Translations under genes and position numbers: made by a program
In this document: in pieces, positions 1 through 64,000 of the stretch
How positions within the stretch are numbered: position 1 is the stretch's first letter
Layout: each line of letters begins with the position of its first letter
Notes under the pieces: model-generated
The model's database searches: none
Told to the model about the DNA's origin: nothing
Seen by the model: only the letters and a program-made list of their open reading frames with translations
Assembly: GCA_965198875.1 (NCBI GenBank)
Contig: CBDAPU010000001.1
Span: 131,146-195,145, forward strand
Reading direction: 5' to 3'
DNA from: Gammaproteobacteria bacterium
Lineage (GTDB): Bacteria; Pseudomonadota; Gammaproteobacteria; Eutrophobiales; Eutrophobiaceae
Length of the DNA stretch: 64,000 bases

Positions 1-152
1 TCAAACAGACCGGCCAGTGAGCGTGTGTGCAGGTGTTCGTCCTTTATGCCCTGATATTGCACCGGCATGTCATAGCCGGCAAACGCCACCATGCGCGCCT
101 GGTGTGCCTGATGTAAAGCATAAAGTGGTGTTTTCTTGAGCATCTTCTGCAT
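1..152 (-). CDS. GcvT-family aminomethyltransferase (glycine cleavage T-protein fold), N-terminal ~50 aa only; the rest lies beyond the window edge
   Basis: Reverse-complement translation from the ATG at 150-152 gives [51 protein letters not shown]. This matches the conserved GcvT N-terminus (TPLY..H...GA.MV.F.G..MP..Y....EH...R..AG.FD). It could equally be a THF-dependent demethylase of the same family. Confidence 0.6.
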
Positions 153-318
153 TATTGCGCTTTGCTGGCTACACCGCAAAAGTACCCATAAGGATGGTGC
201 AAAAATACCAGCAATGCAACTGCACTGCTGATATAGACAGACTGATTAAAGACAGAGCCTTAATAAAGGGATATGGCGTGCATACATCCTGATCTAAACC
301 GATAGATGAAGCCACAGA

Positions 319-1335
319 TCAGCCAACCCACTGAGGGGCCGAGGGCTTATCGCCTCCACGGACAACATAGGCGATGGCATCGTCATTGCCCGTATTCTCT
401 ATGGTGCGAGCCAGTCTCTTTGGGATGGTGAGCACATCTCCCTGGTTCAAGACCACCTGGCCATCCTGCCAGTTGACGGTGAGGCCGCCTGCAAACAGGT
501 ATATCACCTCCTCTTCCAGGCGGTGATGCTGCTTGATCATCTCCCCCGGCGGGATGTGCAAGCGCCGCAGATGGAACCCATGTGGCCAGGCCATTTTCCC
601 GGCAGGGATATTCTCAGCCGGATTGGCGGCGCCAATGACGGGAACCTCCTCAATCTCTGTGCCCTCGACTAATAAAGACCTTGCAACGGAGCGCTCCTTA
701 AAAGCACAGACGCAATCCAGCATTTCCGCTTTCGTCATGTTGTGCATGTTTTCGATTTGCGCCTCAGTGGTCACTGGCATGGGCGATATGCCATCGGGGA
801 TCATCTCGCCTTTGCCGCTATCAATCAGTCGGCCATCCTCCAGCAAGATCAGCCCGTATTCCCTGGCCATCTCAAACACCACCGGCGCCCAGGTCACCCG
901 CCCCGGATCATCACCGCCCAATACTGAGCACATATAGCCTGTTTCCGTGCCTACATTTTCAAAACCGCGAAAGAGGTTTGTGGGTATGGAGATCACATCC
1001 CCCGGGCCGATGATGACTTCACCTTCATCGGCGTCCACCCCCCAGCGAAACGCCCACTGGCTGCTCTGGACGATAAAGACTTCCGCAGTCAAGTGGCTAT
1101 GCTGGGAATTGATCGAATGGGGTTGCTGGCGCACACCGCCGATATTGAAACCATGGGGGATATGGATATGCACATGTTGCTCCGGGTTCTCGGCGACACC
1201 CGGGCCGATGATGGTGAAATTCTCTTTTTGGTTGCCGGGCGTTTTGGTATCAATAAAGGCCGTTGTGCAGGGGATCAGATCCCGATAACGGACCAGGCGT
1301 CTTTGCATTTCCTCCGGGCTGATGTTGATGCTCAT
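319..1335 (-). CDS. bicupin (two cupin barrel domains) protein of unknown specificity
   Basis: 338-aa ORF. Two cupin-like segments (HRLEEEVIYLFAGGLTVNWQDGQVVLNQGDVLTIP, and HVHIHIPHGFNIGG...GEVIIGPGDVISIP). Transcribed divergently from the SSF transporter across a shared regulatory region. Confidence 0.6.
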   Translation of the reverse strand: MSINISPEEMQRRLVRYRDLIPCTTAFIDTKTPGNQKENFTIIGPGVAENPEQHVHIHIPHGFNIGGVRQQPHSINSQHSHLTAEVFIVQSSQWAFRWGVDADEGEVIIGPGDVISIPTNLFRGFENVGTETGYMCSVLGGDDPGRVTWAPVVFEMAREYGLILLEDGRLIDSGKGEMIPDGISPMPVTTEAQIENMHNMTKAEMLDCVCAFKERSVARSLLVEGTEIEEVPVIGAANPAENIPAGKMAWPHGFHLRRLHIPPGEMIKQHHRLEEEVIYLFAGGLTVNWQDGQVVLNQGDVLTIPKRLARTIENTGNDDAIAYVVRGGDKPSAPQWVG

Positions 1336-1357
1336 CCGCTTGGTGCCTCTTAGGCAG

Positions 1358-1371
1358 TTTCCTGTTGTGCA
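1358..1371 (+). promoter_or_regulatory. variant copy of shared element 2 (TTTCCTGTtGTGCA)
   Basis: Resembles TTTCCTGTGGTACA at 14676 and 15024 and its reverse-complement copy at 6792. Lies in the bicupin/SSF divergent intergenic region. Confidence 0.3.
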
Positions 1372-1390
1372 TTAAAGATAAATAAAAATT

Positions 1391-1404
1391 TACTTCGAAT
1401 GCAA
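1391..1404 (-). promoter_or_regulatory. shared 14-bp cis element TTGCATTCGAAGTA (plus strand reads TACTTCGAATGCAA), oriented toward the bicupin gene
   Basis: Exact 14-mer also found at 1554, 6854, 14965, 21982 and 22906, always 60-140 bp upstream of a gene start and in the gene's orientation. A second GAATGCAA half copy follows 11 bp away at 1408-1415. Confidence 0.5.
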
Positions 1405-1553
1405 AATGAATGCAATATATCCATCGCATCTTCAAGGGATAAGGCGATCTTGGCGTGCGTTTCGCCGTGTTTTGTCTTGCCTTTTAGAGCAATAATCCGA
1501 GTTAGTCCGAGTTTTCGCGCGCATAATAATTAAAGAGAAGGCTTGCGCAATGG

Positions 1554-1567
1554 TTGCATTCGAAGTA
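1554..1567 (+). promoter_or_regulatory. shared 14-bp cis element TTGCATTCGAAGTA upstream of the SSF transporter operon
   Basis: Exact 14-mer. A TTGCGCAA half-site-like copy sits 11 bp upstream at 1543-1550. The element is followed by a TAnAnT -10-like hexamer (TACATA). Confidence 0.5.
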
Positions 1568-1692
1568 CATATTATACATCATTGAAACTTAAAAAGATCC
1601 CGCAGAGAAATACGCAAGAAAGACCGAAACAGGCTGGATGGGATAACGTGATCAGCGGCTAAAATGATGTTGAGATTATCAAGACTTAAGGG

Positions 1693-3306
1693 ATGGCGAT
1701 GGCTGAGTTTGGCACACTGAACTGGTTTATTCTGATCCTCTATATCATCGCCAATCTGGTGCTGGGCTACTACCTCGGCAAGAAGATCAATACCGCCGAG
1801 GATTTTTATATCGGCAGAAAAACCACGCCCTGGTGGGCCATCGGGATCTCCGTCATCGCCACTTATGTCAGTGCGCTCACCTTTCTCGGCGCACCGGCCT
1901 GGTCTTATACCGAGGGCCTGTCCGTCATTGCCATTCACCTTAACTACCCGATCGTGATTTTTGTGGTGATCACCTTGTTCTTTCCGTTTTTCTATAACAG
2001 TGGCGTGGCCTCGATTTATGAGTATATTGAAAGGCGTTTTGGCATGAAGGCGCGCGGGCTTATCTCCTGTATATGGATGCTGTCCCAGACCCTGACCTCA
2101 GGCGCTATTCTGTATGCGACCTCGCTGGTGCTCTCTTTTATCACTGGTATTGATGTTATTCACGCTATTTTCATCGTCACCATCATCGCCCTGATTTATA
2201 CGGCGCTGGGCGGCATTACGGCGGTGATCTGGACGGACGTCATACAGTCCGGCGTGCTGTTTATTGGTGCGATCATCATCGTCTATGCCTTACTGACGCA
2301 AATGTCGCTACCGCTGCACGAGACATTGTTGCAACTGAAAGCAGAGGGGAAAACCAACCCGCTGAATTTCTCCCTTGACCTCTCCGAGGTGACGACCATC
2401 TGGTCCGGCATTATCGCCATGACGATTTTTCATATTAACGTCTACGGCACCAACCAGATGATGGTGCAACGGACGCTGGCGTCAAAAAACATGGGTGACG
2501 CCAAAAAATCCTACATGCTCATGGGCTATCTGGCTTTTTTCATTTACTTCTTCTTTATCCTGCTGGGCGTGCTTTTTTACAGTTACTACGGCGGGCGGCA
2601 GTTTGAAAACGGCAACACCATCATCCTGCAATTTGCAGCGGACTACGGCCTGCCGGGTCTGATGGGGATCATTGCCGCGGCGGTCATGGCCGCCTCCATG
2701 TCCAGCATGGACTCCGCCTTTAATTCTCTGTCCACCGTGGCGACTGTGGATTTCTATCAAAAGTATTTCAGGAAAGACGCCAGCCCACAGCATTATCTTG
2801 TGGTTAGCCGGGTCTTGACGGTGGTCTTTGCCGTTTTGATTATCGTTCCGGCCATTTTGTATTCCAGAAGTGAAGGCTCCGTGCTGGAGGTATTAAGTAA
2901 AGTGGGTTCATTCTTTGTCGGCGCCCAGTTGGGGATGTACGTCCTCGGCTTCTTCTCCAAACAGGCCACGGAAAAAGGTCTGCTGGTGGGCACGGCGGCG
3001 GCCTTTATGGCTGTGGCCTGGGTCGCCACGGATACCGATGTGGCCTGGCCCTGGTATTGCGCTATCGGCGTCATCGTCAGTGTCATCGTCACCCTCATCG
3101 CCAGTTATCTCATTGACGGCGTGCAGATGGAATACTCCGATTACACCATCAAAGGCCAGATCGCCCGATTCAAAAACGAAGGTCTGGATGAAAAAGAAGG
3201 CGGCTGGTATCTGGTGCCCGGCAAGATAGACAAAAGCAGTTATCTTTTGCTGCTCTTCTTTGCATTGGTCATCGCCTTTCTGTTCGCCTTTGAAAAGTTC
3301 ATATAA
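1693..3306 (+). CDS. sodium:solute symporter (SSF/SSS family) transporter
   Basis: 537 aa, multi-TM. Conserved SSF N-terminal region (PWWAIGISVIATYVSALTFLGAPAWSYTEGL). Paralog of 10295-11908, roughly 60-65% identical by eye. Confidence 0.85.
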   Translation: MAMAEFGTLNWFILILYIIANLVLGYYLGKKINTAEDFYIGRKTTPWWAIGISVIATYVSALTFLGAPAWSYTEGLSVIAIHLNYPIVIFVVITLFFPFFYNSGVASIYEYIERRFGMKARGLISCIWMLSQTLTSGAILYATSLVLSFITGIDVIHAIFIVTIIALIYTALGGITAVIWTDVIQSGVLFIGAIIIVYALLTQMSLPLHETLLQLKAEGKTNPLNFSLDLSEVTTIWSGIIAMTIFHINVYGTNQMMVQRTLASKNMGDAKKSYMLMGYLAFFIYFFFILLGVLFYSYYGGRQFENGNTIILQFAADYGLPGLMGIIAAAVMAASMSSMDSAFNSLSTVATVDFYQKYFRKDASPQHYLVVSRVLTVVFAVLIIVPAILYSRSEGSVLEVLSKVGSFFVGAQLGMYVLGFFSKQATEKGLLVGTAAAFMAVAWVATDTDVAWPWYCAIGVIVSVIVTLIASYLIDGVQMEYSDYTIKGQIARFKNEGLDEKEGGWYLVPGKIDKSSYLLLLFFALVIAFLFAFEKFI

Positions 3307-3369
3307 GATCCCGTTTGCGGGCGGTCTTTTGATCTATAAAAATACTGCATCTTTGCCGGATATAACCCA

Positions 3370-4389
3370 TTGACCATGACGTCCACCACCCTCAGAAACA
3401 AAAAGCAGATCAAGACCTGGCTTAATAATATCGCCCATGCCTCCAGGGCTGATCTGACACAACACCTGCAAGCCGCTTACCATGAAGACGTCCACTGGCG
3501 GGGATCACATCCCCTAAATGAAGTGCATGGTCTTGATGCGCTGGAGAAAACCGTATGGGCGCCCTTGCTAGAGGCCTTCCCGGATCTGGAACGGCGAGAC
3601 AATATCATCATCGGCGGTGCTTACGAAGGGCGTGATTATGTCGCTACAGTCGGTCACTATGTGGGCCGGTTTGAGCAGGACTGGCTGGGCATACCGGCGA
3701 CAGGCGGCGTGATCTATCTTCGCTATGGTGAATTTCATCAGCTCATGGATGAGAAGATCATTCAGAGCACTGTGCTGATCGATGTGCTGGATGTGATTCG
3801 GCAAGCCGGGATCTGGCCCTTGCCTCCGGCCCTGGGGAGCCCGGAGATGTGGCCGGCGCCGCTTGGCGTCGATGGCATTTTGCTGAGTGAACAAGATGAG
3901 CGGGAGTCGGCCGCCAGTCTGAGGCTGACCTGCGATATGCAAGCGTCCTTACATAACACCATAACAGAGCGGGAAGCCTTGCTCAGTATGTCGCAGGTGA
4001 ACTACTGGGATCCGAAAATGATGTGGTACGGTCCCTGTGGGATCGGCACAGGGCGGGGCCTTGAGGGGTTTGTGGACTGCCATCAAAGACCCTTTAGAGT
4101 GGCATTTGTGCAGCGCAAGTACGGTGGTCATTACGCCAGGATTGGGGATGGTAAATACTCGGCCACAGGCGGCTGGCCAAGTGTGGTGGCGAGACATGAA
4201 GGCGATGGCTGGCTGGGGATGCAGGCGACGGGGCGTGAGATCAACATGCGGGTGATGGATTTTTACTGCAGTGATCAGGGAATGATACGGGAGAACTGGG
4301 TGCCGATCGACATCATCGATATATTGTTGCAAATGGATGTGGATATTATGGCGCAGCTCAGGGAGCGACCCGCCGGGTACTCCACATAG
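3370..4389 (+). CDS. tandem NTF2/SnoaL-like (predicted ester cyclase-like, COG5485-type) protein, paralog 1
   Basis: 339 aa. Two repeats each ending in a G(I/V)PATG...ENW...D...LL.Q(M/L)G signature typical of SnoaL-like predicted ester cyclases. 64 bp downstream of the SSF gene, likely the same operon. Confidence 0.7.
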   Translation: MTMTSTTLRNKKQIKTWLNNIAHASRADLTQHLQAAYHEDVHWRGSHPLNEVHGLDALEKTVWAPLLEAFPDLERRDNIIIGGAYEGRDYVATVGHYVGRFEQDWLGIPATGGVIYLRYGEFHQLMDEKIIQSTVLIDVLDVIRQAGIWPLPPALGSPEMWPAPLGVDGILLSEQDERESAASLRLTCDMQASLHNTITEREALLSMSQVNYWDPKMMWYGPCGIGTGRGLEGFVDCHQRPFRVAFVQRKYGGHYARIGDGKYSATGGWPSVVARHEGDGWLGMQATGREINMRVMDFYCSDQGMIRENWVPIDIIDILLQMDVDIMAQLRERPAGYST

Positions 4390-4473
4390 CGGCAGGCTGA
4401 TGCGGATCTATCCGTTCACTGGATTTTACTATCACCACCCTGATGGCAACAGGACATAAAGCCGCCGCTGGAC

Positions 4474-5460
4474 ATGGAAAAAAACATGCGCAGTAAAACG
4501 ATCGTCAGTCAGTTTTATCATGCCCTCTGTGATGATGATGAGAGCAGCGCACTCAATCATCTCAGTGCTGAGGTGAGATGGTGTGCCGCACACCCCGTCA
4601 ATGATCGGCAGGGGCATGAGCAGTTTTTGACGGATTATTGGCGACCGATAAAAACAGCGCTCCCCGACATCGAATACAAGCCTTTTATCATGCTGGCCGG
4701 CGAATACGAAGGGCGACAGTGGGTGGATAGTACCGGCTATTTCATCGGCACCTTCACCCAGCCCCTGTTCGATATACCGCCCACAGGTAAAACACTTTAT
4801 CTGCGCTTTGCTGAAATGGCATGTATTGAACACAACCGGATCACTGAATGCTACATCATCCCTGACTTTCTTGACGCCATGCACCAGGCCGGGGTCAATC
4901 CCGTCCGCCCCGCTTTGGGCCATGATGGCCTGATCATGCCGCCCTCCAGCATGGACGGGCTACATCCTGATCATGCCACGGCAGAGCAAAGTGAGAAAAG
5001 CCTGCGGCTCGTCAAGGCGATGCTGGCCGGTCTCGCCCGCTATGACGGCAAGTCACTGCTCAGCATGCAGCAGGAGAAATTCTGGCGCCCGCATTTTATG
5101 TGGTATGGCCCGGCGGGGGTGGGCGCCACCCGTGGCTTGCAGGGCTTTCGGGAGCATCACCAGGGGCCATTCCTGGCCGCTTTCCCGGACCGCTCTGTCG
5201 ATGGCTACCTGAATTATGTCGCCGAGGGTAATTATGTCGCTACCGGCGGCTGGCCACACATGTCGGCAAGGCACACAGGCGATGGCTGGCTGGGCCTGCC
5301 GGCGTCAAACAAGGCATTAACCCTGCGGGTGATGGACTTCTGGCGCTGTGAGGGCGAGCGCTTATGCGAGAACTGGGTCAGTATCGATATGACTCACCTG
5401 TTGAGACAAATGGGGCACGATGTGTTTCAACCACTACGTGACGGGCAGGTGCCTAGCTAA
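4474..5460 (+). CDS. tandem NTF2/SnoaL-like protein, paralog 2
   Basis: 328 aa. Same two-domain architecture (…IPPTGKTLYLRFAEM…; …GLPASNKALTLRVMDFWRCEGERLCENWVSIDMTHLLRQMG). Confidence 0.7.
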   Translation: MEKNMRSKTIVSQFYHALCDDDESSALNHLSAEVRWCAAHPVNDRQGHEQFLTDYWRPIKTALPDIEYKPFIMLAGEYEGRQWVDSTGYFIGTFTQPLFDIPPTGKTLYLRFAEMACIEHNRITECYIIPDFLDAMHQAGVNPVRPALGHDGLIMPPSSMDGLHPDHATAEQSEKSLRLVKAMLAGLARYDGKSLLSMQQEKFWRPHFMWYGPAGVGATRGLQGFREHHQGPFLAAFPDRSVDGYLNYVAEGNYVATGGWPHMSARHTGDGWLGLPASNKALTLRVMDFWRCEGERLCENWVSIDMTHLLRQMGHDVFQPLRDGQVPS

Positions 5461-5482
5461 TACTGGTTTAAGAGAGACAGAC

Positions 5483-6469
5483 ATGCAAGGTTTTGATGCG
5501 GAGTTTATTGATTATGAGCATTATATCTTATCGATCACTGATCGGATCTGGAAAGACAAAAATATCGGCGCCATCTCCCGTTACTACAGCAGGGACGCCG
5601 TGATCCATACCCTGGGCGGCCCCATCAATGGCAGCGAGGCGGTGATGAACGGCACCATAAAAACACTGGCGGCCTTTCCAGACAGGTTGCTCAATGCCGA
5701 GGCGGTGATCTGCACGGGCAATGATGAAGCGGGTTATTACTCCTCCCATCGTATCATCAGTCCTGACATGACCAACCTGGGGCACAGCGAATTCGGCCCG
5801 CCCACCGGCAAGCAGGCAACCGTTCGCACCATTGCCGATTGTTTAGCGAAAGAAAATCAGATCCATGAAGAATGGCTGATGCGTGATAATCTGGCGTTGG
5901 TGCAACAACTGGGTTTTGAGCCACATGAAGTGGCGCAAAAACTGGCGGCGGAAAATCAAAATAACCAACCACTGCATGACTGGCTGGCGGCGGAAATTGA
6001 GCGCATCGCCACCCAGCCCCCTGTGCCACTGTCCGCCAACATAGCGGATCTGAAAACCGACTGGACCGCCTATGCCCGGCACCTCTGCACTGGGCTCTGG
6101 CAAAAGCGGGACGTCTCTGTGATTGACAAGCTCTATGCGCCCGAGGCGGCTGTGCATGCCCCCGCTGGTCGGGAAATGACCGGGCATGGGCAGATCAAGG
6201 CCAGTGTCAGTGAGCTTCTGTCAACCCTGTCGGACACACGGATCAGCGTTGATCATGTCTGCTCGGCCCAGCACAATGATGAGGAAACCGACCTCGCCCT
6301 GCGCTGGGTGTTGACCGGCAGGCATGACAACGACGGCATCTATGGCGCCGCTTCACATAAAACCCTCCTGTACCTTATCGCCACACATCTGCATATCCAT
6401 CAGGGGATCATCACAGAGGAATGGACGGTCTTTGATGAGCTGGCCGTGTTGCAACAAATTTACCATTAA
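5483..6469 (+). CDS. tandem NTF2/SnoaL-like protein, subtype B (paralog of 13457-14614)
   Basis: ORF track gives 5420-6469. The ATG at 5483 (MQGFDAEFIDYEHY) sits just after the previous stop. The N-terminus aligns with 13457-14614 (DYEHYILSITDRIWKDKNIGAISRYYS vs NIIDYIVRITFKIWEERDVEYIGNTYS) and the C-terminus matches as well (ITEEWTVFDELAVLQQI vs IVKEWMLFNELDVMMQI). Confidence 0.65.
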   Translation: MQGFDAEFIDYEHYILSITDRIWKDKNIGAISRYYSRDAVIHTLGGPINGSEAVMNGTIKTLAAFPDRLLNAEAVICTGNDEAGYYSSHRIISPDMTNLGHSEFGPPTGKQATVRTIADCLAKENQIHEEWLMRDNLALVQQLGFEPHEVAQKLAAENQNNQPLHDWLAAEIERIATQPPVPLSANIADLKTDWTAYARHLCTGLWQKRDVSVIDKLYAPEAAVHAPAGREMTGHGQIKASVSELLSTLSDTRISVDHVCSAQHNDEETDLALRWVLTGRHDNDGIYGAASHKTLLYLIATHLHIHQGIITEEWTVFDELAVLQQIYH

Positions 6470-6791
6470 CCCAGCTCGGCTTTCAGGTGAGTTATTTTTC
6501 GTCCATCTTTACGCCCTCTCTTCAAAAAATCCTGCTGGCGTTTGCCCTCATTGATTATTCCGGCATCCGACTAACCTAGCCTATCCCGGTGGAAAACGCT
6601 CCAATAAGGTTTCGAATGTAAGACTTAAAACTTGAGTTACTTGCTATGTGATGTGAAGGAATTATTAAGGAGCCTTTAGAATAAATCGGCCCGTAATCTG
6701 TCAGAGGATACAAACCTAAAAATGCAATTTTATTTTTATAATAAAACCAATAATTTTAAGAGATATTTTTCTTGACGGCGCATCCCTGCAC

Positions 6792-6802
6792 ACCACAGGA
6801 AA
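6792..6802 (-). promoter_or_regulatory. shared element 2 (TTTCCTGTGGT), reverse-complement copy
   Basis: Plus strand reads ACCACAGGAAA, about 130 bp upstream of the TonB-dependent receptor start. Confidence 0.3.
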
Positions 6803-6853
6803 CTCCGATTAAACCAGAGCTTGCCTTAAAATCAGGCAAAACCCGGGTATTGC

Positions 6854-6867
6854 TTGCATTCGAAGTA
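6854..6867 (+). promoter_or_regulatory. shared 14-bp cis element TTGCATTCGAAGTA upstream of the disrupted TonB-dependent receptor
   Basis: Exact 14-mer. The flanks (atTGCTTGCATTCGAAGTAtATTTTATG) are nearly identical to the element upstream of the paralogous receptor at 22906. Confidence 0.55.
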
Positions 6868-6928
6868 TATTTTATGTGAGGATGTGCGCTATTCAAACTC
6901 AACAAACATGCAGGAGCCAGTGCTGAAA

Positions 6929-9325
6929 ATGACTACTTACCTTACCCCCCCCCCCCCCCCCCCCCCAAGTTTTATCATTGCTACGGCTGTTTACTCTCTC
7001 CCTGTGCGCTGTGGTCGGTATATCCGCCTATGCCGCTACTGTACTTGAGGAAGTGACCGTCACCGCACAGAAACGTGAACAAAGCCTGCAGGATGTGTCT
7101 GTTTCGGTAACCGCTGTAGACGGCGACATGCTCACCGACAAGGGGATTGTAGACGTCAGTCGGCTCGATGTGCTGGTTCCCGGTTTGATATTTCAACAGG
7201 CGGGTAACGATGTAAAATTTACTATGCGTGGCGCTCGCACCGGCCAGGTTGAGGCAAATGATGTATCAGTCGCCTTTTACACTGACGGTATTTATAGACC
7301 TCGCCATGGTCAGGCGCTGTCCGGGTTTATCGATGTTGAGCGAGTCGAGGTGCTACGTGGTCCGCAGGGCACCTTATTTGGTCGTAACTCCTATGGCGGC
7401 GCATCAACGTGATCAGTAAAAAGCCTTCCACCGAAGAAATCGACTATGGCGCAGCTTTCACTGTAGGTGACTATGAGCATTTACGCGGTGAGGGTTTTGT
7501 CAATATTCCTTTTAGCGATAAAGCGGCGCTTCGTGTGACCGGTGCTCGGGAAACCCGCGATCCCTATGTTGAAAATACCCTGATAGGTGATAGTGGTGGG
7601 CTTAAAGATGCCGATAACTGGTATGTACGGGGTCAATTCTCATTTGAATTTAGTGAAGACCTGAGTGTCTTACTTCGCGCCGAGCATTGGCAAGATGACG
7701 CCAATGGTAATGCCAGTTTTGGATATAAAGTACTTGGAGTGCCCATTAATTTAGCCACCGGTTTAACCAATGGGGTGAGCGGTACACTTCGAAATCGTAT
7801 TGGTCGGAGTGATGAATGTACAGGTACCTGTGGTCGAGCGGGAGCGGGTTTCGACTTTACCGCAACTCCAGGCCTGGATACTGCTCAGCCTACAAATTCC
7901 GACCCTTTCGAAATAGCACGCGATTTTGAGCCTCAGCGTGACATCAAAGAAGATACCCTGGCGGCGGAAATTAACTGGCGTGGTCTTGGTTTTGCCGACG
8001 TAAAAATCAATGTGTCCTATATGGATTATTCTGAATTACGACTCGGTGACACTGACTTGTCCGGGTTTCCGTCAATTATCGCAGGTAATGATATCACCTC
8101 AGAAACGACTACACAGGAGATTCAACTAACTTCAAGTCACGATGGCCCCTTGCAGTGGGTTGCAGGTCTTTACTTTCTACAGGAAGACCTGACCAATGCG
8201 TTTTTATGGATGGACATCAGTACATTGGTGGACAACGCCCCGGACCCGGCCGCTGATCCGATTTATACCTGGGCATCATGGATGCGGCAAATACGTTTGG
8301 ATACGCGCTCGCATGCGGCTTATAGCCAGGGCACTTATTCCCTGCTGGATGAGCGAATGCGGATAATTGGCGGGATACGTTACACCTATGATAAACGTGG
8401 ATGGGATATCTTTGGCCCGGGCATGGGTAGTGCATTAGAAGGTGCATTTGCCGCCGATTTGTCTGCGCTGTCGTTTAACACACCCTCTCTTGAAAACAGT
8501 CGGCAGTCGTGGAACAAGATCACCTGGAAAGCCGGTATAGAATGGGACATTAACGATGATGCAATGATCTATTTTACAACATCAACCGGTTTTCTTTCCG
8601 GCAATGCCCAGGGGGCGTTCAATGGCGCTGGTAATTATGATGAGAGACTGGTTGACGCCTATGAACTTGGGCTTAAGAGCACCCTGCTTGACGGCGCTAT
8701 GAGGTTTAATCTCGCTGCCTACTACAATGATTATGCTGATCTATTGTCTACTTCCTTTGTCGATGTCGGCGGCACTACCCTGGCTTTTTCTGACAATGCC
8801 GGCGCAGCCCATGCTTTCGGTGTCGAGCTTGAAGTGGATTGGACGCCAATAGAGAGATTAAGTCTGGGGCTACGTGCCGCTTACACCAGTGCGGAATATG
8901 ATGAATTCATATTAACTAATGTCTTCGAGGAAGGTGGCAGTACTATCAATGGAGTTGCTAATCTGTTTTCCCTGGATGGCGCTGAAATAATCCAGTCTCC
9001 GGATATCACTGCTACCTTACTTGCCGCCTATGATTTTGATCTGGGTGATAAGGGGACATTGACGCCAAGCGTAGCGTTTTACTACTCTGATGATTATCGC
9101 AATGCAGACGCACCGTTTTTCTTCGGCGTACAAGAGAGCTTCACCAAAACGGATCTGGCATTAGGTTGGACTTCATTAAATGGCTACTGGAATGCACAAG
9201 CATACGTGCATAACCTGGAAGATGAGGAAATTATGCTTGATGCAACGCGCTTTGGCGGTAATGTCGCAATAGCAGATTTCGCCCCTCCGCGTACATTTGG
9301 CTTTCGAATGGGATATCGTTTCTGA
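6929..9325 (+). pseudogene. TonB-dependent receptor, disrupted by two frameshifts (poly-C tract near codon 7; 1-nt loss near 7405)
   Basis: The ATG at 6929 encodes MTTYLTPPPPPPP..., paralleling MITYLTPPPQVSLLPRLFTL of the intact paralog at 22983. The receptor frame resumes at 6978 (LLRLFTLSLCAVVGISAYA, plug domain), out of phase across the 22-C run. Second break: GGAST* at 7410, where the paralog and the downstream frame (ISKKPSTEE) imply GGAINVISKKPS. One missing C in gcgc(c)atc would restore it. The 7409-9325 frame carries the beta-barrel and C-terminal TonB box region. Confidence 0.7.
6945..6966 (+). repeat. homopolymeric poly-C tract, 22 nt, inside the 5' coding region of the TonB-dependent receptor
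   Basis: Directly counted: 22 consecutive C from 6945 to 6966. The paralog at 22983 has 10 C at the equivalent position, in frame (PPP). Confidence 0.9.
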
Positions 9326-9710
9326 ACTTCACAAAGTACGCTCTCAAAGCGGATCGTCGTCATAGCTTTGGCGCCACCGCATCATCCCAAGCCGTAACTG
9401 GTTTTCCAGTTGCGGCTTTATTTAGAGTTTTCTGTGATACAGCAGGCTGGCAAGTCCATCCCGGGCTTGCCAGAGGCCCGCTGAATACTCACGGTATCCT
9501 TTATGCTGGCTGAAAATATCAGAGAAGCGGTTGCGGAAGATGAATAAAGACTGTCTGAACTCCTTGCACAGCCTGTATCGACTTTACGGCGAAGAGGGGG
9601 TGAAAGAAATACTCAGCGAATTGTATGTGCAGTAGGGTGCTTATGAAACTTGGCGCCATAGCTTCTTTTATGGCGATGGGCGGTGCCTATGGGGTGCATA
9701 AACGAGAATT

Positions 9711-10160
9711 ATGTTCAACCGGGCCCTGCCCGATGAACCTGTCATTGAGGGCATTATCAAAGGTGCTTATTGCTATCGCCACACACGCAGGCGGAAAGGA
9801 AATAGAGTGAACCTGCTTGTCAGCGGCGCCATCATGGAACAGGCATTGCCGGGATCGGAACAACTGGCAGAACCAGGGCCATCGCCTCAACATCTGGAGT
9901 ATTGCCAACTTTACCGAGTGGCATAAGACTGTGCTAGATGGAATTATCTACACTCGCAACAGCCAACAAGATAATCTTAGTAAACCAGCTATTTGCAAAA
10001 GGACAAGGCATTTTCGTTATCGTTGCTGATTATGTGAAAAGTCTTGCCAGCGGTACTGTTGTTTACTTGTCCGGCCCTTGTGAAATACTGGGGACGGATA
10101 GCTATGGACTGGGTGAATCGCATCCAGGCTTGCGCGACCTCTTTAGAGATCAGTGAACGA
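9711..10160 (+). pseudogene. decayed 3' remnant of aceE (pyruvate dehydrogenase E1 component), C-terminal ~150 codons with frame changes
   Basis: Three overlapping-frame ORFs together recapitulate the AceE C-terminus. EGIIKGAYCYRH..GNRVNLLVSGAIMEQALPGSEQLAE matches EGVYRLETIEGSKGKVQLLGSGSILRHVREAAEILA. HRLNIWSIANFTEWHKTVLDG matches SDVYSVTSFTELARDGQD. FVIVADYVKSLASGTVVYLSGPCEILGTDSYGLGESHPGLRDLF matches AVASTDYMKLFAEQVRTYVPADDYRVLGTDGFGRSDSRENLRHHF. There is no upstream catalytic portion and no aceF follows. Confidence 0.45.
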
Positions 10161-10294
10161 TATATCGTCCAGGCGCCATTGATAAAAAATGCCTTCAGGT
10201 ATCCGCGGTATTGAGGTGAATAAATCTGACCCACGTACAGGTAAACTATGACACCTCTGGGGAGTGGTGCATGGACCCCTTAATCAGGGCTTGC

Positions 10295-11908
10295 TTAAAT
10301 CAGTATTTGAAAAAGCCACAGGGCAACAATACATAAAATGAAGTAGAGCAATAAGTAATAGCTGGCCTTGTCGACTTTACCTGGCGCCACATACCAGCCA
10401 TCCTGCATTAGTTCACGATTCTCCCGAGCAAACAAGGCCTGTTGACCCTGCACGGTATAAGGATGATATTCCGTTTGATAACCATCCAGCAGAATACTGG
10501 CGCCCCATCCTGCGATGATACTGACAGCACCACCAAACACACAATACCAGGGCCAGGCAACATCTGCGTAAACTTCCACGTACCAAAGGCTGAAAAATCC
10601 GGCGATGATGCCGATTAACAAACCCTTTTCCGTTGTATGCCTGGAATAAAAACCCAGTATATAAGAGCTTAATTTCGCACCAACAAGAAATGAACCGATT
10701 TTACTCAACACTTCCAGGACTGAGCCATCGCTTTTAGTAAAGGCGATCGCAGGTAGCACAATTAACACCGCCCATAGTAAAGTCAGCAAACGCGATATCT
10801 TCAAATAGTGCCCTGGTGAGCCATCCTGCTGCATAAATTTCTGGTAGAAATCTACCGTTGTTACCGTTGCCATTGAGTTCAGGCTGGAGTCAAGGCTGGA
10901 CATGGCAGCCGCCACAATGGCGGCGGTGACAATACCCATAAGACCGGGAACGCCGATTTGTGCGACGAAGTTGAGAACGATAGTGTTCTCATTATCAAAC
11001 TCGCGACCACCATAATAACTATGAAACAGGATCCCGATCAGAAAGAAAAAGACAAAAACAATAAAAGCGAGGTATCCCATCATGATATAAGCCTTCTTTG
11101 CATCGCCCAGGGTTTTTGCCGTTAAGGTGCGCTGTACCATCATCTGATTCACGCCATAAACTGTGACATGATAAATCGACATGGCGATAACGCCTGTCCA
11201 GACGGTTGCCACAACAGAAGGATCCATAGAAAAGTTGAACGGATCTGTCTTCCCTGTCGCCTTTAAGTCACTCAAAGAGGCAAGAAAACCTCCCGGCAAT
11301 TCGTTGATCAGCATGAACAGGATGATCAACACGCCGATAAACAGAATTGCAGACTGGATAACATCAGTCCAGATGACTGCCGATATGCCACCTAACACGG
11401 TATAGATCAATGCCACCACGGCAATGATGAGGATGGCGTGAACGACATCCATACCGGTGATAAACTGCAACACCAATGCCACGGTATAGAGCATAATGCC
11501 TGAGTAAGCAAAGTTGCCGAACAAAAATATTAGTGATATGACTGTGCGGGTAGCAGGCCCGAAACGTCGCTCCAGGTATTCATATATGGATGCAACACCG
11601 CTGTTATAAAAGAAGGGCAAGAACAGGGTGATCACAAAGAATATGGTGAGCGGATAATTCACATGGATAAAAATAACGGAGAAACCCTCGCTATACGACC
11701 ACGCCGGGCCACCCAAAAATGTCAGAGCTCCAAAGTAGGTGGCGACAACCGATACGCCAATCGCCCACCAGGGAATAGATCTATCCCCTAGATAATAATT
11801 ATTGGCAGTTTTAATTCTTCTGCTAAGGAAAGCGCCGAGTAGTAATGTGCCAAGCACATAGGCGCCGACAATAGACCAGTTGAGCAAACCAAACTCACTC
11901 ATAGTCAT
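10295..11908 (-). CDS. sodium:solute symporter (SSF/SSS family) transporter, paralog of 1693-3306
   Basis: 537 aa. Shares the conserved block PWWAIGVSVVATYFGALTFLGGPAWSYSEGF...PFFYNSGVASIYEYLERRFG with 1693-3306. Confidence 0.85.
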   Translation of the reverse strand: MTMSEFGLLNWSIVGAYVLGTLLLGAFLSRRIKTANNYYLGDRSIPWWAIGVSVVATYFGALTFLGGPAWSYSEGFSVIFIHVNYPLTIFFVITLFLPFFYNSGVASIYEYLERRFGPATRTVISLIFLFGNFAYSGIMLYTVALVLQFITGMDVVHAILIIAVVALIYTVLGGISAVIWTDVIQSAILFIGVLIILFMLINELPGGFLASLSDLKATGKTDPFNFSMDPSVVATVWTGVIAMSIYHVTVYGVNQMMVQRTLTAKTLGDAKKAYIMMGYLAFIVFVFFFLIGILFHSYYGGREFDNENTIVLNFVAQIGVPGLMGIVTAAIVAAAMSSLDSSLNSMATVTTVDFYQKFMQQDGSPGHYLKISRLLTLLWAVLIVLPAIAFTKSDGSVLEVLSKIGSFLVGAKLSSYILGFYSRHTTEKGLLIGIIAGFFSLWYVEVYADVAWPWYCVFGGAVSIIAGWGASILLDGYQTEYHPYTVQGQQALFARENRELMQDGWYVAPGKVDKASYYLLLYFILCIVALWLFQILI

Positions 11909-11976
11909 GTCAACATTTTAATCCTGTATTAGCCCACAACGATGACATGTCATCTTTCAACTTTACTTAAATGGCT

Positions 11977-12364
11977 TTATGCCAAAGGCTCGATACCCAG
12001 TTGCTTTAATAACCCAGGATTATCCATCATCACCCAGTTCTCTGAAATCTTTCCGTCTTCCTGTCAACCACAAATTAGCATAAGGCATACGTACCGGCTT
12101 ACTTCTCGGCGGGATACCCATCCATTCGCCACGTTGATGATCTGTTAAAAAACCAGTTGCCGATACCCAATCCTCATTCGCAACCTTATATATCATCTTC
12201 TACATAATAACCAGGAAATGCGTTATAGAAAGGCCTTAATATCTCGTATTTAAACCCGTCTATTCCATGTATATCTCCAAAGCCGGAGGGGCCATGCCAG
12301 ATCATACCTCATGCCAAAACCGATGATATGTTCCCAGATCCTGCCCATTAAGCGCCTCATACAT
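11977..12364 (-). pseudogene. degraded fragment of a seventh tandem-NTF2/SnoaL-like paralog (C-terminal domain only, multiple frameshifts)
   Basis: Reverse-strand translation across three frames reads MYEALNGQDLGTYHRFWHEV* / WHGPSGFGDIHGIDGFKYEILRPFYNAFPGYYVEDDI* / TDHQRGEWMGIPPRSKPVRMPYANLWLTGRRKDF / EDGKISENWVMMDNPGLLKQLGIEPLA*. These align to the C-terminal half of the intact paralogs (FWRPHFMWYGPAGVGATRGLQGFREHHQGPFLAAFPDR ... GDGWLGLPASNK...ENWVSIDMTHLLRQMG). Confidence 0.5.
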
Positions 12365-12434
12365 TTTAAGTATCAGTTTGATATTGTCTTGTGCTTATGA
12401 TTAATATTCTTTATCTCCCCTTTAATCTTTTTGT

Positions 12435-13442
12435 TCATTCACATCGGTTAATATCTCGCATTCTCTCGAGAACATCCAGGCCCTGCTGTTTCAAAAAATA
12501 AATCAGATCGATAAATATCCAGTTCTCGGCAAGTTTATCGCCTTCACGCCGGTAGATATCAACAACACGCATTTCCGAGCGCACGCTGGATGCCGGAAGC
12601 CCCATAAAACCCCCGGTTGGTTTCGCTGACAGGTTTGCCCAGCCGAACCAGCCGGCAAAACTGCCCTCGGCAAGGCGACAAATATGACCATTGAATTTGA
12701 TACTATCCAGACCCTGGCTAAACGGCCCCTGATGTTGTTCCTCATACCTCTCTATGGTATAGGTCGCACCGATCCCCGCCGGCCCAAACCAGAGCATATC
12801 GTTGTGCCAGGTTTGGGCGAGTTCATCCTGAGTTGAGTTAAATCTTTCTGTGCTTGTCAGGTCATCACACATCCGCTTGATCAGCGCCAGAGTTTTAGCC
12901 CCTTCTGCCGGAGCCTGGTGAGCAAAGAGCAAGCCATCATGGGTGCGTGGTCCGGGAGTGATGATGGCGGCGCCTGTCTGTAGTGGTAGCGGACTTAAAC
13001 CGGCCTGCTGCATAATACTGATAATGTCGCAGAATAAAGCAGTCTCGCTGATCTTTCCGTCAGTAATTCGATTGAACTCGGCATAACGCAGGAACCCCAT
13101 TTTTCCTGTAGATGGAATACCAAGCCAGTCCTTGTCGAACAGACCCAGTAAATGTCCCATGGAGCAAACCCACTCACTGGAAAAATTGTCCACATCATTT
13201 AATCCCGCCATGAAAATATCCTGACGCCTCTGTATCGCCGTGAATGATTCTCGGAACGGCTTCCAGAATACATCTGCTACGGCATTTGCACCCTGCTGTT
13301 CGTAGAACGGATGCATACCCCGCCAGTAATAATCGCGCGTGGTATAGCGCTTTAGTACTTCAGCAATATCATTTTCCTGTGCCGCATCCAGCTCATCGTA
13401 ATACTGTCTTACCAGGGCCTTGCTATTTTGAAAATTAGTCAT
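12435..13442 (-). CDS. tandem NTF2/SnoaL-like protein, paralog 4
   Basis: 335 aa. Two repeats (…GIPSTGKMGFLRYAEFNRITDGKISE…; …GLPASSVRSEMRVVDIYRREGDKLAENWIFIDLIYFLKQQG). Confidence 0.7.
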   Translation of the reverse strand: MTNFQNSKALVRQYYDELDAAQENDIAEVLKRYTTRDYYWRGMHPFYEQQGANAVADVFWKPFRESFTAIQRRQDIFMAGLNDVDNFSSEWVCSMGHLLGLFDKDWLGIPSTGKMGFLRYAEFNRITDGKISETALFCDIISIMQQAGLSPLPLQTGAAIITPGPRTHDGLLFAHQAPAEGAKTLALIKRMCDDLTSTERFNSTQDELAQTWHNDMLWFGPAGIGATYTIERYEEQHQGPFSQGLDSIKFNGHICRLAEGSFAGWFGWANLSAKPTGGFMGLPASSVRSEMRVVDIYRREGDKLAENWIFIDLIYFLKQQGLDVLERMRDINRCE

Positions 13443-13456
13443 GGTTTTTTACTCAA

Positions 13457-14614
13457 TTAACTACGCGCAACAGCGATCTGCATCATGACATCGAGTTCAT
13501 TAAACAACATCCATTCCTTAACGATATATCCGTTGGTGATCTGATGTTGCGTGATCCCCCAGATCTGGACTTCACAACCTGTAGGTACGCCATAAATGCC
13601 TGCGCCTGTATGCGTACCTATGGCACTCCAGCGCTCCGATGTCAGATACCCCTGCTCGTCATTGCCCATCCAGTAAACCTCATCAACCTGCAGTTTTAGA
13701 TCCGGAAAAGCGCTTATCAATGATAAAAGAAATCCCTGGTAAGATTTGTGTCCGGTAAAAGTCCGGTTAGTTGGCCCATGAAATCCAAAGTTTGGATCAT
13801 AACTATCCACCAGCGCTGCATAGTCCCGACTGTTCCAAAGCCTATTGAAGTTTTCACGGGTGAATGCATCCACATCAAAACCTGAAACCGGGGAACTGAT
13901 GGATATTGCCTGCACGGGACTCGCCGCACAACGTAATTCCTGCCACGTTACCCTATCCCTCGGCCAGCCGGCAGGTGCCTCCCTGATCATCCTGGTAACT
14001 ATCTCATCCAGATCATGACCGAGTTGCAACAACATACTTGAGTTGTTGTATAAAACATGTTCAAGAAAAATCACATTGTCCAAAGCAACACAGTTAGCAA
14101 TGACTAATACGTCAACATGCCTGTTGGTAGCGAGACCATATTTACTGTCGCCGTCGTTTGTTCCGCGGATGATGGTACGATGTGATGTGTGATACCCCAC
14201 TTCATCATCGCCAGCCCAGATAATCTCATCGGCAAGCAACTTAATATCAGAGAACGCGCCAGTTGTATGGTAGGTGTCCACGATGATTTTTTTATTTCCT
14301 GATTGCAGGCCATAATCGTCATAGACTTGGGATGTCTCCGAGTATGTGTTGCCGATATACTCAACATCTCGCTCTTCCCAGATTTTGAATGTAATACGCA
14401 CAATATAATCGATAATATTCCGGTAAGTCCCCTCAAAACCAGACATAGACTGCCTGGGGCCAAAATCATCCGGTATACGTTTTTCACTATCGGTAAAACC
14501 ACCACCGAAACCAGTACGGCCAGCATAAGCATCCAGTGAAATATTGTAATCAGTTGGCATATGTTCTCGCGCTAATGGCTCAGCCGTCTTTTTAGCAATC
14601 ATGTTTGATTCCAT
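13457..14614 (-). CDS. tandem NTF2/SnoaL-like protein, subtype B (paralog of 5483-6469)
   Basis: 385 aa. Shares the subtype-B signatures (…NIIDYIVRITFKIWEERDVEYIGNTYS…, …HTGAGIYGVPTGCEVQIWGITQHQITNGYIVKEWMLFNELDVMMQIAV) with 5483-6469. Confidence 0.65.
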   Translation of the reverse strand: MESNMIAKKTAEPLAREHMPTDYNISLDAYAGRTGFGGGFTDSEKRIPDDFGPRQSMSGFEGTYRNIIDYIVRITFKIWEERDVEYIGNTYSETSQVYDDYGLQSGNKKIIVDTYHTTGAFSDIKLLADEIIWAGDDEVGYHTSHRTIIRGTNDGDSKYGLATNRHVDVLVIANCVALDNVIFLEHVLYNNSSMLLQLGHDLDEIVTRMIREAPAGWPRDRVTWQELRCAASPVQAISISSPVSGFDVDAFTRENFNRLWNSRDYAALVDSYDPNFGFHGPTNRTFTGHKSYQGFLLSLISAFPDLKLQVDEVYWMGNDEQGYLTSERWSAIGTHTGAGIYGVPTGCEVQIWGITQHQITNGYIVKEWMLFNELDVMMQIAVARS

Positions 14615-14675
14615 AAGGTTTGCATATAGATAAGGAAGCCCCGTAATCAGTACATCTCTGCGCCACTTCTCATTG

Positions 14676-14689
14676 TTTCCTGTGGTACA
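14676..14689 (+). promoter_or_regulatory. shared element 2, TTTCCTGTGGTACA
   Basis: Exact 14-mer, repeated at 15024-15037. Lies in the divergent region between the tandem-NTF2 operon (minus strand) and the amidohydrolase gene (plus strand). Confidence 0.35.
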
Positions 14690-14964
14690 TGTCCTGAGTT
14701 AAGTGTAACGAACGCGTTGCCCTATTTCTTCCTGACCAAATGAGACGGCTAAGGGCCATGTACGGGATTATCCATCATTTAATGGGGATGATAATGTACT
14801 TGCGATGCAAAAATAATTCAAAAAATCATAATATCATTCAATAGAGGGTAGATCATCCAAAATGATACCCTAAAGTGAAAGCTATTTATTTAATTGAATA
14901 TCTCAAAGCGTTAAATTGATTATTTTACTTTATATCGTGAACATATCCTTGAGATATTTTTATT

Positions 14965-14978
14965 TTGCATTCGAAGTA
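14965..14978 (+). promoter_or_regulatory. shared 14-bp cis element TTGCATTCGAAGTA upstream of the amidohydrolase gene
   Basis: Exact 14-mer followed by TATAAA, about 130 bp upstream of the 15107 start. Confidence 0.5.
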
Positions 14979-15023
14979 TAAAAACCGTGCTTTTATCTAA
15001 GGATAAGTCTGATTAATTCAGAA

Positions 15024-15037
15024 TTTCCTGTGGTACA
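15024..15037 (+). promoter_or_regulatory. shared element 2, TTTCCTGTGGTACA, embedded in the 5-3-5 palindrome CCTGTggtACAGG
   Basis: Exact repeat of 14676-14689. The palindromic core CCTGT/ACAGG is seen directly. Confidence 0.35.
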
Positions 15038-15106
15038 GGGATGCATCGTCTTTAAGACAAGTCACGGATGGGCTTGTTCAGGGCTTCCTTAATGTCGGGT
15101 TCGCAT

Positions 15107-16018
15107 ATGCAGGATATTGATTTCATCATTGACGCCCATCATCACCTCTGGGACTTGCAGGCTTGTCACTATCCGTGGTTAATGGCCAAGGGGGTTAAGC
15201 GCTTTTTTGGTGATCCGACCCCTATTCAAAAAAATTATTTGATAGAGGATTTTTTTGCTGACACAGGAAACCTGCCTGTCACTGGCTCAGTGCATATTCA
15301 AGTAGGGGTTAAGGAGAACCAGGCCCTGGATGAGACGCTCTGGCTGCAATCTGTCGCCGACTCGAAAACAGGCGGGGGTTTTCCCCAGGCTATTGTGGCG
15401 TTCTGTGATCTGTCGGCGGATGATGCACTAGCCCAAATAGAGGAACACCGAATCTGTCCTAACCTGCGAGGCATTCGGCAGATCATCGGTCGCTCACCGA
15501 AGGAAGACCGGCATACCCATAGCCGCGCCCTGATCGATGATACTACCTGGAGGGAAAACCTGTGCCGTCTGGCGGATCATGGATTGGCCTTTGATCTGCA
15601 ACTCATTCCTGAGTACATGGGCGCTGCCTATGGAGTTTTGCGTAAGGTTGCCGATACTCACATTGCGCTGTGTCATTGCGGCTCGCCGTTTGATCAGAGC
15701 AAGGCGGCGCTGGATTTCTGGAAAAAGGAAATAAAGAAACTGGCGCAACTGCCGAACGTTTTCTGCAAGCTCTCCGGCTTTGGCATGTTTGACCATCACT
15801 GGTCAAGCGAGAGTATCAGGCCGATTATCGACACTGTGATTGAGGTCTTTACCCCCGAGCGTTGCATGTTCGGCTCCAATTTCCCCGTGGATAAACTCTA
15901 TAGCGATTATCAAAGACTTTGGCATGCCTATTCTGAAATCACCCATGCACTCAGTAATGATGAGAAGCATGCCCTGTTCTTCGCAACGGCCAATGAATTT
16001 TATTCATTAAACCTGTAA
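15107..16018 (+). CDS. amidohydrolase-2 family (TIM-barrel metal-dependent hydrolase/decarboxylase-like) enzyme
   Basis: The ATG at 15107 gives MQDIDFIIDAHHHLWD, the hallmark HxH start of Amidohydrolase_2 / ACMSD / LigI-type enzymes. The ORF track offers a longer 15068 start. Confidence 0.7.
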   Translation: MQDIDFIIDAHHHLWDLQACHYPWLMAKGVKRFFGDPTPIQKNYLIEDFFADTGNLPVTGSVHIQVGVKENQALDETLWLQSVADSKTGGGFPQAIVAFCDLSADDALAQIEEHRICPNLRGIRQIIGRSPKEDRHTHSRALIDDTTWRENLCRLADHGLAFDLQLIPEYMGAAYGVLRKVADTHIALCHCGSPFDQSKAALDFWKKEIKKLAQLPNVFCKLSGFGMFDHHWSSESIRPIIDTVIEVFTPERCMFGSNFPVDKLYSDYQRLWHAYSEITHALSNDEKHALFFATANEFYSLNL

Positions 16019-16120
16019 TGTGGGAAATTTGATCGCCTCATTATCGGCGATGGATCAGCAGTCTGCTCTCCTGCAAGCGCCCCTAACGATCAGGATCGTA
16101 GACAAAAGCCGACGATATGA

Positions 16121-16816
16121 TTATGACAGCGCCAGCTTAACCGCTTCTTCGGCATGGATTGTCGTCGTATCATAAAGGGGTATTGATATGTGCTCGGGCT
16201 TGATCAATAAAGCGAGCTCGGTACAAGCCAAAATCACCGCCTCAACCTCCCGGGCGATCAGATCCCTTATCACATCCAGGCAGGTTTGTCTGGATGCATC
16301 CCTGATCACGCCAAGACATAATTCTGCATAGATGATGTCGTGAATCGCTGTTTGTTGTTCGCTATCAGGGACGACTACGTTAAGGCCGAATTTTTCAATG
16401 AGCCTGCCCTTATAAAAATCCTGCTGCATAGTGAATTGAGTGCCCAGCAAGCCTACTCGTGCAATGTTATCAGCGACTACTGCTTGCGCCGTTGCATCGG
16501 CGATATGTAAAACGGGAATGGCAATCGCCGCTTCTATTTCCTCGAACAGCTTGTGCATGGTATTTGTGCAGATGATGAGGAGATCAGCACCGCCGGCCTC
16601 TACTGATTTTGCCGCCGTGATCAGCAGCTCCGCTGCCGTATCCCATCTGCCCTGATGTTGCAGTTTGTTAATTTCCTCAAAATCAACACTGTTTAAGATT
16701 ATTTTTGCTGAGTGCAATCCCCCCAGAGTATTTTTTACTTCCCTGTTGATCGTTTTGTAATAACTTACCGTTGACTCCCAACTCATGCCGCCCAACATGC
16801 CGATGGTCTTCATCAA
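16121..16816 (-). CDS. Asp/Glu/hydantoin racemase family protein (aspartate racemase-like)
   Basis: 231 aa. Conserved cysteine motifs of the family (LLIICTNTMH and VILACTELALL). Confidence 0.7.
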   Translation of the reverse strand: MMKTIGMLGGMSWESTVSYYKTINREVKNTLGGLHSAKIILNSVDFEEINKLQHQGRWDTAAELLITAAKSVEAGGADLLIICTNTMHKLFEEIEAAIAIPVLHIADATAQAVVADNIARVGLLGTQFTMQQDFYKGRLIEKFGLNVVVPDSEQQTAIHDIIYAELCLGVIRDASRQTCLDVIRDLIAREVEAVILACTELALLIKPEHISIPLYDTTTIHAEEAVKLALS

Positions 16817-16832
16817 GCGCGCCGAAATAAAG

Positions 16833-17600
16833 TCATGTTTTTAATGTTGTACACACAGCATTGGCGCCGTTGATGATGAAGCCGTGATCGGAGCCGAGCA
16901 GGAATAATGATACGCCTTTTTCCCTCCATACCTCGGCTTCCTCCGGGGCGGAGATGAACATGCCGATGTTTGTAGCGCTCGCCCTGCCGGCGGCACAGAC
17001 CCTCTCCACAGCATCCATGACCACGCTGTCGTTGGCTGAGCCCGCCTTCAAGGCCACCGTCAGATCAATACGGCCAACAAATAAACAATCAACACCGGCA
17101 ACCGCCCCTATCTCCTCGGCCGCTTCCACGGCGGCCGGGTCTTCAATCTGCACAATCACCGTTGTCTGCTCTTCACTATTGGCCAGGTGCTCCGGCATGG
17201 GCCTTGTGGTATAGGCGGCGGCGCGGGTGGAGCCGGCATAGCCCCTGCCCCCTTCACCAAAATGCGCCGCGGCCACCACCGCTTCGGCTTGTGTTGCCGT
17301 GCTGACATGGGGCACGAGGACCCCTGCTGCACCACAGTCCAGGGCCTGCAGGATATATTCAGGGGAATGGGCGGCTATCCGCACCAGTGACGGCATTTGC
17401 ATTGCGCGCAGGGCATGGATCGAGCTGTCCAGTTCAAGCCGACCAAAGGGGGCATGCTCGGCGTCCAGGCATATCACATCCAGCTCAGTCAAACCCAGCA
17501 CTTCGGCGATGATGGGTGAAGGCGTCTTAACGAAGGTGCCGAGCAGGAGTTCTTTCGAGAGCAAACGCTGACGAAAGCCGCTGGCAGGGGATGCGCTCAT
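16833..17600 (-). CDS. HpcH/HpaI aldolase / citrate lyase beta-like family protein
   Basis: 255 aa. Family-typical segments (VICLDAEHAPF; VQIEDPAAVEAAEEIGAVAGVDCLFVGRIDL). Its start overlaps the upstream gene's stop by 4 nt (translational coupling). Confidence 0.75.
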   Translation of the reverse strand: MSASPASGFRQRLLSKELLLGTFVKTPSPIIAEVLGLTELDVICLDAEHAPFGRLELDSSIHALRAMQMPSLVRIAAHSPEYILQALDCGAAGVLVPHVSTATQAEAVVAAAHFGEGGRGYAGSTRAAAYTTRPMPEHLANSEEQTTVIVQIEDPAAVEAAEEIGAVAGVDCLFVGRIDLTVALKAGSANDSVVMDAVERVCAAGRASATNIGMFISAPEEAEVWREKGVSLFLLGSDHGFIINGANAVCTTLKT

Positions 17601-18751
17601 GCGCCCTTTTTCCAGAGTTGTGCAGAGGCCATCTGTGCGCCTGCCGCCAGGGTCGCCAGTTTGGCGTAGACGATGTCTTCATCCACAGTGCCGAAACCGG
17701 CAAAGGTGGAGAAACCACAGTCGGTGCCGGCAAGCACACGTTCACGCCCGACTATGTCGGCAAATCGGCAGATACGTTGCGCCACCAACCGGGGATGCTC
17801 AATGAAGTTGGTTGTTGAGTCGATGACGCCGGGAATGAGTATTTTGCTCTCCGGGATCCTGGTGTTTTCAAACACGTCCCATTCGTGGGCGTGCCGGGGG
17901 TTGGCCGATTCAAATAACAGTGCATCGGGTTTGGCTTTCAGGGCAATGGGCAATACCATCTCCATCGGCGCATCCCGATGATGCGGCCCTTCATAATTAC
18001 CCCAGCACACATGCAGGCGCATTTTATCGGACGGAATATTACGCACGGCATCGTTCAGCACATCCACATGCAGGCTGGCCAGTTCAACATAGGCTTTATC
18101 ATCCTTGTCTTTGAACAGGGTATGTCGGCCAAGACCCAGATCCGGCGAGTCCAGTTGCAGCAGATAACCGGCGTCAACAATGGCTTCATACTCAGGCCGC
18201 ATGGCCTCGGCCAGTGCCGCCAGATAACGCCCATGATCGGGATAATGCTGATTGGGCTGGAACAGGGCGATCACGCCGGGCGATGCGGCGTTCATGAATC
18301 CCTCGACCGGCTTATGCAAGGCGATGGCGCTGGCGAAATTTTTTAAGTCCCTTTGTAACGGCGCCCTGTCCTTAACCCTGATCTCGCCCACGCAACAGGG
18401 TCGTTTATACGTGGGTGTGCCGCCGGATTGCGCCAGACGTTGCAAAAAATCCGGATAGTCTTCCAGGTCCCCGGGCGGTGTTCTTGGGCTGTCCCCGGCA
18501 AAACCGGTGATCCGATCTTTTATGTAAGTCGCATAACTTATCTTACTCATCTCCCCATCACTGACGACATCGACTCCGACTTCAACCTGACGCCTCACCA
18601 CACCTTTAACCGCCTCGGCGATGGTGGCGTGTAATGCCGTTGCATCATTTGCCTCGCCATTTTCCCGGGCGAATATGCCGTCGGTCACTGCTTGTGATCG
18701 GGGCAGGCTGCCGACATGGGTGATCAGTATTCTATCTTTACTGGTTTTCAT
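17597..18751 (-). CDS. cobalamin-independent methionine synthase II (MetE C-terminal domain)-like methyltransferase fold protein
   Basis: 384 aa. N-terminal ITHVGSLPRS, a putative zinc-ligand pattern (H..C in HVCWGNYE, C in GTDCGF), and a length typical of stand-alone MetE-like proteins. Confidence 0.7.
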   Translation of the reverse strand: MKTSKDRILITHVGSLPRSQAVTDGIFARENGEANDATALHATIAEAVKGVVRRQVEVGVDVVSDGEMSKISYATYIKDRITGFAGDSPRTPPGDLEDYPDFLQRLAQSGGTPTYKRPCCVGEIRVKDRAPLQRDLKNFASAIALHKPVEGFMNAASPGVIALFQPNQHYPDHGRYLAALAEAMRPEYEAIVDAGYLLQLDSPDLGLGRHTLFKDKDDKAYVELASLHVDVLNDAVRNIPSDKMRLHVCWGNYEGPHHRDAPMEMVLPIALKAKPDALLFESANPRHAHEWDVFENTRIPESKILIPGVIDSTTNFIEHPRLVAQRICRFADIVGRERVLAGTDCGFSTFAGFGTVDEDIVYAKLATLAAGAQMASAQLWKKGA

Positions 18752-18767
18752 GGTTACTCTGCTATCA

Positions 18768-19478
18768 TCAAGCCGCCTGCAGCCATCTTCTCATCGCCTC
18801 ATTAACCGCTTCCGGCCTCTCCATAGTGGACAGATGACCGCACTCCTCTATTAAAACCAGCTTGCTGTTTGCAATCATTGAGGCCATTTCTTTATGGATA
18901 TTGATGGGACATAATTTATCTTCTACGCCACAGAGCACCAGGGTTGGCGCAGTGATCCCCGCTAATGTACTCCGACTCTCCACTCTACTCTTTATTGCCG
19001 CACATTGTCTTTCAAAAACCTCGACGCCTAAATCCATGGCCATCTGCATCACTGCATCCAGTATCGCCTGATCATGTTTGTTGGCCTCGGCAAGATACAG
19101 CGGCTTGAGCGCATCGGCCACGACTTGCTGAAGCTCTCCGGCAATCGCTCTTTGTAATAGTTGATCTCTCTGCGTTGAGCGATCGGTTATATCGGCGTGA
19201 TCATTGGTATCCAGCAAGGCCAGGCGGGTGATACGCTCCGGCGCCTGGCGCCATAATTCAAACACGACAAACCCGCCCATGGACAGGCCGGCAACGGCAA
19301 ATCTCTCCGGCGCCTGTTGCAGGATATGGCTCGCCATGGCGGCAATCGAGTCATATGAAGACACATCGGCCACACTCAGCGAGCGGCAATGGGTTTGTAA
19401 GGGCTCCCATTGTGCCGACCACAGACGAGCATCACACATCATGCCCGGTATTAAGATGAGATGTTCTTCACCACGCAT
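18768..19478 (-). CDS. alpha/beta hydrolase fold protein
   Basis: 236 aa. Nucleophile elbow GLSMGG, with a C-terminal histidine region (ECGHLSTMERPEAV). Confidence 0.65.
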   Translation of the reverse strand: MRGEEHLILIPGMMCDARLWSAQWEPLQTHCRSLSVADVSSYDSIAAMASHILQQAPERFAVAGLSMGGFVVFELWRQAPERITRLALLDTNDHADITDRSTQRDQLLQRAIAGELQQVVADALKPLYLAEANKHDQAILDAVMQMAMDLGVEVFERQCAAIKSRVESRSTLAGITAPTLVLCGVEDKLCPINIHKEMASMIANSKLVLIEECGHLSTMERPEAVNEAMRRWLQAA

Positions 19479-19533
19479 TTCTTTAGGGTTTTAAGAATAC
19501 TTCAAATGCCGTTATTTAAGAGAAATATTTCGC

Positions 19534-20595
19534 TCAGGACAGGCGCGCCGAGCCGCCGGGCAACATGTCGCCGGAGAAGACCCGCATTTCAGGTGATTTG
19601 TCTGGTTCTTCCACCCTGTCTAAAATCATATCGACTGCTGCCTGTGACATTTGCGCCACCGGCTGGCGGATGGTGGTCAGGTTGTAACCGGACCAGATTG
19701 CCGGCGCCACGCCATCGAACCCGACCACGGATATATCATTCGGCACCGCCAGAGAGAAGTCTTCACGCAAGGCGTCAATACAGCCAATCGCCATCACGTC
19801 ATTGGCGCAGATCACCGCATTCAGATCGCCGCTCAGCCCCCTCATCAAGGCATGAACCCCGGCCCGGCCGCTCCCATAGGTATAATCACCCTGGACGATG
19901 GGTGCCTGATCAAAGCCGAGAGCAATCAGGCGATCACGCGCGCCAGCCGTGCGCTGAACACTCACCAGCGAGTCTTCCGGACCACTGATCACGCCAAATG
20001 ATGTATGTCCGGCATTGACCAGCTTATTGACCAGCATCCTCTCCCCGGCCTCCTGATCGCAACACACCGCACTGACCGGGCGGTCCTGAATCGTGCGATT
20101 GAAAAATACCAGCGGCAGACCTCGCTGTTCAAATTTATCGATTTGCTCCAGAGAGAAGGTGCTCGCCACCACAACCCCATCCACCTGATACTGAAACACC
20201 TGCCCGATGATCTGGTCAATATCCCGCTCCCGATGCAGGGTAAACAGCAACACATGGACGCCACGACTGGAAAAACCCTGGTTAAGCTCAAAGAGCACTT
20301 CCGGATAATGCAGGTTGGTGAAGTCAGATAAAATCACCCCTACCAGGTTGGAGCGACGGGTGATCAGGCTTCTGGCGATGGCATTGGGCTGATAACCTAA
20401 TTTATCCGCCGCCTTTATCACCTGCGCGCGCATCTTTTTGGAAACACTGGCGCCGGGCTTGAAACACCGGGACACGGCCGATTGCGATACGCCCGCCAGT
20501 TTTGCAACATCATAGGAGGTGACCTGCTGGGCTTTTTTAGCCGGGGATGTGGCCTGCGCCGCCAGTTGCAAGACAGAGGTGTCGGTTTTTCTCAT
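19534..20595 (-). CDS. LacI family transcriptional regulator
   Basis: 353 aa. N-terminal HTH (VTSYDVAKLAGVSQSAVSRCF) followed by a periplasmic-binding-protein-like sugar-binding fold. Sits inside the minus-strand catabolic operon. Confidence 0.85.
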   Translation of the reverse strand: MRKTDTSVLQLAAQATSPAKKAQQVTSYDVAKLAGVSQSAVSRCFKPGASVSKKMRAQVIKAADKLGYQPNAIARSLITRRSNLVGVILSDFTNLHYPEVLFELNQGFSSRGVHVLLFTLHRERDIDQIIGQVFQYQVDGVVVASTFSLEQIDKFEQRGLPLVFFNRTIQDRPVSAVCCDQEAGERMLVNKLVNAGHTSFGVISGPEDSLVSVQRTAGARDRLIALGFDQAPIVQGDYTYGSGRAGVHALMRGLSGDLNAVICANDVMAIGCIDALREDFSLAVPNDISVVGFDGVAPAIWSGYNLTTIRQPVAQMSQAAVDMILDRVEEPDKSPEMRVFSGDMLPGGSARLS

Positions 20596-20604
20596 CGCAC
20601 CACG

Positions 20605-21897
20605 TCAGGCGGCCTTGTCCGTAAAGCGCCGCACCCGTATGTCCGCCTGCTCTTTGTGTCCCATGAACCCCTCCAGCTCACACAGGCGCGAGCAGTACTC
20701 ACCCACCTGCACTGAGGCTTCCCGGCTGATCTTCTGGTAGGTGCAGGTCTTAATAAACTTGCCCACCCACAGACCGCCGGTATAACGGGCGGCCTTCCTG
20801 GTCGGCAGGGTATGATTGGTACCGATGACCTTATCACCATAGGAGACGTTGGTTTCCGGCCCTAAAAACAAGGCCCCGTAATTGCTCATATTGTTAAGAA
20901 AATAGTCCGGCTCTTCGGTCATCACCTGCACATGCTCAGAGGCGATCTCATCGGCCAGCTCTCGCATCTCTTCATAGGAATCACAGACAATGACCTGCCC
21001 ATAGTCCCGCCAGGCCGGCCCGGCAACATCGCCAGTGGGCAAAATGCTCAACTGTCGCTCGACCTCCTGCATGGTCTCTTTGGCGAGTTTCTCAGAATTG
21101 GTCAGCAGTATCGCTGGTGAGTTCGGCCCATGCTCGGCCTGCCCCAGCAGATCGGCGGCGCACAGCTCACCATCCACGGATTCATCGGCAATGATCAGGG
21201 TTTCAGTCGGCCCGGCGAACAAGTCAATCCCCACGCGGCCAAATAGCTGGCGTTTTGCCTCCGCCACAAAGGCATTGCCCGGCCCCACCAGCATATCCAC
21301 TGGCGCAATGGTTTCCGTGCCGAGGGCCATAGCGCCTACCGCCTGCACCCCACCCAGGCAGTAAATTTCACTCGCACCCCCCATATCCATAGCCACAACG
21401 ATAGCAGGATGGGGCTGGCCCTGATTGGGCGGGGCGGTAGCGATAATGCGCTGCACGCCGGCGACTTTTGCCGTCACCACGCTCATGTGGGCGGAGGCGA
21501 CCATAGGATAACGCCCCCCGGGCACATAGCAACCAACGCTGTTGACGGGAATATTCCTATGCCCGAGCACCACGCCGGGCAGGGTTTCCACCTCCACATC
21601 CTGCAAGGCGTCCCGTTGATGTTGGGCGAACCGGCGGATCTGGCTCTGGGCGAATTGAATATCTGCTTTGACCTGCTCTGATACCTGCTCATAACAGGCC
21701 CTGATCTCCTCCGTGGTCAAGCGGAAGGAGGCCGGGTTCCAGTCGTCAAACTTCTCTGAGTACTCCCGCAAGGCGCCATCGCCCCTTCGGCTGATCTCGC
21801 CCAGAATATCTTCAACGGTTTTTCTTACCCTGGCGTCCTGTGTTGCGACCTCTTCCCCGGATCTTCCGGTTTTCAAATACGTGACCATGTCTTCCAC
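20605..21897 (-). CDS. histidinol dehydrogenase (HisD) family NAD-dependent dehydrogenase, catabolic context
   Basis: 430 aa. HisD-family blocks ([30 protein letters not shown]; [16 protein letters not shown]). It is first in a catabolic operon rather than a his operon, so a HisD-like 4-electron alcohol-to-acid oxidase (e.g. sulfopropanediol dehydrogenase type) is plausible. Confidence 0.8.
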
Positions 21898-21981
21898 CTC
21901 CAGATAAGGTCTTTGTTTTTACATGCGCCCATGATACAAATGAAAGTTCCAGCTTGCGAGGGCGCACATCCTGGGCGATTA

Positions 21982-21995
21982 TACTTCGAATGCAA
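21982..21995 (-). promoter_or_regulatory. shared 14-bp cis element TTGCATTCGAAGTA, oriented toward the HisD-like operon
   Basis: Plus strand reads TACTTCGAATGCAA. On the minus strand the element is followed by TATAAT (plus-strand ATTATA at 21976-21981). 85 bp upstream of the HisD-like start and 18 bp before the divergent SDR start. Confidence 0.5.
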
Positions 21996-22012
21996 TTTCA
22001 TAATGAAAATAA

Positions 22013-22777
22013 ATGACTGAACGGGCAAACTCCCGTGCAGGAGAGCAAAACCTACTGGCTGGTCGGCAGGCACTGGTGACCGGCGCCAGCCGGGGTATAG
22101 GCCGCGCCTGTGTACAAACCCTGGTTGACGCTGGTGCAAAGGTAGTCGCCGTTGCCCGTAGCGCTGACGCCCTGGCGGCCGTTAAATCCTATGCGCCGGA
22201 TAACATCGAAAGCTGGCGGATGGATGTGCAAACGGCGGATTTCTACGACCGGCTCGAGGCCATGACGCAGCTTGATATCCTGATCAACAACGCCGGCACA
22301 AACAAGCCCCAGCCCTTTGCGGAGGTCGATGCAGATACCCTGTCTTCTATGGTTAAGCTCAACATTGAAGCGGCATTTAAGACAGCACAATCGGCGGCCA
22401 GAGTGATGTTGAGAGCGCAGATCAAAGGAGCGATCATCAACATGTCATCGCAGATGGGGCATGTGGGTGCGCCGGAGAGGACGGTCTACTGTATGACGAA
22501 ACACGCCGTTGAAGGGCTCACCAAGGCCATGGCGGTTGAACTTGCGCCCCGGGGCATTCGCATCAATGCCGTCGCCCCCACCTTCATTGAGACGCCCCTG
22601 ACGGGGCCCATGCTCGATGACCCTGGGTTTAAGGCGTCAGTCCTGGCGCGGATCCCTCTGGGCCGTGTGGGACAGGCGCAAGACATTGCCCGGGCCGTGC
22701 TGTTCCTGGCCTCGGATCAAGCACGCATGATCACTGGCGAGAGCTTAAAAATAGACGGTGGCTGGACGGCGCAATAG
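22013..22777 (+). CDS. short-chain dehydrogenase/reductase (SDR) family oxidoreductase
   Basis: 254 aa. Glycine-rich cofactor loop TGASRGIGRA, the NNAG motif, and a catalytic YCMTKHA (YxxxK). Confidence 0.85.
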   Translation: MTERANSRAGEQNLLAGRQALVTGASRGIGRACVQTLVDAGAKVVAVARSADALAAVKSYAPDNIESWRMDVQTADFYDRLEAMTQLDILINNAGTNKPQPFAEVDADTLSSMVKLNIEAAFKTAQSAARVMLRAQIKGAIINMSSQMGHVGAPERTVYCMTKHAVEGLTKAMAVELAPRGIRINAVAPTFIETPLTGPMLDDPGFKASVLARIPLGRVGQAQDIARAVLFLASDQARMITGESLKIDGGWTAQ

Positions 22778-22905
22778 CTACTTTCATTTCATAGACTTAG
22801 CGAAATACCCCTCTATTTTCACTGCCAAAATGGCGCACCGGGCTGTTGCAACTGTTGTTTTTTTACACATTTTTAGTCGTCATTTGCGAAAGTGAAACAT
22901 AATGC

Positions 22906-22919
22906 TTGCATTCGAAGTA
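22906..22919 (+). promoter_or_regulatory. shared 14-bp cis element TTGCATTCGAAGTA upstream of the intact TonB-dependent receptor/sulfatase operon
   Basis: Exact 14-mer followed by CATTTTATG, 64 bp upstream of the 22983 start. Confidence 0.55.
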
Positions 22920-22982
22920 CATTTTATGCAGGATGCGCGCTTAATTTAACCCCAACAAACATCTGAGGAGCGAGTACTGAAC

Positions 22983-25409
22983 ATGATTACGTATCTTACC
23001 CCCCCCCCTCAAGTCTCATTATTGCCACGGCTGTTTACTCTCGCCCTGTGCATGATGCTCGGTGTATCCGCCCATGCCGCCATTACACTTGAAGAAATTA
23101 CTGTGACCGCTGAGAAACGTGCGGAGAGCGTGCAAGACGTTGGACTATCAATATCAGCTTTTGATGAGGATGCCATGGACCGTGCCGGTATTGATGATGT
23201 AAGTAGAATCGAACTGATTGTTCCCGGCGTTAACTTTGCCTATGCCGGTAATGACGCCAAATTCAATGTCCGCGGTGCTAACTCTACCAATACGTTTAAC
23301 GATAATGGTTCTATCGTGGGTACGTATATTGATGGAGTATATAAACCTCGTGCATCACAACAAACACGGGCTTTTTTCGATGTAGAGCGTGTTGAATTCC
23401 TGAAAGGTCCTCAAGGCACACTTTACGGACGCAATACCTTTGCCGGGGCCCTGAATCTTCATACAAATCGTCCCTATCTTGAAGGAATCAGTGGTGGTCT
23501 TGAGGCTGGCTATGAGCGCTTTAACACCATGAAGTTTGAAGGCTATGTGAATGTACCCCTTAGCGATCAGTTCGCCGTACGTCTTGCTGGATTCGTTGAA
23601 GACGGTGATGGCTTTGTCAAAAACAATGCAGGCCCGGATGTAGGTGCTCCGGATGAGCAGGGTGTACGGCTCAGTCTCTTATGGGAAGCCAATGAAAATT
23701 TCGATGTGGTTTTTCGTTACACCCGTATCAGGGAATCAGGTACTTCAGCAGGTCTGTTCGGTTATAGAAATATTTGTCGTCGCGTTACCCCACAAGGCAT
23801 AACCGACCCCTTTGGTACAGTGACAGATTGTCAGAATCCACAAAATGGCTCAGACAGCTTGCCTTCAGGTAATTCAGGGCCCTATAACGTCTCACAGGAT
23901 TATGTCCCAGATGCTGATGTTGATGATGATAATGTCACTTTAGAAATGAACTGGGATGCCGGTCCTGTACTGATAAAGTCAGTTACGTCTTATACGGATT
24001 TTAAAAACAACATCGGCTTTGATTTTGACTATAGTCAAAATCCATTTCAGAGGGGTGGATTTGACGAAAGTGCTGAATCGTATACTCAGGAATTTCAGTT
24101 TACGTCAGATTACGATAGTCCTTTCCAGTGGACCTCTGGTGCTTATTACTCACATGATGAAACGTTTTTCAGTTTTACTATTTTCAACCAGACTGAAGAG
24201 AGTATGGAGGGGATGGGGGATGACAGGCGCCCGGTTAATCGTCCCACTGTCATGGGCCCTGGTGGAGCAGACTTTGAATTGTTGAACGGAACACCACTGG
24301 TTTCAACTGCTACAAGTCTCAGTGGTTTCTTCGGCAGCAGCCAGTGGATTGAGATCAATACCTTTGGACTCTATCTGCAAGGTGAGTTCAGTGTGAATGA
24401 TAATCTTCGCCTTATTGGTGGCGTGCGATATAACTATGAGGAGAAAGACCTCTCCGGCGGTGGCAGTAACTTCACCGCTAATGGTCCCGTGACGGTAACT
24501 GTTGAAAGTGGTGCGGCGCCTTTAATTGTCCCGGAGTTCTCCCGTGATATATTTGCTTATAATCGTAATGCTACCGGCGCCAACAATCTCAGGCGGTCGT
24601 TTAATAATGTAAGCTGGAAAGCAGGTATTGAATATGATTTGACGAACTACGATGCGATGCTCTATTTCACAACTGCAACAGGATTCTTATCAGGCGCGGT
24701 CAACTCTGACGGCTCCTCTACTGACGAACAGGAATCGCAGTTATATGAAGCTGGTGTCAAGAGTACGCTCATGGATGGTCGCCTGCTATTTAACCTGTCA
24801 GGCCACTATACTGAATACACTAATTTGTTATCACAGTTCCAGGTTCCTATAGCTGGTATTGTTCAAACATTCAGTCAGAATGGCGGCGAGATTGACGCTT
24901 GGGGTATCGAACTTGATACTGTCTATAATCCTGTCGATAATTTGACATTTGTATTTTCAGCAGCCTATCTGGACGCAGAATTCGGCGTGTTTGGTCAGAC
25001 AAACCCTTACCAGTTACTTAATGGCGTTGTACAAAGTTTTGTAGATGTAGATGGAGAGACACCTGGATGGTCACCGGACTTTACTGCTTCAATCAGTGCT
25101 TCCTATGATCTTCAACTTAACAATGGTGCCACACTGACGCCTTATATCCAGTTTTATTACAGTGACGGATATAACACGAGTAACCTGTTATCTATTGACC
25201 CAAGCCATCAACAAGATAGTTTTACCAAAACGGATCTACGCTTGGTATGGCGTTCACCCAGCAATAAATATGCCTTAGAGGGCTTTGTTGAGAACATTGA
25301 AGATGAAGAAGTGTTGGCGCGTGGTAACAATGGCGGTGACGATAATGTACAAACAGGTTATCTCTACCCTAGAAATTATGGCGTACGCTTTAAAGCGAGT
25401 TGGGACTAA
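22983..25409 (+). CDS. TonB-dependent outer membrane receptor
   Basis: 808 aa. Signal peptide, plug domain (ITVTAEKRAESVQDVGLSIS), beta-barrel, C-terminal aromatic residue. Carries a C10 tract near codon 7, in frame. Intact paralog of the disrupted 6929-9325 gene. Confidence 0.85.
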   Translation: MITYLTPPPQVSLLPRLFTLALCMMLGVSAHAAITLEEITVTAEKRAESVQDVGLSISAFDEDAMDRAGIDDVSRIELIVPGVNFAYAGNDAKFNVRGANSTNTFNDNGSIVGTYIDGVYKPRASQQTRAFFDVERVEFLKGPQGTLYGRNTFAGALNLHTNRPYLEGISGGLEAGYERFNTMKFEGYVNVPLSDQFAVRLAGFVEDGDGFVKNNAGPDVGAPDEQGVRLSLLWEANENFDVVFRYTRIRESGTSAGLFGYRNICRRVTPQGITDPFGTVTDCQNPQNGSDSLPSGNSGPYNVSQDYVPDADVDDDNVTLEMNWDAGPVLIKSVTSYTDFKNNIGFDFDYSQNPFQRGGFDESAESYTQEFQFTSDYDSPFQWTSGAYYSHDETFFSFTIFNQTEESMEGMGDDRRPVNRPTVMGPGGADFELLNGTPLVSTATSLSGFFGSSQWIEINTFGLYLQGEFSVNDNLRLIGGVRYNYEEKDLSGGGSNFTANGPVTVTVESGAAPLIVPEFSRDIFAYNRNATGANNLRRSFNNVSWKAGIEYDLTNYDAMLYFTTATGFLSGAVNSDGSSTDEQESQLYEAGVKSTLMDGRLLFNLSGHYTEYTNLLSQFQVPIAGIVQTFSQNGGEIDAWGIELDTVYNPVDNLTFVFSAAYLDAEFGVFGQTNPYQLLNGVVQSFVDVDGETPGWSPDFTASISASYDLQLNNGATLTPYIQFYYSDGYNTSNLLSIDPSHQQDSFTKTDLRLVWRSPSNKYALEGFVENIEDEEVLARGNNGGDDNVQTGYLYPRNYGVRFKASWD

Positions 25410-25442
25410 AACCCTTGAGATTCTATTTAATCTGAATTGAAT

Positions 25443-25472
25443 GAAGGGGCTTTCCGCCCCTTCTTCATTTTT
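25443..25472 (+). terminator. rho-independent terminator-like hairpin after the TonB-dependent receptor gene
   Basis: GAAGGGGC-tttcc-GCCCCTTC perfect 8-bp stem, followed by a T-rich run (ttcattttt). Confidence 0.55.
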
Positions 25473-25488
25473 AGGGTATGACCAATTA

Positions 25489-27723
25489 ATGAAACGGCGC
25501 CACTTCTTACAATTAACTGCTGCTGCATCTACCTCGTTCCCTATTGCAGCAAAAATGAAATTCAGGGTTAATGATAATAAAAAGTTGCCAAAATGGAATC
25601 CACGACGACATGTTCGAAAACCTAATATTGTTATGGTGGTTCTTGATGATGTGGGTTTTGGTGATCTGGGTTGTTATGGGGCTGAATACAAGACAAAGGC
25701 AATAGATTCATTAGCGAAAGACGGCGTTAGATTTAATAACTTCCATGTGACCGCTCTTTGCGCCCCAACTCGGGCATGTCTATTAACCGGACGAAATGCA
25801 CATGCTGTCGGCGTAGGCAACATTGCTGAGTGGGGTCGCGACCTTCCTGGCTATCATGGTTGGATCAGAAAAGATGCAGCAACACTAGCGGAGTATTTAA
25901 AACCGGATGGCTATACGACATTGGCCACAGGTAAATGGCACTTGTCTGCAATTCATGATCAAAATGGCAGCGGTCCCTATGATCATTGGCCTTCAGGTCG
26001 GGGGTTTGATCGGTGGTACGGCTTTCATGGTAATGCTATGGATCACTGGCACCCGGAAATGTTTGAAAACACGGTGGCGGCCTACCCTGCTAAATCTAAT
26101 GATTACCACTTGAGCGGTGATCTGGTTAATCGTGCTATCAACTATATTGAAGACCATATAAGCGCAACACCTGACAATCCTTTTTTTCTTTATCTGGCTT
26201 TTGGTGCATGCCATTTTCCATTACATGTCCCAGCGGACGATATCAGACGCCATAAAGGCAAATATGATAGTGGTTGGGACTTATTAAGAGAACAGCGGTT
26301 TCAACGTCAGCAAGAAATCGGCATTATCCCGAATAATACAAAGCTGGCGCCACGCAACCCTAATATACCGGCTTGGCCAGAAATGACTGGCGAGCAAAAG
26401 CGCATCGCAGCATACGGCCAGGAAGTTTACGCTGCATTCATAGAACATACTGACAGTCAGATTGGGTGTCTGGTAAATTTTCTAAAAACAGAGGAGCAGT
26501 TTAAAGATACCATCTTCATGGTACTTTCTGATAACGGTGCCACGGGTTCCGGCGGCGTTATTGAAGGTATTCTTGATGTTCGCAGGCATTATTACTATGA
26601 AAAAGAATCCTATGAAGAACTGGCCAGGCATTATAAATTACTGGGCACTGATAACTCCTATGGCATGCATTCACAGGGCTGGGCTCAGGCCGGTAACACG
26701 CCTTTAAAATGGTACAAGGCCGATACTTATGGTGGTGGTACCCGCGCTCCTTTGATAATTACCTGGCCGAATGGAAATATAGGGAAAAATGAAATTCGTA
26801 CTCAATACCATCATGTTATTGATGTTGTGCCTAGTCTGTTCGAGATGATTAACAAACCTCAGAACGATATTGTTAATAACAATAAGATTCTACCAATACA
26901 GGGTACGAGTTTCGCTTATAGTTTTGATGCGCCTGAAGCCCCAACAAATAAACGCATCCAGTATTTCGAAACGGCCGGTGATCGGGCAATATGGGTTGAT
27001 GGCTGGAAAGCGGTCACAAGACATACCAAAGGCGACCAATACGAAGATGATGTTTGGGAACTTTATAATACGGCACATGATTTCTCCGAGATTGACAATC
27101 TGGCGAGGCGTGAGCCGGAACTGCTGCAAAAACTCATCAGCCTGTGGCACAGGGAAGCAAGGCGGGACAATGTTTTACCAATGGAGGATGACCTGTTTAC
27201 ACTGTATAAAGATATTGTGCCCAGAGCGCGGCCAAAATATACCTTCTACCCGGGCATGACACGGCTGGACAGACTGAGTGCGCCAGATATTTTAACGTAT
27301 GACAGTAAGTGGGCGGCGGAAGTTATGCTCAAAAATAATTATGCAAATGGAGTTATTCTCGCATCCGGTGACAGTGGTGCTGGCTATGAATTGTTTATGC
27401 AGGACGGTTATCTTGAGTTTGTTTATATTTATACTCGCTTTAAACGATACACCTTAAAATCACCTCAACGTATTAAGGCTGGAAAACATGTATTAGGACT
27501 GCAGATACACAAAACCGGAGAGCGTAGTGCTAATGTTTATATGAAAATCAATGGAAAAAGAATCGCTTCAATGCACTTGCCTGAGATGTGGCAGATATTC
27601 TCTCCAAATTCAGGAATTCGTTGTGGTGAGAACAGGCATTCACCTGTTAGCAGAAACTACCAGGGGCATTTTCCATTCCAGCAGACACTCAAACGAGTTA
27701 CCGTAGAGTTAGGGCTAAAATAA
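25489..27723 (+). CDS. arylsulfatase-family sulfatase with twin-arginine (Tat) signal peptide
   Basis: ATG at 25489 gives MKRRHFLQLTAAAS, an RRxFL Tat motif. The formylglycine signature C-x-P-x-R is present (LCAPTRACLLTGRN). The sulfatase N-terminal domain starts at VVLDDVGFGDLGCYG. 745 aa from this start. Confidence 0.85.
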   Translation: MKRRHFLQLTAAASTSFPIAAKMKFRVNDNKKLPKWNPRRHVRKPNIVMVVLDDVGFGDLGCYGAEYKTKAIDSLAKDGVRFNNFHVTALCAPTRACLLTGRNAHAVGVGNIAEWGRDLPGYHGWIRKDAATLAEYLKPDGYTTLATGKWHLSAIHDQNGSGPYDHWPSGRGFDRWYGFHGNAMDHWHPEMFENTVAAYPAKSNDYHLSGDLVNRAINYIEDHISATPDNPFFLYLAFGACHFPLHVPADDIRRHKGKYDSGWDLLREQRFQRQQEIGIIPNNTKLAPRNPNIPAWPEMTGEQKRIAAYGQEVYAAFIEHTDSQIGCLVNFLKTEEQFKDTIFMVLSDNGATGSGGVIEGILDVRRHYYYEKESYEELARHYKLLGTDNSYGMHSQGWAQAGNTPLKWYKADTYGGGTRAPLIITWPNGNIGKNEIRTQYHHVIDVVPSLFEMINKPQNDIVNNNKILPIQGTSFAYSFDAPEAPTNKRIQYFETAGDRAIWVDGWKAVTRHTKGDQYEDDVWELYNTAHDFSEIDNLARREPELLQKLISLWHREARRDNVLPMEDDLFTLYKDIVPRARPKYTFYPGMTRLDRLSAPDILTYDSKWAAEVMLKNNYANGVILASGDSGAGYELFMQDGYLEFVYIYTRFKRYTLKSPQRIKAGKHVLGLQIHKTGERSANVYMKINGKRIASMHLPEMWQIFSPNSGIRCGENRHSPVSRNYQGHFPFQQTLKRVTVELGLK

Positions 27724-27747
27724 TTTTACTCATTAAAAACTTCGATA

Positions 27748-28782
27748 ATGTGCGTAGCACAAAATCAATTTAATAAAAAACAGATTTGGGATTTCTGGCG
27801 ACAACTGGAAGAGGCCGATGTGGCGGAATGTCTACAGGCAGTGCATTCATTTTGCCACCGTGATCTTGGCTGGCACGGGCCGGAGCCGATTGCTGAGCTA
27901 CAAGGCACTGAGCACTTTTGCAGCAGGTTCTGGCAGCCGCTAAGGGCTTCTTTCCCCGATCTGAAACGCAGGATATTTATCTTTATGGGGGGGCGATCAA
28001 ACGGCAAGGTCGATGGCGATGCAGCCCGTGACGGGCGGATGTGGGTGTCCGGCACCGGCACGCTAGATGGGACATTTACCCATGACTATCTGGGCGTGCC
28101 TGCAAGCGGTGAGCGGATCAGCATTCGCTGGGGGGAGTTCTGCAAACTGCAGGAAGGCAAGATAACCGAGATATTCTGCCTGCTGGATTTTATCGATCTG
28201 ATGCAGCAGGTGGGGATTGAGGTGTTGCCGCCGAGCCTGGGGGCGGATGGTGTTTATTCCCCGCCAGGTGTTGCTGATGGCGTGATGCTGGATCCACAGG
28301 ATGAGAGCAATTCAGCATACGGCCTTGAGCACATTCGCCGATTTCTCTTTGACGGCCTGAACCGTTACGATCAAGATCACTTGAGTAGCATGGGAATGGC
28401 GACGTTTTTTCATCCTGATATAAGCTGGTATGGGCCCGGCGGTATCGGCGCCTGTTTCAGCTTAAAGGACTTTGAAGATCATCATCAGCGTCCCTGGCTA
28501 CAGGCTTACCCGGATCGTAGAGTCGTCGATATCGATGCTCTTTTTGCCGAGGGGGATTACAGTGCAGCGGCGGGCTGGGGAGATGTGGTGGCGACACACA
28601 CGGGTGAGTATAAAGGCGTCCCGGCCACGGGCAATGTGATCGAGTTTAACGGCCTGGACTGGTGGAAGCGGGATGGTGAGCGCTTCATCGAAAACTGGGT
28701 GTTTGTCGATATGGTGCATTTGTTTAACCAGCTCGGCGTCGATCTGTTTGCGAGGATGCGGCAAACAACAAGGCGCACCTGA
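27748..28782 (+). CDS. tandem NTF2/SnoaL-like protein, paralog 6
   Basis: 344 aa. Signatures …GVPASGERISIRWGEFCKLQEGKITE… and …GVPATGNVIEFNGLDWWKRDGERFIENWVFVDMVHLFNQLG. Confidence 0.7.
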   Translation: MCVAQNQFNKKQIWDFWRQLEEADVAECLQAVHSFCHRDLGWHGPEPIAELQGTEHFCSRFWQPLRASFPDLKRRIFIFMGGRSNGKVDGDAARDGRMWVSGTGTLDGTFTHDYLGVPASGERISIRWGEFCKLQEGKITEIFCLLDFIDLMQQVGIEVLPPSLGADGVYSPPGVADGVMLDPQDESNSAYGLEHIRRFLFDGLNRYDQDHLSSMGMATFFHPDISWYGPGGIGACFSLKDFEDHHQRPWLQAYPDRRVVDIDALFAEGDYSAAAGWGDVVATHTGEYKGVPATGNVIEFNGLDWWKRDGERFIENWVFVDMVHLFNQLGVDLFARMRQTTRRT

Positions 28783-28793
28783 TCTGACCCCAC

Positions 28794-29240
28794 ATGGCAA
28801 AGACAGAGCATAGAACCCGGTTAGATGATTACCCCTACTCTATCTCCATATCAACACGCTGGATGGACAATGACGTCTACGCACATGTAAATAATGTTGT
28901 CTACTATTCCTACTTCGACACCGTGGTCAATCAGTATCTCGTGGAAAACAACGTCCTGGATCCGGTTCGGGGCGAAGTCATTGGCCTGGTCGTTGAGACC
29001 CAGTGTCGGTATTTTGCGCCCGTCAGTTTTCCTGATCGCATCACCGCCGGATTAAACGTAGCGCATATCGGCAACACCAGTGTGCGTTATGAGATAGGTA
29101 TATTTAGAGACGATGAGAAACAGGCCGCCGCCCAGGGGCATTTCGTTCACGTTTATGTGGGTAGAACAACACGCACACCTACCCCGCTCCCTCAGCAGTT
29201 AAAAGATGCGTTACTGAAAATCAAAAGGCCGGTTTGTTAG
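28794..29240 (+). CDS. acyl-CoA thioesterase, hot-dog fold (4HBT/YbgC-like)
   Basis: 148 aa. N-terminus YSISISTRWMDNDVYAHVNNVVYYSYFD is typical of 4HBT-family thioesterases. Confidence 0.65.
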   Translation: MAKTEHRTRLDDYPYSISISTRWMDNDVYAHVNNVVYYSYFDTVVNQYLVENNVLDPVRGEVIGLVVETQCRYFAPVSFPDRITAGLNVAHIGNTSVRYEIGIFRDDEKQAAAQGHFVHVYVGRTTRTPTPLPQQLKDALLKIKRPVC

Positions 29241-29249
29241 ACTTGCAAC

Positions 29250-30056
29250 TCATGAGGGACGCCACATCACGTTTGTCTCGATGCTGCCGTCATGGTTCAG
29301 TGTCAGCTTGCGCCAGGCCGGCGGCTTGTTATCCACCTGAGACTCAAGGGATCTCGGCGTAAACTGCACGCAGGTAGAAGGGCTGCCGAGTAGATGAATA
29401 GCATTTCTTGATCGGGCGAATTCCTGATGGATATGCCCCCAGATCACCCCCCGCACATTTTTATCACGATCCAGGACGTCAAAAAACGCATGCCTGTTCT
29501 GCAAACCCATCTCGTCCATCCAGGGACAGTCAATGCTAACCGGATGGTGATGCAAACAGATCAACTTGTATTGATCTCTGGATTGCTCCAGCGCCTGTTG
29601 CAGAAAAGCAAGCTCCGATGCGGATAGAAAACCGCCATCACGGCCTGTTTGATGGGTGTCCAACAAGATGATCACCCAGCTAGCGGACGTCAGATACTTT
29701 GCCGTGCTGATAGCGCCGTCATTTAGATGGGCGTGCATCATCGCCGGCTCGTCATGGTTGCCGGGCAGGCAAAATACCGGGGCGCGAATCGGTTTTAATA
29801 ACTGCGCTAATTTCTCATAGGCTGCAATAGACGGCGTATTCACCAGATCGCCGGTCACGATAACCATGTCCGGATCCGCCCGAAGCCGTATATCTTCTAT
29901 CACGCTTGCTAATGTTCCACTGGTTTTAACCCCGGCAAACAAGGCGTCTTCATCGGCTGAAATATGCGTGTCCGTGATTTGTATGATGCGGATCAAGCCG
30001 GGGGCATGGCTTTGAATGTTGACACGTTGTAACATGGGTTTATGAGATAATGGCAA
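29250..30056 (-). CDS. cpdA: 3',5'-cyclic-nucleotide phosphodiesterase (metallophosphoesterase), CpdA-like
   Basis: 268 aa. Calcineurin-like motifs (ITDTHI, GDLVNTPS, GNHD, GHIH). Conserved neighbourhood with parE/parC as in enterobacteria. Confidence 0.75.
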   Translation of the reverse strand: MPLSHKPMLQRVNIQSHAPGLIRIIQITDTHISADEDALFAGVKTSGTLASVIEDIRLRADPDMVIVTGDLVNTPSIAAYEKLAQLLKPIRAPVFCLPGNHDEPAMMHAHLNDGAISTAKYLTSASWVIILLDTHQTGRDGGFLSASELAFLQQALEQSRDQYKLICLHHHPVSIDCPWMDEMGLQNRHAFFDVLDRDKNVRGVIWGHIHQEFARSRNAIHLLGSPSTCVQFTPRSLESQVDNKPPAWRKLTLNHDGSIETNVMWRPS

Positions 30057-30380
30057 AAGACTTATGTCAACAACATCGATCAGTTTAACCGCCCGGCTCT
30101 ATGAGCCTATGCCTTGTGTGACATGGCGGGAAGGAACACACACAAGAGCAGGCAGGCCAATAGCCCCTGAAAGAGCCAGTTCATAGCGATGATACATTGC
30201 TTACCTTCCGGCGGGGCTATGGCTATCAATAATGCGCTTTGGGGCGAAGATGTGGCGGCCCCTGACAAGCAATCGGATAGGACCTTCGCCATCGGTGCGT
30301 TCAATCCCATGGTGATGAGTGAGCCGTTACATGCATGATAGCGATTGCCGCTGGATTGACCTTTATCAAGAAAATAGCCC

Positions 30381-31769
30381 GTGAAACAACCCGCCAACTC
30401 GATTAAGTCCCTGCTCGGCTCCGATGAGGCCATGGCATCAGTCAATGTGAGCGGTTGGGTCAGGAGCAGGCGGGACGCCAGGGCCTTTTCTTTTATTGAA
30501 GTAAATGATGGTTCCTGTCTTGCCAATATCCAGATCATCGTCAATGTAGATCCCGGCAATGAGGAAACAATCAAACACATCACCACCGGCGCCGCAATTT
30601 CAGTACAGGGTGCGCTGGTTGAGTCCCCGGGTAAGGGACAGAAATGGGAGATCCATGCCACTGCTGTGGATATCATCGGCAGCGCCCCTGAGGATTTCCC
30701 CTTGCAGAAGAAACGGCATTCAGATGAGTTTCTTCGTACCATCGCCCACCTTCGCCCGCGCACAAATAAATATGGGGCGCTGTTTCGCATACGTTCAAAA
30801 CTATCCCATGCAATCCACTCGTTTTTTCAGGAGCGGGGGTTTCACTGGATCCACACGCCCATCATTACCGGCGCTGATTGCGAAGGCGCCGGCGAGATGT
30901 TTGGCGTGACCACACTGGATTTAAATAACCTGCCTCGAAGAGAAGGCGGCGTCGATTTCTCGCAAGATTTTTTCGGCAAGGAAGCCAACTTGACTGTTTC
31001 CGGTCAACTGTCCCTTGAGACCTGTTGCCTTAGTCTGGGTAAGGTCTACACCTTCGGTCCGGCTTTTCGTGCCGAGAATTCCAATACCTCTCGGCATGTG
31101 GCTGAGTTCTGGATGATCGAGCCGGAGGTGGCGTTTGCCGATCTGAATGACGATATGGACCTGGCGGAGGCGCTCATTCGTCACCTGGTGGGTTTCGTCA
31201 TGGATGCGTGCAGTGAGGATCTGGCGCTGTTTGCAAAATTCGTGGATACATCCCTGCTCTGCACATTAAACAACATTGCCGATAATGATTTTATTCGCCT
31301 GCCCTACACTGAGGCTATCGCTATCTTAAAGAAATCAAATCAGGGCTTTGCATTTACGCCTGAGTGGGGCAAAGACCTGCAATCAGAGCATGAACGGTTT
31401 TTAACTGAGCGACATTTTCAGCAACCCCTTATCGTTTATGATTACCCAAAGGAGATCAAGGCTTTTTATATGCGAGAGAACGACGATGAGAAAACCGTCG
31501 CCGCCATGGATGTGCTCGTCCCGTCTATCGGTGAGATCATCGGTGGCAGTCAGCGGGAAGAGCGTTACGAGAAGCTAAAACAGCGCATTATTGAGTCCGG
31601 CGTTGATGAGAAAAATTACTGGTGGTATCTGCAGATGCGCAAATATGGCTCGGCGCCCCACTGTGGTTTCGGCTTGGGTTTCGAGCGGTTGTTAATGTTA
31701 TTGACCGGAGTGCGTAATATCCGTGATGTGATCCCCTTCCCGCGCACACCCGCTCACCTTGAGTTTTAA
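30381..31769 (+). CDS. asnS: asparagine--tRNA ligase
   Basis: 462 aa, collinear with E. coli AsnS (GWVRSRRDARAFSFIEVNDGSC; FRAENSNTSRHVAEFWMIEPE; GGSQREER; GFGLGFERL). The start may instead be the internal ATG at 30435. Confidence 0.9.
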   Translation: MKQPANSIKSLLGSDEAMASVNVSGWVRSRRDARAFSFIEVNDGSCLANIQIIVNVDPGNEETIKHITTGAAISVQGALVESPGKGQKWEIHATAVDIIGSAPEDFPLQKKRHSDEFLRTIAHLRPRTNKYGALFRIRSKLSHAIHSFFQERGFHWIHTPIITGADCEGAGEMFGVTTLDLNNLPRREGGVDFSQDFFGKEANLTVSGQLSLETCCLSLGKVYTFGPAFRAENSNTSRHVAEFWMIEPEVAFADLNDDMDLAEALIRHLVGFVMDACSEDLALFAKFVDTSLLCTLNNIADNDFIRLPYTEAIAILKKSNQGFAFTPEWGKDLQSEHERFLTERHFQQPLIVYDYPKEIKAFYMRENDDEKTVAAMDVLVPSIGEIIGGSQREERYEKLKQRIIESGVDEKNYWWYLQMRKYGSAPHCGFGLGFERLLMLLTGVRNIRDVIPFPRTPAHLEF

Positions 31770-31822
31770 CTCCGGTCAAATAGATCCGCACCCATTGTCA
31801 ACCACATCGCGATCATGGCCTG

Positions 31823-33739
31823 TTATTCCTCGTGTTGCCGAAAGAACTTCTCTACATCGGATAATACCTGCGTGTGTTCCATGTGCGGCAGGCTGTCAAG
31901 AAACACCTTCCCGTAGGGCCTGCTCTTTAACCGGGGATCGCAGATCATCAACACGCCGTAGTCGTTTTTATCCCGTAGTAGACGGCCTATGCCCTGCTTT
32001 AAGGCAATCACGGCTTCGGGCACCTGATACCCCATGAACGGGTTTTTGCCCTGCTCTTGCATTTGTTTTAGTCTTGCACTCAATACCGGATCGCCGGGCG
32101 CTGCGAAGGGTAGTTTATCGATAATCACGCAGGACAACGCCTGGCCTTTTACGTCAACCCCTTCCCAGAAACTGCTTGTGCCCAGCAAGACTGCGTGCTC
32201 CGTGTTGCGAAAAGTCTCTAACAATTCCGTGCGTGGGGCGTCGCCCTGCACAAGAATGGGATAGTCGATCTTCTCTTTGATCAGATCGCCGGCCAGACGC
32301 AGGGCCCGGTGGCTGGTGAACAGAAAAAACCCGCGGCCACGGGTCAATTCCAGCACGGGAATGGCTGCATTCACTACCCGCTCGGTAAAGCCCTCCTCGC
32401 TCGGGGCAGGCAGGCCCGGCGGCAAATACAGTAGCGACTGGCTGGTGAAGTTAAAGGGGCTATCCCAGCTCCGGGCTTTTATCTCATCCAGACCTAATTG
32501 CGATGCAAAATGCCCGAAGGTTTGATTGACGCTCAAGGTGGCCGATGTATAAATATTAAGACTGGCCTGCTCCTGCATACGCTGTTGAAAAGCCATGGCG
32601 ATATCCAGGGGCGTTTGATGAAAAAAGAAGCCCCGGCCGCGTGTTTCAATCCATTGAACAAGGCCGGTTTCGGCACCACCATTGAAGGCATCGAGGAGCT
32701 CCAGCATGCCGTCAAGACGCCGGTAACAGTTATCCAGTGACTTGCCCCTGTTTGAAAACGCATCTAAAAGTCGGCCCAGGGCATGGGTTTTTTCCATCAG
32801 TTTCGCAAGCGCCGACATCACCTTGTTGCGACCTCGGACGTCATGCCAGGCGATGCGCCTGTCTTCCCCTGGGAGGGCCAAACGCAAATCACGCACGGCT
32901 CGCTCAGCGCCGTCCAGTAACGCCAGGAAGTCCGGCAGATCCGCCGCCTCTTCAAAATAAGCGGCCTTTGCATCTGTCAGCAACTCCAGTAATTGCCGGC
33001 TACTCAATGTCTTGCTGAAAAACTGTGAGGCGAGCTCCGGTAATTGATGGGCCTCATCAAATATCACCAGATCCGCTGCGGGTAACAATTCCCCGTAACC
33101 CACTTCTTTTAGCGCCATATCCGCAAGAAAAAGATGATGATTGACCACGGTGAGATCCGCTTCAATGGCATGCTGACGGGCCTTGAATACAAAACAATCC
33201 TCATAAAAATCACATTCCTGCCCGAGGCAATTATCTCTGGTAGAGATACAGCTTGAGCGGATGAATGAGTCCTCAGGGATGTGGGTTAATTCAGATAATT
33301 CCCCGGCCTTTGTTGCCTGTGACCAGTTGCGAATATCCGTCAGTAAACTCCTGGCGCCATCATCCATATAACGATGATCCCTCTCGGCCTGTTTGAGTTT
33401 ATACAAGCATAAATAATTGGCCCGCCCCTTTAACAACGCCACATTGACGGGGCGCCCTATCGCCTGTCGCACCAGGGGCAGATCACGAAGGAAGAGCTGA
33501 TCCTGCAAGTGTTTAGTGCCGGTAGAGACGATCACCTTGTGGCCCGACATGATGGCCGGCACAAGATAGGCGAATGTTTTGCCCGTACCGGTACCCGCCT
33601 CGCAGATCAAGGACTGCTGGTGATGGATAGCCTCGGCAATGGTCTCGGCCATTTCCATTTGCTGCGCTCGCACGGCATAGCCTGAAATGATCCCAGACAG
33701 ACTACCCTGCTCTTTTAATATGTCCGCTACTCTCTGCAT
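31823..33739 (-). CDS. yoaA: ATP-dependent DNA helicase, DinG/YoaA family (Rad3-like)
   Basis: 638 aa. Walker A (EAGTGTGKTFAYLVP), DEAH box (VIFDEAHQL), C-terminal helicase motifs. The length matches YoaA rather than DinG. Confidence 0.8.
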   Translation of the reverse strand: MQRVADILKEQGSLSGIISGYAVRAQQMEMAETIAEAIHHQQSLICEAGTGTGKTFAYLVPAIMSGHKVIVSTGTKHLQDQLFLRDLPLVRQAIGRPVNVALLKGRANYLCLYKLKQAERDHRYMDDGARSLLTDIRNWSQATKAGELSELTHIPEDSFIRSSCISTRDNCLGQECDFYEDCFVFKARQHAIEADLTVVNHHLFLADMALKEVGYGELLPAADLVIFDEAHQLPELASQFFSKTLSSRQLLELLTDAKAAYFEEAADLPDFLALLDGAERAVRDLRLALPGEDRRIAWHDVRGRNKVMSALAKLMEKTHALGRLLDAFSNRGKSLDNCYRRLDGMLELLDAFNGGAETGLVQWIETRGRGFFFHQTPLDIAMAFQQRMQEQASLNIYTSATLSVNQTFGHFASQLGLDEIKARSWDSPFNFTSQSLLYLPPGLPAPSEEGFTERVVNAAIPVLELTRGRGFFLFTSHRALRLAGDLIKEKIDYPILVQGDAPRTELLETFRNTEHAVLLGTSSFWEGVDVKGQALSCVIIDKLPFAAPGDPVLSARLKQMQEQGKNPFMGYQVPEAVIALKQGIGRLLRDKNDYGVLMICDPRLKSRPYGKVFLDSLPHMEHTQVLSDVEKFFRQHEE

Positions 33740-34090
33740 GGCAACAGCATAACGAGGTTGGCTAGTCGAGACCAGAGCAAAAACCCCTGCCCAGGCTTTG
33801 CTTCAACCGATCCGATTTTTTTAATCACCCGACACGGGTCTTCAACCGGCCCTGAATGCACCCGGGCGATCCGCTCTTTTTTATTGGAAGAGAGGATGGA
33901 GCCGCCAGAGAGATCGCTAGATAAAAATAATCACCCAGGGCCGGATCTTGAAAATGAGTGATGTTTCATCTGTGCAGGGAGGTTTTTTTGAGAGGCGCAG
34001 TTACATACAGTCTATCGCCAGGCGGGCGCGCATTTTAAGATAAGATGAAAACACCGCATGGGCAGGGAAACACCCATTTAAGGAGAGGAG

Positions 34091-34660
34091 TTAATCTTTT
34101 ATACGAGCGACATATTCAGCTTTGCGGGTGTCAATTTTTATTATTTCACCCGGATCTACAAACAGGGGGACTTTGACCACCGCACCCGTCTCCAGTGTCG
34201 CCAGTTTGCTTCCACCAGCGGCGGTATCACCCCGTATCCCGGGAGCGGTTTCAGCAACTTGTAGCTCGACAAAGTTAGGCGGCAGTATGCTGAGCGGCGC
34301 ACCGTTCCACAGCGTCACCTCGCACATCTCCTCACCCTTCAGCCACCGACTGGTGTCCCCCATCGCTGTCGTATCTACGGCAATCTGCTCATAACTGTCA
34401 TTGTCCATAAAGTGCCACATCTGCCCATCGCTGTAGAGGTACTGTAGTTTCACTTCCATCACGTCCGCCGCTTCAACACTTTCACCTGACTTCCAGGTTC
34501 TCTCCAGCACCCGGCCTGTCTTTAAGTTGCGAAATTTAACCCGATTAAAAGCCTGACCTTTACCGGGTTTGACGAATTTTTTCTCAATAATGGAGCACGG
34601 CTCCCCATCGATCAGCAGTTTTAAGCCTGTCCTGAACTCGTTGGTGCTATAGGTCGCCAT
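34091..34660 (-). CDS. efp: elongation factor P
   Basis: 189 aa, collinear with E. coli EF-P, including the KPGKGQAF loop carrying the modified lysine. Confidence 0.9.
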
Positions 34661-34801
34661 CTCTTTCGCCTGTTGTATTTATCAACATTGCCTGTCATAC
34701 ATAACCAGTGTGGGGCAAAACATATGCTGGTGCATCCTTAAATGACCACAGATCGCCCATATCCCAAATCATGGAAGATGAGCAGGGCCAACGCCAGCTT
34801 T

Positions 34802-37060
34802 TTATTTTTGTCTCTGAACTCCCAGCATGGACACCTGCCGGTAACCTCGTGGCAGCATACTTCCACGCCGCCCCCTCTCGCCATAATACTGCTCGATATC
34901 AGCGGGTTTAAGCGTCAACGTGCGTTTACCGGACTTCAGGGCAAGTGCATCACCCCGGCTAAAAATGCTAATCGCAACCACATGCTCTTCTCCTGTTTTT
35001 AGTTTAGCTGGTGGAATTTGAATTATTTTAATCCCCTTGCCCTTTGCAAGTTGCGGAAATGCAGACAAGCCGGTTACCAGCAGATAGCCGCTTGAGGTGA
35101 CGGCGGCGATAAGGTCTTGCTTATGATCATGTACCCGTGAGGGGGGCAGGACACGGGCTTTTTCAGGAACCGTTAATACCGCCTTGCCATTTTTCGTCTT
35201 CACCTGAAGATCATTCAAGCTGACGACAAACCCATAACCTGCATCGCTGGCGAGAAAGTATGCCGTATCATTATCACCCATCATCACGCCTTTGAAGGTG
35301 GCGCCGTCCGGCGGCGTCACCCGGCTGGTTACCGGCTCACCATGGCTACGTGCTGAGGGCAGGCTATGTGTGGGGATGGCATAACAACGCCCGGTTGAGT
35401 CAAGAAAGATGGCGGACTGATTGCTGCGCCCTTTTACGGCCTGTTGAAACCCATCGCTGGCGCGATAATGCAGGTTTTCAACGTCAATATCATGGCCTTT
35501 GGCCGCTCGCACCCAGCCTTTTTGTGACAATACCACGGTGACGGGCTCCGTCGGCATTAGCTGAGTTTCATCCATGGCCCGGGCCTCTGCCCGCTCTTTT
35601 AATGGTGAACATCGCCCATCACCGAATGCCGCCGCATCCGCCTTGAGCTCTTTTTTGATCAATGTCTTCAAACGGGCATCTGAGCCAAGAAGCTGTTGCA
35701 GGGATTGTCGTTCCTGTTGTAGCTCGTCCAGCTCACCCTTTATCTTCATCTCCTCGAGCTTCGCCAGTTTGCGTAACTTCAAATCAAGGATGGCCTCGGC
35801 CTGTATGTCGGATAGCTTGAAACGCGTCTTCAGCGCCTGCTTTGGCTTATCCTCTTCTCGCACTATCTGAATAACCTCATCAATGCTCAAATAAGCCACC
35901 ATCAGCCCTTTTAAGATCTGGATCTGCGCCTCGATCTTCTCCAGGCGATATTGCAAACGCCGCCTCACCGTATCCGTGCGATACCTCAGCCATTCCTGTA
36001 ATATGGTTCTTAAATCTTTGACCTTGGGACGACCGTTGATCCCGATCATATTCAGGTTGACACGATAATGTCGCTCCAAGTCTGTGGTGGCGAATAAATG
36101 TGACATCAGCGCATCAAAGGCAACCCGGTTAGAGCGCGGGATCAGTATGATGCGTGTCGGGTTTTCATGATCGGACTCATCACGCAGATCCGCCAGCATG
36201 GGCAGTTTCTTTGCCTTTATCTGTGCGGCGATTTGCTCTAAGACCTTATTACCCGACGTTTGATGCGGCAGTGCGGTGATGATGATGTTGCCATCTTCTC
36301 TCTCCCATTTGGCACGCATTTTCACGGAGCCATGACCGCTCTGATACATCTCGAACAGCTCCTCCCGGGGTGTGATAATTTCCGCATCGGTGGGGAAGTC
36401 AGGGCCTTTTATGTGCGTTAATAATTCCCTGAGGGTGCTTTTGGGGGCATCGAGTAATGTGATGCAGGCGTCGGTCACTTCTCTGAGGTTATGTGGGGGA
36501 ATGTCAGTGGTCATGCCCACAGCAATGCCGGTCGTGCCGTTCAACAACACATTGGGCAGCCGTGCCGGCAATAACTTTGGCTCTTCTAAGGTGCCGTCAA
36601 AATTGGGAACCCACTCAGCCGTCCCCTGGCCGAGCTCTGATAATAAAGTGTGTGCATAGGGTTTTAACTTCGCCTCCGTATAACGCATGGCGGCGAACGA
36701 TTTCGGATCGTCCATGGAGCCCCAGTTGCCCTGACCATCTACTATGGGATAGCGATAACTGAAATCCTGGGCCATGAGCACCATGGCCTCATAACAGGCG
36801 GCGTCACCATGGGGATGAAACTTGCCAATAACATCACCTACAGTACGCGCCGATTTTTTGAATTTCGATGCAGCGCCCAGACCCAGTTCCGACATGGCGT
36901 ACATGATCCGTCGCTGCACTGGTTTTAAGCCATCGCCGATATGCGGCAGGGCCCGATCCAGAATAACGTACATGGAATAGTCCAGATAGGCCTGTTCCGT
37001 GAACTCATGTAACGCACGGGATTCGGTTGGTTCAAAATCCAGGGTTAAATTCTCAGACAT
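34802..37060 (-). CDS. parC: DNA topoisomerase IV subunit A
   Basis: 752 aa (same length as E. coli ParC). GyrA/ParC N-terminus ([12 protein letters not shown]) and active-site region ([10 protein letters not shown]). Paired with parE downstream in the window. Confidence 0.9.
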
Positions 37061-37321
37061 AAGTCGTCTAATTGATAATAGATGGATAAAGGCACGGACG
37101 GGAAGATATTCTCATCTAACCAGGCACAAATGGGAAGTTAAAAAACAGACTGCTCATAAAACGCTGAGCCAGACCCGCGAGATCGGAGATATAAAAGCCG
37201 TGGGTGCATTATCCGGCGCTTCCTTATTTAACAAGCGGTATAATAGGGCTTAGCAGTTTACTCGCTTGCGCCGGCCCTGCAGGCAATGTGGCGCAATCTA
37301 ATGAAAACACGATAACACAGG

Positions 37322-38269
37322 ATGAGGATAATGGGATTGAGAGGGCATTATTTTAACAAACAGGCGATAGCCGGGTTATTGCTTTTGGGTAGTATCAGCA
37401 TGGCTTCTGGCGGGGAGCGCATCATCAAGCCCTTTGATATGTCCGCTCATTCCACAACCATACATGCCAACGGACTCAGTTTTCCCGTCACCATCTACGG
37501 CAAGGGCCCGGTGGTTTTATTCCTGCATGGCTTCCCGGACTCAAGAGAAGTATGGCGCTATCAGGTGCAGGCCATAGCCGATGCCGGTTTCAAAGTGGTT
37601 GTGCCTGATCAGCGGGGTTTTGGCGATGCAAGCCGTCCTGATGGTGAAGAACATTACCACATTCAAAAACTAACCGCAGATGTCCTCACCATCATGGACT
37701 ATCTGGCGATAGACAAGGCACGGTTGATCGGCCATGACTTCGGCGCCGGCCTCGCCTGGTTTATGGCCGCCCATAGACCGGATCGGTTCAGCCAGCTTGT
37801 GGTCATGTCTGTCGGCTCCTCGGGCAATCCCGGCTGGGATACCATCGCCCAGCGTGAAGCATCCTGGTATTTTGATTTTTTTAACAAGAGCGGTATTGCT
37901 GAAAACGCACTGATGGCAAATGACTGGGACTTGTTCAAACGGCTTACCCGCCATAGTGGTGATCAGGCATACTTCTTAAAGAACCTGGCTCGCCCCGGGG
38001 CCTTAACCGCAGCGCTCAACTGGTATCGCGCAAACACCAAAGGCTGGGGAGGATTACATAGGGGCCTCCATTACCCGTTAATCACGATACCGGTGATGGG
38101 GATCTGGAGCAGTGATGATCCCTTTTTGCTGGAAGAGCAGATGAGGCAATCAAAGGTGAATGTCAAAGGCGCCTGGCGCTATGAGCGTATAGAAGATGCC
38201 GGGCATTGGTTCATGCTGGAGAGACCCGAGGAAGTGAATCGACTCCTCCTGGATTTTCTCAGGGAATAA
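37322..38269 (+). CDS. alpha/beta hydrolase (epoxide hydrolase/haloalkane dehalogenase-like) with signal peptide
   Basis: 315 aa. HGFP oxyanion motif (LFLHGFPDS), nucleophile motif GHDFGAG, C-terminal GHW. Confidence 0.7.
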   Translation: MRIMGLRGHYFNKQAIAGLLLLGSISMASGGERIIKPFDMSAHSTTIHANGLSFPVTIYGKGPVVLFLHGFPDSREVWRYQVQAIADAGFKVVVPDQRGFGDASRPDGEEHYHIQKLTADVLTIMDYLAIDKARLIGHDFGAGLAWFMAAHRPDRFSQLVVMSVGSSGNPGWDTIAQREASWYFDFFNKSGIAENALMANDWDLFKRLTRHSGDQAYFLKNLARPGALTAALNWYRANTKGWGGLHRGLHYPLITIPVMGIWSSDDPFLLEEQMRQSKVNVKGAWRYERIEDAGHWFMLERPEEVNRLLLDFLRE

Positions 38270-38586
38270 TGTTGATCAGGGCCTGTGTGGTATCGCCATA
38301 AGGTTAGAGGCGGTTGTATAATACACCGGCACATAGAAGAGACGATATAGACAAACAGATATGGGTTTATTATCTCCTCATCTAGCCAGGCAAAGAAGCA
38401 CGCATGGCGACATCGTCAAGGACAATCGTCTTTGCCTTGAATGCCCTGTTCCAGATCCTGTGCACAGATGCGCCTTCACATGATTTACCATCGGATAACA
38501 GTGCCGGGAAGAATATGCATAGATATTTTTGTCTTTGGCATGATAAAGCTAGTGGGAAAAGTGTGTAGCCTCAACCATCGAAGGAA

Positions 38587-39801
38587 TTGAGTTTGACCTC
38601 AGCAACAGGTGAGACGGTTTACTCCAGGCGGAGTTATCTGGTGCAGTCAGCGGCCCATGCCCAGTCAATAGCCGCCGCCGTTATCAGCACGTGGGACATG
38701 GAAGAGCCTGTGCTCTATGGTTTGCCGGAAGTAGATGATCGCTACCATGTCTGGCGTGTGCCGTTGCTCGCCACCTGCTCTGAAAACCGAATTGGTGAGC
38801 TTGTCATTGACGCAAGAACGGGAGTTCTGGATAGCAAAAAATCGACAAAAGTCACTGCCGTATCCGCCCGACAGGGGCGTGAAAATGACTCTGAACCTGC
38901 CGATGTCAGCGGGGCGGGTAAACATGTCCGCAGGCATGTCAGGAAACCGGAGCTCAGAAACACCATCCTGTCCGGCGCCAGTGAGCAGACACTGGCAATC
39001 TTGCCTTCCGAGTCTGTTCAACTGATGTTTACTTCCCCGCCCTACTTCAATGCCAGACCGGATTATGCTGATTATCTCGCCTATGAGGATTATCTTGGCG
39101 GCCTTCAGAAGGTGATACATCAGGTACATCGGGTGCTGGAAGAAGGACGGTTTGCAGTCATGAATTGCTCTCCCGTTTTAGTACGTCGTGCCAGAAGATC
39201 GGAGGCGTCAAGAAGAATTGCCGTTCCTTTCGATATCCATCAAATTTTTATTAAGGAGGGGTTTGATTTTATTGACGATATTATCTGGGAGAAGCCGGAA
39301 GGCGCCGGCTGGGCGACCGGCAGGGGCAGGCGTTTTGCCGCTGATAGGAATCCTCTACAGTACAAGGCCGTTCCGGTGACTGAGTATGTGCTGGTATACC
39401 GTAAGAAATCGGCGAAGCTCATCGATTGGCACATAAGAAATCATCACTCCCAGGAATTGGTTAAAAAATCAAAGATTGCCGATGGCTATGAAAAAACGAA
39501 TATATGGAAAATCAAACCGGCACATTGCAAAGAGCATCCGGCGATCTTTCCACTCGAGTTGGCGGAGAAAGTGATTCGCTACTATTCCTTCGAGGGCGAT
39601 GTGGTCATGGACCCATACGCCGGCATAGGCACTGTTGGTGCGGCGGCGATCAAGCTGCATCGTCGCTTCGTATTAAGCGAGGTGAATCCAGAGTATATCG
39701 AGCACATACGATTGAATGTGAACGCATGGCTTGGGAAGGACGCTGAGAATGTGTACTGTGTGAATTGTGCGCCTGTCCAAACAGACGAGGCTTTGTTGTG
39801 A
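38587..39801 (+). CDS. DNA methyltransferase, beta-class N4-cytosine/N6-adenine type (PF01555-like), with ~130-aa N-terminal extension
   Basis: 404 aa. Motif IV SPPY (FTSPPYFNA) precedes motif I (DPYAGIGTVGAAA) near the C-terminus, the circularly permuted order of beta-class MTases. The first ~130 aa have no obvious motif. Confidence 0.75.
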   Translation: MSLTSATGETVYSRRSYLVQSAAHAQSIAAAVISTWDMEEPVLYGLPEVDDRYHVWRVPLLATCSENRIGELVIDARTGVLDSKKSTKVTAVSARQGRENDSEPADVSGAGKHVRRHVRKPELRNTILSGASEQTLAILPSESVQLMFTSPPYFNARPDYADYLAYEDYLGGLQKVIHQVHRVLEEGRFAVMNCSPVLVRRARRSEASRRIAVPFDIHQIFIKEGFDFIDDIIWEKPEGAGWATGRGRRFAADRNPLQYKAVPVTEYVLVYRKKSAKLIDWHIRNHHSQELVKKSKIADGYEKTNIWKIKPAHCKEHPAIFPLELAEKVIRYYSFEGDVVMDPYAGIGTVGAAAIKLHRRFVLSEVNPEYIEHIRLNVNAWLGKDAENVYCVNCAPVQTDEALL

Positions 39802-39819
39802 ACAACAAAAAGGAGAGCC

Positions 39820-40901
39820 ATGCTAAAAAACTAATCGATTGTATTCCGAAACAATGCCTTGATTTCATCAAGGTTTCCGGGCGTGAGTTACTTGCGCGCC
39901 TGGGGCACGATGAAATGCGAGCGATCGTTGCCGGGATCCTCTGTGGAGAGAACGTCAGGGCGGCGACAGAGCCATTAACACGACGCAGAATCGCCATCTT
40001 AAATGCGGCTATTGCATTAACACTGGCGAGAGCGGCCCAATTCATGAGCCCGGAAGAACTTCTGGATGCGGCCCACAAGGAGTTTATTGAAGTGGGAAAA
40101 CATGATCCAGAACGCACAGTGCTAATGTGGATTTTAGGGCTAACGAACAAGCAGATCCAGAATGTACTCCGTACAGATGAAAATGCCTGGCTGGAGTTCA
40201 TAACCCTCGCCAAACAAACCGGGCGCGATTTTTTACAATACTCATCGCAAGAGTTTGGGGATTTGCAGTGGACAATAAAAATCGATGACGTCTGTGCTGA
40301 ATGGGACTGGCTCTGGGCTCACTCATTGATGATCAGCATTGGCGCCCAAACCCTTGCGACCCGAGGTGCGGAAAAATCAATGTATGGAAAGTTTTTTGAG
40401 AAAATGATCCTGGGTTCCGTATTGGAGATTCTTGGGTTTGAGTTAGACGCCGGGCGATCAGGAAAAGCAATGTCGTATTGGCTTAGTGAGAGAGGCGAGC
40501 GCAGAGAGAGTGATGCAACAGCAATTGTGTCAGGGGGTTATGGCGTGCGCTTTGATATCGGTTTTATCGGGCCGGGAAATACTGAAATCAGCCTTGATAA
40601 AGTATCCAGGTTCGCACGAGTGGATGAGATTGCAGGTCGTGAGTATGAGATGGCGACCATCATTATTGTTGATCGGATCGGCGAGGGCAGTCGAATAACC
40701 GAGCTTGCCGCAGAAATAGATGGCACCATCTTGCAGATGAGCTCTTCTCTATGGGCGAAGGATCTGGACGGTTTATTAAGTGAGCGCTTTGCAGCGTATA
40801 GCAGGGTGTTTGACCATCAGGCGCAAGCAAAAGAGATAAGAGAAACCGTTTTTTCCCGCCTCAGTGAGACGGATCTGGAAAAACTTTTCAGTGAAGCCTG
40901 A
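39820..40901 (+). CDS. hypothetical protein; candidate cognate restriction endonuclease of the adjacent methyltransferase (by position only)
   Basis: The ATG at 39820 (MLKKLIDCIPKQ) is preceded by AAGGAGAG and lies 18 nt after the MTase stop, same strand. ~360 aa with no recognised family motif. The assignment is purely contextual. Confidence 0.35.
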
Positions 40902-41081
40902 TCTTCATTCAGCTCTGAGCAGGCATGAAAACCCGTGTCTTCAAAAATATCCCCCTAAGCAAACCCAAACCTCGCCTTGTCCGTATGAGCCCCAACGATG
41001 ATCTCAAACGCTGACGGGGATTGCCATATGCCATGCAAACAACACCCATTCTTTCATTGCAATAATGCTTTAGATGAAAAT

Positions 41082-42206
41082 TTACGATGGCGCGATCCGA
41101 TATAACTTGCCAGCTCTCTCATCGGTGAGAAAATAAAGATAACCATCGGGGCCCTGCTTTACATCGCGGATCCGTCCAAACTCTCCATTAAACAGTCGCT
41201 CTTCATGCGTGACTCTCTCGCCATTTAGCCTTAACCGGACAAGCTGGCCGAACTTGAGCGAGCCGACAAACACATCCCCCTGCCATTTTGGAAAAGGTCT
41301 GCCGGTGTAGAACGTCATGCCCGATGGTGCGATTGAGGGCGTCCATTTATGCACGGGTTGTTCCATTCCCGCCCTGGCTGTGCCCTCTCCTATTTTCGTT
41401 CCAATGCCGTAGTTCACGCCATAAGTGATCACAGGCCAGCCATAATTAGCCCCCGCCCGCATCACATTCACCTCATCGCCCCCCTGCGGGCCATGTTCAT
41501 GGGTCCAGATCACATGCGTCATCGGGTGCATCGCCATGCCTTGCATGTTGCGATTGCCATAGGTGTAAATTTCAGGCTTCGCACCTGGCTTAGTCACGAA
41601 GGGGTTATCTGCGGGCACTGAGCCATCGGCATTAAGGCGGATCAAGGCGCCGATATGATTGCCTAACTCCTGGGCCGCCCCCCGTTGCCCCCGGTCGCCT
41701 AACGAGATAAACAAGGCGCCGTCTTTGCCGAAGACGAGGCGCGCACCAAAATGACGTCCACCACCGACCTTTGGCGCCGATGCAAAAATCTCCTCTATCT
41801 CGGTCAATGCGTGGTTATGCAGTTTTCCTCTTATCACATCGGTGCCCCATCCGCTCACACCTTGATTTGCGTAGGCCAGATACACCCAGCGGTTTTCCTT
41901 AAATTGAGGATGAATAGCGAGCCCCATTAACCCGCCCTGGCCTTTGATCTTCATCCTCGGCAGGCCCGTGATGGGCTTCGGGTGTAGCTTGCCTTGTGCC
42001 AGCAGTCGCAGTCGCCCCTGTTTTTCAGTGATTAAAACGGCGCCGTCCGGTAGAAAAGCCATCCCCCATGGCTGGCGTAGTTTTTCCGTGACCTTATCCA
42101 CCACAAACGCATGTTCCTCGGACTGGAACACCCGGGCAGAGGCCAGTGGTGCGAAAAACATAACGGATAAACAGATAATGATGAGTGATTTCATATTTTT
42201 TATCAA
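41082..42206 (-). CDS. yliI: PQQ-dependent soluble aldose sugar dehydrogenase (YliI/GSDH family)
   Basis: 374 aa. Signal peptide, beta-propeller signature (PWGMAFLPDG..LITEKQGRLRLL; GGRHFGARLVFGKDGALFISLGDRG). Confidence 0.8.
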   Translation of the reverse strand: MIKNMKSLIIICLSVMFFAPLASARVFQSEEHAFVVDKVTEKLRQPWGMAFLPDGAVLITEKQGRLRLLAQGKLHPKPITGLPRMKIKGQGGLMGLAIHPQFKENRWVYLAYANQGVSGWGTDVIRGKLHNHALTEIEEIFASAPKVGGGRHFGARLVFGKDGALFISLGDRGQRGAAQELGNHIGALIRLNADGSVPADNPFVTKPGAKPEIYTYGNRNMQGMAMHPMTHVIWTHEHGPQGGDEVNVMRAGANYGWPVITYGVNYGIGTKIGEGTARAGMEQPVHKWTPSIAPSGMTFYTGRPFPKWQGDVFVGSLKFGQLVRLRLNGERVTHEERLFNGEFGRIRDVKQGPDGYLYFLTDERAGKLYRIAPS

Positions 42207-42516
42207 AGAGAGAAGTTAGCGCATAGCCCGCATACAGGGCGCCCAGTCCCCTCTGCATGATTCACCGTATGTTCATTGAGTTGTCATAACCTGATCATGT
42301 TCTACAGGGATGCTTTAACGACCCTGAACACTGCGATGCACACATGGGCACGGCACAACTGATAGAGCATTATAGGCAGGTATTGATGGCACACAAGCCC
42401 TATGCCCGGGACGCTGACCTTGCCGTAACTGAGTGGGAGTTACGGGAAATACTCGAGTTAATCAATGCAGGCGCTGAGACCGCTTTATGCCCGGACGCCT
42501 TGATCTAGCACCGCGC

Positions 42517-44409
<1,893 letters not shown>

Positions 44410-44644
44410 CTATCCTCAAGTTAAACGCCCTCGCAACTCACGACCAGGCCGAAAGAGAAGTATCGCCCGTGTCCAACAAGCCCGTTACATCCCCGCCGCT
44501 CACCCCGGCGAGGCGAGAGGCGGGAGATGATCGCCCCCCACCTCTCTTGCCGGCGAATTAACTCGCAGTTAAATTTTGCAACGCCACCTTCATCACAACA
44601 GCGCACCAGGTAAGCCGTAGTCTAATGGCTTCCGCCCGTCTCGC

Positions 44645-47314
44645 TCAAAACGTGTACTGACCTCTTGCATAATAGTAGCCGCCATTCAGCCCGAATGGAG
44701 ATGATTCGGGAAACTTCGCCCCCGAAGCACTGCTGGCGTGGGGGTTGGGATGCGGCTCGTTGTTGAACAGATTCTCAGCGCCGACACTCAGGGCAAACTG
44801 CTCAGTGAAGCGGTAAGTGAGCTCGGCGTCCACGGTCACCTCGGCGCCGGCGTCAATGGGCAGGCCACAGCTATCGTTATGGGCCTCAAAATAACTGCCA
44901 TGATAATTGATCCGCCCCAGCAGGCTGAGCTTGTCGGTATCATGGGTGAGGGTGGCGTTGAAGCGGGACCGGGGCAAGGCGTCCTGCAACTGGCGAATAC
45001 GACAGTCATCCAGTGTTTCAGGATTAAAGTCGATCACTTTGGTGCGGGTATAATTACCGACAACCGACAGCAGGGTGGCGCCCGTATCGGTCAGCTCAAG
45101 GGGCAGGCTGGCGACCACATCCAGGCCCTGGGTGCGGGTGTCAAAATCATTCACGTAAAAGCGAAACTCCTGCAGATCAGCGGCCAGGGCGACTCTGTCC
45201 ACCAGCGCCGTCCGATCTGCCTCGGAAAGTGTGTCAAGTTCAACATTCGCCGATTGGGTGATGCGATCGGTGACCTTGATGTTGAAATAATCCACCGTCA
45301 GCAACACCGGGCCGAGGTCGGCGGCCATGCCGATGGTGAAGGTATCGGACTCCTCCGGCCCCAGCGGCTCGCCGCCAAACTCCATCGCCACCGGATTGGT
45401 CGGCGGGATGGTGCCGCGGTTGCTGAGGCCGGTGCTACCGTCAGGCAATGTCCTGAAGGCCGTGGTCACATTGACGACATTCTGCTGGCCCGGGGTGGGC
45501 GCGCGGAAACCGGAGCCGACCGAGCCGCGCAGGCGCAGGACATCGGTAATTTTATAGCGGGAGGTCAGCTTGAAATTGGTGGTGGTGCCAAAGTCGGAGA
45601 AGTCCTCCCAGCGCAGGGCCGCGCCCAGGGCCCAGTCGGCGGTGATGTCGGCTTCAAGGTCCACATACAGGGCGATGTTGCTGCGATCCCAGCGACCGGC
45701 CACCTCCTCTTGGCTGAAGCCGTTGAAGCCGTTGGCGCCGACACCGAAACCCTGGGACACACTGGTGTCATCGATGCCATCACCATCGGTGTCTATATCA
45801 ATGAGCTCGGCAAGTATGTTGGCTTGGTAGGACTCTTCCTGACCCGCAGTGGCCTCGAACTGCTCTTCGCGCCATTCGAAACCAAAGGCGACATTCAGCG
45901 GCGAGTGAAGGCCGACCTCAAAGGGCCAGGAGAAGTCCGCATTCACATTCGTCTCGGTCTGTATGTAGCTGCCGAGTTCAAAGGTGGTCGGCGTCTCCGG
46001 CCCCAGGCTGGCGTTGATGGTGTTGCTGATGAAAAAATCGGCCTCGTTGCGCCCGGCATGGAAGCTGAGGTCAAAATCCAGCCCCCCCCCCCAGGCCAGC
46101 GTGCCGCGATAGCCGATGGCGCCGGCGATATCTTCAAGGTCGCCGCCAAACTGCGGGGTAAAACCGCCGGGGAAGCGTTCGTTAAAAATAAAGCAGTTAT
46201 CATCGGCATTGATCAGGGCCACCTGCGCCGCCTCCTGCATGGAGCCGATCATGATCGGATCAACGATCTGGCCGGTGGTGGCCTCGCCCGGGTTGAAGTT
46301 GATCCCGCCCGGACAGGTCATGCCGTCCTCGGGGGTCAGATCGCCCACCAGGCGGGTCACACCGTTGTCATTGGAGAAAACCCCGGAGCGGGTGTTCGGG
46401 TTGCGAAAATAAAAGCCGCCTGTCGTCATGCGCTGGGCATAGTTGGCGAAGGCATAGAGCTCCGTGTCCTCACTGAGATCAAAACCCATGTTGACGACAG
46501 TCTTTATATCGTCTTTGACCTCGGGCGCACCCCAGATCTGGGCGAAGGGCTGGCGCACGTCCGTGTTGCCATCTTCAATTAACTGGCGGGCATCATCGCG
46601 TTGCACGCTGCGATTGGTCGGATCGGCCTGTCGCCATTCGGCGGTGGCGTTGATAAAGCCTTTATCCGACAGCGGCAGGCCGATGTTGCCGGCCACCTGC
46701 ACCTGCTCGCCATCGCCCTCATAAGTGGAGCCGTATTTGACCTCAAGGCTGCCGCCTTCGGCGTCATCCTTGAGCACGAAATTCATCACTCCGGCAATGG
46801 CGTCCGCACCATACTGGGCGGCGGCTCCGTCTCTGAGCACTTCGACCTGCTTGAGCGCCAGGGCGGGAATAATGGCGACATCCGGGCCCTGGGAGCCATC
46901 GGAGACGCCATTACCCAGGAAGGAGATCACCGCCGCCCGGTGGCGACGCTTGCCGTTCAACAACACCAGGGTCTGATCCGGGGCGAGACCGCGCAGGTTG
47001 GCCGGGCGCACCAGGGTCGCCGCATCGCTGATCGGCTGTGAGCTCACATTGTAGGAAGGCACAACGGTCCGTAGCAGGTTGGAGAGATCGCCGCCCGCCT
47101 GGCGGGAGAAGTCCTCGCCGGCGATAATGTCCACCGGGGCCAGGGTATCGGCGGCGGTGCCGACAGCACGACGGGAGCCGGTGATGACGATCTCCTCAAT
47201 GGCCGTAGCCGATGAGGCGCTGGATGGCGCATTCTGGGCCTGAGCGGTTGTCATGATATGCGCCAGAAGCAAAAAGCAGGCGACGGGCAGAGAGAGTGAT
47301 TTTGTGTACGGCAT
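44645..47314 (-). CDS. TonB-dependent outer membrane receptor
   Basis: The ORF extends to 47416. The preferred start is the ATG at 47314 (MPYTKSLSLPVACFLLLAHIMTTAQA, signal peptide, GAGGA 9 nt upstream). Plug (IVITGSRRA) and a large barrel follow. Contains a G11 tract (plus-strand C11 at 46082-46092) encoding WGGG. Confidence 0.8.
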   Translation of the reverse strand: MPYTKSLSLPVACFLLLAHIMTTAQAQNAPSSASSATAIEEIVITGSRRAVGTAADTLAPVDIIAGEDFSRQAGGDLSNLLRTVVPSYNVSSQPISDAATLVRPANLRGLAPDQTLVLLNGKRRHRAAVISFLGNGVSDGSQGPDVAIIPALALKQVEVLRDGAAAQYGADAIAGVMNFVLKDDAEGGSLEVKYGSTYEGDGEQVQVAGNIGLPLSDKGFINATAEWRQADPTNRSVQRDDARQLIEDGNTDVRQPFAQIWGAPEVKDDIKTVVNMGFDLSEDTELYAFANYAQRMTTGGFYFRNPNTRSGVFSNDNGVTRLVGDLTPEDGMTCPGGINFNPGEATTGQIVDPIMIGSMQEAAQVALINADDNCFIFNERFPGGFTPQFGGDLEDIAGAIGYRGTLAWGGGLDFDLSFHAGRNEADFFISNTINASLGPETPTTFELGSYIQTETNVNADFSWPFEVGLHSPLNVAFGFEWREEQFEATAGQEESYQANILAELIDIDTDGDGIDDTSVSQGFGVGANGFNGFSQEEVAGRWDRSNIALYVDLEADITADWALGAALRWEDFSDFGTTTNFKLTSRYKITDVLRLRGSVGSGFRAPTPGQQNVVNVTTAFRTLPDGSTGLSNRGTIPPTNPVAMEFGGEPLGPEESDTFTIGMAADLGPVLLTVDYFNIKVTDRITQSANVELDTLSEADRTALVDRVALAADLQEFRFYVNDFDTRTQGLDVVASLPLELTDTGATLLSVVGNYTRTKVIDFNPETLDDCRIRQLQDALPRSRFNATLTHDTDKLSLLGRINYHGSYFEAHNDSCGLPIDAGAEVTVDAELTYRFTEQFALSVGAENLFNNEPHPNPHASSASGAKFPESSPFGLNGGYYYARGQYTF
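46082..46092 (-). repeat. homopolymeric G11 tract (C11 on plus strand) inside the TonB-dependent receptor coding sequence
   Basis: Directly counted, 11 consecutive C on the plus strand. In frame, encoding W-G-G-G. Confidence 0.85.
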
Positions 47315-48002
47315 GGTATTTTTCCTCATGGACATGGTGTTTTCCCCATAGTTAAGCGATTGGAACCAGGGGCAATATAGATGCAATCCGTGATTTTTGC
47401 AAAGGTTTTGTATCATTTTATCACCTGTTGTTGTAATAACACTAATAATGAGGTTGTACGGGGCGCCTGTTGTTATCCATCGTGAGCGCTTCGGTAGTGG
47501 TCTTTAACCTGCCGAAAAGCTGGGTGTGGAGGGTGGAGTGGTTTTTTTGCGTCTTTAATATGCGCCGATCTGTTGTCGGGCTTGTGATCTCAAAGAAACA
47601 ACCTTGCTACTGCGAGGATGGCCAGTGTTGCCCCGGATGCGATGATGGGCGGATACCATTATGTTTTCCGTGTTGATGTTGTTTGTCTCTGCACGCATCT
47701 TCTCAATCTCGGTAAAAATCCTGGCGATTTCAGCTTCGAATCTTAATCGTGTGTTAATGCTTCCATTTTCATGTTGTTTTCCTCATCTTAAGAGAGGCGC
47801 CTGATCTGTTTCAAGGTTCCAAGCCGTTCATGGATGATAGTTTATGGATGATAATAGGCGAGTTTTGCATTGTCTTCATTTTTCGCTTTTTCCATCCATT
47901 GTCATGGGGTAGAGCCCGGTTGCGGGGTCTTTTTATGTTGATGGAAATGTAATCGCCCAGGGTTGCTGGTAGGATCACACCGATATTATTTGGAGAGCCT
48001 CT

Positions 48003-48251
48003 GTGCCTGGAAAGAAAACCCGGTTTAATTTCGAGAAAACACTGGCCGAGCTGGAAGAGCTGGTCGGGAAGATGGAGCAGGGCGAGTTTAGCCTTGAAGA
48101 GTCATTAAAACAATTTGAGCGGGGTATCGCACTCACGCGGGCCTGTCAGAACGCCTTGACCGAGGCCGAGCAGAAGGTGCGGGTTTTGCTTGAGGGTAAT
48201 GGGTCCGCCGAGCTGGCGCCGTTTACCCATGACGCCGAGAGGGCAGACTGA
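48003..48251 (+). CDS. xseB: exodeoxyribonuclease VII small subunit
   Basis: 82 aa from a GTG start. MPGKKTRFNFEKTLAELEELVGKMEQGEFSLEESLKQFERGIAL aligns with XseB. Immediately followed by ispA, as in many gammaproteobacteria. Confidence 0.85.
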   Translation: MPGKKTRFNFEKTLAELEELVGKMEQGEFSLEESLKQFERGIALTRACQNALTEAEQKVRVLLEGNGSAELAPFTHDAERAD

Positions 48252-48253
48252 TC

Positions 48254-49144
48254 ATGGCCTTTGCTGAACGACTCGCAGACTGCCGGGGGCGGGTGGAGGC
48301 GGCGCTGGAGCATTGGCTACCCGCATCGGATACCGAGCCCGGACATCTTCATGAGGCCATTCGTTATTCCGTCCTCGGTAATGGCAAGCGGATCAGGCCG
48401 CTGCTGGTCTATGCCAGTGGTGAGACGCTACAGGCGCCGATCGCCGCCCTGGATGGGTGTGCCTGTGCGGTGGAAATGCTCCATGCCTACTCTCTTATCC
48501 ATGATGATCTGCCGGCCATGGATGATGATGATTTACGCCGCGGCAGGCCCACTTGTCACCGGGCCTATGATGAGGCGACGGCCATTCTTGCCGGGGATGC
48601 GCTACAGGCCATGGCCTTTCAGGTGTTATCCGAAGACCCGGCGATTGCGGTCGCCGCAGAGCAACGCGTGAAAATGATCAATACGCTGGCCATCGCCAGC
48701 GGCTCCTGCGGGATGGCCGGCGGGCAGGCTATCGATATAAACTCCGTTGGCGAGCGGCTGAGTCTCACGCAATTACAAAGGATGCACAGCTATAAAACCG
48801 GGGCCTTGATTAAGGCCAGTGTGGAGTTGGGCGCTTTATCGTGCGCCACTATCACCGATACGCAATTTGCTCACATCTCACAGTATGCCGAGTGCATCGG
48901 CCTTGCATTTCAGATCCATGATGATGTGCTCGATATTGAAAGCGACACCGAAACCCTGGGAAAGCCCCAAGGCGCCGATCAGGCCATGAATAAACCCACC
49001 TACCCCAATTTGTTAGGGCTGGATGGCGCAAAAAAAGCAGCCCGTGATCTGCTGAGCGAGGCCCTGGATGCACTAGCCGACTTTAATGAAGACGCCGAGC
49101 CGTTACGCTGGATGGCAAAGTACATTGTCGAGAGAAACCGCTAA
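48254..49144 (+). CDS. ispA: farnesyl diphosphate synthase (geranyltranstransferase)
   Basis: 296 aa. First aspartate-rich motif (LIHDDLPAMDDDDLRRGRPT), second DDxxD (FQIHDDVLD). The xseB-ispA arrangement is conserved. Confidence 0.9.
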   Translation: MAFAERLADCRGRVEAALEHWLPASDTEPGHLHEAIRYSVLGNGKRIRPLLVYASGETLQAPIAALDGCACAVEMLHAYSLIHDDLPAMDDDDLRRGRPTCHRAYDEATAILAGDALQAMAFQVLSEDPAIAVAAEQRVKMINTLAIASGSCGMAGGQAIDINSVGERLSLTQLQRMHSYKTGALIKASVELGALSCATITDTQFAHISQYAECIGLAFQIHDDVLDIESDTETLGKPQGADQAMNKPTYPNLLGLDGAKKAARDLLSEALDALADFNEDAEPLRWMAKYIVERNR

Positions 49145-49338
49145 GGCACGCCCGGCATTACCCCGGCCCTGGCAAGGGATCAGGCCAAAGAGCATCGCCT
49201 ATCACTCATCTCGCCTATCGGACAGGTGTATGAATTCGTGATACAACATTATATACTCAAGAATGCGAATTTCAGGGAATGGCTCATTTAGAGCTTAAAT
49301 TAGCGGTTCCTTAGGATAAATTACAGGAAGAGGTGCTC

Positions 49339-50169
49339 ATGAACCATCCAGCAGACATGAAGGCCCGGGACATTCCCGATATTCAGGCCACCCCTGATGA
49401 TCGTCTCATCGCTATTGATAAGGTGGGGATCAAGGATATCCGCTATCCGGTTGTCGTGCGCGACCGCGCAGGCCGGGAGCAACACACCGTCGCCATGTTC
49501 AACATGTATGTGGATCTCCCCCACAGCTTTAAGGGAACGCACATGTCACGCTTCGTGGAGATCCTAAATCGCAACGAATTTGAGATCACCATTGCGCTGT
49601 TCAAGCGCATGCTTGCGGACATGGTTAAGGTGCTGGAAGCGGAGTCGGGGCATATCGAGATGACCTTTCCGTATTTCATCAATAAAAAAGCGCCGGTATC
49701 CGGGGTTGAAAGCCTGATGGACTATGAGGTGTCTTTTATCGGGGAGATCAAGGCGAACAAAACCCAGGTGTCGGTAAAAATCGTTGTGCCGGTCACCTCG
49801 CTTTGCCCCTGTTCAAAGAACATTTCTGATTACGGCGCCCATAATCAACGCTCCCATGTGACCGTGCTGGTGCACACGGAAGACTTCATCTGGATTGAGG
49901 AGCTCATTGATACCGTCGAGCGGGTAGCGTCCTGCGAGCTTTACGGGCTGCTAAAAAGACCGGATGAGAAATACGTCACCGAGCGCGCCTATGATAATCC
50001 CAAATTCGTTGAAGACCTGGTGCGTGAGATCGCCATACAATTCAATCAGGATGAGCGGATCCAAGCCTATACCGTTGAGTCAGAAAACTTCGAATCCATC
50101 CACAACCATTCCGCCTACGCCATGCTGAGCAGGGATAAAAAGGCAAACACGGCGCTGGATAATCCCTGA
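49339..50169 (+). CDS. folE2: GTP cyclohydrolase FolE2 / MptA family (GTP cyclohydrolase I type 2)
   Basis: ~276 aa. Family-typical blocks ([10 protein letters not shown]; GTHMSRF; CPCSK zinc motif; SHVTVLV). ATG 49339 is preferred over 49333 on RBS spacing. Confidence 0.8.
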
Positions 50170-50255
50170 CCGGCAAAAATCTGTTTCACAGACCCACAGG
50201 CCAGCTTCGGGGTAGCGTGAGCCCCTTAAAGATGAGGCATTAAAACAACCACACA

Positions 50256-51035
50256 TCAGCGTTTCGCCTCTTCCCACAGTACATTCATCTCCTTGAGAGA
50301 CGTCCGCTTGATATCCCGCCCCGTCTCTTTAAGCCTGCTCTCAATATACCTGAACCGCTGTTCAAACTTGCGGTTGGTTTCACGTAAGGCCGCTTCGGGA
50401 TCAACATGCAAATGGCGGGCAAGATTGATAACGGCAAACAGTACATCACCCAGCTCGCCCTGGATCTGTGCCTGTGTGTCGGCATGGTCAAGGGCCTGTT
50501 TGATTTCATTGACTTCCTCTTCAACCCGCGCCAATACCGGGGCCGCATCATCCCAGTCAAACCCCACCGAGGCGGCGCGTTTTTGCAGTTTTACCGCGCG
50601 CAACAGGGCGGGCAATGTCTGGCTTATATCGTCAAGGTAGCTGCTGGCGCGGCTGTTTTTCGCTATCCTCTCCTCGTGTTTGATCCCCTCCCAAATTAGC
50701 TTGAGCTCGGGATCTGAGTTGATTTGCCTGTCTGCAAAAACATGGGGGTGTCTGCGGGTGAGTTTCTCGCAAACTGAGGTTACCACATCGTTAAACTCAA
50801 ACTCCCCGGCTTCCGATGCGATGTGTGAGTAGAAAACAACATGAAACAACAGATCTCCCAGCTCGTCTTTTATATCATCCATGGCATGATGCTCAACTGC
50901 ATCAACTAATTCGTACACCTCCTCTATTGAATAGGACGCCATCGAGGCCATCGTCTGCTTCCTGTCCCACCGACATCCGCATACGGGATCACGTAATGCC
51001 TTCATGATTTCCAGTAATTCGTGCATCGCCTGCAT
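50256..51035 (-). CDS. mazG: nucleoside triphosphate pyrophosphohydrolase MazG
   Basis: 259 aa. Two MazG EExxE/D repeats (SIEEVYELVDAVE…ELGDLLFHVV; VEEEVNEIKQA…ELGDVLFAVINL). The N-terminus CGCRWDRKQT is typical. Confidence 0.85.
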   Translation of the reverse strand: MQAMHELLEIMKALRDPVCGCRWDRKQTMASMASYSIEEVYELVDAVEHHAMDDIKDELGDLLFHVVFYSHIASEAGEFEFNDVVTSVCEKLTRRHPHVFADRQINSDPELKLIWEGIKHEERIAKNSRASSYLDDISQTLPALLRAVKLQKRAASVGFDWDDAAPVLARVEEEVNEIKQALDHADTQAQIQGELGDVLFAVINLARHLHVDPEAALRETNRKFEQRFRYIESRLKETGRDIKRTSLKEMNVLWEEAKR

Positions 51036-51157
51036 ATGACGACCTCATTCAATCAACTTGTAGCAACTTGATTTTCTGCTGATTTTCGAATAAAACGCCA
51101 ACTGATTAAATTAAACTATCCGCTACCAGCGCCTGAACACATTGCCGAGATTAGAGC

Positions 51158-51730
51158 ATGATCCCACTTATCCTGCGACTTGATATTTCGGGGGCCCCCA
51201 TTACCTGGGCGCCCTGGCAGGATGCGGTGAGTCTTTATTGCCGTGACATGATAGGCTGGACGGCGGGCGATGAGAGCTTTACTTTTAAGGGCGGGATAAA
51301 CAAAAAAAGCGGCGCTCGCTCTATCGTTACCATCAATTCCATCATCGCCATCAAGCGCTCAGGCAATCATAAATCTATCTATCGCACCATCCCGCCACTC
51401 ACCAATCGGGAATTATTTCTGCGCGACGCCTACATGTGCCTGTATTGTGGTTCCTCCCCGGGTGAAGATGCGCTCACCCGTGATCACGTACTGCCCATGT
51501 CCCGTGGCGGGCGTGATCGCTGGTCTAATGTGATCACCGCCTGTCGCCAGTGTAATACCCGCAAAGGCGACAGAACCCCGGAAGAGGCGCATATGCCGAT
51601 ACTGGCGGTGCCCTATGTGCCCAACTGGGCCGAATACCTTGCCCTGTCAAACAGGAAAATACTCGCCGATCAGATGGCATTTTTGAAATCCCAGTTTTCA
51701 GGTCGCCCGATGTTGTTCCACAAGCAATAA
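51158..51730 (+). CDS. HNH endonuclease domain protein
   Basis: 190 aa. HNH core CLYCGS…DHVLPMSRGG…WSNVITACRQCNTRKGDRTP. Confidence 0.65.
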   Translation: MIPLILRLDISGAPITWAPWQDAVSLYCRDMIGWTAGDESFTFKGGINKKSGARSIVTINSIIAIKRSGNHKSIYRTIPPLTNRELFLRDAYMCLYCGSSPGEDALTRDHVLPMSRGGRDRWSNVITACRQCNTRKGDRTPEEAHMPILAVPYVPNWAEYLALSNRKILADQMAFLKSQFSGRPMLFHKQ

Positions 51731-51850
51731 GGCATTTTGAAGATGTAAACCCGATCACCCATCTTAAACATGCGCCATCTTAAAACCCGGTTGATAACTT
51801 TAACCGTATCCATTTGTCACAATATAAACATAACTTAACAATGAGGGATA

Positions 51851-52225
51851 ATGATGAAAACAGCGCTGGCCATCCTGATCAACCTGCCATTTTTTTTCGG
51901 CTCTTTGCATGCGGCGGACAACATGGGCAACTATGCCATATGGGGGAAAGGAAACAAGTCCTGCTTTAGCTACTTAAAGGAGAAAAATACCGCTGCTCAC
52001 ACAGCATATCAAGATTATCTAAAAGGGTATTTAACCGCCTATAACACCATCACGCCGGAGACGTATAGCATTTCGGGGAAAATGGATATCAATGAGATCA
52101 GCGAATGGATGGATGATTATTGCGATAAAAATCAAGTGCACGGATTTGAGCAGGCGCTGGTTGAGTTTATTACCCAACATCACAAAAGCCGTCTTAAAAC
52201 CCGGCCTAATCGGGGCGGTCGTTGA
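51851..52225 (+). CDS. hypothetical secreted protein
   Basis: 124 aa. N-terminal signal peptide (MMKTALAILINLPFFFGSLHA), no recognisable domain. Confidence 0.4.
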   Translation: MMKTALAILINLPFFFGSLHAADNMGNYAIWGKGNKSCFSYLKEKNTAAHTAYQDYLKGYLTAYNTITPETYSISGKMDINEISEWMDDYCDKNQVHGFEQALVEFITQHHKSRLKTRPNRGGR

Positions 52226-52712
52226 TACAAGGCAGCCTGCATTTTCAAGGGCGATGAGCGCCTGCCGGCCTGTGGTGCTCGCAAGTTCAGGCAAGAGGCG
52301 CTACGGGCGCTTGGCGCTGTTAATGGCATAGACCTTGAGAGGCTGGCGAGTTCAGGCAAGGAGGCGCTACCTGGCCGGGGATCAAGCCAGAGACCTGCCT
52401 TGAACTTAACTGGCCGCTTCCTTATCGATAACCCCCGGTGACGCACCGCCGAAGTCCCACTGGCCTGCATGGGAGTGGGCGCCATCCAGCCGTGCCCGGG
52501 GAGATAGATGATCGTAGAACCGGTTGAGCGAGAAATGGGCGGGGCAAAATAACCGTAGCGGGCTTAAAAATGAACACCCCCATGCATTACTACTATCCAC
52601 CATAATAAAAGGGCGCCAGATGGCGGGGGCACACAAGGCATTGATCATATCCCTGAAATACGTCATTATTGGCGGCGAGAAATAACAGTCAGGTAAACCG
52701 GAGAGCCAAAAT

Positions 52713-52994
52713 ATGAAAACAACATCCATCAAAGCCACCATCCTGGTAGCTACATTTGCGTTACTCAGTGGCTGTGCAACAACGGAGCAACTTGCTCAGG
52801 TTAGGGCCATTGCCGAGAGCGCACAATCCGCCGCAAACAGCGCCGCATCAGATGCAAGCAATGCATCATCTGTCGCTGATCAAGCGCTGGACGCCGCCCG
52901 TTCAGCCCAGTCTGCCGCTGATGCCGCTATGGCCTGCTGTAGCGAGAACTCAAGCAGGATAGATCGGGCGTTTGAAAAAGCGATGCAAAAATAA
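52713..52994 (+). CDS. small alanine-rich outer-membrane lipoprotein (Lpp-like alanine-zipper type)
   Basis: 93 aa. Signal peptide with lipobox LLSGC. Repetitive Ala/Ser/Gln-rich helical segment (SAQSAANSAASDASNASSVADQALDAARSAQSAADAA). A hairpin terminator follows. Confidence 0.55.
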   Translation: MKTTSIKATILVATFALLSGCATTEQLAQVRAIAESAQSAANSAASDASNASSVADQALDAARSAQSAADAAMACCSENSSRIDRAFEKAMQK

Positions 52995-53003
52995 GCGCAG
53001 ATA

Positions 53004-53040
53004 AAAAGCCCTGTTCAGCTACAGGATACAGGGCTTTTTT
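53004..53040 (+). terminator. rho-independent terminator after the lipoprotein gene
   Basis: AAAAGCCCTG...CAGGGCTTTT 10-bp inverted repeat followed by TTTTTT. Confidence 0.55.
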
Positions 53041-53194
53041 GTGCCTGGCGGCGTAGCGCCGTTAAAAGCCGCTGGCATGTGCAAGCGGCGAGGTATGGAG
53101 AGAAAAGGCACAGAGGCATAGATGGAAAGCGGCGGATCTTTTTGAGCGGTGTTGGTGCTGGTTAGTTGATGGTTAATTGCTGGTTAATTGCCAG

Positions 53195-54237
53195 TTAGTT
53201 TAAGAGAGAAGCGGTTTCCTTTTTTGCCTCAGGATAACCGGGCTCTGTCTTGGGATCCTCCATGGATACCTCATCGGTAGCAACAGGCTTACCTACTTCC
53301 GCTCCTTCGAGGAAGGTGCCAATCGCCATCGGGATCCCGTCTTTTCTCTCTATGATTGCTCTCGCCAGCTCCCAATCCACTACATAATCAGCATCCCCGG
53401 TCATTTTCACCAGCATACTGACGACACTCGTTAGACTGCTCGCAAACTGCTCCGCATCCTCATCCAGATAAGGGTGTGCTTCCAGATAGATGTTGTTGCC
53501 CCGCCGGCCTACCTTAAAGGGCTGGTTTATAATATGCACCGGGGTGCCTAATTTAACCTGCCTGAACAGGCTCTCAATATCCTCAGGGTACAATCGGATA
53601 CACCCATGACTCACCCGCATACCAATCCCGAAAGGCTTGTTCGTCCCATGGATAAGATACTCGGGCAAACCCAGTCGCATGGCATAGTGACCCAGGGGAT
53701 TATCCGGGCCAGGTTCAACCCGCTCAGGTAACGGGGCGCCCTGCTCTGCATGCTCCTTGCGAATGGACGGGGGGGGATACCAATACGGGTTGGTCTTCTT
53801 TTGAATAATTTTTGTATCCGTGTACGGCGTCGCCCAACCCTGTCGGCCAATGCCAAGGGGATGGGTGATCACTACACCGCTGTTTTTTTGCGGGAAGTAG
53901 TAAAGCCGCATTTCAGGGATGTTCAAAACAATACCCTCACGGGGCGCCGCCGGTATGACGAAGACAGTCGGTAACACAATCGGCCTGTCCCTGGCCGGCA
54001 GCCAGGTATCCACCATCGGGTTAGCCAGTTTTATCTCGTGATAGCCAAGCCCGTTTAGCCTTGCGATATCCAGCAACGTATCATCTTCCCTGGCCTCAGC
54101 GCTGGTTATCGCACCTATCAACCCATCCTTTGGCGAGCCCAGCTTGTATGTGGCGGCAGATAGGGATAACGACAAACCACTGAAGGCCACCGCCAGGGAA
54201 AGGCCAACCAGCTTGATGTTTGAAAAAGCGATGTGCA
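53195..54237 (-). CDS. L,D-transpeptidase (YkuD domain) with LysM-like domain
   Basis: Catalytic motif SHGCIRL and a LysM-like segment (DTLLDIARLNGLGYHEIKLANP). Start taken at the internal ATG 54237 (MHIAFSNIKLVGLSLAVAFSGLSLSLSAA, signal peptide). The ORF extends to 54322. Confidence 0.75.
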
Positions 54238-54321
54238 TGCGATCATAAATAGCCGATAGTCTCGCAAAACAGCATCGCCATCTCTCTACACATCTTGGCG
54301 TATTTGCTGGCACTGCGGGCA

Positions 54322-54840
54322 CTACCCCTCCATCAGTCTTGGGATCAATTCGACCAAATTACAGGGCCGGGTTCTAAAATCAAGCTGTTGCGAGATGATG
54401 TTATCCCATCCGCTGGCACAGGCGCCGGAAGAGCCGGGCAGACAAAAAATATAGGTGCCATTTGTGACGCCGGCCAGCGCCCGGGACTGTAGCGAGGAAG
54501 TCCCTATTTCCTCATAGGATAAAAACCGGAATAACTCGCCAAAGCCTTCAATTACCTTGTCAAACAACACGGACACCGCCTCAGGCGTACCATCACGTCC
54601 GGTTACGCCGGTACCGCCGGTGCTGAGTATGACGTCGACATTCCGATCAGCACACCAGCTTGAAATCACGCTGCGGATCTGGCCAACATCATCGGCGACT
54701 ATGCGCTTATCCCATAGTTTGTGCCCGGCTGATGCAAGCCGCTCGGCCAACACCTTGCCCGATTTATCCGTTTTATGGGTTCTGGAGTCGGAAACAACCA
54801 GTACCGCAATATTCAGTGGTTTGAACTCTCTATCTGACAC
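54322..54840 (-). CDS. moaB: molybdenum cofactor biosynthesis protein B (MogA/MoaB family)
   Basis: 172 aa. MoaB-typical blocks (IAVLVVSDSR; ILSTGGTGVTGRDGTPEA). Confidence 0.8.
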   Translation of the reverse strand: MSDREFKPLNIAVLVVSDSRTHKTDKSGKVLAERLASAGHKLWDKRIVADDVGQIRSVISSWCADRNVDVILSTGGTGVTGRDGTPEAVSVLFDKVIEGFGELFRFLSYEEIGTSSLQSRALAGVTNGTYIFCLPGSSGACASGWDNIISQQLDFRTRPCNLVELIPRLMEG

Positions 54841-55022
54841 TCACTTAACTCCCATCCGTTATTATCCGTAAACGGAACCCTTGATCGCCCCCTCATTCTC
54901 AATGACAGTGAAGTCATTTGCAGATAGAGAGAAGGCTTGGGTGGTCATATGCTGAATAGTCCATGAATACATGATTTAGCTCTTTTATAGGATAATAATC
55001 CACTTATGGTGAAAAAGCACCG

Positions 55023-55424
55023 ATGAATAAAAGACCGGAACACGCTGAAATGCGTCTTGATAAATGGCTCTGGTGTGCACGATTTTATAAAACACGCAGC
55101 CTCGCCAATACGGCCATTAAAACCGGAAAGGTTAAAACTGGCGGTAGAAAAATCAAAGCCGGCAAAATGATCAGCGGTGGGGAGAGGATCGCCATCCGTA
55201 GAAGCCCTTATACCGTTGAGGTTATCATCCAGTCGCTCACACAGGGAAGACAATCGGCGCAAGCGGCCAGAAGCCTCTATAAAGAGACGGAGGCAAGCAG
55301 GACGGCGAGGAAGAGAATAGCGGCGCAGATGCAAATAGACAGACAATTAAAGGGGCATAGCAAAGGCAGGCCGGGCAAACGTGAACGACGGGAGATGATA
55401 CGTTTTACCCGGCAGGGGCGATAA
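55023..55424 (+). CDS. hslR: ribosome-associated heat shock protein Hsp15 (S4 RNA-binding domain)
   Basis: 133 aa. MRLDKWLWCARFYKTRSLA…GKVKTGGRKIKAGKMI is the Hsp15 S4 domain. Basic C-terminal tail. Confidence 0.85.
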   Translation: MNKRPEHAEMRLDKWLWCARFYKTRSLANTAIKTGKVKTGGRKIKAGKMISGGERIAIRRSPYTVEVIIQSLTQGRQSAQAARSLYKETEASRTARKRIAAQMQIDRQLKGHSKGRPGKRERREMIRFTRQGR

Positions 55425-56727
55425 ACCCGGACGGGCTCCTCAGTATTGAGTGAAAATACCAGAGCAGACTGCATGCCCTGGCGATAAAAAAACACATCAA
55501 GGCCAGCCATAAGCCATGATTCCCAAGCCCTTGCAGGAGATACCAGGCAGGCAAATAGACAACCAGCGTTGAGAAAAACATGGCGTTACGTAGCTCCTTG
55601 CCCCTGGTTGCCCCGATAAAAATCCCGTCAAGCAAAAAACACCACACCGAGATAACCGGCGCCATGATGATCCAGGGCAGATAGGTATAGGCGGCGTCTC
55701 TGATCGGGCCTATATCAGTCATGATATTCACCATCCCTTTGCCGATGAGAAAGAACAACAACGAACAGGCGACGGCAATACAGGCCGACCAGATGGTGGC
55801 GGATATAACCGATCTGCGGAACTTGCCCTGATCTCTCTCGCCAATGGCCTTGCCCACCAAAGCCTCAGCCGCATTGGCGAACCCGTCCAGCCCCAATGCG
55901 ATCAGCACCTGGAATTTGAGCAGGATGGCATTGGCCGCCAGGATCAACTCCCCCTGTTTGGCGCCTTCACTGGTGAAAAAAGCGAACGCAAAAATCAGGC
56001 ACAGGGTTCTAAGAAACAGATTTTGATTTAACATCAACATCTTTGCGAGCCCCCTTAAATCAAATATGACGGGCAGGCGCCAGCTACCGGGATGTCGCCT
56101 TAATTCTGTGCGGATAAAACAGAGCGCCAGAGAGCAACCGGCGTACTGCGCCAGCACCGAGGCCAGGGCAACCCCGCGCACATCCAGGTGCAATCCAAAG
56201 ACAAAAATAAAATCGAGCGCAATATTGACCGTGCTGATCAGCAGCGCCACATACAGGGTGGCCTTGGCGTTTTGCATCCCCAACAGCCAACCAATCAACG
56301 CCATATTGATGAGTACCGCAGGCGCACCCCAGATGGCCCAGTAGAAGTAGACCGCCGCATTATCCTTGACCGCCGGCGTGCCGCCGATTAACCCAAGTGA
56401 CAAGGTGAGCAGCGGTGTTTGCAGAAGTAGGATCAGGGCCGCGATGCTCAACCCTAAAAAACAACTGTGCAGTAATGATGAGCGCAGTTTTTCGTGATCT
56501 GCCACACCGCCGAGCTGGGCGATGATCCCCACCGTACCCATGCGTAAAAACCCCATTCCCCAGTAGAGAAAATCGAATATCACGGCAGCGATGGCGACAG
56601 CGCCAATGTAAGCCGGTTTATCCAGATGACCGACCACCGCCATATCGACCAAACCCTGGAGCGCAATGATCAGGTTCGACAAGATCAGCGGGCCGGCCAA
56701 GCGCCATATCGCCAGATGATCAGTCAT
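55405..56727 (-). CDS. MATE family efflux transporter (DinF/NorM-like)
   Basis: 12 TM segments. Start taken at MTDHLAIWRLAGPLILSNL (56727). The ORF extends to 56763. Confidence 0.8.
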   Translation of the reverse strand: MTDHLAIWRLAGPLILSNLIIALQGLVDMAVVGHLDKPAYIGAVAIAAVIFDFLYWGMGFLRMGTVGIIAQLGGVADHEKLRSSLLHSCFLGLSIAALILLLQTPLLTLSLGLIGGTPAVKDNAAVYFYWAIWGAPAVLINMALIGWLLGMQNAKATLYVALLISTVNIALDFIFVFGLHLDVRGVALASVLAQYAGCSLALCFIRTELRRHPGSWRLPVIFDLRGLAKMLMLNQNLFLRTLCLIFAFAFFTSEGAKQGELILAANAILLKFQVLIALGLDGFANAAEALVGKAIGERDQGKFRRSVISATIWSACIAVACSLLFFLIGKGMVNIMTDIGPIRDAAYTYLPWIIMAPVISVWCFLLDGIFIGATRGKELRNAMFFSTLVVYLPAWYLLQGLGNHGLWLALMCFFIARACSLLWYFHSILRSPSGFIAPAG

Positions 56728-56791
56728 GGCTTGACAACAACCGCACAAGGATCTCTCATGCAAGCATCAAGGCACAGAAATAAAAATCCGC

Positions 56792-57394
56792 TCAGCAGTA
56801 GGGCTTATTCCAGGTATCGGCGAAGAAATGCTCGCCAATGGGATGACGTTGTCTTTCGGCAAACTCCCTTTCATGCAATTTAGCCGGGATGGCCGCTTTT
56901 GCCATTTGATAGCCGATAGCAATCATGGCCATGGGCGTGTGCCCCTCTGGAATGGAGAAAACCTGTCTGGCCCTGTCCATATCAAACCCGCCCATTTGGT
57001 GGGCCATGAGCCCGAGGGAGGTGGCCTGCAGGCATAAACTCATGCTGGCGGCGCCCGTATCGTATTTTGCCCAGCGATTGGGGGTTGCATTGTGTTCAAA
57101 ACAATCCGCCGCCACAGACACTATCAACACCGGGGCCTGCCTGGCCCATGCCTGATTACCCTCGGCAAGGCAATGAAACGCATCCTCCCAAACATCTCGG
57201 CTCTCTGCACGATCACAGATGATATACCGCCAGGGTTGAGCGCCAAAACAGGACGGCGCCCAGCGTGCCGCCTCAATACAGCTCAATAGCTTGTCAGGTT
57301 CAACCGCTCTTTCGGGCTCATAGGCCCGGCCGCTCCACCGCCGTGCAATCATGTCATCAATGGGGGCGGTAGTGATCGCCTTCTTTTCAAACAT
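56792..57394 (-). CDS. nitroreductase family protein
   Basis: Start at MFEKKAITTAPIDDMIARRWSGRAYEP (57394). The RxSxR FMN-binding pattern is characteristic. The ORF extends to 57508. Confidence 0.7.
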   Translation of the reverse strand: MFEKKAITTAPIDDMIARRWSGRAYEPERAVEPDKLLSCIEAARWAPSCFGAQPWRYIICDRAESRDVWEDAFHCLAEGNQAWARQAPVLIVSVAADCFEHNATPNRWAKYDTGAASMSLCLQATSLGLMAHQMGGFDMDRARQVFSIPEGHTPMAMIAIGYQMAKAAIPAKLHEREFAERQRHPIGEHFFADTWNKPYC

Positions 57395-57482
57395 AGAATT
57401 TTTCCAGTATGATGTTTGCCCGTTCAACCCCTGATTATATTCACAACCCGGTTCAGTATCCATATTCGCATAACAGGCAACC

Positions 57483-58424
57483 TTGCATTCTATGAATGGG
57501 CAAACCATCTATCACGCCATAGCAAACAACATCTCCCGGGTCATCAAAGGCCAGGAAAAAGCCATTCGCCTGTTACTGGCGGCATTTATCAGTGGCGGTC
57601 ATGTGTTGTTGGAAGACGTACCCGGCACCGGGAAAACCACCCTGGCAAAGGCCCTCGCGAGATCCATCGACGCCGAGTATCATCGCGTGCAATTCACCCC
57701 TGATCTGTTGCCATCGGACATTCTCGGCGTCTCTATCTTTGATCAGCGTGATCAGGACTTTCATTTTCATGCCGGACCGGTGTTTACCAACATCCTGCTC
57801 GCCGATGAGATTAACCGTGCATCACCGAGGACACAATCGGCCCTGCTGGAGGCGATGGCTGAATCTCAGGTGAGCACAGATGGTGTGGACAGAATGCTTG
57901 AAGATATCTTCTTTGTCATCGCCACCCAAAACCCCATTGAATTTCATGGCACCTACCCCTTGCCTGAGGCGCAGATGGACAGGTTCGCCATGCGTTTTCA
58001 CCTCGGTTACGTTGAAGAGGGCACCGAGGTTCAGATCCTCTCCGAGCAGAATAAATCCCATCCATTGGACGCCATTGAACCCTGCGTCACAAAAGCACAA
58101 GCCATCGAGCTGAAAAGGCGGATCTCTGATATCAGGATCAGCGATGAGATCAAACACTACATCGTCAAGCTCACCCGGGCCACACGCAAAGCAGATGGTG
58201 TGGCCAATGGCGCCAGTCCCCGCGCCTCGCTTACCATGATGCGGATCTCCCAGGCGCTGGCATTATGTGATGGTATTGAGTACGTCACGCCGGATCACAT
58301 CCTGGAGATCGCCAATCCGGTGATCGCCCACCGTCTGATGCTGGACTCACAGGCCAGATTCTCAGGCATGACCGCCGAGAGCATTCTCTCCGACATCATA
58401 CAATCAGTGCCGGTGCCCACGTAG
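57483..58424 (+). CDS. MoxR family AAA+ ATPase
   Basis: 313 aa. Walker A GVPGTGKT, Walker B LLADEINRA. First gene of the MoxR-DUF58-transglutaminase triad. Confidence 0.85.
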   Translation: MHSMNGQTIYHAIANNISRVIKGQEKAIRLLLAAFISGGHVLLEDVPGTGKTTLAKALARSIDAEYHRVQFTPDLLPSDILGVSIFDQRDQDFHFHAGPVFTNILLADEINRASPRTQSALLEAMAESQVSTDGVDRMLEDIFFVIATQNPIEFHGTYPLPEAQMDRFAMRFHLGYVEEGTEVQILSEQNKSHPLDAIEPCVTKAQAIELKRRISDIRISDEIKHYIVKLTRATRKADGVANGASPRASLTMMRISQALALCDGIEYVTPDHILEIANPVIAHRLMLDSQARFSGMTAESILSDIIQSVPVPT

Positions 58425-58432
58425 TCCGCGGC

Positions 58433-59791
58433 ATGTTTCGACAAGTATTGTTTTTCAATTTCCGCATCGTCCATACGCTCACGGACTGGGTGCGCTATCG
58501 CTTCACACCGGGGGGGCTGCTGATCCTGAGTTGTCTTGTGGTAGCCGGCGTATTTGGCGTCGACATTAAAAGAACCCTGGCGTTTCAGTTGTTCTCGATC
58601 ACAGTTGCGCTTATTGTGTTTTCAATCCTGGTGAGTTTTTATTTCAGGGATCAATTTCAAATACGCAGGATCTTGCCTGATTTCGGCAGCGTTGGCTCTG
58701 CCCTTCACTACTCGGTTCTCATCAACAACAACAGTGATCATGTCAATCGAGAGCTCATTTTATTCGATGAAATGGAAAATCGTTTCCCCACATTCGAGGA
58801 ATACCGGCATGCCTATGACCCGGCAGATCGCTTGAGAAACTGGTTTGACAGAAAAATGGGCTACCCGCGGCTGATGGCGCTGATGAAGGCGAAACGCGGC
58901 GCTTCAATAGAGCCCATCCTCATTGAAAATATCGCAAAACAGGACAAGGTGGAGTGTGCCGTAAAACTGTTGCCGCTACGCAGAGGATATATCCGCTTTT
59001 CAAGGTTTATTGTCGGCAAACCGGACCCCTTGGGCGTTTTCAGGGCCACGCAAGTGATAGCGGCAAAAGACGCATTGCTTATCCTGCCCAAAACCTATGA
59101 TGTCCCGCCCCTTCGATTACAGGGCAAAAGAGACTATCAGCACAGCGGCATAAACCAGGCCGGCTCTGTGGGCAGCTCCCAGGAATTCCTCTCGTTACGT
59201 GAATATCGCCCGGGGGATCCATTTAGGGCCATCCACTGGCGTAGTTTCGCCAAACTGGGCAAACCCGTCGTGAAAGAATTTCAGGATGAGTTTTTTGCCC
59301 GTCAGGGCCTGTTGCTGGATACATTTCTGCAAGAGAGGCCCAAGGCGGTCTTTGAAGAGGCCGTATCCATTGCCGCCTCCTACGCCACCGATGCGGTTGA
59401 TGAAGGCGCCCTCCTCGATCTGCTGTTCGTCGGTACCGAGCCCCATCGCATAATGACGCAGACGGGGATCAAAAAACCGGAGCATATTCTGGAGATACTG
59501 GCCTGTGTTGAACCGTGCCATGGGCAGTCTTTTTCCACTTTACACAACCTTGTGCAACAGGCCTGTGCCGAGATCAGCGGCCTGATCTGCATTTTTCTGG
59601 CATGGGATGAACAAAGACAGGCCCTGGTGCAATCGGTCCTGTCACTGGATGTGTCAGTACAGGTGTTTGTGATCGCCAGTGAGGCCGATAGCACGCAACT
59701 TGAACCTGCCCCCTCGGGCATGGCCCCTGAGAGGTTCACTGTGCTGCATGTTGAACATATCCAGGCGCAATTAAACCAACTCATACCATGA
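58433..59791 (+). CDS. DUF58 domain protein (VWA-like partner of MoxR)
   Basis: 452 aa, N-terminal TM segments. DUF58 core (SQEFLSLREYRPGDPFRAIHWRSFAKLGKPVVKEF). Confidence 0.75.
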   Translation: MFRQVLFFNFRIVHTLTDWVRYRFTPGGLLILSCLVVAGVFGVDIKRTLAFQLFSITVALIVFSILVSFYFRDQFQIRRILPDFGSVGSALHYSVLINNNSDHVNRELILFDEMENRFPTFEEYRHAYDPADRLRNWFDRKMGYPRLMALMKAKRGASIEPILIENIAKQDKVECAVKLLPLRRGYIRFSRFIVGKPDPLGVFRATQVIAAKDALLILPKTYDVPPLRLQGKRDYQHSGINQAGSVGSSQEFLSLREYRPGDPFRAIHWRSFAKLGKPVVKEFQDEFFARQGLLLDTFLQERPKAVFEEAVSIAASYATDAVDEGALLDLLFVGTEPHRIMTQTGIKKPEHILEILACVEPCHGQSFSTLHNLVQQACAEISGLICIFLAWDEQRQALVQSVLSLDVSVQVFVIASEADSTQLEPAPSGMAPERFTVLHVEHIQAQLNQLIP

Positions 59792-61797
59792 GCGCTATTT
59801 ACTTAACACTGCGCCCGGCTCCGCCCTTGATCATGGGCGCCGGACTACTCCTGTGGGGCTGGCAAAATGATTTTCTGTTCTACTCGCTGTGTATGGCGTT
59901 GGTGCTGGAATGCCAACACCTAACGAGATGGCGATGGGCTATTTCCGATAAAGAGTTTAATCAAATCGCCGATTTAAGCAGTGTGCTCTTTGTGTTTGTG
60001 TCGGTTTATCTGTTTAATGAACATGGCGCCAGGGGTATTTTTAACATCCTCTCGGTGGCGCCGTTTATCCTCTTCCTGTTGATCACAGCCCAGGCCTACA
60101 GCGTGGCCGGAAAAATAAAATTGAGCGCCTTGTTCATGAGTCTTCGAAGGGCTGATGCCGACAAACCGCTCACAACCATCACCGAGATGGATTTCTCATA
60201 CCCCTTCTTCATTACCTCGCTGGTATCGGCCAGCGCCGGCAACCAGGACGGCGGATTATTTTTCCTCCTCTCCTGCCTGTTGTTCGCCTTCATCCTCTGG
60301 TCATTTCGCCCCAGGCGCTACCGCTTTACGATCTGGGTTTCGGCCCTGTTTGTCGCGCTTTTTATGGGCTATATGGGACAGCTCGGCATACTGGAGGCAC
60401 AACGGGCCCTCTCTCGAAGCATGATGCAATTATTCGAGCAATTTGTCTGGCGTTATCGTGATCCCAACCGCACCACCACCGCCATCGGCTCGGTTGGCAG
60501 ATTGAAATTATCAGACAGGATCATCGTTAGAGTTGACTCAGAGAAGCGGCTGCGATTACCGCTTTATCTGCGTGAGGCAACCTATAATAACTACGGGTTT
60601 GGCGTCTGGAACAGTGATCCGTCTTCCTTTGAGACGCTCAAGCAGGAAAGCGGGCGAAATATCTGGGATATTGGGCCCCACGGGGCGGATCAGAGTGTGG
60701 CCATATCCAGCTATCTTGTGCGCGATACCGGGGTGATCCCCATACCCCATGGCACAACCAGAATTAAAGATGTGGCGGCGATAGAGTTAAAGCAAACGGA
60801 ATTAAGCACCCTTAGCATGGAGATCCACGATGGCTGGATACAATATGGCGTGGACTATAAAACCGCGGCAATTTTTGATCCCAAACCGCTGAAGTCGGAT
60901 GCGTATCTACCCAAGTCCGAGCGTGACACATTTCAGGCATTATCAGAGCAGTTGGCGCTGGCGGGCAAAACAGATGAAGAGAAAATTGCAGCCATTAAAC
61001 ACTTCTTCGCCAACGGTTTTTACTACTCGCTGACCCAGGAATACAGATACCCGAAAGGCCGGTACTTGTCCGCATTCGTGTTTGAAAACAAAACAGGACA
61101 CTGCGAGTTCTTCGCCACCGCCACCGCATTATTACTACGCGCCGCCGGCATTCCCAGCCGTTATGCCGTCGGCTATGTGGTGGGGGAATACAGCCCTATG
61201 GAGGGGCAATATATCGCCAGGGCCAGGCATTCCCATGCCTGGGTTTTGGCGTACGTCAACGATAGCTGGCAATTAGTGGACACCACACCATCGATTTGGT
61301 ACGGACTGGAAAAAGAGCAGGCGTCTGTCCTTGAGCCGCTGTGGGACGTCTGGTCATGGCTCACATACCGCTTCTCGCTCTGGCGCTCAAGGGACGCGCT
61401 GGCGGAAGATGATGATACGATTTTACTCTTGCTGTTGCTGCCCCTGATCGCCACCCTCGCCTGGCGACTTTATTTCAAACAACGGATCCCGGTAGACGGG
61501 AGCGATAAAAAAATCCTGGCGATCAAAAAATCAGGACTGGACTCACATTTTTATGCCATCGTGGCGATGCTGGAGGGCGCCGGGTTTTACCGCCATCCGG
61601 GGGAGACGTTATTTCAGTTTATAGCGCGTTATGCTGATCAATACGAAGAGCCGGCAATACTCGACATCTTGCACATGCACTACCGGTATCGATTCGACCC
61701 TGAGGCAGACGGCAGCTCACTTAAAGAGACCATCAGAGAACTCACTGATCAGGTCTTGCTTGAAGATCAGCCGTTAAAAATAGCACATCAAGATTGA
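59788..61797 (+). CDS. transglutaminase-like domain membrane protein (TgpA-type)
   Basis: 669 aa. N-terminal multi-TM region, transglutaminase core with catalytic Cys (GHCEFFATATALLLRAAGIPSRYAVGYV). Overlaps the DUF58 stop by 4 nt. Confidence 0.8.
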   Translation: MSAIYLTLRPAPPLIMGAGLLLWGWQNDFLFYSLCMALVLECQHLTRWRWAISDKEFNQIADLSSVLFVFVSVYLFNEHGARGIFNILSVAPFILFLLITAQAYSVAGKIKLSALFMSLRRADADKPLTTITEMDFSYPFFITSLVSASAGNQDGGLFFLLSCLLFAFILWSFRPRRYRFTIWVSALFVALFMGYMGQLGILEAQRALSRSMMQLFEQFVWRYRDPNRTTTAIGSVGRLKLSDRIIVRVDSEKRLRLPLYLREATYNNYGFGVWNSDPSSFETLKQESGRNIWDIGPHGADQSVAISSYLVRDTGVIPIPHGTTRIKDVAAIELKQTELSTLSMEIHDGWIQYGVDYKTAAIFDPKPLKSDAYLPKSERDTFQALSEQLALAGKTDEEKIAAIKHFFANGFYYSLTQEYRYPKGRYLSAFVFENKTGHCEFFATATALLLRAAGIPSRYAVGYVVGEYSPMEGQYIARARHSHAWVLAYVNDSWQLVDTTPSIWYGLEKEQASVLEPLWDVWSWLTYRFSLWRSRDALAEDDDTILLLLLLPLIATLAWRLYFKQRIPVDGSDKKILAIKKSGLDSHFYAIVAMLEGAGFYRHPGETLFQFIARYADQYEEPAILDILHMHYRYRFDPEADGSSLKETIRELTDQVLLEDQPLKIAHQD

Positions 61798-61937
61798 AAC
61801 GATGGCGGGCTCTACCTGTGCACCGACCGCATTGCCGCCCGCCCCCATCCATTTCTTTAACACGCTGGTTTGCGATGGTGAGTAGCCATAGCGATCATGC
61901 CCTCTCGTTAAATACGTAACTCCCATTGAAACCCCGC

Positions 61938-63140
61938 CTAATTCCTGCGAAGTTTATCGGAGATGGCGATCGGGGTTGGATAATGCAACACAATCACATA
62001 GGAGGAAATGACGAATGTTATCAGTGTCGCCAGCTGAATAAGGTAGGAGGTATTTTGCTGGATAAAACCGGACTCAACCGCTAATACGGCGATCAAAAAT
62101 GAGAACTCGCTGATCTGCCCTAGCCTGAAACCCACTTCTCTGGATACGGCTCTCTTCTCACGGGCCTTGACGAACAGGGCCTCAAACACAACGGGTTTGA
62201 CGACAACAGCGCAGGTCGCCAGCAAAATAGCCGGGGCCAGAATATCCAAAACAATGCCCATGTTAAAAGAGGCGCCCAGTGAAAAGAAGAAGATGATCAA
62301 AAAGAAGTCGCGTAGCGGTTTTAGTTTCTCCGTGATAAAAAATGCGATCGGGCTTGAGGCCAATGTCACCCCGGCTATAAAAGCGCCAATCTCATGTGAG
62401 AGGCCGAACAACACGGCTATCTCTGCAATGGCCAGACACCAGGCTATGGCAAGGAGGAAGATATATTCATGGATCTGATCAAAGCGCATGATCAATTTAA
62501 CCAGGATATATCTCTCCAGTAGCCAGGAGATAACAATCAGCACCGGCAATGCGAGCAACAACACACCGATATCGGAGATCAGGCGCTCACCCCTACCATA
62601 ACCCTGTAGTAGCAGTAACACGATAATGGCGATGAGATCCTGAATTAACAACACACTGACTATCATCTGCCCGGTGTGTTTATGGTGTAGCACGGTGGTC
62701 GGCAGCAGCTTTACCCCGATAATCGTGCTTGAGAACATCATCACTGCGCCCACCAGGATTGACTCCATCAGCGAATAGGAAAAACCCCAGGCAACGCAAA
62801 ACCCCAGTAGAAAAAAAACAAGGGAGCTGAAGACGGTGGCCCAAAGCGCCTCCCCCAGCATCTTCCATAGCTGCTGAGGCAGTAGCTCAAGACCCAGCAG
62901 ATAAAGCAGGAAAATGATCCCGATATTGGAAATATCGGCGATCAGATCCGCATCGTTCACAAGCCCCGTCCCCCAGGGCCCCAACATGATCCCCAGCACA
63001 ATATAGGCGACGATCATCGCTTGACGGGCGTAGAGCGCTAATGTCGCCAATACGGCGGCGCCGGTAAACACCAGAAACAGGGAGAACTCAATACCCGAGT
63101 GTGTCATGAATAAATCGTGGTTATGGGGAATTGCGATCAT
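61938..63140 (-). CDS. cation:proton antiporter (CPA2/Kef-type Na+/H+ exchanger family)
   Basis: Multi-TM protein with an exchanger-family signature (IVLGIMLGPWGTGLV). Start taken at 63140 (MIAIPHNHDLFMTHSG). The ORF track extends to 63227. Confidence 0.7.
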   Translation of the reverse strand: MIAIPHNHDLFMTHSGIEFSLFLVFTGAAVLATLALYARQAMIVAYIVLGIMLGPWGTGLVNDADLIADISNIGIIFLLYLLGLELLPQQLWKMLGEALWATVFSSLVFFLLGFCVAWGFSYSLMESILVGAVMMFSSTIIGVKLLPTTVLHHKHTGQMIVSVLLIQDLIAIIVLLLLQGYGRGERLISDIGVLLLALPVLIVISWLLERYILVKLIMRFDQIHEYIFLLAIAWCLAIAEIAVLFGLSHEIGAFIAGVTLASSPIAFFITEKLKPLRDFFLIIFFFSLGASFNMGIVLDILAPAILLATCAVVVKPVVFEALFVKAREKRAVSREVGFRLGQISEFSFLIAVLAVESGFIQQNTSYLIQLATLITFVISSYVIVLHYPTPIAISDKLRRN

Positions 63141-63709
63141 TATGGTGCAGTTCCGCCGCCTAGTCATGTATCCTGAGCAGGTGATGTTGAAGTCCCTGTG
63201 GTGAAGGGCGGCGCCACCCAGGCTCATACCACCAGGCCATTGATTTTATAAGGAATCGAAAATCCCATGGCCGGTGTTCGGCCTTAAAGATGAGCCTGGG
63301 CGCCTGTCATTTTAAGACAGGGAAAAATGCCCGAGGTGATTGTAGGCAAGGGTTTCAGCGATATGGTATTAGAGATAAAAAACACCCATTTTGCGAGACC
63401 GTGTTGTTAATGCCAAAGATGTATTCGCACGAGGCCGCATCCCCATCAACGCCATTGGAGGGTATGACTGGCCAGGTTCAAAGGGCGGTCAAAACACATG
63501 CCCCATCTGCACTTGAGGGAAACCGGCCGGTGCTTCAACCATCGTCATTCCAACACCGCTAGAATCCTGCTAAAGTTCCTGCTGGAAGGCCCGCTCTGCC
63601 AGAAGGGCCTTAAATAAAAAGTTGCGCCCTGCCCCCTGATCTCCGGGTTAATGTCGCCTTCAGGCAAACACTGGAGGGCTCATAGGGCACATCAACGGGA
63701 GACGCCGAT

Positions 63710-64000
63710 ATGATCGATAAAAATACCATCAAGCTCAGCCTTATGGCTTGCGCTCTTTTCTGGGTCACTGCAGATCCCGCAAGCGCGCAAAACATAGATG
63801 TCGGCCGCCGACCCATCGAAGAGATCATTGTTCTCAAAGATATCATTGTTACTGCAACAAAACGAGAAGAGAGCACGCAGGACATTCCTGTTGCCGTGCA
63901 AGCCCTCGGCGCTACAACACTAGAGCAAACCGATGTGGATATCTTCACGGATTACCTGCTTCAGCTTCCTGGCGTCTCCGCCGGCGGTAGCGGGCCAGGT
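63710..64000 (+). CDS. TonB-dependent receptor, N-terminal part (continues beyond the window)
   Basis: ATG 63710 gives MIDKNTIKLSLMACALFWVTADPASAQNIDVGRRPIEEIIVLKDIIVTATKREESTQDIPVAVQALGATTLEQTDVDIFTDYLLQLPGVSAGGSGPG, i.e. signal peptide plus plug-domain start. No stop before the window end. Confidence 0.7.
   Translation, partial: MIDKNTIKLSLMACALFWVTADPASAQNIDVGRRPIEEIIVLKDIIVTATKREESTQDIPVAVQALGATTLEQTDVDIFTDYLLQLPGVSAGGSGPG

Follow-up and report, generated by a model that had tools for sequence, protein, structure and literature searches.

The window, by which we mean the whole 64,000-nt stretch of DNA analysed, contains a gene island in which the exact 14-mer TTGCATTCGAAGTA occurs six times, at 1391-1404 (-), 1554-1567 (+), 6854-6867 (+), 14965-14978 (+), 21982-21995 (-) and 22906-22919 (+), with no match in 100 dinucleotide shuffles. 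All six copies lie between genes and point to the gene that follows, whose start codon is 56-126 bp away; the preliminary description of this DNA had given 60-140 bp and had judged their number to be beyond chance. It had also listed a TAnAnT-type hexamer at each copy, and the same six sequences were found (TAAATT, TACATA, TATATT, TATAAA, TATAAT and TACATT), overlapping the last TA of the 14-mer.

In their 18-bp context, the copies were named O1 to O6 and scored with a position weight matrix (PWM). O1 (1387..1404, -; TTGCATTCGAAGTAAATT; 28.6 bits) lies 56 bp before the bicupin gene (319-1335, -), with a putative -10 TAAATT at 1387-1392 and a putative -35 TTGCAT at 1410-1415; most related loci carry an O1-type site about 40-60 bp before the start of the bicupin orthologue. 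O2 (1554..1571, +; TTGCATTCGAAGTACATA; 26.7 bits) lies 126 bp before the SSF-SnoaL-SnoaL-SnoaL operon (1693-6469, +), with a putative -35 TTGCGC at 1543-1548 and -10 TACATA at 1566-1571, and SSF orthologues are targets of the site in other loci too. O3 (6854..6871, +; TTGCATTCGAAGTATATT; 25.4 bits) is found about 61 bp before the gene of TonB-dependent receptor 1 (TBDR1; ATG at 6929, to 9325, +), a gene with a frameshift at a 22-C tract. O4 (14965..14982, +; TTGCATTCGAAGTATAAA; 23.9 bits) precedes the Amidohydro_2 gene (15068-16018, +) by 90 bp, and O6 (22906..22923, +; TTGCATTCGAAGTACATT; 27.4 bits) precedes the TBDR2-sulfatase-SnoaL-thioesterase operon (22983-29240, +) by 64 bp. No recognisable -35 was seen at O3, O4 or O6. 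The receptor genes behind O3 and O6 are paralogous and have similar leaders.

O5 (21978..21995, -; TTGCATTCGAAGTATAAT; 24.6 bits) lies 85 bp upstream of an operon (21897 down to 16121, -) for a HisD/HpsN-like protein, a LacI-family regulator, an alpha/beta-hydrolase, a MetE-like protein, an HpcH aldolase and a racemase. As it is also only 18 bp from the start of a divergent SDR gene (22013-22777, +), it probably controls both directions; orthologous SDR/HisD-like intergenic regions carry a perfect palindrome.

Two degenerate copies were also found, both at orthologous promoter positions. The seventh (14797..14810, -; TTGCATCGCAAGTA / TTGCATCGCAAGTAcattat), upstream of a SnoaL-SnoaL-SSF operon (14614 down to 10295, -), has its central CG displaced by 1 bp and a PWM score below 9 bits, and the orthologous promoter in related locus L025 carries CTGCATTCGAAGTACATTAT; it is probably an operator that has weakened or decayed. 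The eighth (19498..19511, -; CGGCATTTGAAGTA) falls in the gap that separates the LacI stop codon from the start of the alpha/beta-hydrolase gene, a position that holds intact sites in three other loci (L026, L031 and L028) and CGGCATTCGCAGTA in a 97%-identical relative (L201). It is the remnant of an internal operator and promoter, both still intact in other loci.

Over 40 bp, the flanks of the six copies share 27-31% identity with each other, which is the random level, so that conservation is confined to the element. The ~35 kb of housekeeping genes outside the island contain neither a 14-mer copy nor a PWM match of at least 10 bits.

The site family in related loci

Orthologous clusters in Gamma- and Alphaproteobacteria, Acidobacteriota and others carry the same site, so the comparison of orthologous promoters suggested earlier shows it kept across several phyla. 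There, the left half TTGCATTC is joined to one of several interchangeable right halves. With AATGCAA, it gives the perfect 16-bp palindrome TTGCATTCGAATGCAA (25 strand-hits); AAGTCAA and a second palindrome, TTGACTTCGAAGTCAA, also occur, all with the central CG. The consensus of the family is TTG[CA][AC]TTC|GAA[TG][GT]CAA, an even palindrome with a central CpG, and the CG is at the dyad in 6/6 window copies and about 180 related sites. The six window copies are a fixed hybrid of the left half and the right-half variant GAAGTA(n)A. The preliminary description had noted that only TTCGAA is symmetric and had doubted a LacI-type operator on that ground; the first part is true of the window copies, the palindromic forms being seen only in other genomes, but the doubt falls away since the family is an even palindrome. 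Together, the palindromic relatives and the central CG indicate that the window copies are a hybrid-half-site variant of a LacI-type operator. In alphaproteobacterial loci, paired sites about 34 bp apart were found before TBDR genes.

The site follows a particular branch of the LacI family. The left-half anchor TTGCATTCG has 110 matches in the window plus 42 loci with a LacI orthologue at least 47% identical (724 kb) vs 4 in 38 loci with LacI paralogues at most 42% identical (684 kb), and PWM matches of at least 16 bits number 180 vs 3, although this set was anchored on the LacI gene and the co-occurrence is partly by design. This is mitigated by a metagenome search anchored on DNA only, with the exact O6 18-mer as query, which returned 120 contigs, 103 of them carrying genes of the cluster. 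Among its contigs of at least 8 kb, 17/31 have the LacI gene; in the other 14, cluster genes or nothing, and no LacI gene, were found within the sequence covered. All 33 LacI homologues from metagenome contigs with the helix-turn-helix (HTH) in view read VSQSAVSR[CVA][FY].

Six identical copies in 23 kb, two of them before similar leaders, might suggest a generic repeat of the REP, BIME or MITE kind, or a recent promoter duplication or gene conversion. We regard this as barely credible: the flanks are at random identity, coding sequence and the 35 kb beyond the island are free of copies, orthologous promoters in distant phyla carry the element, and the DNA-anchored matches are confined to the cluster (103 of 120 contigs). 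The same cross-phylum conservation and metagenome search bear out the earlier proposal that the promoters marked by the element form a dedicated regulon, their spacer and -10 region being overlapped by it as by an operator.

Promoter overlap and direction

The exact 14-mer is strongly directional. Of 46 exact copies considered in relatives, 43 have a downstream gene start at -60 to +250 bp, and 26 serve a gene in the forward direction only vs 2 in the reverse direction only; perfect palindromes lie in divergent intergenic regions in 7 cases of 11. The last TA of this 'GTA' variant begins a TAnnnT hexamer, the presumed -10, whose fourth base is A in 71% and whose sixth base is T in 64% of unique sites. 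In 44% of these sites, a TTG stands at offset -11, which places it 17 bp before the hexamer; at any other offset the figure is at most 9%. From this phasing, we infer the -35, -10 and transcription-start assignments. The half-site-like copies 11 bp apart that the preliminary description had seen in the flanks are real (the TTGCAT and TTGCGC beside O1 and O2) but are best read as -35 hexamers.

A scan for consensus sigma-70 promoters called none at the six sites, and no more in the sequence than in shuffled sequence. An asymmetric, strictly conserved and directional element at a fixed distance from gene starts could be the recognition sequence of an alternative sigma factor (e.g., ECF) or of another non-sigma-70 promoter, an option raised in the preliminary description. 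It is very improbable and was dropped: the element also occurs as perfect palindromes and both-orientation hybrids, no sigma or anti-sigma gene or domain was found among the island proteins, a sigma-70-like TTG-N17-TAnnnT is phased around it, and it is conserved across phyla together with the LacI reading head.

The absence of a recognisable -35 at O3, O4 and O6 leaves room for an activator requirement, in which the LacI-type protein or another factor would recruit RNA polymerase, and the failure of the sigma-70 scan at 6/6 promoters points the same way. We nevertheless find an activator site improbable. At about -24 to -7, the site takes up the spacer and runs into the -10, and a dimer bound there should clash with sigma instead of recruiting it; a phased -35 TTG is present at many orthologous sites. 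Moreover, LacI-family regulators mostly bind DNA ligand-free and repress (PMC4052901).

The LacI-family regulator

The proposed repressor of the element is encoded at 19534..20595 (-) and has Pfam LacI and Peripla_BP domains; its closest PDB relatives are LacI-family repressors. Its gene, in the operon headed by O5, is separated by 9 bp from the stop codon of the HisD-like gene before it, so that the regulator would be autoregulated. The recognition helix is VSQSAVSRCF, and the hinge, PNAIARSLITRRSN, contains Leu; in LacI-family operators, the central CG is the pair that the leucine of the hinge helix contacts. This reading head (TSYDVA..AGVSQSAVSRCFKPGASVS ... PNAIARSLITRRSN) is nearly invariant across orthologues only ~47-79% identical overall and is thus co-conserved with the site, while the paralogues have other recognition helices and loci without it. 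In two loci, sphingomonad orthologues with an altered hinge accompany sites with a central ACGT instead of TCGA, a suggestive parallel. The search found more than 4000 homologues of the regulator at E <= 1e-60, and every name listed by the source was the generic 'LacI family'. It scored below the NCBIfam equivalog cutoffs for RbsR (177 of 382 bits), CytR (153 of 436) and PurR (140 of 501).

Since the transcription factor was assigned by co-occurrence, and since 14/31 long DNA-anchored contigs show no LacI gene in the sequence covered, a different protein, encoded outside the window or being a non-HTH member of the cluster, might read the element while the LacI gene merely travels along. The LacI gene is the only regulator gene found in the island, and no other one recurs in related loci, though the island may continue leftward out of the window and could include another regulator there. 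A different reader is nonetheless unlikely, given that the architecture is the LacI-family signature (an even palindrome of 16 bp centred on CpG, and a protein with Leu in its hinge helix), and that the reading head stays constant exactly where the site does and differs in paralogues that lack it.

The known rules of the family favour the LacI protein as well: its operators are even palindromes of 16-22 nt with a central CG, found 30-140 bp from start codons, and its local regulators are autoregulated (PMC4052901). Local systems of the LacI/PurR/RbsR type thus share with this one the regulator's layout (HTH, hinge helix and periplasmic-binding-protein-like effector domain), the 16-bp even palindrome with central CG, the distance of the sites from start codons and a regulator gene within the cluster. 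They differ in that the window copies are fixed hybrids (TTGCATTC plus GAAGTA) whose right half doubles as the presumed start of the -10, and in that the regulated genes (HpsN-like dehydrogenase, MetE-like protein, bicupin, tandem SnoaL, sulfatase and TonB-dependent receptors) are not an obvious sugar pathway.

In Escherichia coli, the natural lac operator O1 is asymmetric, with one strong and one weak half, and lies over the core promoter or transcription start, where repressor and RNA polymerase compete; it contains one more base pair at its centre and acts through DNA loops to auxiliary operators. The element described here may be a counterpart, as an asymmetric operator overlapping a promoter for which the same competition is proposed. 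Unlike lac O1, it has even-palindrome spacing, and no auxiliary operators were seen, save for the paired alphaproteobacterial sites. CytR operators, with the half-site GTTGCATT or TGCAA-N2-3-TTGCA, likewise have a TGCA three bases from the dyad (PMC3454398). However, they show variable spacing, direct repeats and CRP-dependent anti-activation, whereas half-site spacing is fixed in all variants here; with this and the low model score, the regulator was rejected as a CytR equivalog.

Proposed mechanism and regulon

We consider it likely that the island's LacI-family regulator represses the six promoters through an operator of 16-18 bp whose conserved core is the 14-mer; physical binding, repression rather than activation, and the existence of an inducer are what we infer from the sequence comparisons. 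A repressor dimer would sit on both the spacer and the -10, leaving RNA polymerase no access. A pathway metabolite binding to the periplasmic-binding-protein-like domain would then release the repressor and induce at least six units: the bicupin gene; SSF with three SnoaL genes; TBDR1; Amidohydro_2; the HisD-like gene, lacI and the downstream enzymes, probably with the divergent SDR gene; and TBDR2-sulfatase-SnoaL-thioesterase.

The operator would govern a widespread catabolic cluster, a description of which could not be found. Its members would include a third HisD/HpsN subfamily, one without the histidine that binds sulfonate, as well as a sulfatase, TonB-dependent receptors whose poly-C tracts are hypervariable, and up to six cytoplasmic enzymes of the tandem-SnoaL kind; a MetE-like protein would stand beside a pterin-binding methyltransferase and an MTHFR-like protein, possibly as a demethylation module. 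In other genomes, the operator adds MTHFR-like, pterin-binding, esterase, MFS and serine-dehydratase genes.

More tentatively, and with the chances slightly against it, the operator may define a widely distributed regulon for an undescribed catabolic pathway in marine and sediment bacteria of several phyla, with the 'GTA' variant as an operator fused to the -10 under selection, which gives a LacI-type site a direction, palindromes being kept for divergent promoters. The site also offers a clean natural case of a LacI-type palindrome reshaped when it shares bases with a putative -10 hexamer. For a cluster common in marine and sediment metagenomes, this provides a concrete regulator-operator pair, and an operator so rich in information and shared across phyla can delimit the regulon in any genome, where the genes it adds help to narrow the search for the substrate and the inducer.

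Copies of the element and their surroundings

The preliminary description had listed six exact copies of the 14-mer TTGCATTCGAAGTA, and all were recovered from the 64-kb window at the same coordinates and on the same strands: 1391-1404(-), 1554-1567(+), 6854-6867(+), 14965-14978(+), 21982-21995(-), and 22906-22919(+), hereafter O1 to O6. Dinucleotide-preserving shuffles of the window (51.6% G+C) gave 0 matches. As had also been proposed, every copy lies between open reading frames and is oriented toward the adjacent gene (6/6). The targets were identified with Pfam. O1 faces a bicupin gene (319-1335(-)), and O2 an SSF transporter gene with three tandem-SnoaL genes behind it (1693-6469(+)). O3 faces the gene for the TonB-dependent receptor TBDR1, which a poly-C tract breaks (6929-9325(+)), and O4 an Amidohydro_2 gene (15068-16018(+)). 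O5 heads a minus-strand operon running from 21897 to 16121, in which the gene for a HisD-like dehydrogenase precedes those for LacI, an alpha/beta-hydrolase, a MetE-like protein, an HpcH aldolase, and a racemase. O6 faces the gene for a second receptor, TBDR2, together with sulfatase, SnoaL, and thioesterase genes (22983-29240(+)). Between copies, the 40-bp flanks share 27-31% identity, which is the random level, so that only the element is repeated and not a duplicated stretch around it.

Two degenerate minus-strand copies, absent from the preliminary description, were also found: TTGCATCGCAAGTAcattat (14797-14810), upstream of a minus-strand SnoaL-SnoaL-SSF operon, and CGGCATTTGAAGTA (19498-19511), between lacI and the hydrolase gene. 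Past ~29.2 kb, the window contains housekeeping genes (aminoacyl-tRNA synthetase, DinG-like helicase, EF-P, ParC, ParE, and others) and no copy of the element. Amid these genes lies a type II restriction-modification pair (38587-40901(+)) that appears unrelated to the element; its N6/N4 DNA methyltransferase gene comes first and its CfrBI-like restriction endonuclease gene second.

A box, (A)GGATG(T)GCGC, is conserved ~10-20 nt downstream of O3, O5, and O6 (6877-6887, 21957-21968(-), and 22929-22939) and reads aGAATGCGCC or AGATGCGCCC in two related loci, L003 and L036. The copy in the HisD-like leader makes up the 5′ arm of a hairpin, TGCGCCC...GGGCGCA (21925-21965). Scans of the whole window with Rfam and for tRNAs gave no match, so that the leaders hold no known RNA element, and the box itself is likewise without a match in Rfam; it may be either a leader structure or a second regulatory element.

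The TonB-dependent receptor genes carry a long poly-C tract just past the start codon (MTTYLTPPPP...). In TBDR1, the tract has 22 C (6945-6966) and leaves the gene one base out of frame, which explains why this receptor had been described as disrupted, while the tract of TBDR2 has 10 C (22999-23008) and is in frame. A run of 11 C (46082-46092) lies inside a third TBDR gene. These tracts look like sites of slipped-strand phase variation, though their lengths may instead be homopolymer assembly errors. TBDR2 orthologues carry tracts at the same place, of 13 nt in L003 (20708-20720), 14 nt in L036 (6782-6795), and 17 nt in L201 (7581-7597), the last being a relative whose LacI is 97% identical to that of the island.

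Distribution of the site and its probable regulator

The only regulator found in the island is LacI (19534-20595(-)), which combines a LacI HTH with a periplasmic-binding-protein-like domain and has LacI-family repressors, e.g., CcpA, RbsR, PurR, and LacI, as its closest solved structures. Its NCBIfam scores are all under the equivalog cutoff (RbsR, 177 of 382; CytR, 153 of 436; PurR, 140 of 501), and it is the equivalog of no named regulator. More than 4000 homologues were retrieved at E ≤ 1e-60, and the names listed among the best 120 were all the generic "LacI family". The window had no match among E. coli genomes, and exact-protein look-ups of its LacI, amidohydrolase, and bicupin in a protein collection gave no match.

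With the island LacI as the query and one genome kept per species, 80 loci were collected, the best LacI match being 79% identical. The exact 14-mer was found in 23 of them. Its carriers include uncultured Gammaproteobacteria, Lysobacterales, Woeseiaceae, Steroidobacteraceae, Cellvibrionales, and Glaciecola, as well as Alphaproteobacteria (Caulobacterales, Parvularcula, and Marinicaulis) and a chromosome from the Acidobacteriota. Among the cluster-bearing bacteria available in culture are Exilibacterium tricleocarpae R142 (L004) and Sphingomonas colocasiae JCM 31229 (L034). The gene set common to these loci comprises HisD-like, MetE-like, HpcH, Amidohydro_2, bicupin, SDR, tandem SnoaL, SSF, and TBDR genes, and the HisD-like proteins of related loci are 66-84% identical to that of the island across phyla. 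In the very close relative L201 (ENA ERZ25067590 ctg28770), the island is rearranged: the sulfatase is absent, TBDR2 is in fragments, and Amidohydro_2 is joined to the SSF/SnoaL operon; O5 and O6 are kept exactly.

The reading head TSYDVA..AGVSQSAVSRCFKPGASVS and the hinge PNAIARSLITRRSN are almost invariant among LacI orthologues of ~47-79% overall identity. The site is missing from the loci of paralogues of at most 42% identity, whose recognition helices differ (VSLSAVSRVF, VSQPTVSRAF, VSQATVSRAF, and others). We consider the LacI-family repressor of the island the most likely factor acting at the element.

In Sphingobium and Sphingomonas (L030 and L034), the hinge helix of the orthologues reads AMASGM or AIARGL instead of AIARSL, and the sites (L030, 19637-19656; L034, 16906-16925 and 18076-18093) show a central T/A-CG-T/A change (TTGCATACGTATGCAA), so that protein and DNA may have co-varied; a second LacI paralogue is present at both loci.

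Because this comparative set was anchored on the protein, a reciprocal DNA-only search was run with the 18-mer TTGCATTCGAAGTACATT alone against metagenome contigs. At least 120 contigs matched. Among the matches listed, island-gene homologues were present on 103 of 120 contigs, and specific families on 98; the commonest genes downstream of the site were bicupin (40), SnoaL (21), TBDR (8), and SSF transporter (7). A LacI homologue was found on 37 of the contigs listed, with VSQSAVSR[CVA][FY] in all 33 cases where the HTH was in view. About ten of the 120 listed contigs appear to be eukaryotic or chance matches. The matches thus fall mostly on cluster contigs, which speaks against the generic high-frequency repeat that the preliminary description had named as the contrary outcome.

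Symmetry of the proposed operator and promoter phasing

To leave the right half of the site unbiased, the search was anchored on the left half TTGCATTCG alone. It matched 110 times in the window and 42 loci with a LacI orthologue at least 47% identical (724 kb), versus 4 times in the 38 loci (684 kb) whose LacI is a more distant paralogue. The right halves fell into the classes AAGTA (46), AATGC(AA) (25), AAGTC(AA) (12), CAGTC (5), and AATTC (5); AATGCAA yields a perfect 16-bp palindrome, TTGCATTCGAATGCAA, and a second perfect palindrome, TTGACTTCGAAGTCAA, was seen. Hence, the half-sites TTGCATTC, TTGACTTC, and TnTACTTC are interchangeable around an invariant TTC|GAA with a central CG, which is the signature of a LacI-family operator: of the 1303 LacI-family regulators covered by one survey, even palindromes of 16-22 nt were reported for 1251 and a central CG for 1173 (PMC4052901). 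A PWM built from the sites gave 180 matches of at least 16 bits in the orthologue loci versus 3 in the paralogue loci, and within the window it found the six copies only.

In alphaproteobacterial loci (L019-L022, L038, and L044; ~5020-5215), paired operators, xTGCATGCGAAGTCAA and TTGCATTCGAAGTA, lie ~34 bp apart before a TBDR gene, and a third faces a divergent SnoaL gene. The window shows no such arrangement, which may point to looping or to cooperative binding at these loci.

The exact 14-mer is directional: among the 46 copies of the protein-anchored set, a gene with the element's orientation starts -60 to +250 bp downstream of 43, and 26 are forward-only versus 2 reverse-only. Perfect palindromes lie in divergent intergenic regions in 7 of 11 cases, typically SDR<->HisD-like. 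The TA-type hexamer claimed to follow each copy in the window is present, TAAATT, TACATA, TATATT, TATAAA, TATAAT, and TACATT overlapping the element's final TA. Across 45 unique exact sites, the following bases read TA-n-A(71%)-n-T(64%), and TTG stands at offset -11 in 44%, while no other offset between -30 and -3 exceeds 9%. The element would therefore fill the 17-bp spacer of a TTGnnn-N17-TAnnnT promoter, with its final TA opening the -10. The copies near O1 and O2 earlier noted as "half-site-like" do exist, as TTGCAT (1410-1415) and TTGCGC (1543-1548), but are better read as -35 hexamers.

We rejected the alternative in which the element's own TTGCAT is the -35, with a -10 16-18 bp downstream (cAGGAT in O3, O5, and O6), because the first-position T of that hexamer is not enriched across the 45 sites, whereas enrichment is seen for the TTG at -11 and for the 3′-terminal TAnAnT. 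O3, O4, and O6 lack a recognizable -35, and a generic sigma-70 consensus scan called none of the six sites, its promoter counts being equal to those in shuffled sequence.

In the operator/-10 arrangement, the GTA variant would have been selected both as a tolerable right half-site (GAAGTAnA vs GAAGTCAA) and as the start of the -10, and this double role would give the operator its direction. Since RNA polymerase should be kept out by a LacI-type dimer sitting at ~-24 to -7, the regulator is expected to repress until an effector releases it. The lacI gene starts 9 bp after the HisD-like gene, inside the O5 operon, and would thus be autoregulated. O5 lies 18 bp from the SDR start, and the two strands of ATTATACT at this site read TATAAT and TATACT, respectively; O5 thus probably acts on SDR as well as on the divergent HisD-like gene.

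The proposed regulon and its relation to known systems

Our attempt to name the pathway failed: no island enzyme reached an NCBIfam equivalog cutoff, and PDB relatives were absent (bicupin) or only distant (MetE-like and amidohydrolase proteins). The HisD-like enzyme (20605-21897(-)) is nearest to the DHPS (sulfopropanediol) 3-dehydrogenase HpsN (417 bits vs 291 for the best true HisD). Yet the motif diagnostic of HpsN, GRY[A/S]H, in which the last residue, His, contacts the sulfonate (PMC11382572), is replaced by GRYPM, and for this reason we do not call it HpsN; it probably represents a distinct subfamily, a third substrate class of its family.

Elsewhere, the operator also stands before genes that the window lacks, encoding an MTHFR-like protein, a Pterin_bind methyltransferase, a glyoxalase-fold protein, an MFS transporter, an L-serine dehydratase, and a secreted alpha/beta-hydrolase (esterase-like) (loci L084, L094, L095, L100, L114, L146, L162, L163, L172, L175, and L182; also L006, L009, L010, L028, L033, L047, and L048). 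These extra targets hint that the regulon has a branch for tetrahydrofolate-linked demethylation. Taken with the MetE-like protein, they invite the speculation that a methyl group is removed to tetrahydrofolate from a substrate that may be esterified or sulfated; that it would be a flavonoid or methoxylated aromatic, possibly sulfated, is only a guess. The island also encodes six paralogous proteins of 328-385 aa (3370-6469, 12435-14614, and 27748-28782). All six lack a signal peptide, most contain two SnoaL/NTF2-like domains, and such paralogues repeatedly adjoin SSF transporters in all related loci.

The island system would work like a classical local LacI-family repressor with its operator and shows every feature of such systems that can be assessed computationally, supporting the reading of the element as the operator of a regulon. 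CytR boxes (GTTGCATT; PMC3454398) have the TGCA core in common with the island half-site, but their spacing is not fixed, whereas it is fixed in the island operator family. Literature searches with the motif string TTGCATTCGAA matched only unrelated primers, with no relevant paper of the library searched containing the motif, and a keyword search for the gene-cluster combination gave no result. The interest of the system lies in its conservation across phyla, in the neat fusion of operator and -10, and in the handle that it gives on a catabolic cluster that is common but apparently undescribed.

Follow-up and report, generated by a model that had tools for sequence, protein, structure and literature searches.

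Repeat-driven phase variation of TonB-dependent receptors (TBDRs), proteins in which an N-terminal Plug domain precedes a 22-strand beta-barrel, is textbook knowledge for a few host-restricted pathogens, but to our knowledge uncultured gammaproteobacteria from the environment or from symbioses have scarcely been searched for it. The hgp haemoglobin-haptoglobin receptor genes of Haemophilus influenzae carry CCAA repeats, and the opa genes of Neisseria, a multigene family with a conserved repeat-bearing 5' end, carry CTCTT repeats in their signal-peptide-coding region. Simple sequence repeats have also been surveyed (PMC2651432). Meningococcal hmbR and hpuA contain poly-G tracts within their open reading frames, with hmbR being ON at tract lengths divisible by three (PMC3786947). 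More generally, homopolymer tracts at the 5' end act as reversible inactivators that revert at about 1000 times the point-mutation rate, and the 5'-end enrichment in the survey by Orsi et al. 2010 concerned poly(A) and poly(T), not poly(C) (PMC2831843). A homopolymer frameshift may also be rescued by transcriptional slippage, as described for Citrobacter tssM (PMC4256274) and in transcriptome-wide data (PMC5574713).

The receptor gene described here carries a run of 22 C (C22), and it is plausible that it represents a simple-repeat on/off locus of this known kind in a new lineage, although the locus may have only just begun to decay or its consensus may be miscalled. As in the HmbR/HpuAB systems of Neisseria meningitidis, a G/C mononucleotide tract lies inside a reading frame of a TBDR system and sets its state by length modulo three, with the ON state, as in hmbR, at lengths divisible by three. 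In contrast to the Neisseria tracts, which span G8-G15 and whose variation was shown experimentally, the present tract exceeds the range reported for hmbR (PMC3786947) and is a candidate by its sequence; it also lies in the signal-peptide n-region of a gene with a second lesion, in an uncultured gammaproteobacterium. HmbR and HpuAB serve an obligate human pathogen in the uptake of haem iron, whereas this is a generic receptor in a catabolic cluster. The opa genes resemble it in having the repeat in the cleaved signal-peptide region, so that in-frame variants give the same mature protein, and in having a 5' end common to the family, but their unit is a pentanucleotide and their products are adhesins, and the module described below is known from only two genes, both encoding TBDRs. 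Likewise, hgp is a family of TBDR paralogs whose reading frames each contain a simple-sequence repeat close to the 5' end, although its repeats are tetranucleotides and its host an iron-scavenging pathogen. In the surface-protein gene inlA of Listeria monocytogenes, a homopolymer located a few codons after the start leads to a tiny truncated peptide, although this is a poly(A) tract of ~7-8 bases (PMC2831843). As in Citrobacter tssM, a long homopolymer at a frameshift could yield some in-frame mRNA; however, the documented rescues involve A/T runs, and slippage would not mend the second lesion found here.

A C22 tract in the signal-peptide region of a receptor gene

The window, meaning the whole 64-kb stretch of DNA that was analysed, contains the features collected in Table 1. 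The C22 tract starts 16 nt past ATG 6929, six codons into the TBDR gene and within its signal-peptide-encoding part, and direct reading of the letters upheld the preliminary description in placing the tract early in a TBDR gene that is out of frame. The frame opened by ATG 6929 (MTTYLTPPPPPPPSF...) meets a stop codon at 7046-7048 after 39 aa, and the receptor frame (QVLSLLRLFTLSLCAVVGISAYA|ATVLEEVTVTAQKRE) is the +1 frame relative to that ATG. As sequenced, the open reading frame is thus split in three (6929-7048, 6966-7412 and 7409-9325), with part 1 of the receptor frame terminating at TGA 7410-7412 because of a second frameshift.

Table 1. Coordinates of the receptor genes, tracts and associated elements in the window
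Feature	Position	Strand	Remarks
Shine-Dalgarno AGGAG	6912-6916	+	12 nt 5' of ATG 6929; read directly
C22 homopolymer	6945-6966	+	Uninterrupted; read directly
ATG-opened frame as sequenced (tract OFF)	6929-7048	+	39-aa product MTTYLTPPPPPPPSFIIATAVYSLPVRCGRYIRLCRYCT
Receptor frame, part 1	6966-7412	+	Q-V-L-S-L-L-R, hydrophobic core, predicted AYA|A cleavage, TonB box, Plug
Receptor frame, part 2	7409-9325	+	Beta-barrel, 638 aa, C-terminal ...GFRMGYRF
Second frameshift	7401-7404	+	One base missing, Ala codon wobble position, conserved GGAINVISKKP motif
5' module, ~230 nt	6849-7080	+	Common to tbdr2 at 22901-23122
Upstream box TGCTTGCATTCGAAGTAYATTTTATG	6851-6876	+	Putative promoter or operator; exact copy also at 22903
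Third box copy, 3 mismatches	1551-1576	+	5' of SSF transporter gene 1693-3306; no poly-C after it
Paralog tbdr2, intact, 808 aa	22983-25409	+	Carries the same 5' module
tbdr2 C10 tract, in frame	22999-23008	+	ACC CCC CCC CCT CAA
Third TonB-dependent receptor, intact	44645-47416	-	Pfam Plug and barrel domains
G11 tract of third receptor, in frame	46082-46092	-	TGG GGG GGG GGG C = W-G-G-G-L, ~codon 442

When tract lengths from C17 to C26 were simulated in silico, we observed that the ATG frame and the receptor frame fuse only at C18, C21 and C24, and that every other length leads to a stop after 38-43 aa. The earlier statement that losing two C or gaining one would fuse the frames therefore had the direction reversed, and fusion takes the loss of one C or the gain of two. 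With a tract of C18, C21 or C24, the signal-peptide n-region would contain 5-7 prolines. Relative to the paralog tbdr2, the leader codons differ by one non-synonymous and two synonymous changes (ACT/ATT, ACT/ACG and TAC/TAT), as expected if the ATG 6929 frame is translated, and the Shine-Dalgarno sequence is kept in tbdr2 as GAGGAGC.

The domains of the gene product are those of a TBDR, with Pfam placing Plug on 6978-7412 (E=3.5e-13) and TonB_dep_Rec_b-barrel on 7409-9325 (E=3.2e-32). Repair of both lesions gives a full 798-aa TBDR ending in GFRMGYRF with no internal stop, and its translation shows a hydrophobic core (LFTLSLCAVVGISAYA) followed by LEEVTVTA and the C-terminal ...GYRF; the AYA|A cleavage site is a prediction read by eye from the AXA motif. 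Alignment of the repaired protein with TBDRs of 770-810 aa covers 95-98% of its length, and the repaired gene spans 97-98% of its orthologs. None of the NCBIfam siderophore or haem TBDR subfamilies scored above its cut-off (best TIGR01783, 116.8 bits vs 223.5), and gene context suggests organic nutrients as the substrate. The gene sits in a catabolic cluster with SnoaL-like proteins, SSF transporters and a sulfatase. In the gene-free stretch 9326-10294, an aceE-like remnant, a one-motif impression, found no support from Pfam or from a PDB sequence search.

The database contains only the 638-aa barrel fragment of this TBDR, identical to protein P0001 from a contig of 2.41 Mb. Orthologs of the TBDR are at most 66% identical and lack the tract, indicating that the tract is derived. 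A relative of the TBDR occurs in Candidatus Foliamicus sp. (56% identical), and the best ParE matches, 82% identical, are from gammaproteobacterial MAGs. When lineage-specific changes were counted, the repaired gene had 51-63 vs 83-93 in its closest four orthologs, and 63-72 vs 83-89 in P0006. It is altered at 9 of 258 invariant sites, mostly conservatively, and the intact ortholog P0006 at 10 of 259. The repaired protein shows no accelerated evolution and no mark of long-term relaxed selection, which argues that the lesions are recent, reversible or artefactual; a long-standing pseudogene is unsupported by these relative-rate and invariant-site tests.

A shared 5' module and the placement of long G/C runs

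The 5' end of the gene belongs to a module that comprises the upstream box, the ribosome-binding site with its Shine-Dalgarno sequence, the ATG, a 5-codon leader, poly-C, the signal peptide and the TonB-box region. Nucleotide identity of the module to tbdr2 is 84% 5' of the tract and 80% 3' of it. It falls to 46% in the preceding 100 nt and to 63% in the 300 nt of the gene that follow. At third codon positions, identity reaches 0.80 and 0.68 within codons 1-53, whereas other regions range from 0.04 to 0.52, and these low values hold even where amino-acid identity is equally high. Given that the two proteins are 35% identical overall, a module identity of 80-84% points to recent recombination between the two genes. 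The intact paralog at 22983 does carry C10 at the homologous position (22999-23008), read as TPPPQ, just as first reported; its tract region fills 12 nt, a length divisible by three, between the common flanks CTTA and AAGT, and the homologous tracts are unequal in length (C22 vs C10), the sole indirect sign of length variation. A poly-G/C sequencing artefact inserted in the assembly was rejected, since both flanks are colinear with tbdr2 and C10 occurs at the same point. In both tbdr2 (C10, 808 aa) and the third TBDR (G11), the gene with its in-frame tract encodes an intact product.

The upstream box (also written TTGCATTCGAAGTAYATWTTAT; the leader, ATGAYTACNTAYCTTA-Cn) has no copies expected in shuffles, and a related box, TTGCATCCGAAGT, lies upstream of the L002 ortholog at 3897-3909. 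A pattern scan of genome contigs returned 0 matches to the box, and a protein-guided scan of genome contigs returned a single match, an irrelevant Lysobacterales TBDR at 24% identity. In metagenome contigs, the leader pattern and the module pattern had 0 matches each, and exact look-ups of P0001, tbdr2, the SSF transporter and a SnoaL protein returned no record. A word-indexed search with the alignment of the two leaders brought up no M-x-T-Y-L-T-poly-P leader in other proteins, and an exhaustive HMMER search of the leader against 1.84 billion representatives gave 17 weak matches, with no poly-P leader in the eight inspected. A riboswitch or structured 5' UTR was rejected, as the 5' region had no Rfam match at the gathering threshold or at E<=1 and its folding z-scores were +0.6.

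The 64-kb window contains only three G/C runs of at least 10. Each of the three TBDR genes has one, whereas the ~41 other genes and the intergenic DNA have none. The remaining C and G runs reach at most 6 and 8, after which lengths jump to 10, 11 and 22. By chance, about 0.11 C runs of at least 10 and 2e-8 of at least 22 would be expected, and in Markov-1 simulations G/C runs of at least 10 averaged 0.18, the longest run being 12; the presence of C22 is beyond chance. Three tracts in three TBDR genes have P about 4e-4 by length fraction in this census of a 64-kb window from a genome of at least 2.4 Mb, a statistic weakened because two of the three tracts share one origin; counting two independent tract origins, we estimate P at about 1.4%. 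Both other TBDR genes of the window were checked and carry a tract (C10 and G11), and the third receptor previously credited with an internal G11 proved to hold it in frame at 46082-46092 in a minus-strand gene spanning 44645-47416. Codon preference was rejected as a source of the poly-C: CCC makes up 33% of Pro codons, and PPP occurs once outside these leaders in 43 genes. No other gene of the window is frameshifted (~43 others intact) in spite of 69 coding homopolymers of at least 6, and C10 and G11 are in frame, which argues for a low indel error in the assembly.

A candidate switch and competing explanations

Codon-by-codon comparison with the L002 and L003 orthologs and tbdr2 located the second frameshift. 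The window reads GGC GGC GC- ATC AAC GTG where orthologs read GGC GGC GCG/GCC ATC/ATT AAT GTC, so that the base is missing at 7402/7403, outside any repeat and with no homopolymer longer than 2. A missing C had been placed at ~7405; the ortholog codons show that the one-base gap is real, but they establish its position alone and not the identity of the base. The GGAINVISKKP motif would be recovered if A7403 were read twice, but a programmed -1 ribosomal frameshift at 7401-7410 was rejected, as there is no X-XXY-YYZ slippery site and orthologs have one base more. A tract-ON version of the gene is still truncated at codon ~160 (only ~160 aa), and tract slippage alone cannot restore the receptor as sequenced because the second frameshift is at a non-repeat site.

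The reading that we favour, at a probability of roughly 0.5, is that a hypermutable slipped-strand tract sits on an exchanged 5' module in a copy that is now locked off. C22 would be a genuine and hypermutable repeat of a single nucleotide, placed where the TBDR gene encodes the signal-peptide n-region, and slipped-strand mispairing during replication would add or remove C's, judging from the known behaviour of long homopolymers. At lengths divisible by three (18, 21 or 24), translation from ATG 6929 would pass 5-7 prolines and continue with the signal peptide, TonB box, plug and barrel (ON), and at any other length, including the sequenced 22, it would end after ~40 codons (OFF). In-frame changes in length should leave the mature receptor unchanged, since the prolines would precede the predicted AYA|A cleavage site. 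The two receptor genes, only 35% identical apart from the ~230-nt module, would have exchanged it recently, with tbdr2 carrying C10 in frame, and the receptor body would have stayed under purifying selection until very recently. The one-base deletion at codon ~158, outside repeats, would lock this copy off as sequenced, and may mark either decay that has just begun in the OFF state or a consensus error at that position. Of the slipped-strand ON/OFF switch put forward in the preliminary description, the anatomy and the length-toggled frame hold, but the ON state still stops at codon ~160; that the tract is hypermutable, reversible and of adaptive value is what we infer. A bolder version, in which the module is a portable phase-variation cassette that spreads by recombination among unrelated TBDR genes and confers stochastic ON/OFF switching on its recipients, with the mature receptor unchanged and perhaps an EF-P-dependent polyproline throttle on translation, strikes us as distinctly unlikely; its host would be a free-living or host-associated uncultured gammaproteobacterium.

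Decay had been named as an alternative from the outset, and with two independent frame-breaking lesions, the second at a non-repeat site, it still stands. In its ordinary form, permanent inactivation would have left the poly-C as a mutational by-product that drifted to 22 because its length was no longer constrained, with no selected switching. Such a pseudogene would fit a tract that exceeds typical functional lengths, possible redundancy with tbdr2 and the third TBDR, and the ~970-nt stretch without a recognisable gene directly downstream. However, the gene is free of stops and large deletions, its amino-acid evolution is not accelerated (9/258 vs 10/259 for P0006), the tract is pure and in frame in the intact tbdr2 and accompanied by G11 in the third TBDR, and decay leaves the TBDR-only occurrence of long G/C runs unexplained; we regard this explanation as rather unlikely. 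It is unlikely that the consensus or assembly is simply wrong, with a real tract of 21 or 24 C, the 7403 base present and the gene intact, in which case the tract could still be hypermutable. The length that a consensus assembly gives for a 22-base tract is unreliable, as such a tract would be extremely unstable. The contig is 2.41 Mb long, the closest relatives are long-read metagenome assemblies by their contig names (ctg.._l, ptg..l), the source genome is probably long-read too, such data are weakest at long homopolymers, and the gene appears fully functional after two single bases are corrected. Against this stand ~43 other intact genes with all 69 coding homopolymers of at least 6, as well as C10 and G11, in frame. 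The suggestion that both lesions are homopolymer errors survives for C22, which may be miscalled, but not for the 7403 lesion, which is in no homopolymer longer than 2 and would be an unlikely error if the indel rate of the window is near zero.

Frame-independent expression, through RNA polymerase slippage on C22 or initiation from TTG 6978, which is conserved and opens a compact signal peptide (MLRLFTLSLCAVVGISAYA), with the ATG-polyproline stretch as a leader peptide, appears very improbable. Both paralogs have the TTG in the same place, a start there would yield a signal peptide of canonical length, and frameshifted genes can be rescued by the transcriptional slippage documented for homopolymers (PMC4256274, PMC5574713), yet documented transcriptional insertions prevail in A/T runs, not C runs (PMC5574713). 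No Shine-Dalgarno sequence lies 5' of TTG 6978, ribosomes from ATG 6929 would read through it to 7048, and searches of the 5' region for RNA structures and Rfam families were negative. The tbdr2 leader is in frame with its receptor and its divergence is synonymous-biased, which argues that the leader is part of the open reading frame, and neither a TTG start nor slippage bypasses the second frameshift.

Implications for receptor repertoires

The finding is ordinary if the lesions stem from plain decay or an erroneous consensus. Tracts that do vary would make the stochastic switching of receptors a general strategy beyond pathogenesis, one that could counter phages or bacteriocins docking on receptors or offset expression cost as a form of bet-hedging, and the switch would be transferable between receptor genes as a 5' module. 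Such loci are annotated in metagenome-assembled genomes as pseudogenes or split genes, as here, and receptor repertoires would consequently be under-counted.

Reading frames and the second lesion

The TonB-dependent receptor (TBDR) gene under study opens at an ATG followed within a few codons by an uninterrupted C22 tract and, as the preliminary description stated, the receptor itself lies in another frame. As sequenced, the ATG frame yields MTTYLTPPPPPPPSFIIATAVYSLPVRCGRYIRLCRYCT with a stop at 7046-7048, while the +1 frame (...QVLSLLRLFTLSLCAVVGISAYAATVLEEVTVTAQKRE) encodes a signal peptide and TonB box, then a Plug domain (Pfam E=3.5e-13), and ends at TGA 7410-7412. The barrel occupies the -1 frame at 7409-9325 (Pfam barrel domain, E=3.2e-32). 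When we simulated tract lengths of 17-26, the ATG and receptor frames fused only at 18, 21 and 24; C22 is brought into frame by losing one C or gaining two, and not by losing two or gaining one as previously proposed. The stretch bounded by CTTA and AAGT in both genes measures 22 nt here versus 12 nt (C10 + TC) in the intact paralog tbdr2, which agrees with multiples of 3 being the ON lengths.

A second frameshift had been placed near 7405. Aligned codon by codon against the paralog and two orthologs, the gene does show it, at 7403 and outside any homopolymer: exactly one base is absent at the wobble position of an Ala codon within the conserved GGAINVISKKP motif (GGC GGC GC- ATC AAC GTG in the window versus GGC GGC GCG ATC AAT GTC or GGT GGT GCC ATT AAT GTC in orthologs). 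A programmed -1 frameshift at this position was rejected, as the site lacks a slippery sequence. Repair of both lesions (-1 C in the tract, +1 base at 7403) produces a 798-aa receptor with no internal stop and the C-terminus ...GFRMGYRF. The public protein collection holds just the 638-aa barrel fragment (P0001, identical to window 7409-9325, start GTG 7409), so the database entry for the gene is a truncated protein; that collection has no exact match to the 144-aa N-terminal ORF (6978-7409).

Coordinates of the receptor locus and other features of the window
Feature	Position	Strand	Remark
Shine-Dalgarno-like AGGAG	6912-6916	+	upstream of ATG 6929
Receptor start	ATG 6929	+	ATG ACT ACT TAC CTT A, then C22
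C22 tract	6945-6966	+	uninterrupted
Upstream box (TTGCATTCGAAGTAYATWTTAT)	6851-6876, 22903-22928		before two TBDR genes
Upstream box (TTGCATTCGAAGTAYATWTTAT)	1551-1576		before SSF transporter gene
G11 tract	46082-46092	-	in third TBDR gene, 44645-47416
614-aa ORF	44738-46582	+	opposite third TBDR
SnoaL-like genes (six)	3370-6469, 12435-14614, 27748-28782		~330-385 aa
Intergenic stretch (~970 nt)	9326-10294		between receptor and SSF genes
efp (elongation factor P)	34091-34660	-	
N6_N4_Mtase and CfrBI-like endonuclease	38587-40901		
11-nt tandem repeat (TGCTGGTTAAT)	53156-53197		3.3 copies
L,D-transpeptidase (YkuD)	53195-54322	-	

Homopolymer tracts, a shared 5' module and the neighborhood

At a G+C content of 51.6%, the longest C and G runs in the window are 6 and 8, apart from three outliers of 10, 11 and 22. 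About 0.11 C runs of at least 10 and about 2e-8 of at least 22 are expected, and 300 Markov-1 simulations gave a mean of 0.18 G/C runs of at least 10, the longest being 12. Pfam annotation of 43 ORFs identified exactly three TBDR genes, and every one of them contains a tract: two paralogs have C22 and C10 in homologous 5' positions, and the third has G11 (W-G-G-G-L) mid-gene. The preliminary description had noted the C10 and G11 tracts and suggested a check of other TBDR genes; within the 64-kb window, both others carry one. By length fraction the probability of this arrangement is about 4e-4 but, because the two 5' tracts have a common origin, counting two independent events is fairer and gives, by our estimate, about 1.4%. 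The G11 is in frame at about codon 442, and any +/-1 slip would truncate the barrel. The 614-aa ORF opposite this gene is probably a spurious shadow ORF, since the TBDR Pfam domains on the minus strand are clear.

Receptor and tbdr2 share only 35% protein identity, yet nucleotide identity reaches 84% between 6849 and the tract and 80% between the tract and 7080. It falls to 46% over the 100 nt preceding this stretch and to 63% over the 300 nt of the gene that follow it. At third codon positions, identity in codons 1-53 stands at 0.80 and 0.68, against a range of 0.04-0.52 elsewhere, remaining low even where amino acid identity is equal or higher (0.24 against 0.68 in codons 129-153; 0.40 against 0.80 in codons 535-563). 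Values so far above those of the gene bodies indicate that the 5' ends were shared much more recently, by gene conversion or module transfer. The M-x-T-Y-L-T-poly-P leader is absent from the 119 other homologs listed for the receptor, and the closest orthologs begin with ordinary signal peptides (e.g. MIHISKLSF...), indicating that the tract is, on this comparison, a derived feature of this lineage. Leader-peptide searches found no other carrier among the hits read, and JGI metagenomes gave no match to leader or module patterns. Between receptor and tbdr2 three leader codons differ, two of them synonymously and one non-synonymously, which supports translation from the ATG.

The module opens with a 26-nt box, TGCTTGCATTCGAAGTAYATTTTATG, non-palindromic except for TTCGAA. 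The copy before the SSF gene has 3 mismatches, with none expected by chance, and a related box, TTGCATCCGAAGT, lies upstream of the ortholog on Tara metagenome contig L002 (3897-3909); these copies suggest that the box, unlike the poly-C, is probably an older regulatory site. It is probably a promoter or operator of a putative small regulon; a sigma-70 scan of 6450-7100 returned no plus-strand promoter.

Interspersed among the SnoaL-like genes, most of which have two Pfam-matched stretches, are genes for two SSF transporters, two TBDRs, a LacI-family regulator, a sulfatase, an amidohydrolase, an HpcH aldolase and a racemase. An arrangement of SnoaL, TBDR and SSF genes also surrounds the ortholog on contig L003 (942-3278), and the cluster looks like a catabolic island. 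The intergenic stretch contains short overlapping ORFs in several frames and no convincing gene; assignment of its fragment …ILGTDSYGLGESHPGLRDLF to a pyruvate dehydrogenase E1 C-terminus was unsupported by Pfam and PDB sequence searches. In ON states the tract would encode 5-7 prolines, and ribosomes need EF-P for proline runs; that efp shares the window is probably coincidence. Elsewhere, a DNA methylase beside a restriction endonuclease forms a type II restriction-modification pair, and the tandem repeat lies directly 3' of the YkuD gene, overlapping its stop codon.

Switch, pseudogene or consensus error

We consider a real, or very recently lost, hypermutable switch the leading reading, at a probability of about 0.5. 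Decay had been raised previously; its long-term form is not borne out by an alignment of the repaired protein with nine homologs. Tajima relative-rate comparisons gave the receptor fewer lineage-specific changes than its closest orthologs, P0002-P0005 (about 51-57 versus 82-93) and P0006 (63-72 versus 83-89). Of 258 positions that do not vary among the other proteins it is altered at 9, mostly by conservative changes (V/A, D/E, G/A, Y/F, E/K, Q/E, V/I, D/E, A/E). P0006, an intact and equally isolated ortholog, differs at 10 of 259. The window's ParE has its closest match, 82% identical, in gammaproteobacterial MAGs, and the only named relative of the TBDR, from Candidatus Foliamicus sp., shows 56% identity. 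Relative rates and invariant sites across the nine homologs thus show no trace of prolonged relaxed selection, and the lesions are therefore recent, reversible or artefactual. We regard a plain pseudogene as rather unlikely.

That both lesions are homopolymer sequencing errors, as also proposed, may hold for the tract but is unlikely at 7403. The source contig spans 2.41 Mb, the nearest relatives' assemblies have contig names typical of long-read metagenome assemblers, and we infer that a 22-base homopolymer in such a consensus is not trustworthy to +/-1. All other window genes match domains full-length and 69 homopolymers of at least 6 within coding DNA break no frame, with C10 and G11 in frame; assembly indel error is therefore low, making an error at the non-repeat 7403 unlikely. 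An inserted poly-G/C artefact is excluded, since the sequence on either side of the tract is colinear with the C10 locus of tbdr2. We regard a consensus error on an intact gene as unlikely, and expression independent of the DNA frame as highly improbable. For the latter, translation from a conserved TTG at 6978 would yield a compact signal peptide (MLRLFTLSLCAVVGISAYA), but this codon lacks a ribosome-binding site and lies within the stretch that ribosomes from ATG 6929 translate; slippage during transcription might make the OFF state less strict, although documented cases prevail at A/T runs (PMC5574713). No Rfam family or significant RNA structure was found over the 5' region, and none of the RNA-structure, TTG-start, transcriptional-slippage or programmed-frameshift explanations gets past the second lesion.

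Relation to known ON/OFF loci

The anatomy of the locus matches that of repeat-mediated ON/OFF loci. Neisseria opa genes carry their repeat in the cleaved signal peptide, within a 5' end common to paralogs, and the locus here is alike in both respects. The closest parallels come from the meningococcal haemoglobin receptors, whose poly-G lies within the ORF and, in hmbR, ranges from G8 to G15 with multiples of 3 being ON (PMC3786947), and from 5' homopolymers that inactivate genes, among them the poly(A) tract of inlA (PMC2831843). In contrast to hmbR, inlA and opa, the locus here has a tract of unusual length (22) and a generic receptor (no NCBIfam family at its cut-off), which is encoded amid conserved genes for SnoaL-like proteins, SSF transporters, a LacI regulator and a sulfatase in an uncultured gammaproteobacterial host. 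Phase variation is defined by polymorphism of tract length; the C22 locus has the structural features of the phase-variable class and is a candidate member of it, while this gene copy is without a functional ON state. This analysis adds the correction of the frame logic, a 5' module common to two receptor genes and results that speak against long-term decay. The locus is a credible, though still unproven, new case of a known mechanism.

Follow-up and report, generated by a model that had tools for sequence, protein, structure and literature searches.

An operon within a larger regulon

The window, that is, the whole 64,000-nt stretch of DNA analysed, contains six open reading frames on the minus strand, at 16121-16816, 16833-17600, 17597-18751, 18768-19478, 19534-20595 and 20605-21897, which a sequence-only reading had described as a tightly packed operon. 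All six domain calls were above the Pfam gathering score: in the same order, Asp_Glu_race (156 bits), HpcH_HpaI (108 bits), Meth_synt_2 (55 bits), alpha/beta hydrolase, LacI with Peripla_BP, and Histidinol_dh (482 bits). The stop codon of the MetE-like gene overlaps the start codon of the HpcH gene (gcATGAgc), and the remaining intergenic gaps are 16, 16, 55 and 9 nt. The reading frames, the domains and the overlap thus confirm the operon as described. The HisD-like gene probably starts at ATG 21888, which gives a protein of 427 aa, the same as in the public gene call.

The 14-mer that the reading had noticed, TACTTCGAATGCAA, proved to be genuine: it is present in six exact copies, as compared with 0.43 expected even when two mismatches are allowed, and one of them (21982-21995) lies beside the HisD-like gene. 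All six copies sit within promoter regions of regulon genes. The neighbours named in the same reading, namely an Amidohydro_2 enzyme, an SDR, two SSF transporters and a sulfatase, were also found. The features of the locus are as follows (homologue counts refer to 82 related loci):

319..1335, minus: bicupin (Pfam Cupin_2)
1391..1404, plus: operator copy 1, divergent bicupin/SSF1 promoter region
1554..1567, minus: operator copy 2, same bicupin/SSF1 intergenic region
1693..3306, plus: SSF1, sodium:solute symporter; orthologues 64-72% identical in related loci
3370..4389, plus: Sno1, double-SnoaL/NTF2 protein, type A
4474..5460, plus: Sno2, double-SnoaL/NTF2 protein, type A
5420..6469, plus: Sno3, double-SnoaL/NTF2 protein, type B (type B homologue in 41/82 loci)
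6854..6867, minus: operator copy 3, upstream of TBDR1
6978..9325, plus: TBDR1, TonB-dependent receptor, frameshift near 7409-7412
10295..11908, minus: SSF2, sodium:solute symporter
11909..12434, minus: remnant of one more, decayed double-SnoaL gene (tblastn fragments in multiple frames)
12435..13442, minus: Sno4, double-SnoaL/NTF2 protein, type A, the most conserved paralogue
13457..14614, minus: Sno5, double-SnoaL/NTF2 protein, type B
14965..14978, minus: operator copy 4, divergent Sno5/Amidohydro_2 promoter region
15068..16018, plus: Amidohydro_2 enzyme; top similarity L-fucono-1,5-lactonase (110 bits, cut-off 400)
16121..16816, minus: Asp/Glu-type amino-acid racemase, YgeA-like
16833..17600, minus: HpcH/HpaI class II pyruvate aldolase, DxEH motif
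17597..18751, minus: MetE-like 'core methionine synthase' homologue
18768..19478, minus: alpha/beta hydrolase, PcaD/enol-lactonase-like
19534..20595, minus: LacI-family regulator, co-varying with the operator across loci
20605..21897, minus: HisD/HpsN-family NAD/Zn four-electron dehydrogenase
21982..21995, plus: operator copy 5, divergent HisD-operon/SDR promoter region
22013..22777, plus: SDR oxidoreductase, glucose 1-dehydrogenase subfamily (220.9 bits, cut-off 215)
22906..22919, minus: operator copy 6, upstream of TBDR2
22983..25409, plus: TBDR2, TonB-dependent receptor
25441..27723, plus: Tat-exported formylglycine-type sulfatase (KRRHFL twin-arginine signal, CAPTR motif)
27748..28782, plus: Sno6, double-SnoaL/NTF2 protein, type A

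The frameshift in TBDR1 separates its plug domain (6978-7412) from the barrel (7409-9325). This arrangement is best explained by a LacI-repressed regulon of about 28 kb, covering about positions 300-28800, in which the six genes form the enzymatic centre and the LacI-family protein (19534..20595) is the presumed repressor. The operon had been taken for the catabolic unit, and a genuine catabolic unit is indeed there, but it is larger, of about 22 genes, and includes six double-SnoaL genes and the bicupin gene, which had not been linked to it. Related loci of Gamma- and Alphaproteobacteria carry the operator too. In 1.36 Mb of related loci it occurs 120 times, versus about 9 expected from the chance rate of the window scaled to that length. 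There it is found preferentially upstream of TBDR, bicupin, SnoaL, HisD-like, LacI and hydrolase/MetE-like genes, and most frequently upstream of TBDR genes.

Conservation of the gene set across phyla

Homologues of the partner genes co-localise with the MetE-like gene far beyond chance in the 82 related loci, which come from Gamma- and Alphaproteobacteria, Acidimicrobiia, Bacteroidota, SAR324, Acidobacteriota and Planctomycetota; the co-localisation is also present in Chloroflexota. The bicupin accompanies it in 50 loci, the LacI regulator in 49, the HisD-like enzyme in 45, the SDR in 42, the HpcH aldolase in 41 and the hydrolase in 37. Compact single-operon versions occur on Roseobacter plasmids. 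The conserved core consists of the MetE-like protein, the HisD/HpsN-like enzyme, the bicupin, the double-SnoaL (NTF2) proteins, the SDR, LacI and an importer, which in related lineages can be a CUT1 ABC or MFS system in place of SSF. To this core, Proteobacteria usually add the alpha/beta hydrolase and a pyruvate aldolase, either HpcH or an RraA-family protein. The versions in Acidimicrobiia, SAR324 and Bacteroidota retain MetE-like, HisD-like, bicupin and SnoaL genes but have no aldolase or lactonase within 10 kb; therefore, the lower part of the pathway is not universal. The racemase, which had been counted among the functional members of the operon, does not belong to the conserved set: with a homologue in only 1 of the 82 loci, it is a lineage-specific passenger. 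The sulfatase (5/82 loci) is an accessory member.

Could the genes nevertheless be chance neighbours, a hisD, a methionine synthase, a cell-wall racemase and other unrelated housekeeping or miscellaneous genes? The HisD-like protein does exceed the cut-off of the TIGR00069 hisD domain (470 versus 244), and the MetE-like protein keeps the catalytic residues of methionine synthases. However, the former is nearer to HpsN than to HisD, the latter is far from the methionine-synthase equivalog cut-off of NCBIfam (101 bits versus 406), neighbours from histidine or methionine biosynthesis are absent, and a common operator marks all transcription units. We consider this explanation extremely improbable; the conserved co-localisation in 82 loci and the operator shared within the window and with related loci already refute it. 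The sequence-only reading could name no canonical pathway for the operon, and in agreement with that, none of the aldolase, the MetE-like protein, the hydrolase, the regulator and the racemase reached an NCBIfam equivalog threshold.

Active sites and the class of substrate

Homology supports the suggested kinship of the HisD-like enzyme with HpsN, as it scores 417 bits against HpsN and 291 bits against HisD. HpsN is its best solved relative (48.7% identity). All zinc and catalytic residues are retained, and Q248, H251, D352, H411, E318, H319 and K353 of HpsN are all present. The position of HpsN His126 is occupied by Met, and in 38 of the 39 full-length cluster-linked orthologues the HpsN motif G-R-Y-[A/S]-H is replaced by G-[KR]-Y-P-[LM]. 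Therefore, the sulfonate-binding His126, the residue that distinguishes HpsN from HisD (PMC11382572), is missing.

This bears on the catabolism of a C3-sulfonate or sulfosugar, in which the HisD-like enzyme would act as HpsN and turn DHPS or sulfolactaldehyde into sulfolactate. The racemase would serve there as a cysteate racemase like CuyB, and a keto-deoxy-sulfo sugar acid would be split by the aldolase. Besides the kinship with HpsN, such a pathway is suggested by the retained Lys353, a sulfonate contact in HpsN, by the sulfatase nearby, and by the match of the racemase to CuyB, although this match is below the cut-off (118.7 bits versus 190), as is that to YgeA. Apart from the His126 position, where the orthologues have Met or Leu, it is contradicted by the poor conservation of the racemase, by the absence of an hpsO/hpsP pairing of the described type, and by the lack of desulfonation genes: the window reading frames scanned yielded none of the SuyAB, Xsc, CuyA and sulfite-exporter families, and neither did the additional conserved families with inspected representatives; nor were ComDE and SlcD seen in the window or the conserved neighbours inspected. 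Thus, a sulfonate substrate, which had been hinted at earlier, is very unlikely.

In the MetE-like protein, the zinc ligands (H247, C249, E281 and C345) and the homocysteine ligands (S15, E67 and D311; roles after PMC7857596) are present, and all of these ligands of methionine synthases are invariant in the family, whose orthologues are 60-77% identical across phyla. We propose that this protein may be a homocysteine-dependent demethylase. One of its relatives lies in a sphingomonad ligM/metF/purU and ligABIJK cluster, where it is translationally coupled to a small NTF2 protein, a second adjoins a ferulate-pathway gene, and a third was found with an FAD aromatic hydroxylase and an intradiol dioxygenase. 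Because these relatives occupy methoxy-aromatic ring-cleavage clusters, we favour O-methyl over onium groups. The methoxy link comes from the genomic context of paralogues (49-65% identical to the protein here) and not from that of the protein itself, and the sphingomonad paralogue could merely use 5-methyl-THF made by LigM, with no direct demethylation of the substrate. Moreover, demethylation of an enol ether by a zinc thiolate is chemically demanding, which counts against an O-methylated cyclic substrate. For aryl methyl ethers, cofactor-free demethylation by an SN2 mechanism has a precedent in the THF-dependent LigM.

Of the earlier hint at demethylation of an onium compound, the methylated substrate is plausible and the onium group possible, but the contexts of the relatives point to O-methyl. 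With an onium substrate, the MetE-like protein would act like BHMT or MmuM on a quaternary ammonium or sulfonium osmolyte (a betaine-lipid head group, a relative of choline-O-sulfate, gonyol or DMSHB), with oxidation of a terminal alcohol by the HisD-like enzyme. The intact zinc and homocysteine sites fit this, zinc enzymes such as Bmt readily pass a methyl group from onium compounds directly to homocysteine (PMC12366255), and the organism is marine, where such osmolytes are abundant. The sulfatase also has a weak match to choline-sulfatase (85 bits, cut-off 433), but it is present in only 5 of the 82 loci. Furthermore, the importers are SSF and CUT1 ABC and not the usual betaine BCCT/ProU types, no enzyme of the dimethylglycine or sarcosine oxidase type was found among the conserved families, and the sole GcvT/DmdA-type genes seen belong to a separate, adjacent DMSP cluster on a Marinovum plasmid. 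Such a substrate would also give no role to the bicupin, SnoaL, lactonase and aldolase genes. We regard an onium substrate as unlikely.

Several other enzymes resemble those of sugar catabolism. The best matches of the HpcH aldolase are GarL and KDR aldolases, the best specific NCBIfam match of the SSF symporters, SSF1 included, is PRK10484 (solute:sodium symporter family transporter), and the Amidohydro_2 enzyme, with homologues in 25/82 loci, mostly convergent with HpcH, is proposed to be a lactonase; the L-fucono-1,5-lactonase group also holds LigI. A modified sugar or sugar acid, methylated or otherwise, could be degraded by an oxidative route without phosphorylation, as in the sulfo-Entner-Doudoroff pathway or the oxidative routes for rhamnose and fucose. 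In this case, the SDR would oxidise the sugar, the lactonase would open the lactone, an unnamed dehydratase (MetE-like, bicupin or SnoaL) would yield a 2-keto-3-deoxy acid, and HpcH would release pyruvate and an aldehyde, to be oxidised by the HisD-like enzyme; HpsN, too, accepts an aldehyde, sulfolactaldehyde, for oxidation (PMC11382572). The LacI regulator, the CUT1 carbohydrate systems of other lineages and the glucose 1-dehydrogenase assignment of the SDR agree with this route. On the other hand, the conserved families inspected across the 82 loci included no known sugar-acid dehydratase family, the conserved homocysteine ligands speak against a MetE-like dehydratase, and a thiolate takes a methyl group from an aliphatic methyl ether only very poorly. 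The lactonase and aldolase are also what the Acidimicrobiia, SAR324 and Bacteroidota versions lack, although these keep the genes for the MetE-like and HisD-like enzymes, the bicupin and SnoaL proteins. This route is improbable, to about the same degree as that of an onium compound.

A proposed route and candidate substrates

The bicupin carries an invariant H79-x-H81-x3-E85 in its N-terminal cupin, without the fourth canonical metal ligand. Its AF2 model (pLDDT 90.9) resembles Mn/Fe bicupin oxidases and dioxygenases, the nearest folds being MncA, oxalate decarboxylase and quercetin dioxygenase YxaG, with TM of about 0.5 as generic matches; we propose a ring-cleaving or decarboxylating metalloenzyme. 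Sno4 is conserved at 68-75% identity as far as Chloroflexota, and its model is poor in the C-terminal half (pLDDT 60.7). The orthologue of the alpha/beta hydrolase adjoins the MetE-like gene wherever loci carry both, and the hydrolase shares 31% full-length identity with a Croceicoccus hydrolase encoded beside a LigM-like demethylase. The RraA family, which substitutes for HpcH in three lineages, including Roseobacter plasmids and Parasphingorhabdus, is the family containing LigK, with weak matches of the substitutes to LigK models (about 30 bits, cut-off 304).

Taken together, the regulon probably imports and degrades a methyl-bearing compound, passing the methyl group to homocysteine to give methionine. 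For the compound itself we favour, with a probability of about 0.45, a polar O-methylated cyclic one, of enol or phenol type, with a hydroxymethyl carbinol. We infer all chemical steps of the flow as follows. A TonB-dependent receptor would carry the compound over the outer membrane, where in some genomes the periplasmic sulfatase or exported esterases would first strip decorations, and a sugar-type importer (the SSF symporter here, CUT1 ABC or MFS elsewhere) would bring it into the cytoplasm. The double-SnoaL/NTF2 paralogues, whose roles are guesses, may act on variable substituents, by trimming or isomerising them, or may serve to present the donor of the methyl group. The MetE-like zinc enzyme would then transfer the methyl group to L-homocysteine, yielding methionine and unmasking an enediol or catechol, the HisD/HpsN-like enzyme would convert the -C(OH)-CH2OH group to an acid, and the bicupin would cleave the ring. 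The SDR, the Amidohydro_2 lactonase and the alpha/beta hydrolase would handle a lactol, lactone or ester in analogy to LigC and LigI, and HpcH or the RraA-family protein would release pyruvate in analogy to LigK.

On paper, the best candidates are mycosporine-like amino acids (MAAs), 4-deoxygadusol and gadusol, as they would satisfy every step: once demethylated, oxidised at C7 and cut at the C2-C3 enediol, they would become 4-carboxy-4-hydroxy-2-oxoadipate, on which LigK-type aldolases act. The sugar-like features (LacI, the SSF/CUT1 importers, the glucose-1-dehydrogenase-like SDR and the fuconolactonase-like hydrolase) would suit a carbohydrate substrate equally well. No MAA catabolic genes were found in the literature searched. 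Conversion of shinorine and porphyra-334 to mycosporine-glycine and 4-deoxygadusol by bacteria has been reported, sulfated MAAs exist, and MAAs are found in the dissolved pool (PMC3083659).

A putative operator-controlled regulon

The ORF listing reproduced exactly the six minus-strand genes from which the sequence-only reading had built an operon, and Pfam and NCBIfam confirmed the fold assigned to each of them. The 4-nt overlap was also found, as an ATGA common to the stop of the MetE-like gene and the start of the HpcH gene, with the remaining spacers being 9-55 nt long. The HisD-like gene likely starts at ATG 21888, as the resulting 427-aa product is identical to the public gene call. All the neighbors named in that reading were present, namely an Amidohydro_2 protein, an SDR, a pair of SSF symporters, and a sulfatase that has a Tat signal and a CAPTR motif, as were six exact copies of the shared 14-mer TACTTCGAATGCAA, compared with 0.43 expected even with two mismatches allowed. 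All six copies lie in promoter regions.

The six-gene operon, the regulon, and the copies of the 14-mer (window positions)
16121-21897, minus strand: six-gene operon (racemase, HpcH, MetE-like, alpha/beta hydrolase, LacI, HisD-like)
about 300-28800: putative regulon, including bicupin, SSF1, SSF2, double-SnoaL proteins Sno1-Sno6, TBDR1, TBDR2, Amidohydro_2, SDR, sulfatase, and the six-gene operon
14-mer, two copies: between bicupin and SSF1-Sno1-Sno2-Sno3
14-mer, one copy: upstream of TBDR1
14-mer, one copy: between Sno5-Sno4 and Amidohydro_2
14-mer, one copy: between the HisD-like operon and SDR
14-mer, one copy: upstream of TBDR2-sulfatase-Sno6

The LacI protein encoded in the operon has an HTH_LacI domain and a periplasmic-binding-protein fold (Pfam), and the 14-mer, which is only partly palindromic with a TTCGAA core, is a putative operator of this regulator. 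The six genes are real, but as a unit the operon proved too narrow, because the operator copies extend the predicted regulon to approximately positions 300-28800. For the motif [TG]ACT[TG]CGAATGCAA, 120 occurrences were counted in the related loci of Gamma- and Alphaproteobacteria (1.36 Mb), where about 9 would be expected if the chance rate of the window was scaled to this length. It was located preferentially upstream of TBDR, bicupin, SnoaL, HisD-like, LacI, and hydrolase/MetE-like genes, and preceded just 13 of the 657 unrelated ORFs of these loci. The putative operator is conserved together with the LacI regulator in proteobacterial loci; the motif was absent from the loci of Acidimicrobiia, SAR324, and Bacteroidota, where the LacI homolog is highly diverged (below about 42% identity).

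The 55-nt gap between the LacI and hydrolase genes contains an operator-like site, TACTTCAAATGCCG, with three mismatches (19498-19511). As three related loci (L006, L008, and L011) have a near-perfect site at the equivalent place, an internal regulated promoter is implied, which may have decayed in the window. The good site that relatives have between these genes also means that the six-gene operon may in fact be split, into HisD-LacI and hydrolase-MetE-HpcH-racemase. At three of the six operator copies, another shared element, GCGCACATCC (GCGCGCATCC at the third site), lies 11-14 nt 5' of the 14-mer, in the flanks at 6868-6891, 21958-21981, and 22920-22943; it may serve as a promoter element or as an additional regulatory site. 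Scanning the window for Rfam families and tRNAs gave no matches, and hence no riboswitch, and a promoter and terminator scan of the window performed no better than on shuffled sequence.

The base composition within the regulon is a mosaic (window 10000-28000): the GC content of the six-gene operon is 54-57%, and that of the SSF2-Sno4-Sno5-Amidohydro_2 and TBDR2-sulfatase blocks is 44-47%, which suggests that the regulon modules differ in their acquisition histories. TBDR1 (6978-9325) is split. One ORF (6978-7412) encodes the signal peptide and plug, 54.5% identical to the TBDR2 N-terminus, and the barrel is encoded by an ORF in another frame (7409-9325); this frameshift reflects either a pseudogene or a sequencing error.

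Conservation of the gene set across phyla

Homologs of the MetE-like protein number in the thousands, the nearest outside this genome being 72-85% identical (Halieaceae and other marine Gammaproteobacteria). The scan of a genome collection with this protein returned 80 loci, with 61-77% identity, in Gamma- and Alphaproteobacteria, Acidimicrobiia, Bacteroidota, SAR324, Planctomycetota, and Acidobacteriota. These loci and two further ones were searched by tblastn with the window proteins.

Homologs of window proteins within ±10 kb in the 82 related loci (tblastn)
Bicupin: 50/82
LacI: 49/82
HisD-like: 45/82
SDR: 42/82
HpcH: 41/82
SnoaL type B (Sno3): 41/82
Hydrolase: 37/82
TBDR2: 26/82
Amidohydro_2: 25/82
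Sulfatase: 5/82
Racemase: 1/82

SSF homologs were found in about 28 of the 82 loci. All-against-all clustering united the type-A double-SnoaL proteins in one family, present at 42 loci, and revealed that in other lineages SSF is replaced by CUT1 carbohydrate ABC or MFS transporters and that exported esterases are added. Only the genes for the MetE-like and HisD-like proteins, SDR, bicupin, SnoaL doubles, a regulator, and a transporter are kept in Acidimicrobiia, SAR324, and one Flammeovirgaceae genome. On Roseobacter plasmids the genes form a single compact operon, in the order ABC transporter, small SnoaL, HisD-like, SnoaL, (SDR), LacI, SnoaL, bicupin, MetE-like, hydrolase, and RraA-family protein. 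A Ruegeria sp. THAF33 plasmid locus (L083:11382-11984) has a gene for a class I SAM-dependent methyltransferase between the bicupin and MetE-like genes, the best match of which, a weak one, is the corrinoid-protein-associated methyltransferase CpaM.

Across at least seven phyla, identity to the MetE-like protein is 60-77%, and with the Sno4-type SnoaL the gene set can be followed into Chloroflexota. The locus of Ca. Leptofilum from that phylum (L089) combines HpcH, HisD-like, and SDR genes with at least six double-SnoaL genes within 21 kb; it also holds two LacI genes and two solute-binding proteins. The expansion of SnoaL doubles is a recurrent feature of the gene set, which is abundant in marine and soil metagenomes. 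The view that unrelated housekeeping genes are adjacent here by chance is refuted by the co-localization kept across phyla, and is scarcely credible.

Predicted functions of the encoded proteins

The kinship of the HisD-like protein with HpsN, suggested previously, held with respect to overall similarity: the protein scored 417 bits to HpsN and 291 bits to the best HisD structure, and was 48.7% identical to CpHpsN. HpsN is an R-DHPS 3-dehydrogenase (PDB 8V35, 8WWE), defined by the motif G-R-Y-[A/S]-H, in which His126 binds sulfonate (PMC11382572). The HMMER alignment to 8V35 showed that the HpsN Zn ligands Gln248, His251, Asp352, and His411*, as well as the catalytic Glu318/His319 and Lys353, are kept in the HisD-like protein. 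As the two proteins share the fold and all these residues, the HisD-like protein probably works as HpsN does, using NAD+ to take a 2-hydroxy primary alcohol, or its aldehyde, through a four-electron oxidation to the acid.

The kinship did not extend to the sulfonate site. At the HpsN motif the window protein reads G-R-Y-P-M and lacks the sulfonate-binding, Zn-capping His126, and G-[KR]-[YF]-P-[LM] occurs in 38 of the 39 full-length cluster-linked orthologs. Because this sequence replaces the HpsN-defining motif, we assign the protein to a third subfamily, predicted to recognize a group other than sulfonate. Neither hpsO/hpsP nor sulfolyase genes (SuyAB, Xsc, CuyA) were seen among the scanned window ORFs or the inspected conserved neighbor families, and a substrate recognition different from that of HpsN is expected. 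Both the lack of His126 and the lack of desulfonation genes in these sets contradict a pathway for a sulfonate, the type of compound bound by HpsN, which is very unlikely. The assignment of the HisD-like and MetE-like genes to authentic hisD or metE was rejected; in the case of HisD, the motif differs from G-S-A-P-L, the HpsN score is higher, and the context is catabolic and not that of a his operon, even though a score of 470 bits puts the protein above the cut-off of the domain-level model TIGR00069.

The MetE-like protein is a single Meth_synt_2 barrel of 384 aa, without the N-terminal folate-binding barrel of MetE, and with the NCBIfam methionine-synthase models it reaches at best 101 bits, where the cut-off is 406. 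The Zn ligands H247, C249, E281, and C345 are invariant in 28 homologs, as are S15, E67, and D311, the equivalents of E. coli MetE Ser433, Glu484, and Asp599, with homocysteine-ligand roles of MetE residues taken from Price et al. (PMC7857596). The latter three align to the Met6p GSFP and HGE motifs and to the ID motif of MesD (3RPD). The only solved relatives are 1YPX (function unknown), MesD 3RPD, and MetE, all of them distant; MesD 3RPD matched at only 26 bits. The protein thus resembles MesA-MesD and the C-terminal domain of MetE in being a single barrel of about 380 aa with all four Zn and three homocysteine ligands, and, as MesD, it seems to rely on a partner system instead of folate. 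The scanned window ORFs included neither DUF1852 (MesX) nor a corrinoid protein. In contrast to core methionine synthases, the MetE-like protein belongs to a predicted LacI-controlled catabolic regulon and not to methionine biosynthesis, and it recurs together with NTF2/SnoaL proteins and an alpha/beta hydrolase. From these features we infer the transfer of an alkyl (methyl) group from a non-folate donor to L-homocysteine, which would make the protein a member of a fifth "core methionine synthase"-like family. An epoxyalkane:CoM transferase system was dismissed, as neither an alkene monooxygenase nor CoM genes came to light and an amino-acid thiol site is conserved.

Other genomic settings of the family give further clues. 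In two sphingomonad plasmid loci (L084:11992-13508 and L086:10028-11541), a 49% identical MetE-like paralog is translationally coupled to a 129-aa NTF2 protein, in a cluster of LigM-like/metF/purU/folD and ligABIJK genes or beside a p-hydroxycinnamoyl-CoA hydratase/lyase (ferulate-pathway) gene; this pair may be an undescribed demethylase or a methyl-THF-consuming module. In three loci of Steroidobacteraceae type (L055, L067, and L076, about 3000-14000), a 62-65% identical ortholog is part of a separate IclR-regulated cluster with a citrate-synthase-like protein, a family III CoA-transferase, a second MetE-like paralog, a TBDR, a VOC protein, an FAD aromatic-ring hydroxylase, and an intradiol dioxygenase. 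Moreover, the window hydrolase is 31% identical, over its full length, to a hydrolase beside a LigM-like demethylase. Taken together, these contexts and this likeness tie the family, by inference, to methoxy-group removal before ring cleavage, with NTF2-fold partners. The demethylation of an onium osmolyte would fit zinc-thiolate methyl-transfer chemistry, but it misfits the transporters, the ring-cleavage-type enzymes, and these other contexts of the MetE-like family, and we consider it unlikely. On a Rhodococcus sp. NJ-530 plasmid (L085:9998-14360), a 52% identical homolog overlaps a 2-oxoglutarate/Fe oxygenase gene and adjoins a phytanoyl-CoA dioxygenase-family gene and a PQQ beta-propeller protein.

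HpcH matches GarL and HpaI best, and shares with GarL, HpaI, and RhmA the PF03328 fold (108 bits, gathering cut-off 25) and the catalytic DxEH motif (D46-A-E-H). It differs from them in scoring no higher than 146 bits (146, 144, 122, and 89) with their equivalog models, the cut-offs of which are about 370-440 (393, 407, 369, and 441, respectively). On Roseobacter plasmids and in Parasphingorhabdus, an RraA-family gene stands in for HpcH. The RraA family holds LigK-type 4-carboxy-4-hydroxy-2-oxoadipate aldolases. The interchange suggests a 4-substituted 4-hydroxy-2-oxo acid as the substrate, and such a non-orthologous replacement supports a putative pyruvate-aldolase end step, the match of the RraA-family protein to LigK models being weak. 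The racemase passes only the generic TIGR00035 subfamily model; it was rejected as CuyB or YgeA, as it does not reach the equivalog cut-offs (118.7 bits versus 190 and 286 bits versus 417, respectively) and has a homolog in only one of the 82 loci.

The bicupin model (pLDDT 90.9) resembles Mn/Fe bicupins (oxalate decarboxylase, MncA, and quercetin dioxygenase), with an invariant HxHxxxE motif in the N-terminal barrel; the fold search returned only generic bicupins with TM of about 0.5. The six SnoaL doubles are of type A (Sno1, Sno2, Sno4, and Sno6) or type B (Sno3 and Sno5), and have no signal peptide and no characterized close relative. PDB sequence searches with them and with the bicupin gave only uncharacterized or very weak matches. 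A model of Sno4, unreliable in its C-terminal half, matched generic NTF2 proteins (IdmH, SnoaL, LEH, and PhzA/B). The 526-nt stretch between SSF2 and Sno4 (11909-12434) contains many multi-frame tblastn fragments of double-SnoaL proteins and looks like a decayed seventh paralog. The Amidohydro_2 protein is nearest to L-fuconolactonase, which shares its lactonase group with LigI.

The proposed pathway and its possible substrate

The gene identities, the co-regulation signals, the conservation, and the intact catalytic residues are supported directly. In the general model that we favor, at a probability of roughly 45%, the regulon would serve the import and degradation of a methyl-bearing cyclic compound. 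The compound would be imported by a TBDR and then by an SSF symporter, and trimmed or presented by the SnoaL doubles. Its methyl group would be moved by the MetE-like protein to homocysteine, and a CH2OH group converted by the HisD-like protein to COOH. The ring would then be cleaved by the bicupin, the resulting lactol, lactone, or ester handled by the SDR, lactonase, and hydrolase, and pyruvate released by HpcH.

The proposed route would mirror the logic of LigM/LigAB/LigC/LigI/LigK with other protein families. With protocatechuate/gallate 4,5-cleavage and LigM O-demethylation it shares demethylation, ring cleavage, lactol oxidation, lactone hydrolysis by an Amidohydro_2 enzyme, and a class II pyruvate aldolase as the last step, and paralogs of the MetE-like protein and of the hydrolase are found inside LigM/ligABIJK-type clusters. 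However, LigM, LigAB, LigC, and LigJ are all missing from the window gene set, in which demethylation would use homocysteine and not THF, ring cleavage would depend on a bicupin, and either HpcH or a divergent member of the RraA family would be the aldolase; its genes for transport and regulation are of carbohydrate type. An oxidative pathway for a modified sugar would fit the transporters, SDR, lactonase, and aldolase, and the sulfoglycolytic Entner-Doudoroff and oxidative 6-deoxy-sugar routes share with the window set these three enzymes and one that oxidizes a 2-hydroxy-aldehyde. Nevertheless, no dehydratase, including sulfogluconate dehydratase, and no sulfoquinovosidase or sulfolactate exporter turned up in the window or in the inspected conserved neighbor families, and the sugar-type module is dispensable in several phyla, which makes such a pathway improbable.

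Returning to a methyl-bearing cyclic compound, one substrate class uses every conserved part on paper, namely mycosporine-like amino acids (MAAs), 4-deoxygadusol, and gadusol. MAAs and gadusols serve algae, cyanobacteria, corals, fungi, and lichens as natural "sunscreens". The ring of these compounds has a methoxy group of enol type, and one of its carbons is C(OH)(CH2OH); once demethylated it is a reductone, and its C2-C3 cleavage after C7 oxidation gives exactly 4-carboxy-4-hydroxy-2-oxoadipate. If MAAs were the substrate, their variable amino-acid substituents would be stripped by the double-SnoaL paralogs, and the variability of these N-substituents would explain why the paralogs are many. 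The fifth core-MetE family would be an O-demethylase that needs homocysteine but no cofactor, with the methoxy group ending up in methionine, and the new HpsN-like dehydrogenase would oxidize the C7 hydroxymethyl. The bicupin would cleave the resulting reductone to 4-carboxy-4-hydroxy-2-oxoadipate, from which the HpcH or RraA-type aldolase would form pyruvate and oxaloacetate. Sulfated MAAs exist, which would give the sulfatase a role, and bacteria reportedly convert shinorine to 4-deoxygadusol (PMC3083659). The literature searched, including a 2026 review of cyclitols that does not mention MAA catabolism, yielded no MAA catabolic genes. That the regulon is a bacterial pathway consuming MAAs and gadusols is speculative, and on balance doubtful. 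Homarine/trigonelline, 5-methylthioribose, S-ribosylhomocysteine, apiose/hamamelose, ascorbate, O-methyl-inositols, and rhizopine were set aside on paper on chemical grounds, as with each of them the HisD-like, MetE-like, bicupin, or SnoaL components would have nothing to do.

The folds are all known, and the architecture, a repressor-controlled catabolic regulon with a TBDR, is ordinary. In the sources searched, the gene combination, the MetE-like putative demethylase, the HpsN-like dehydrogenase subfamily, and the expanded double-SnoaL family are undescribed, and no key protein reaches a curated functional model. A gene set that is conserved, abundant, and predicted to be operator-controlled, and that has neither curated model matches nor a describing paper, thus points to a route of carbon and methyl-group flow that is widespread but still unassigned. 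Its interest lies in this breadth, in possible new demethylase chemistry, and in a possible tie to the fate of natural sunscreens. If the MetE-like protein demethylates its substrate straight onto homocysteine, a cofactor-free O-demethylase doubling as a methionine synthase would be new enzymology, with a bearing on lignin valorization and on how marine microbes obtain methionine independently of B12. Should the substrate be of the mycosporine/gadusol class, the microbial fate of abundant UV-screening metabolites would become directly testable, and cultured bacteria with plasmid-borne versions of the cluster exist for such work. Isolates that carry the cluster include Ruegeria sp. THAF33, Marinovum algicola DG898, Octadecabacter arcticus 238, Pseudohalioglobus sediminis NY5, and Sphingomonas yunnanensis YIM 3.

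Outside the regulon, the window encodes a third TonB-dependent receptor (44645-47416, 923 aa) with no operator copy, overlapped by a probably spurious antisense ORF of 614 aa (44738-46582). A restriction-modification pair (38587-40901), in which the gene for an N6/N4 DNA methylase (38587-39801) overlaps that for a CfrBI-like restriction endonuclease (39765-40901), is set among the housekeeping genes parC, parE, and asnS.
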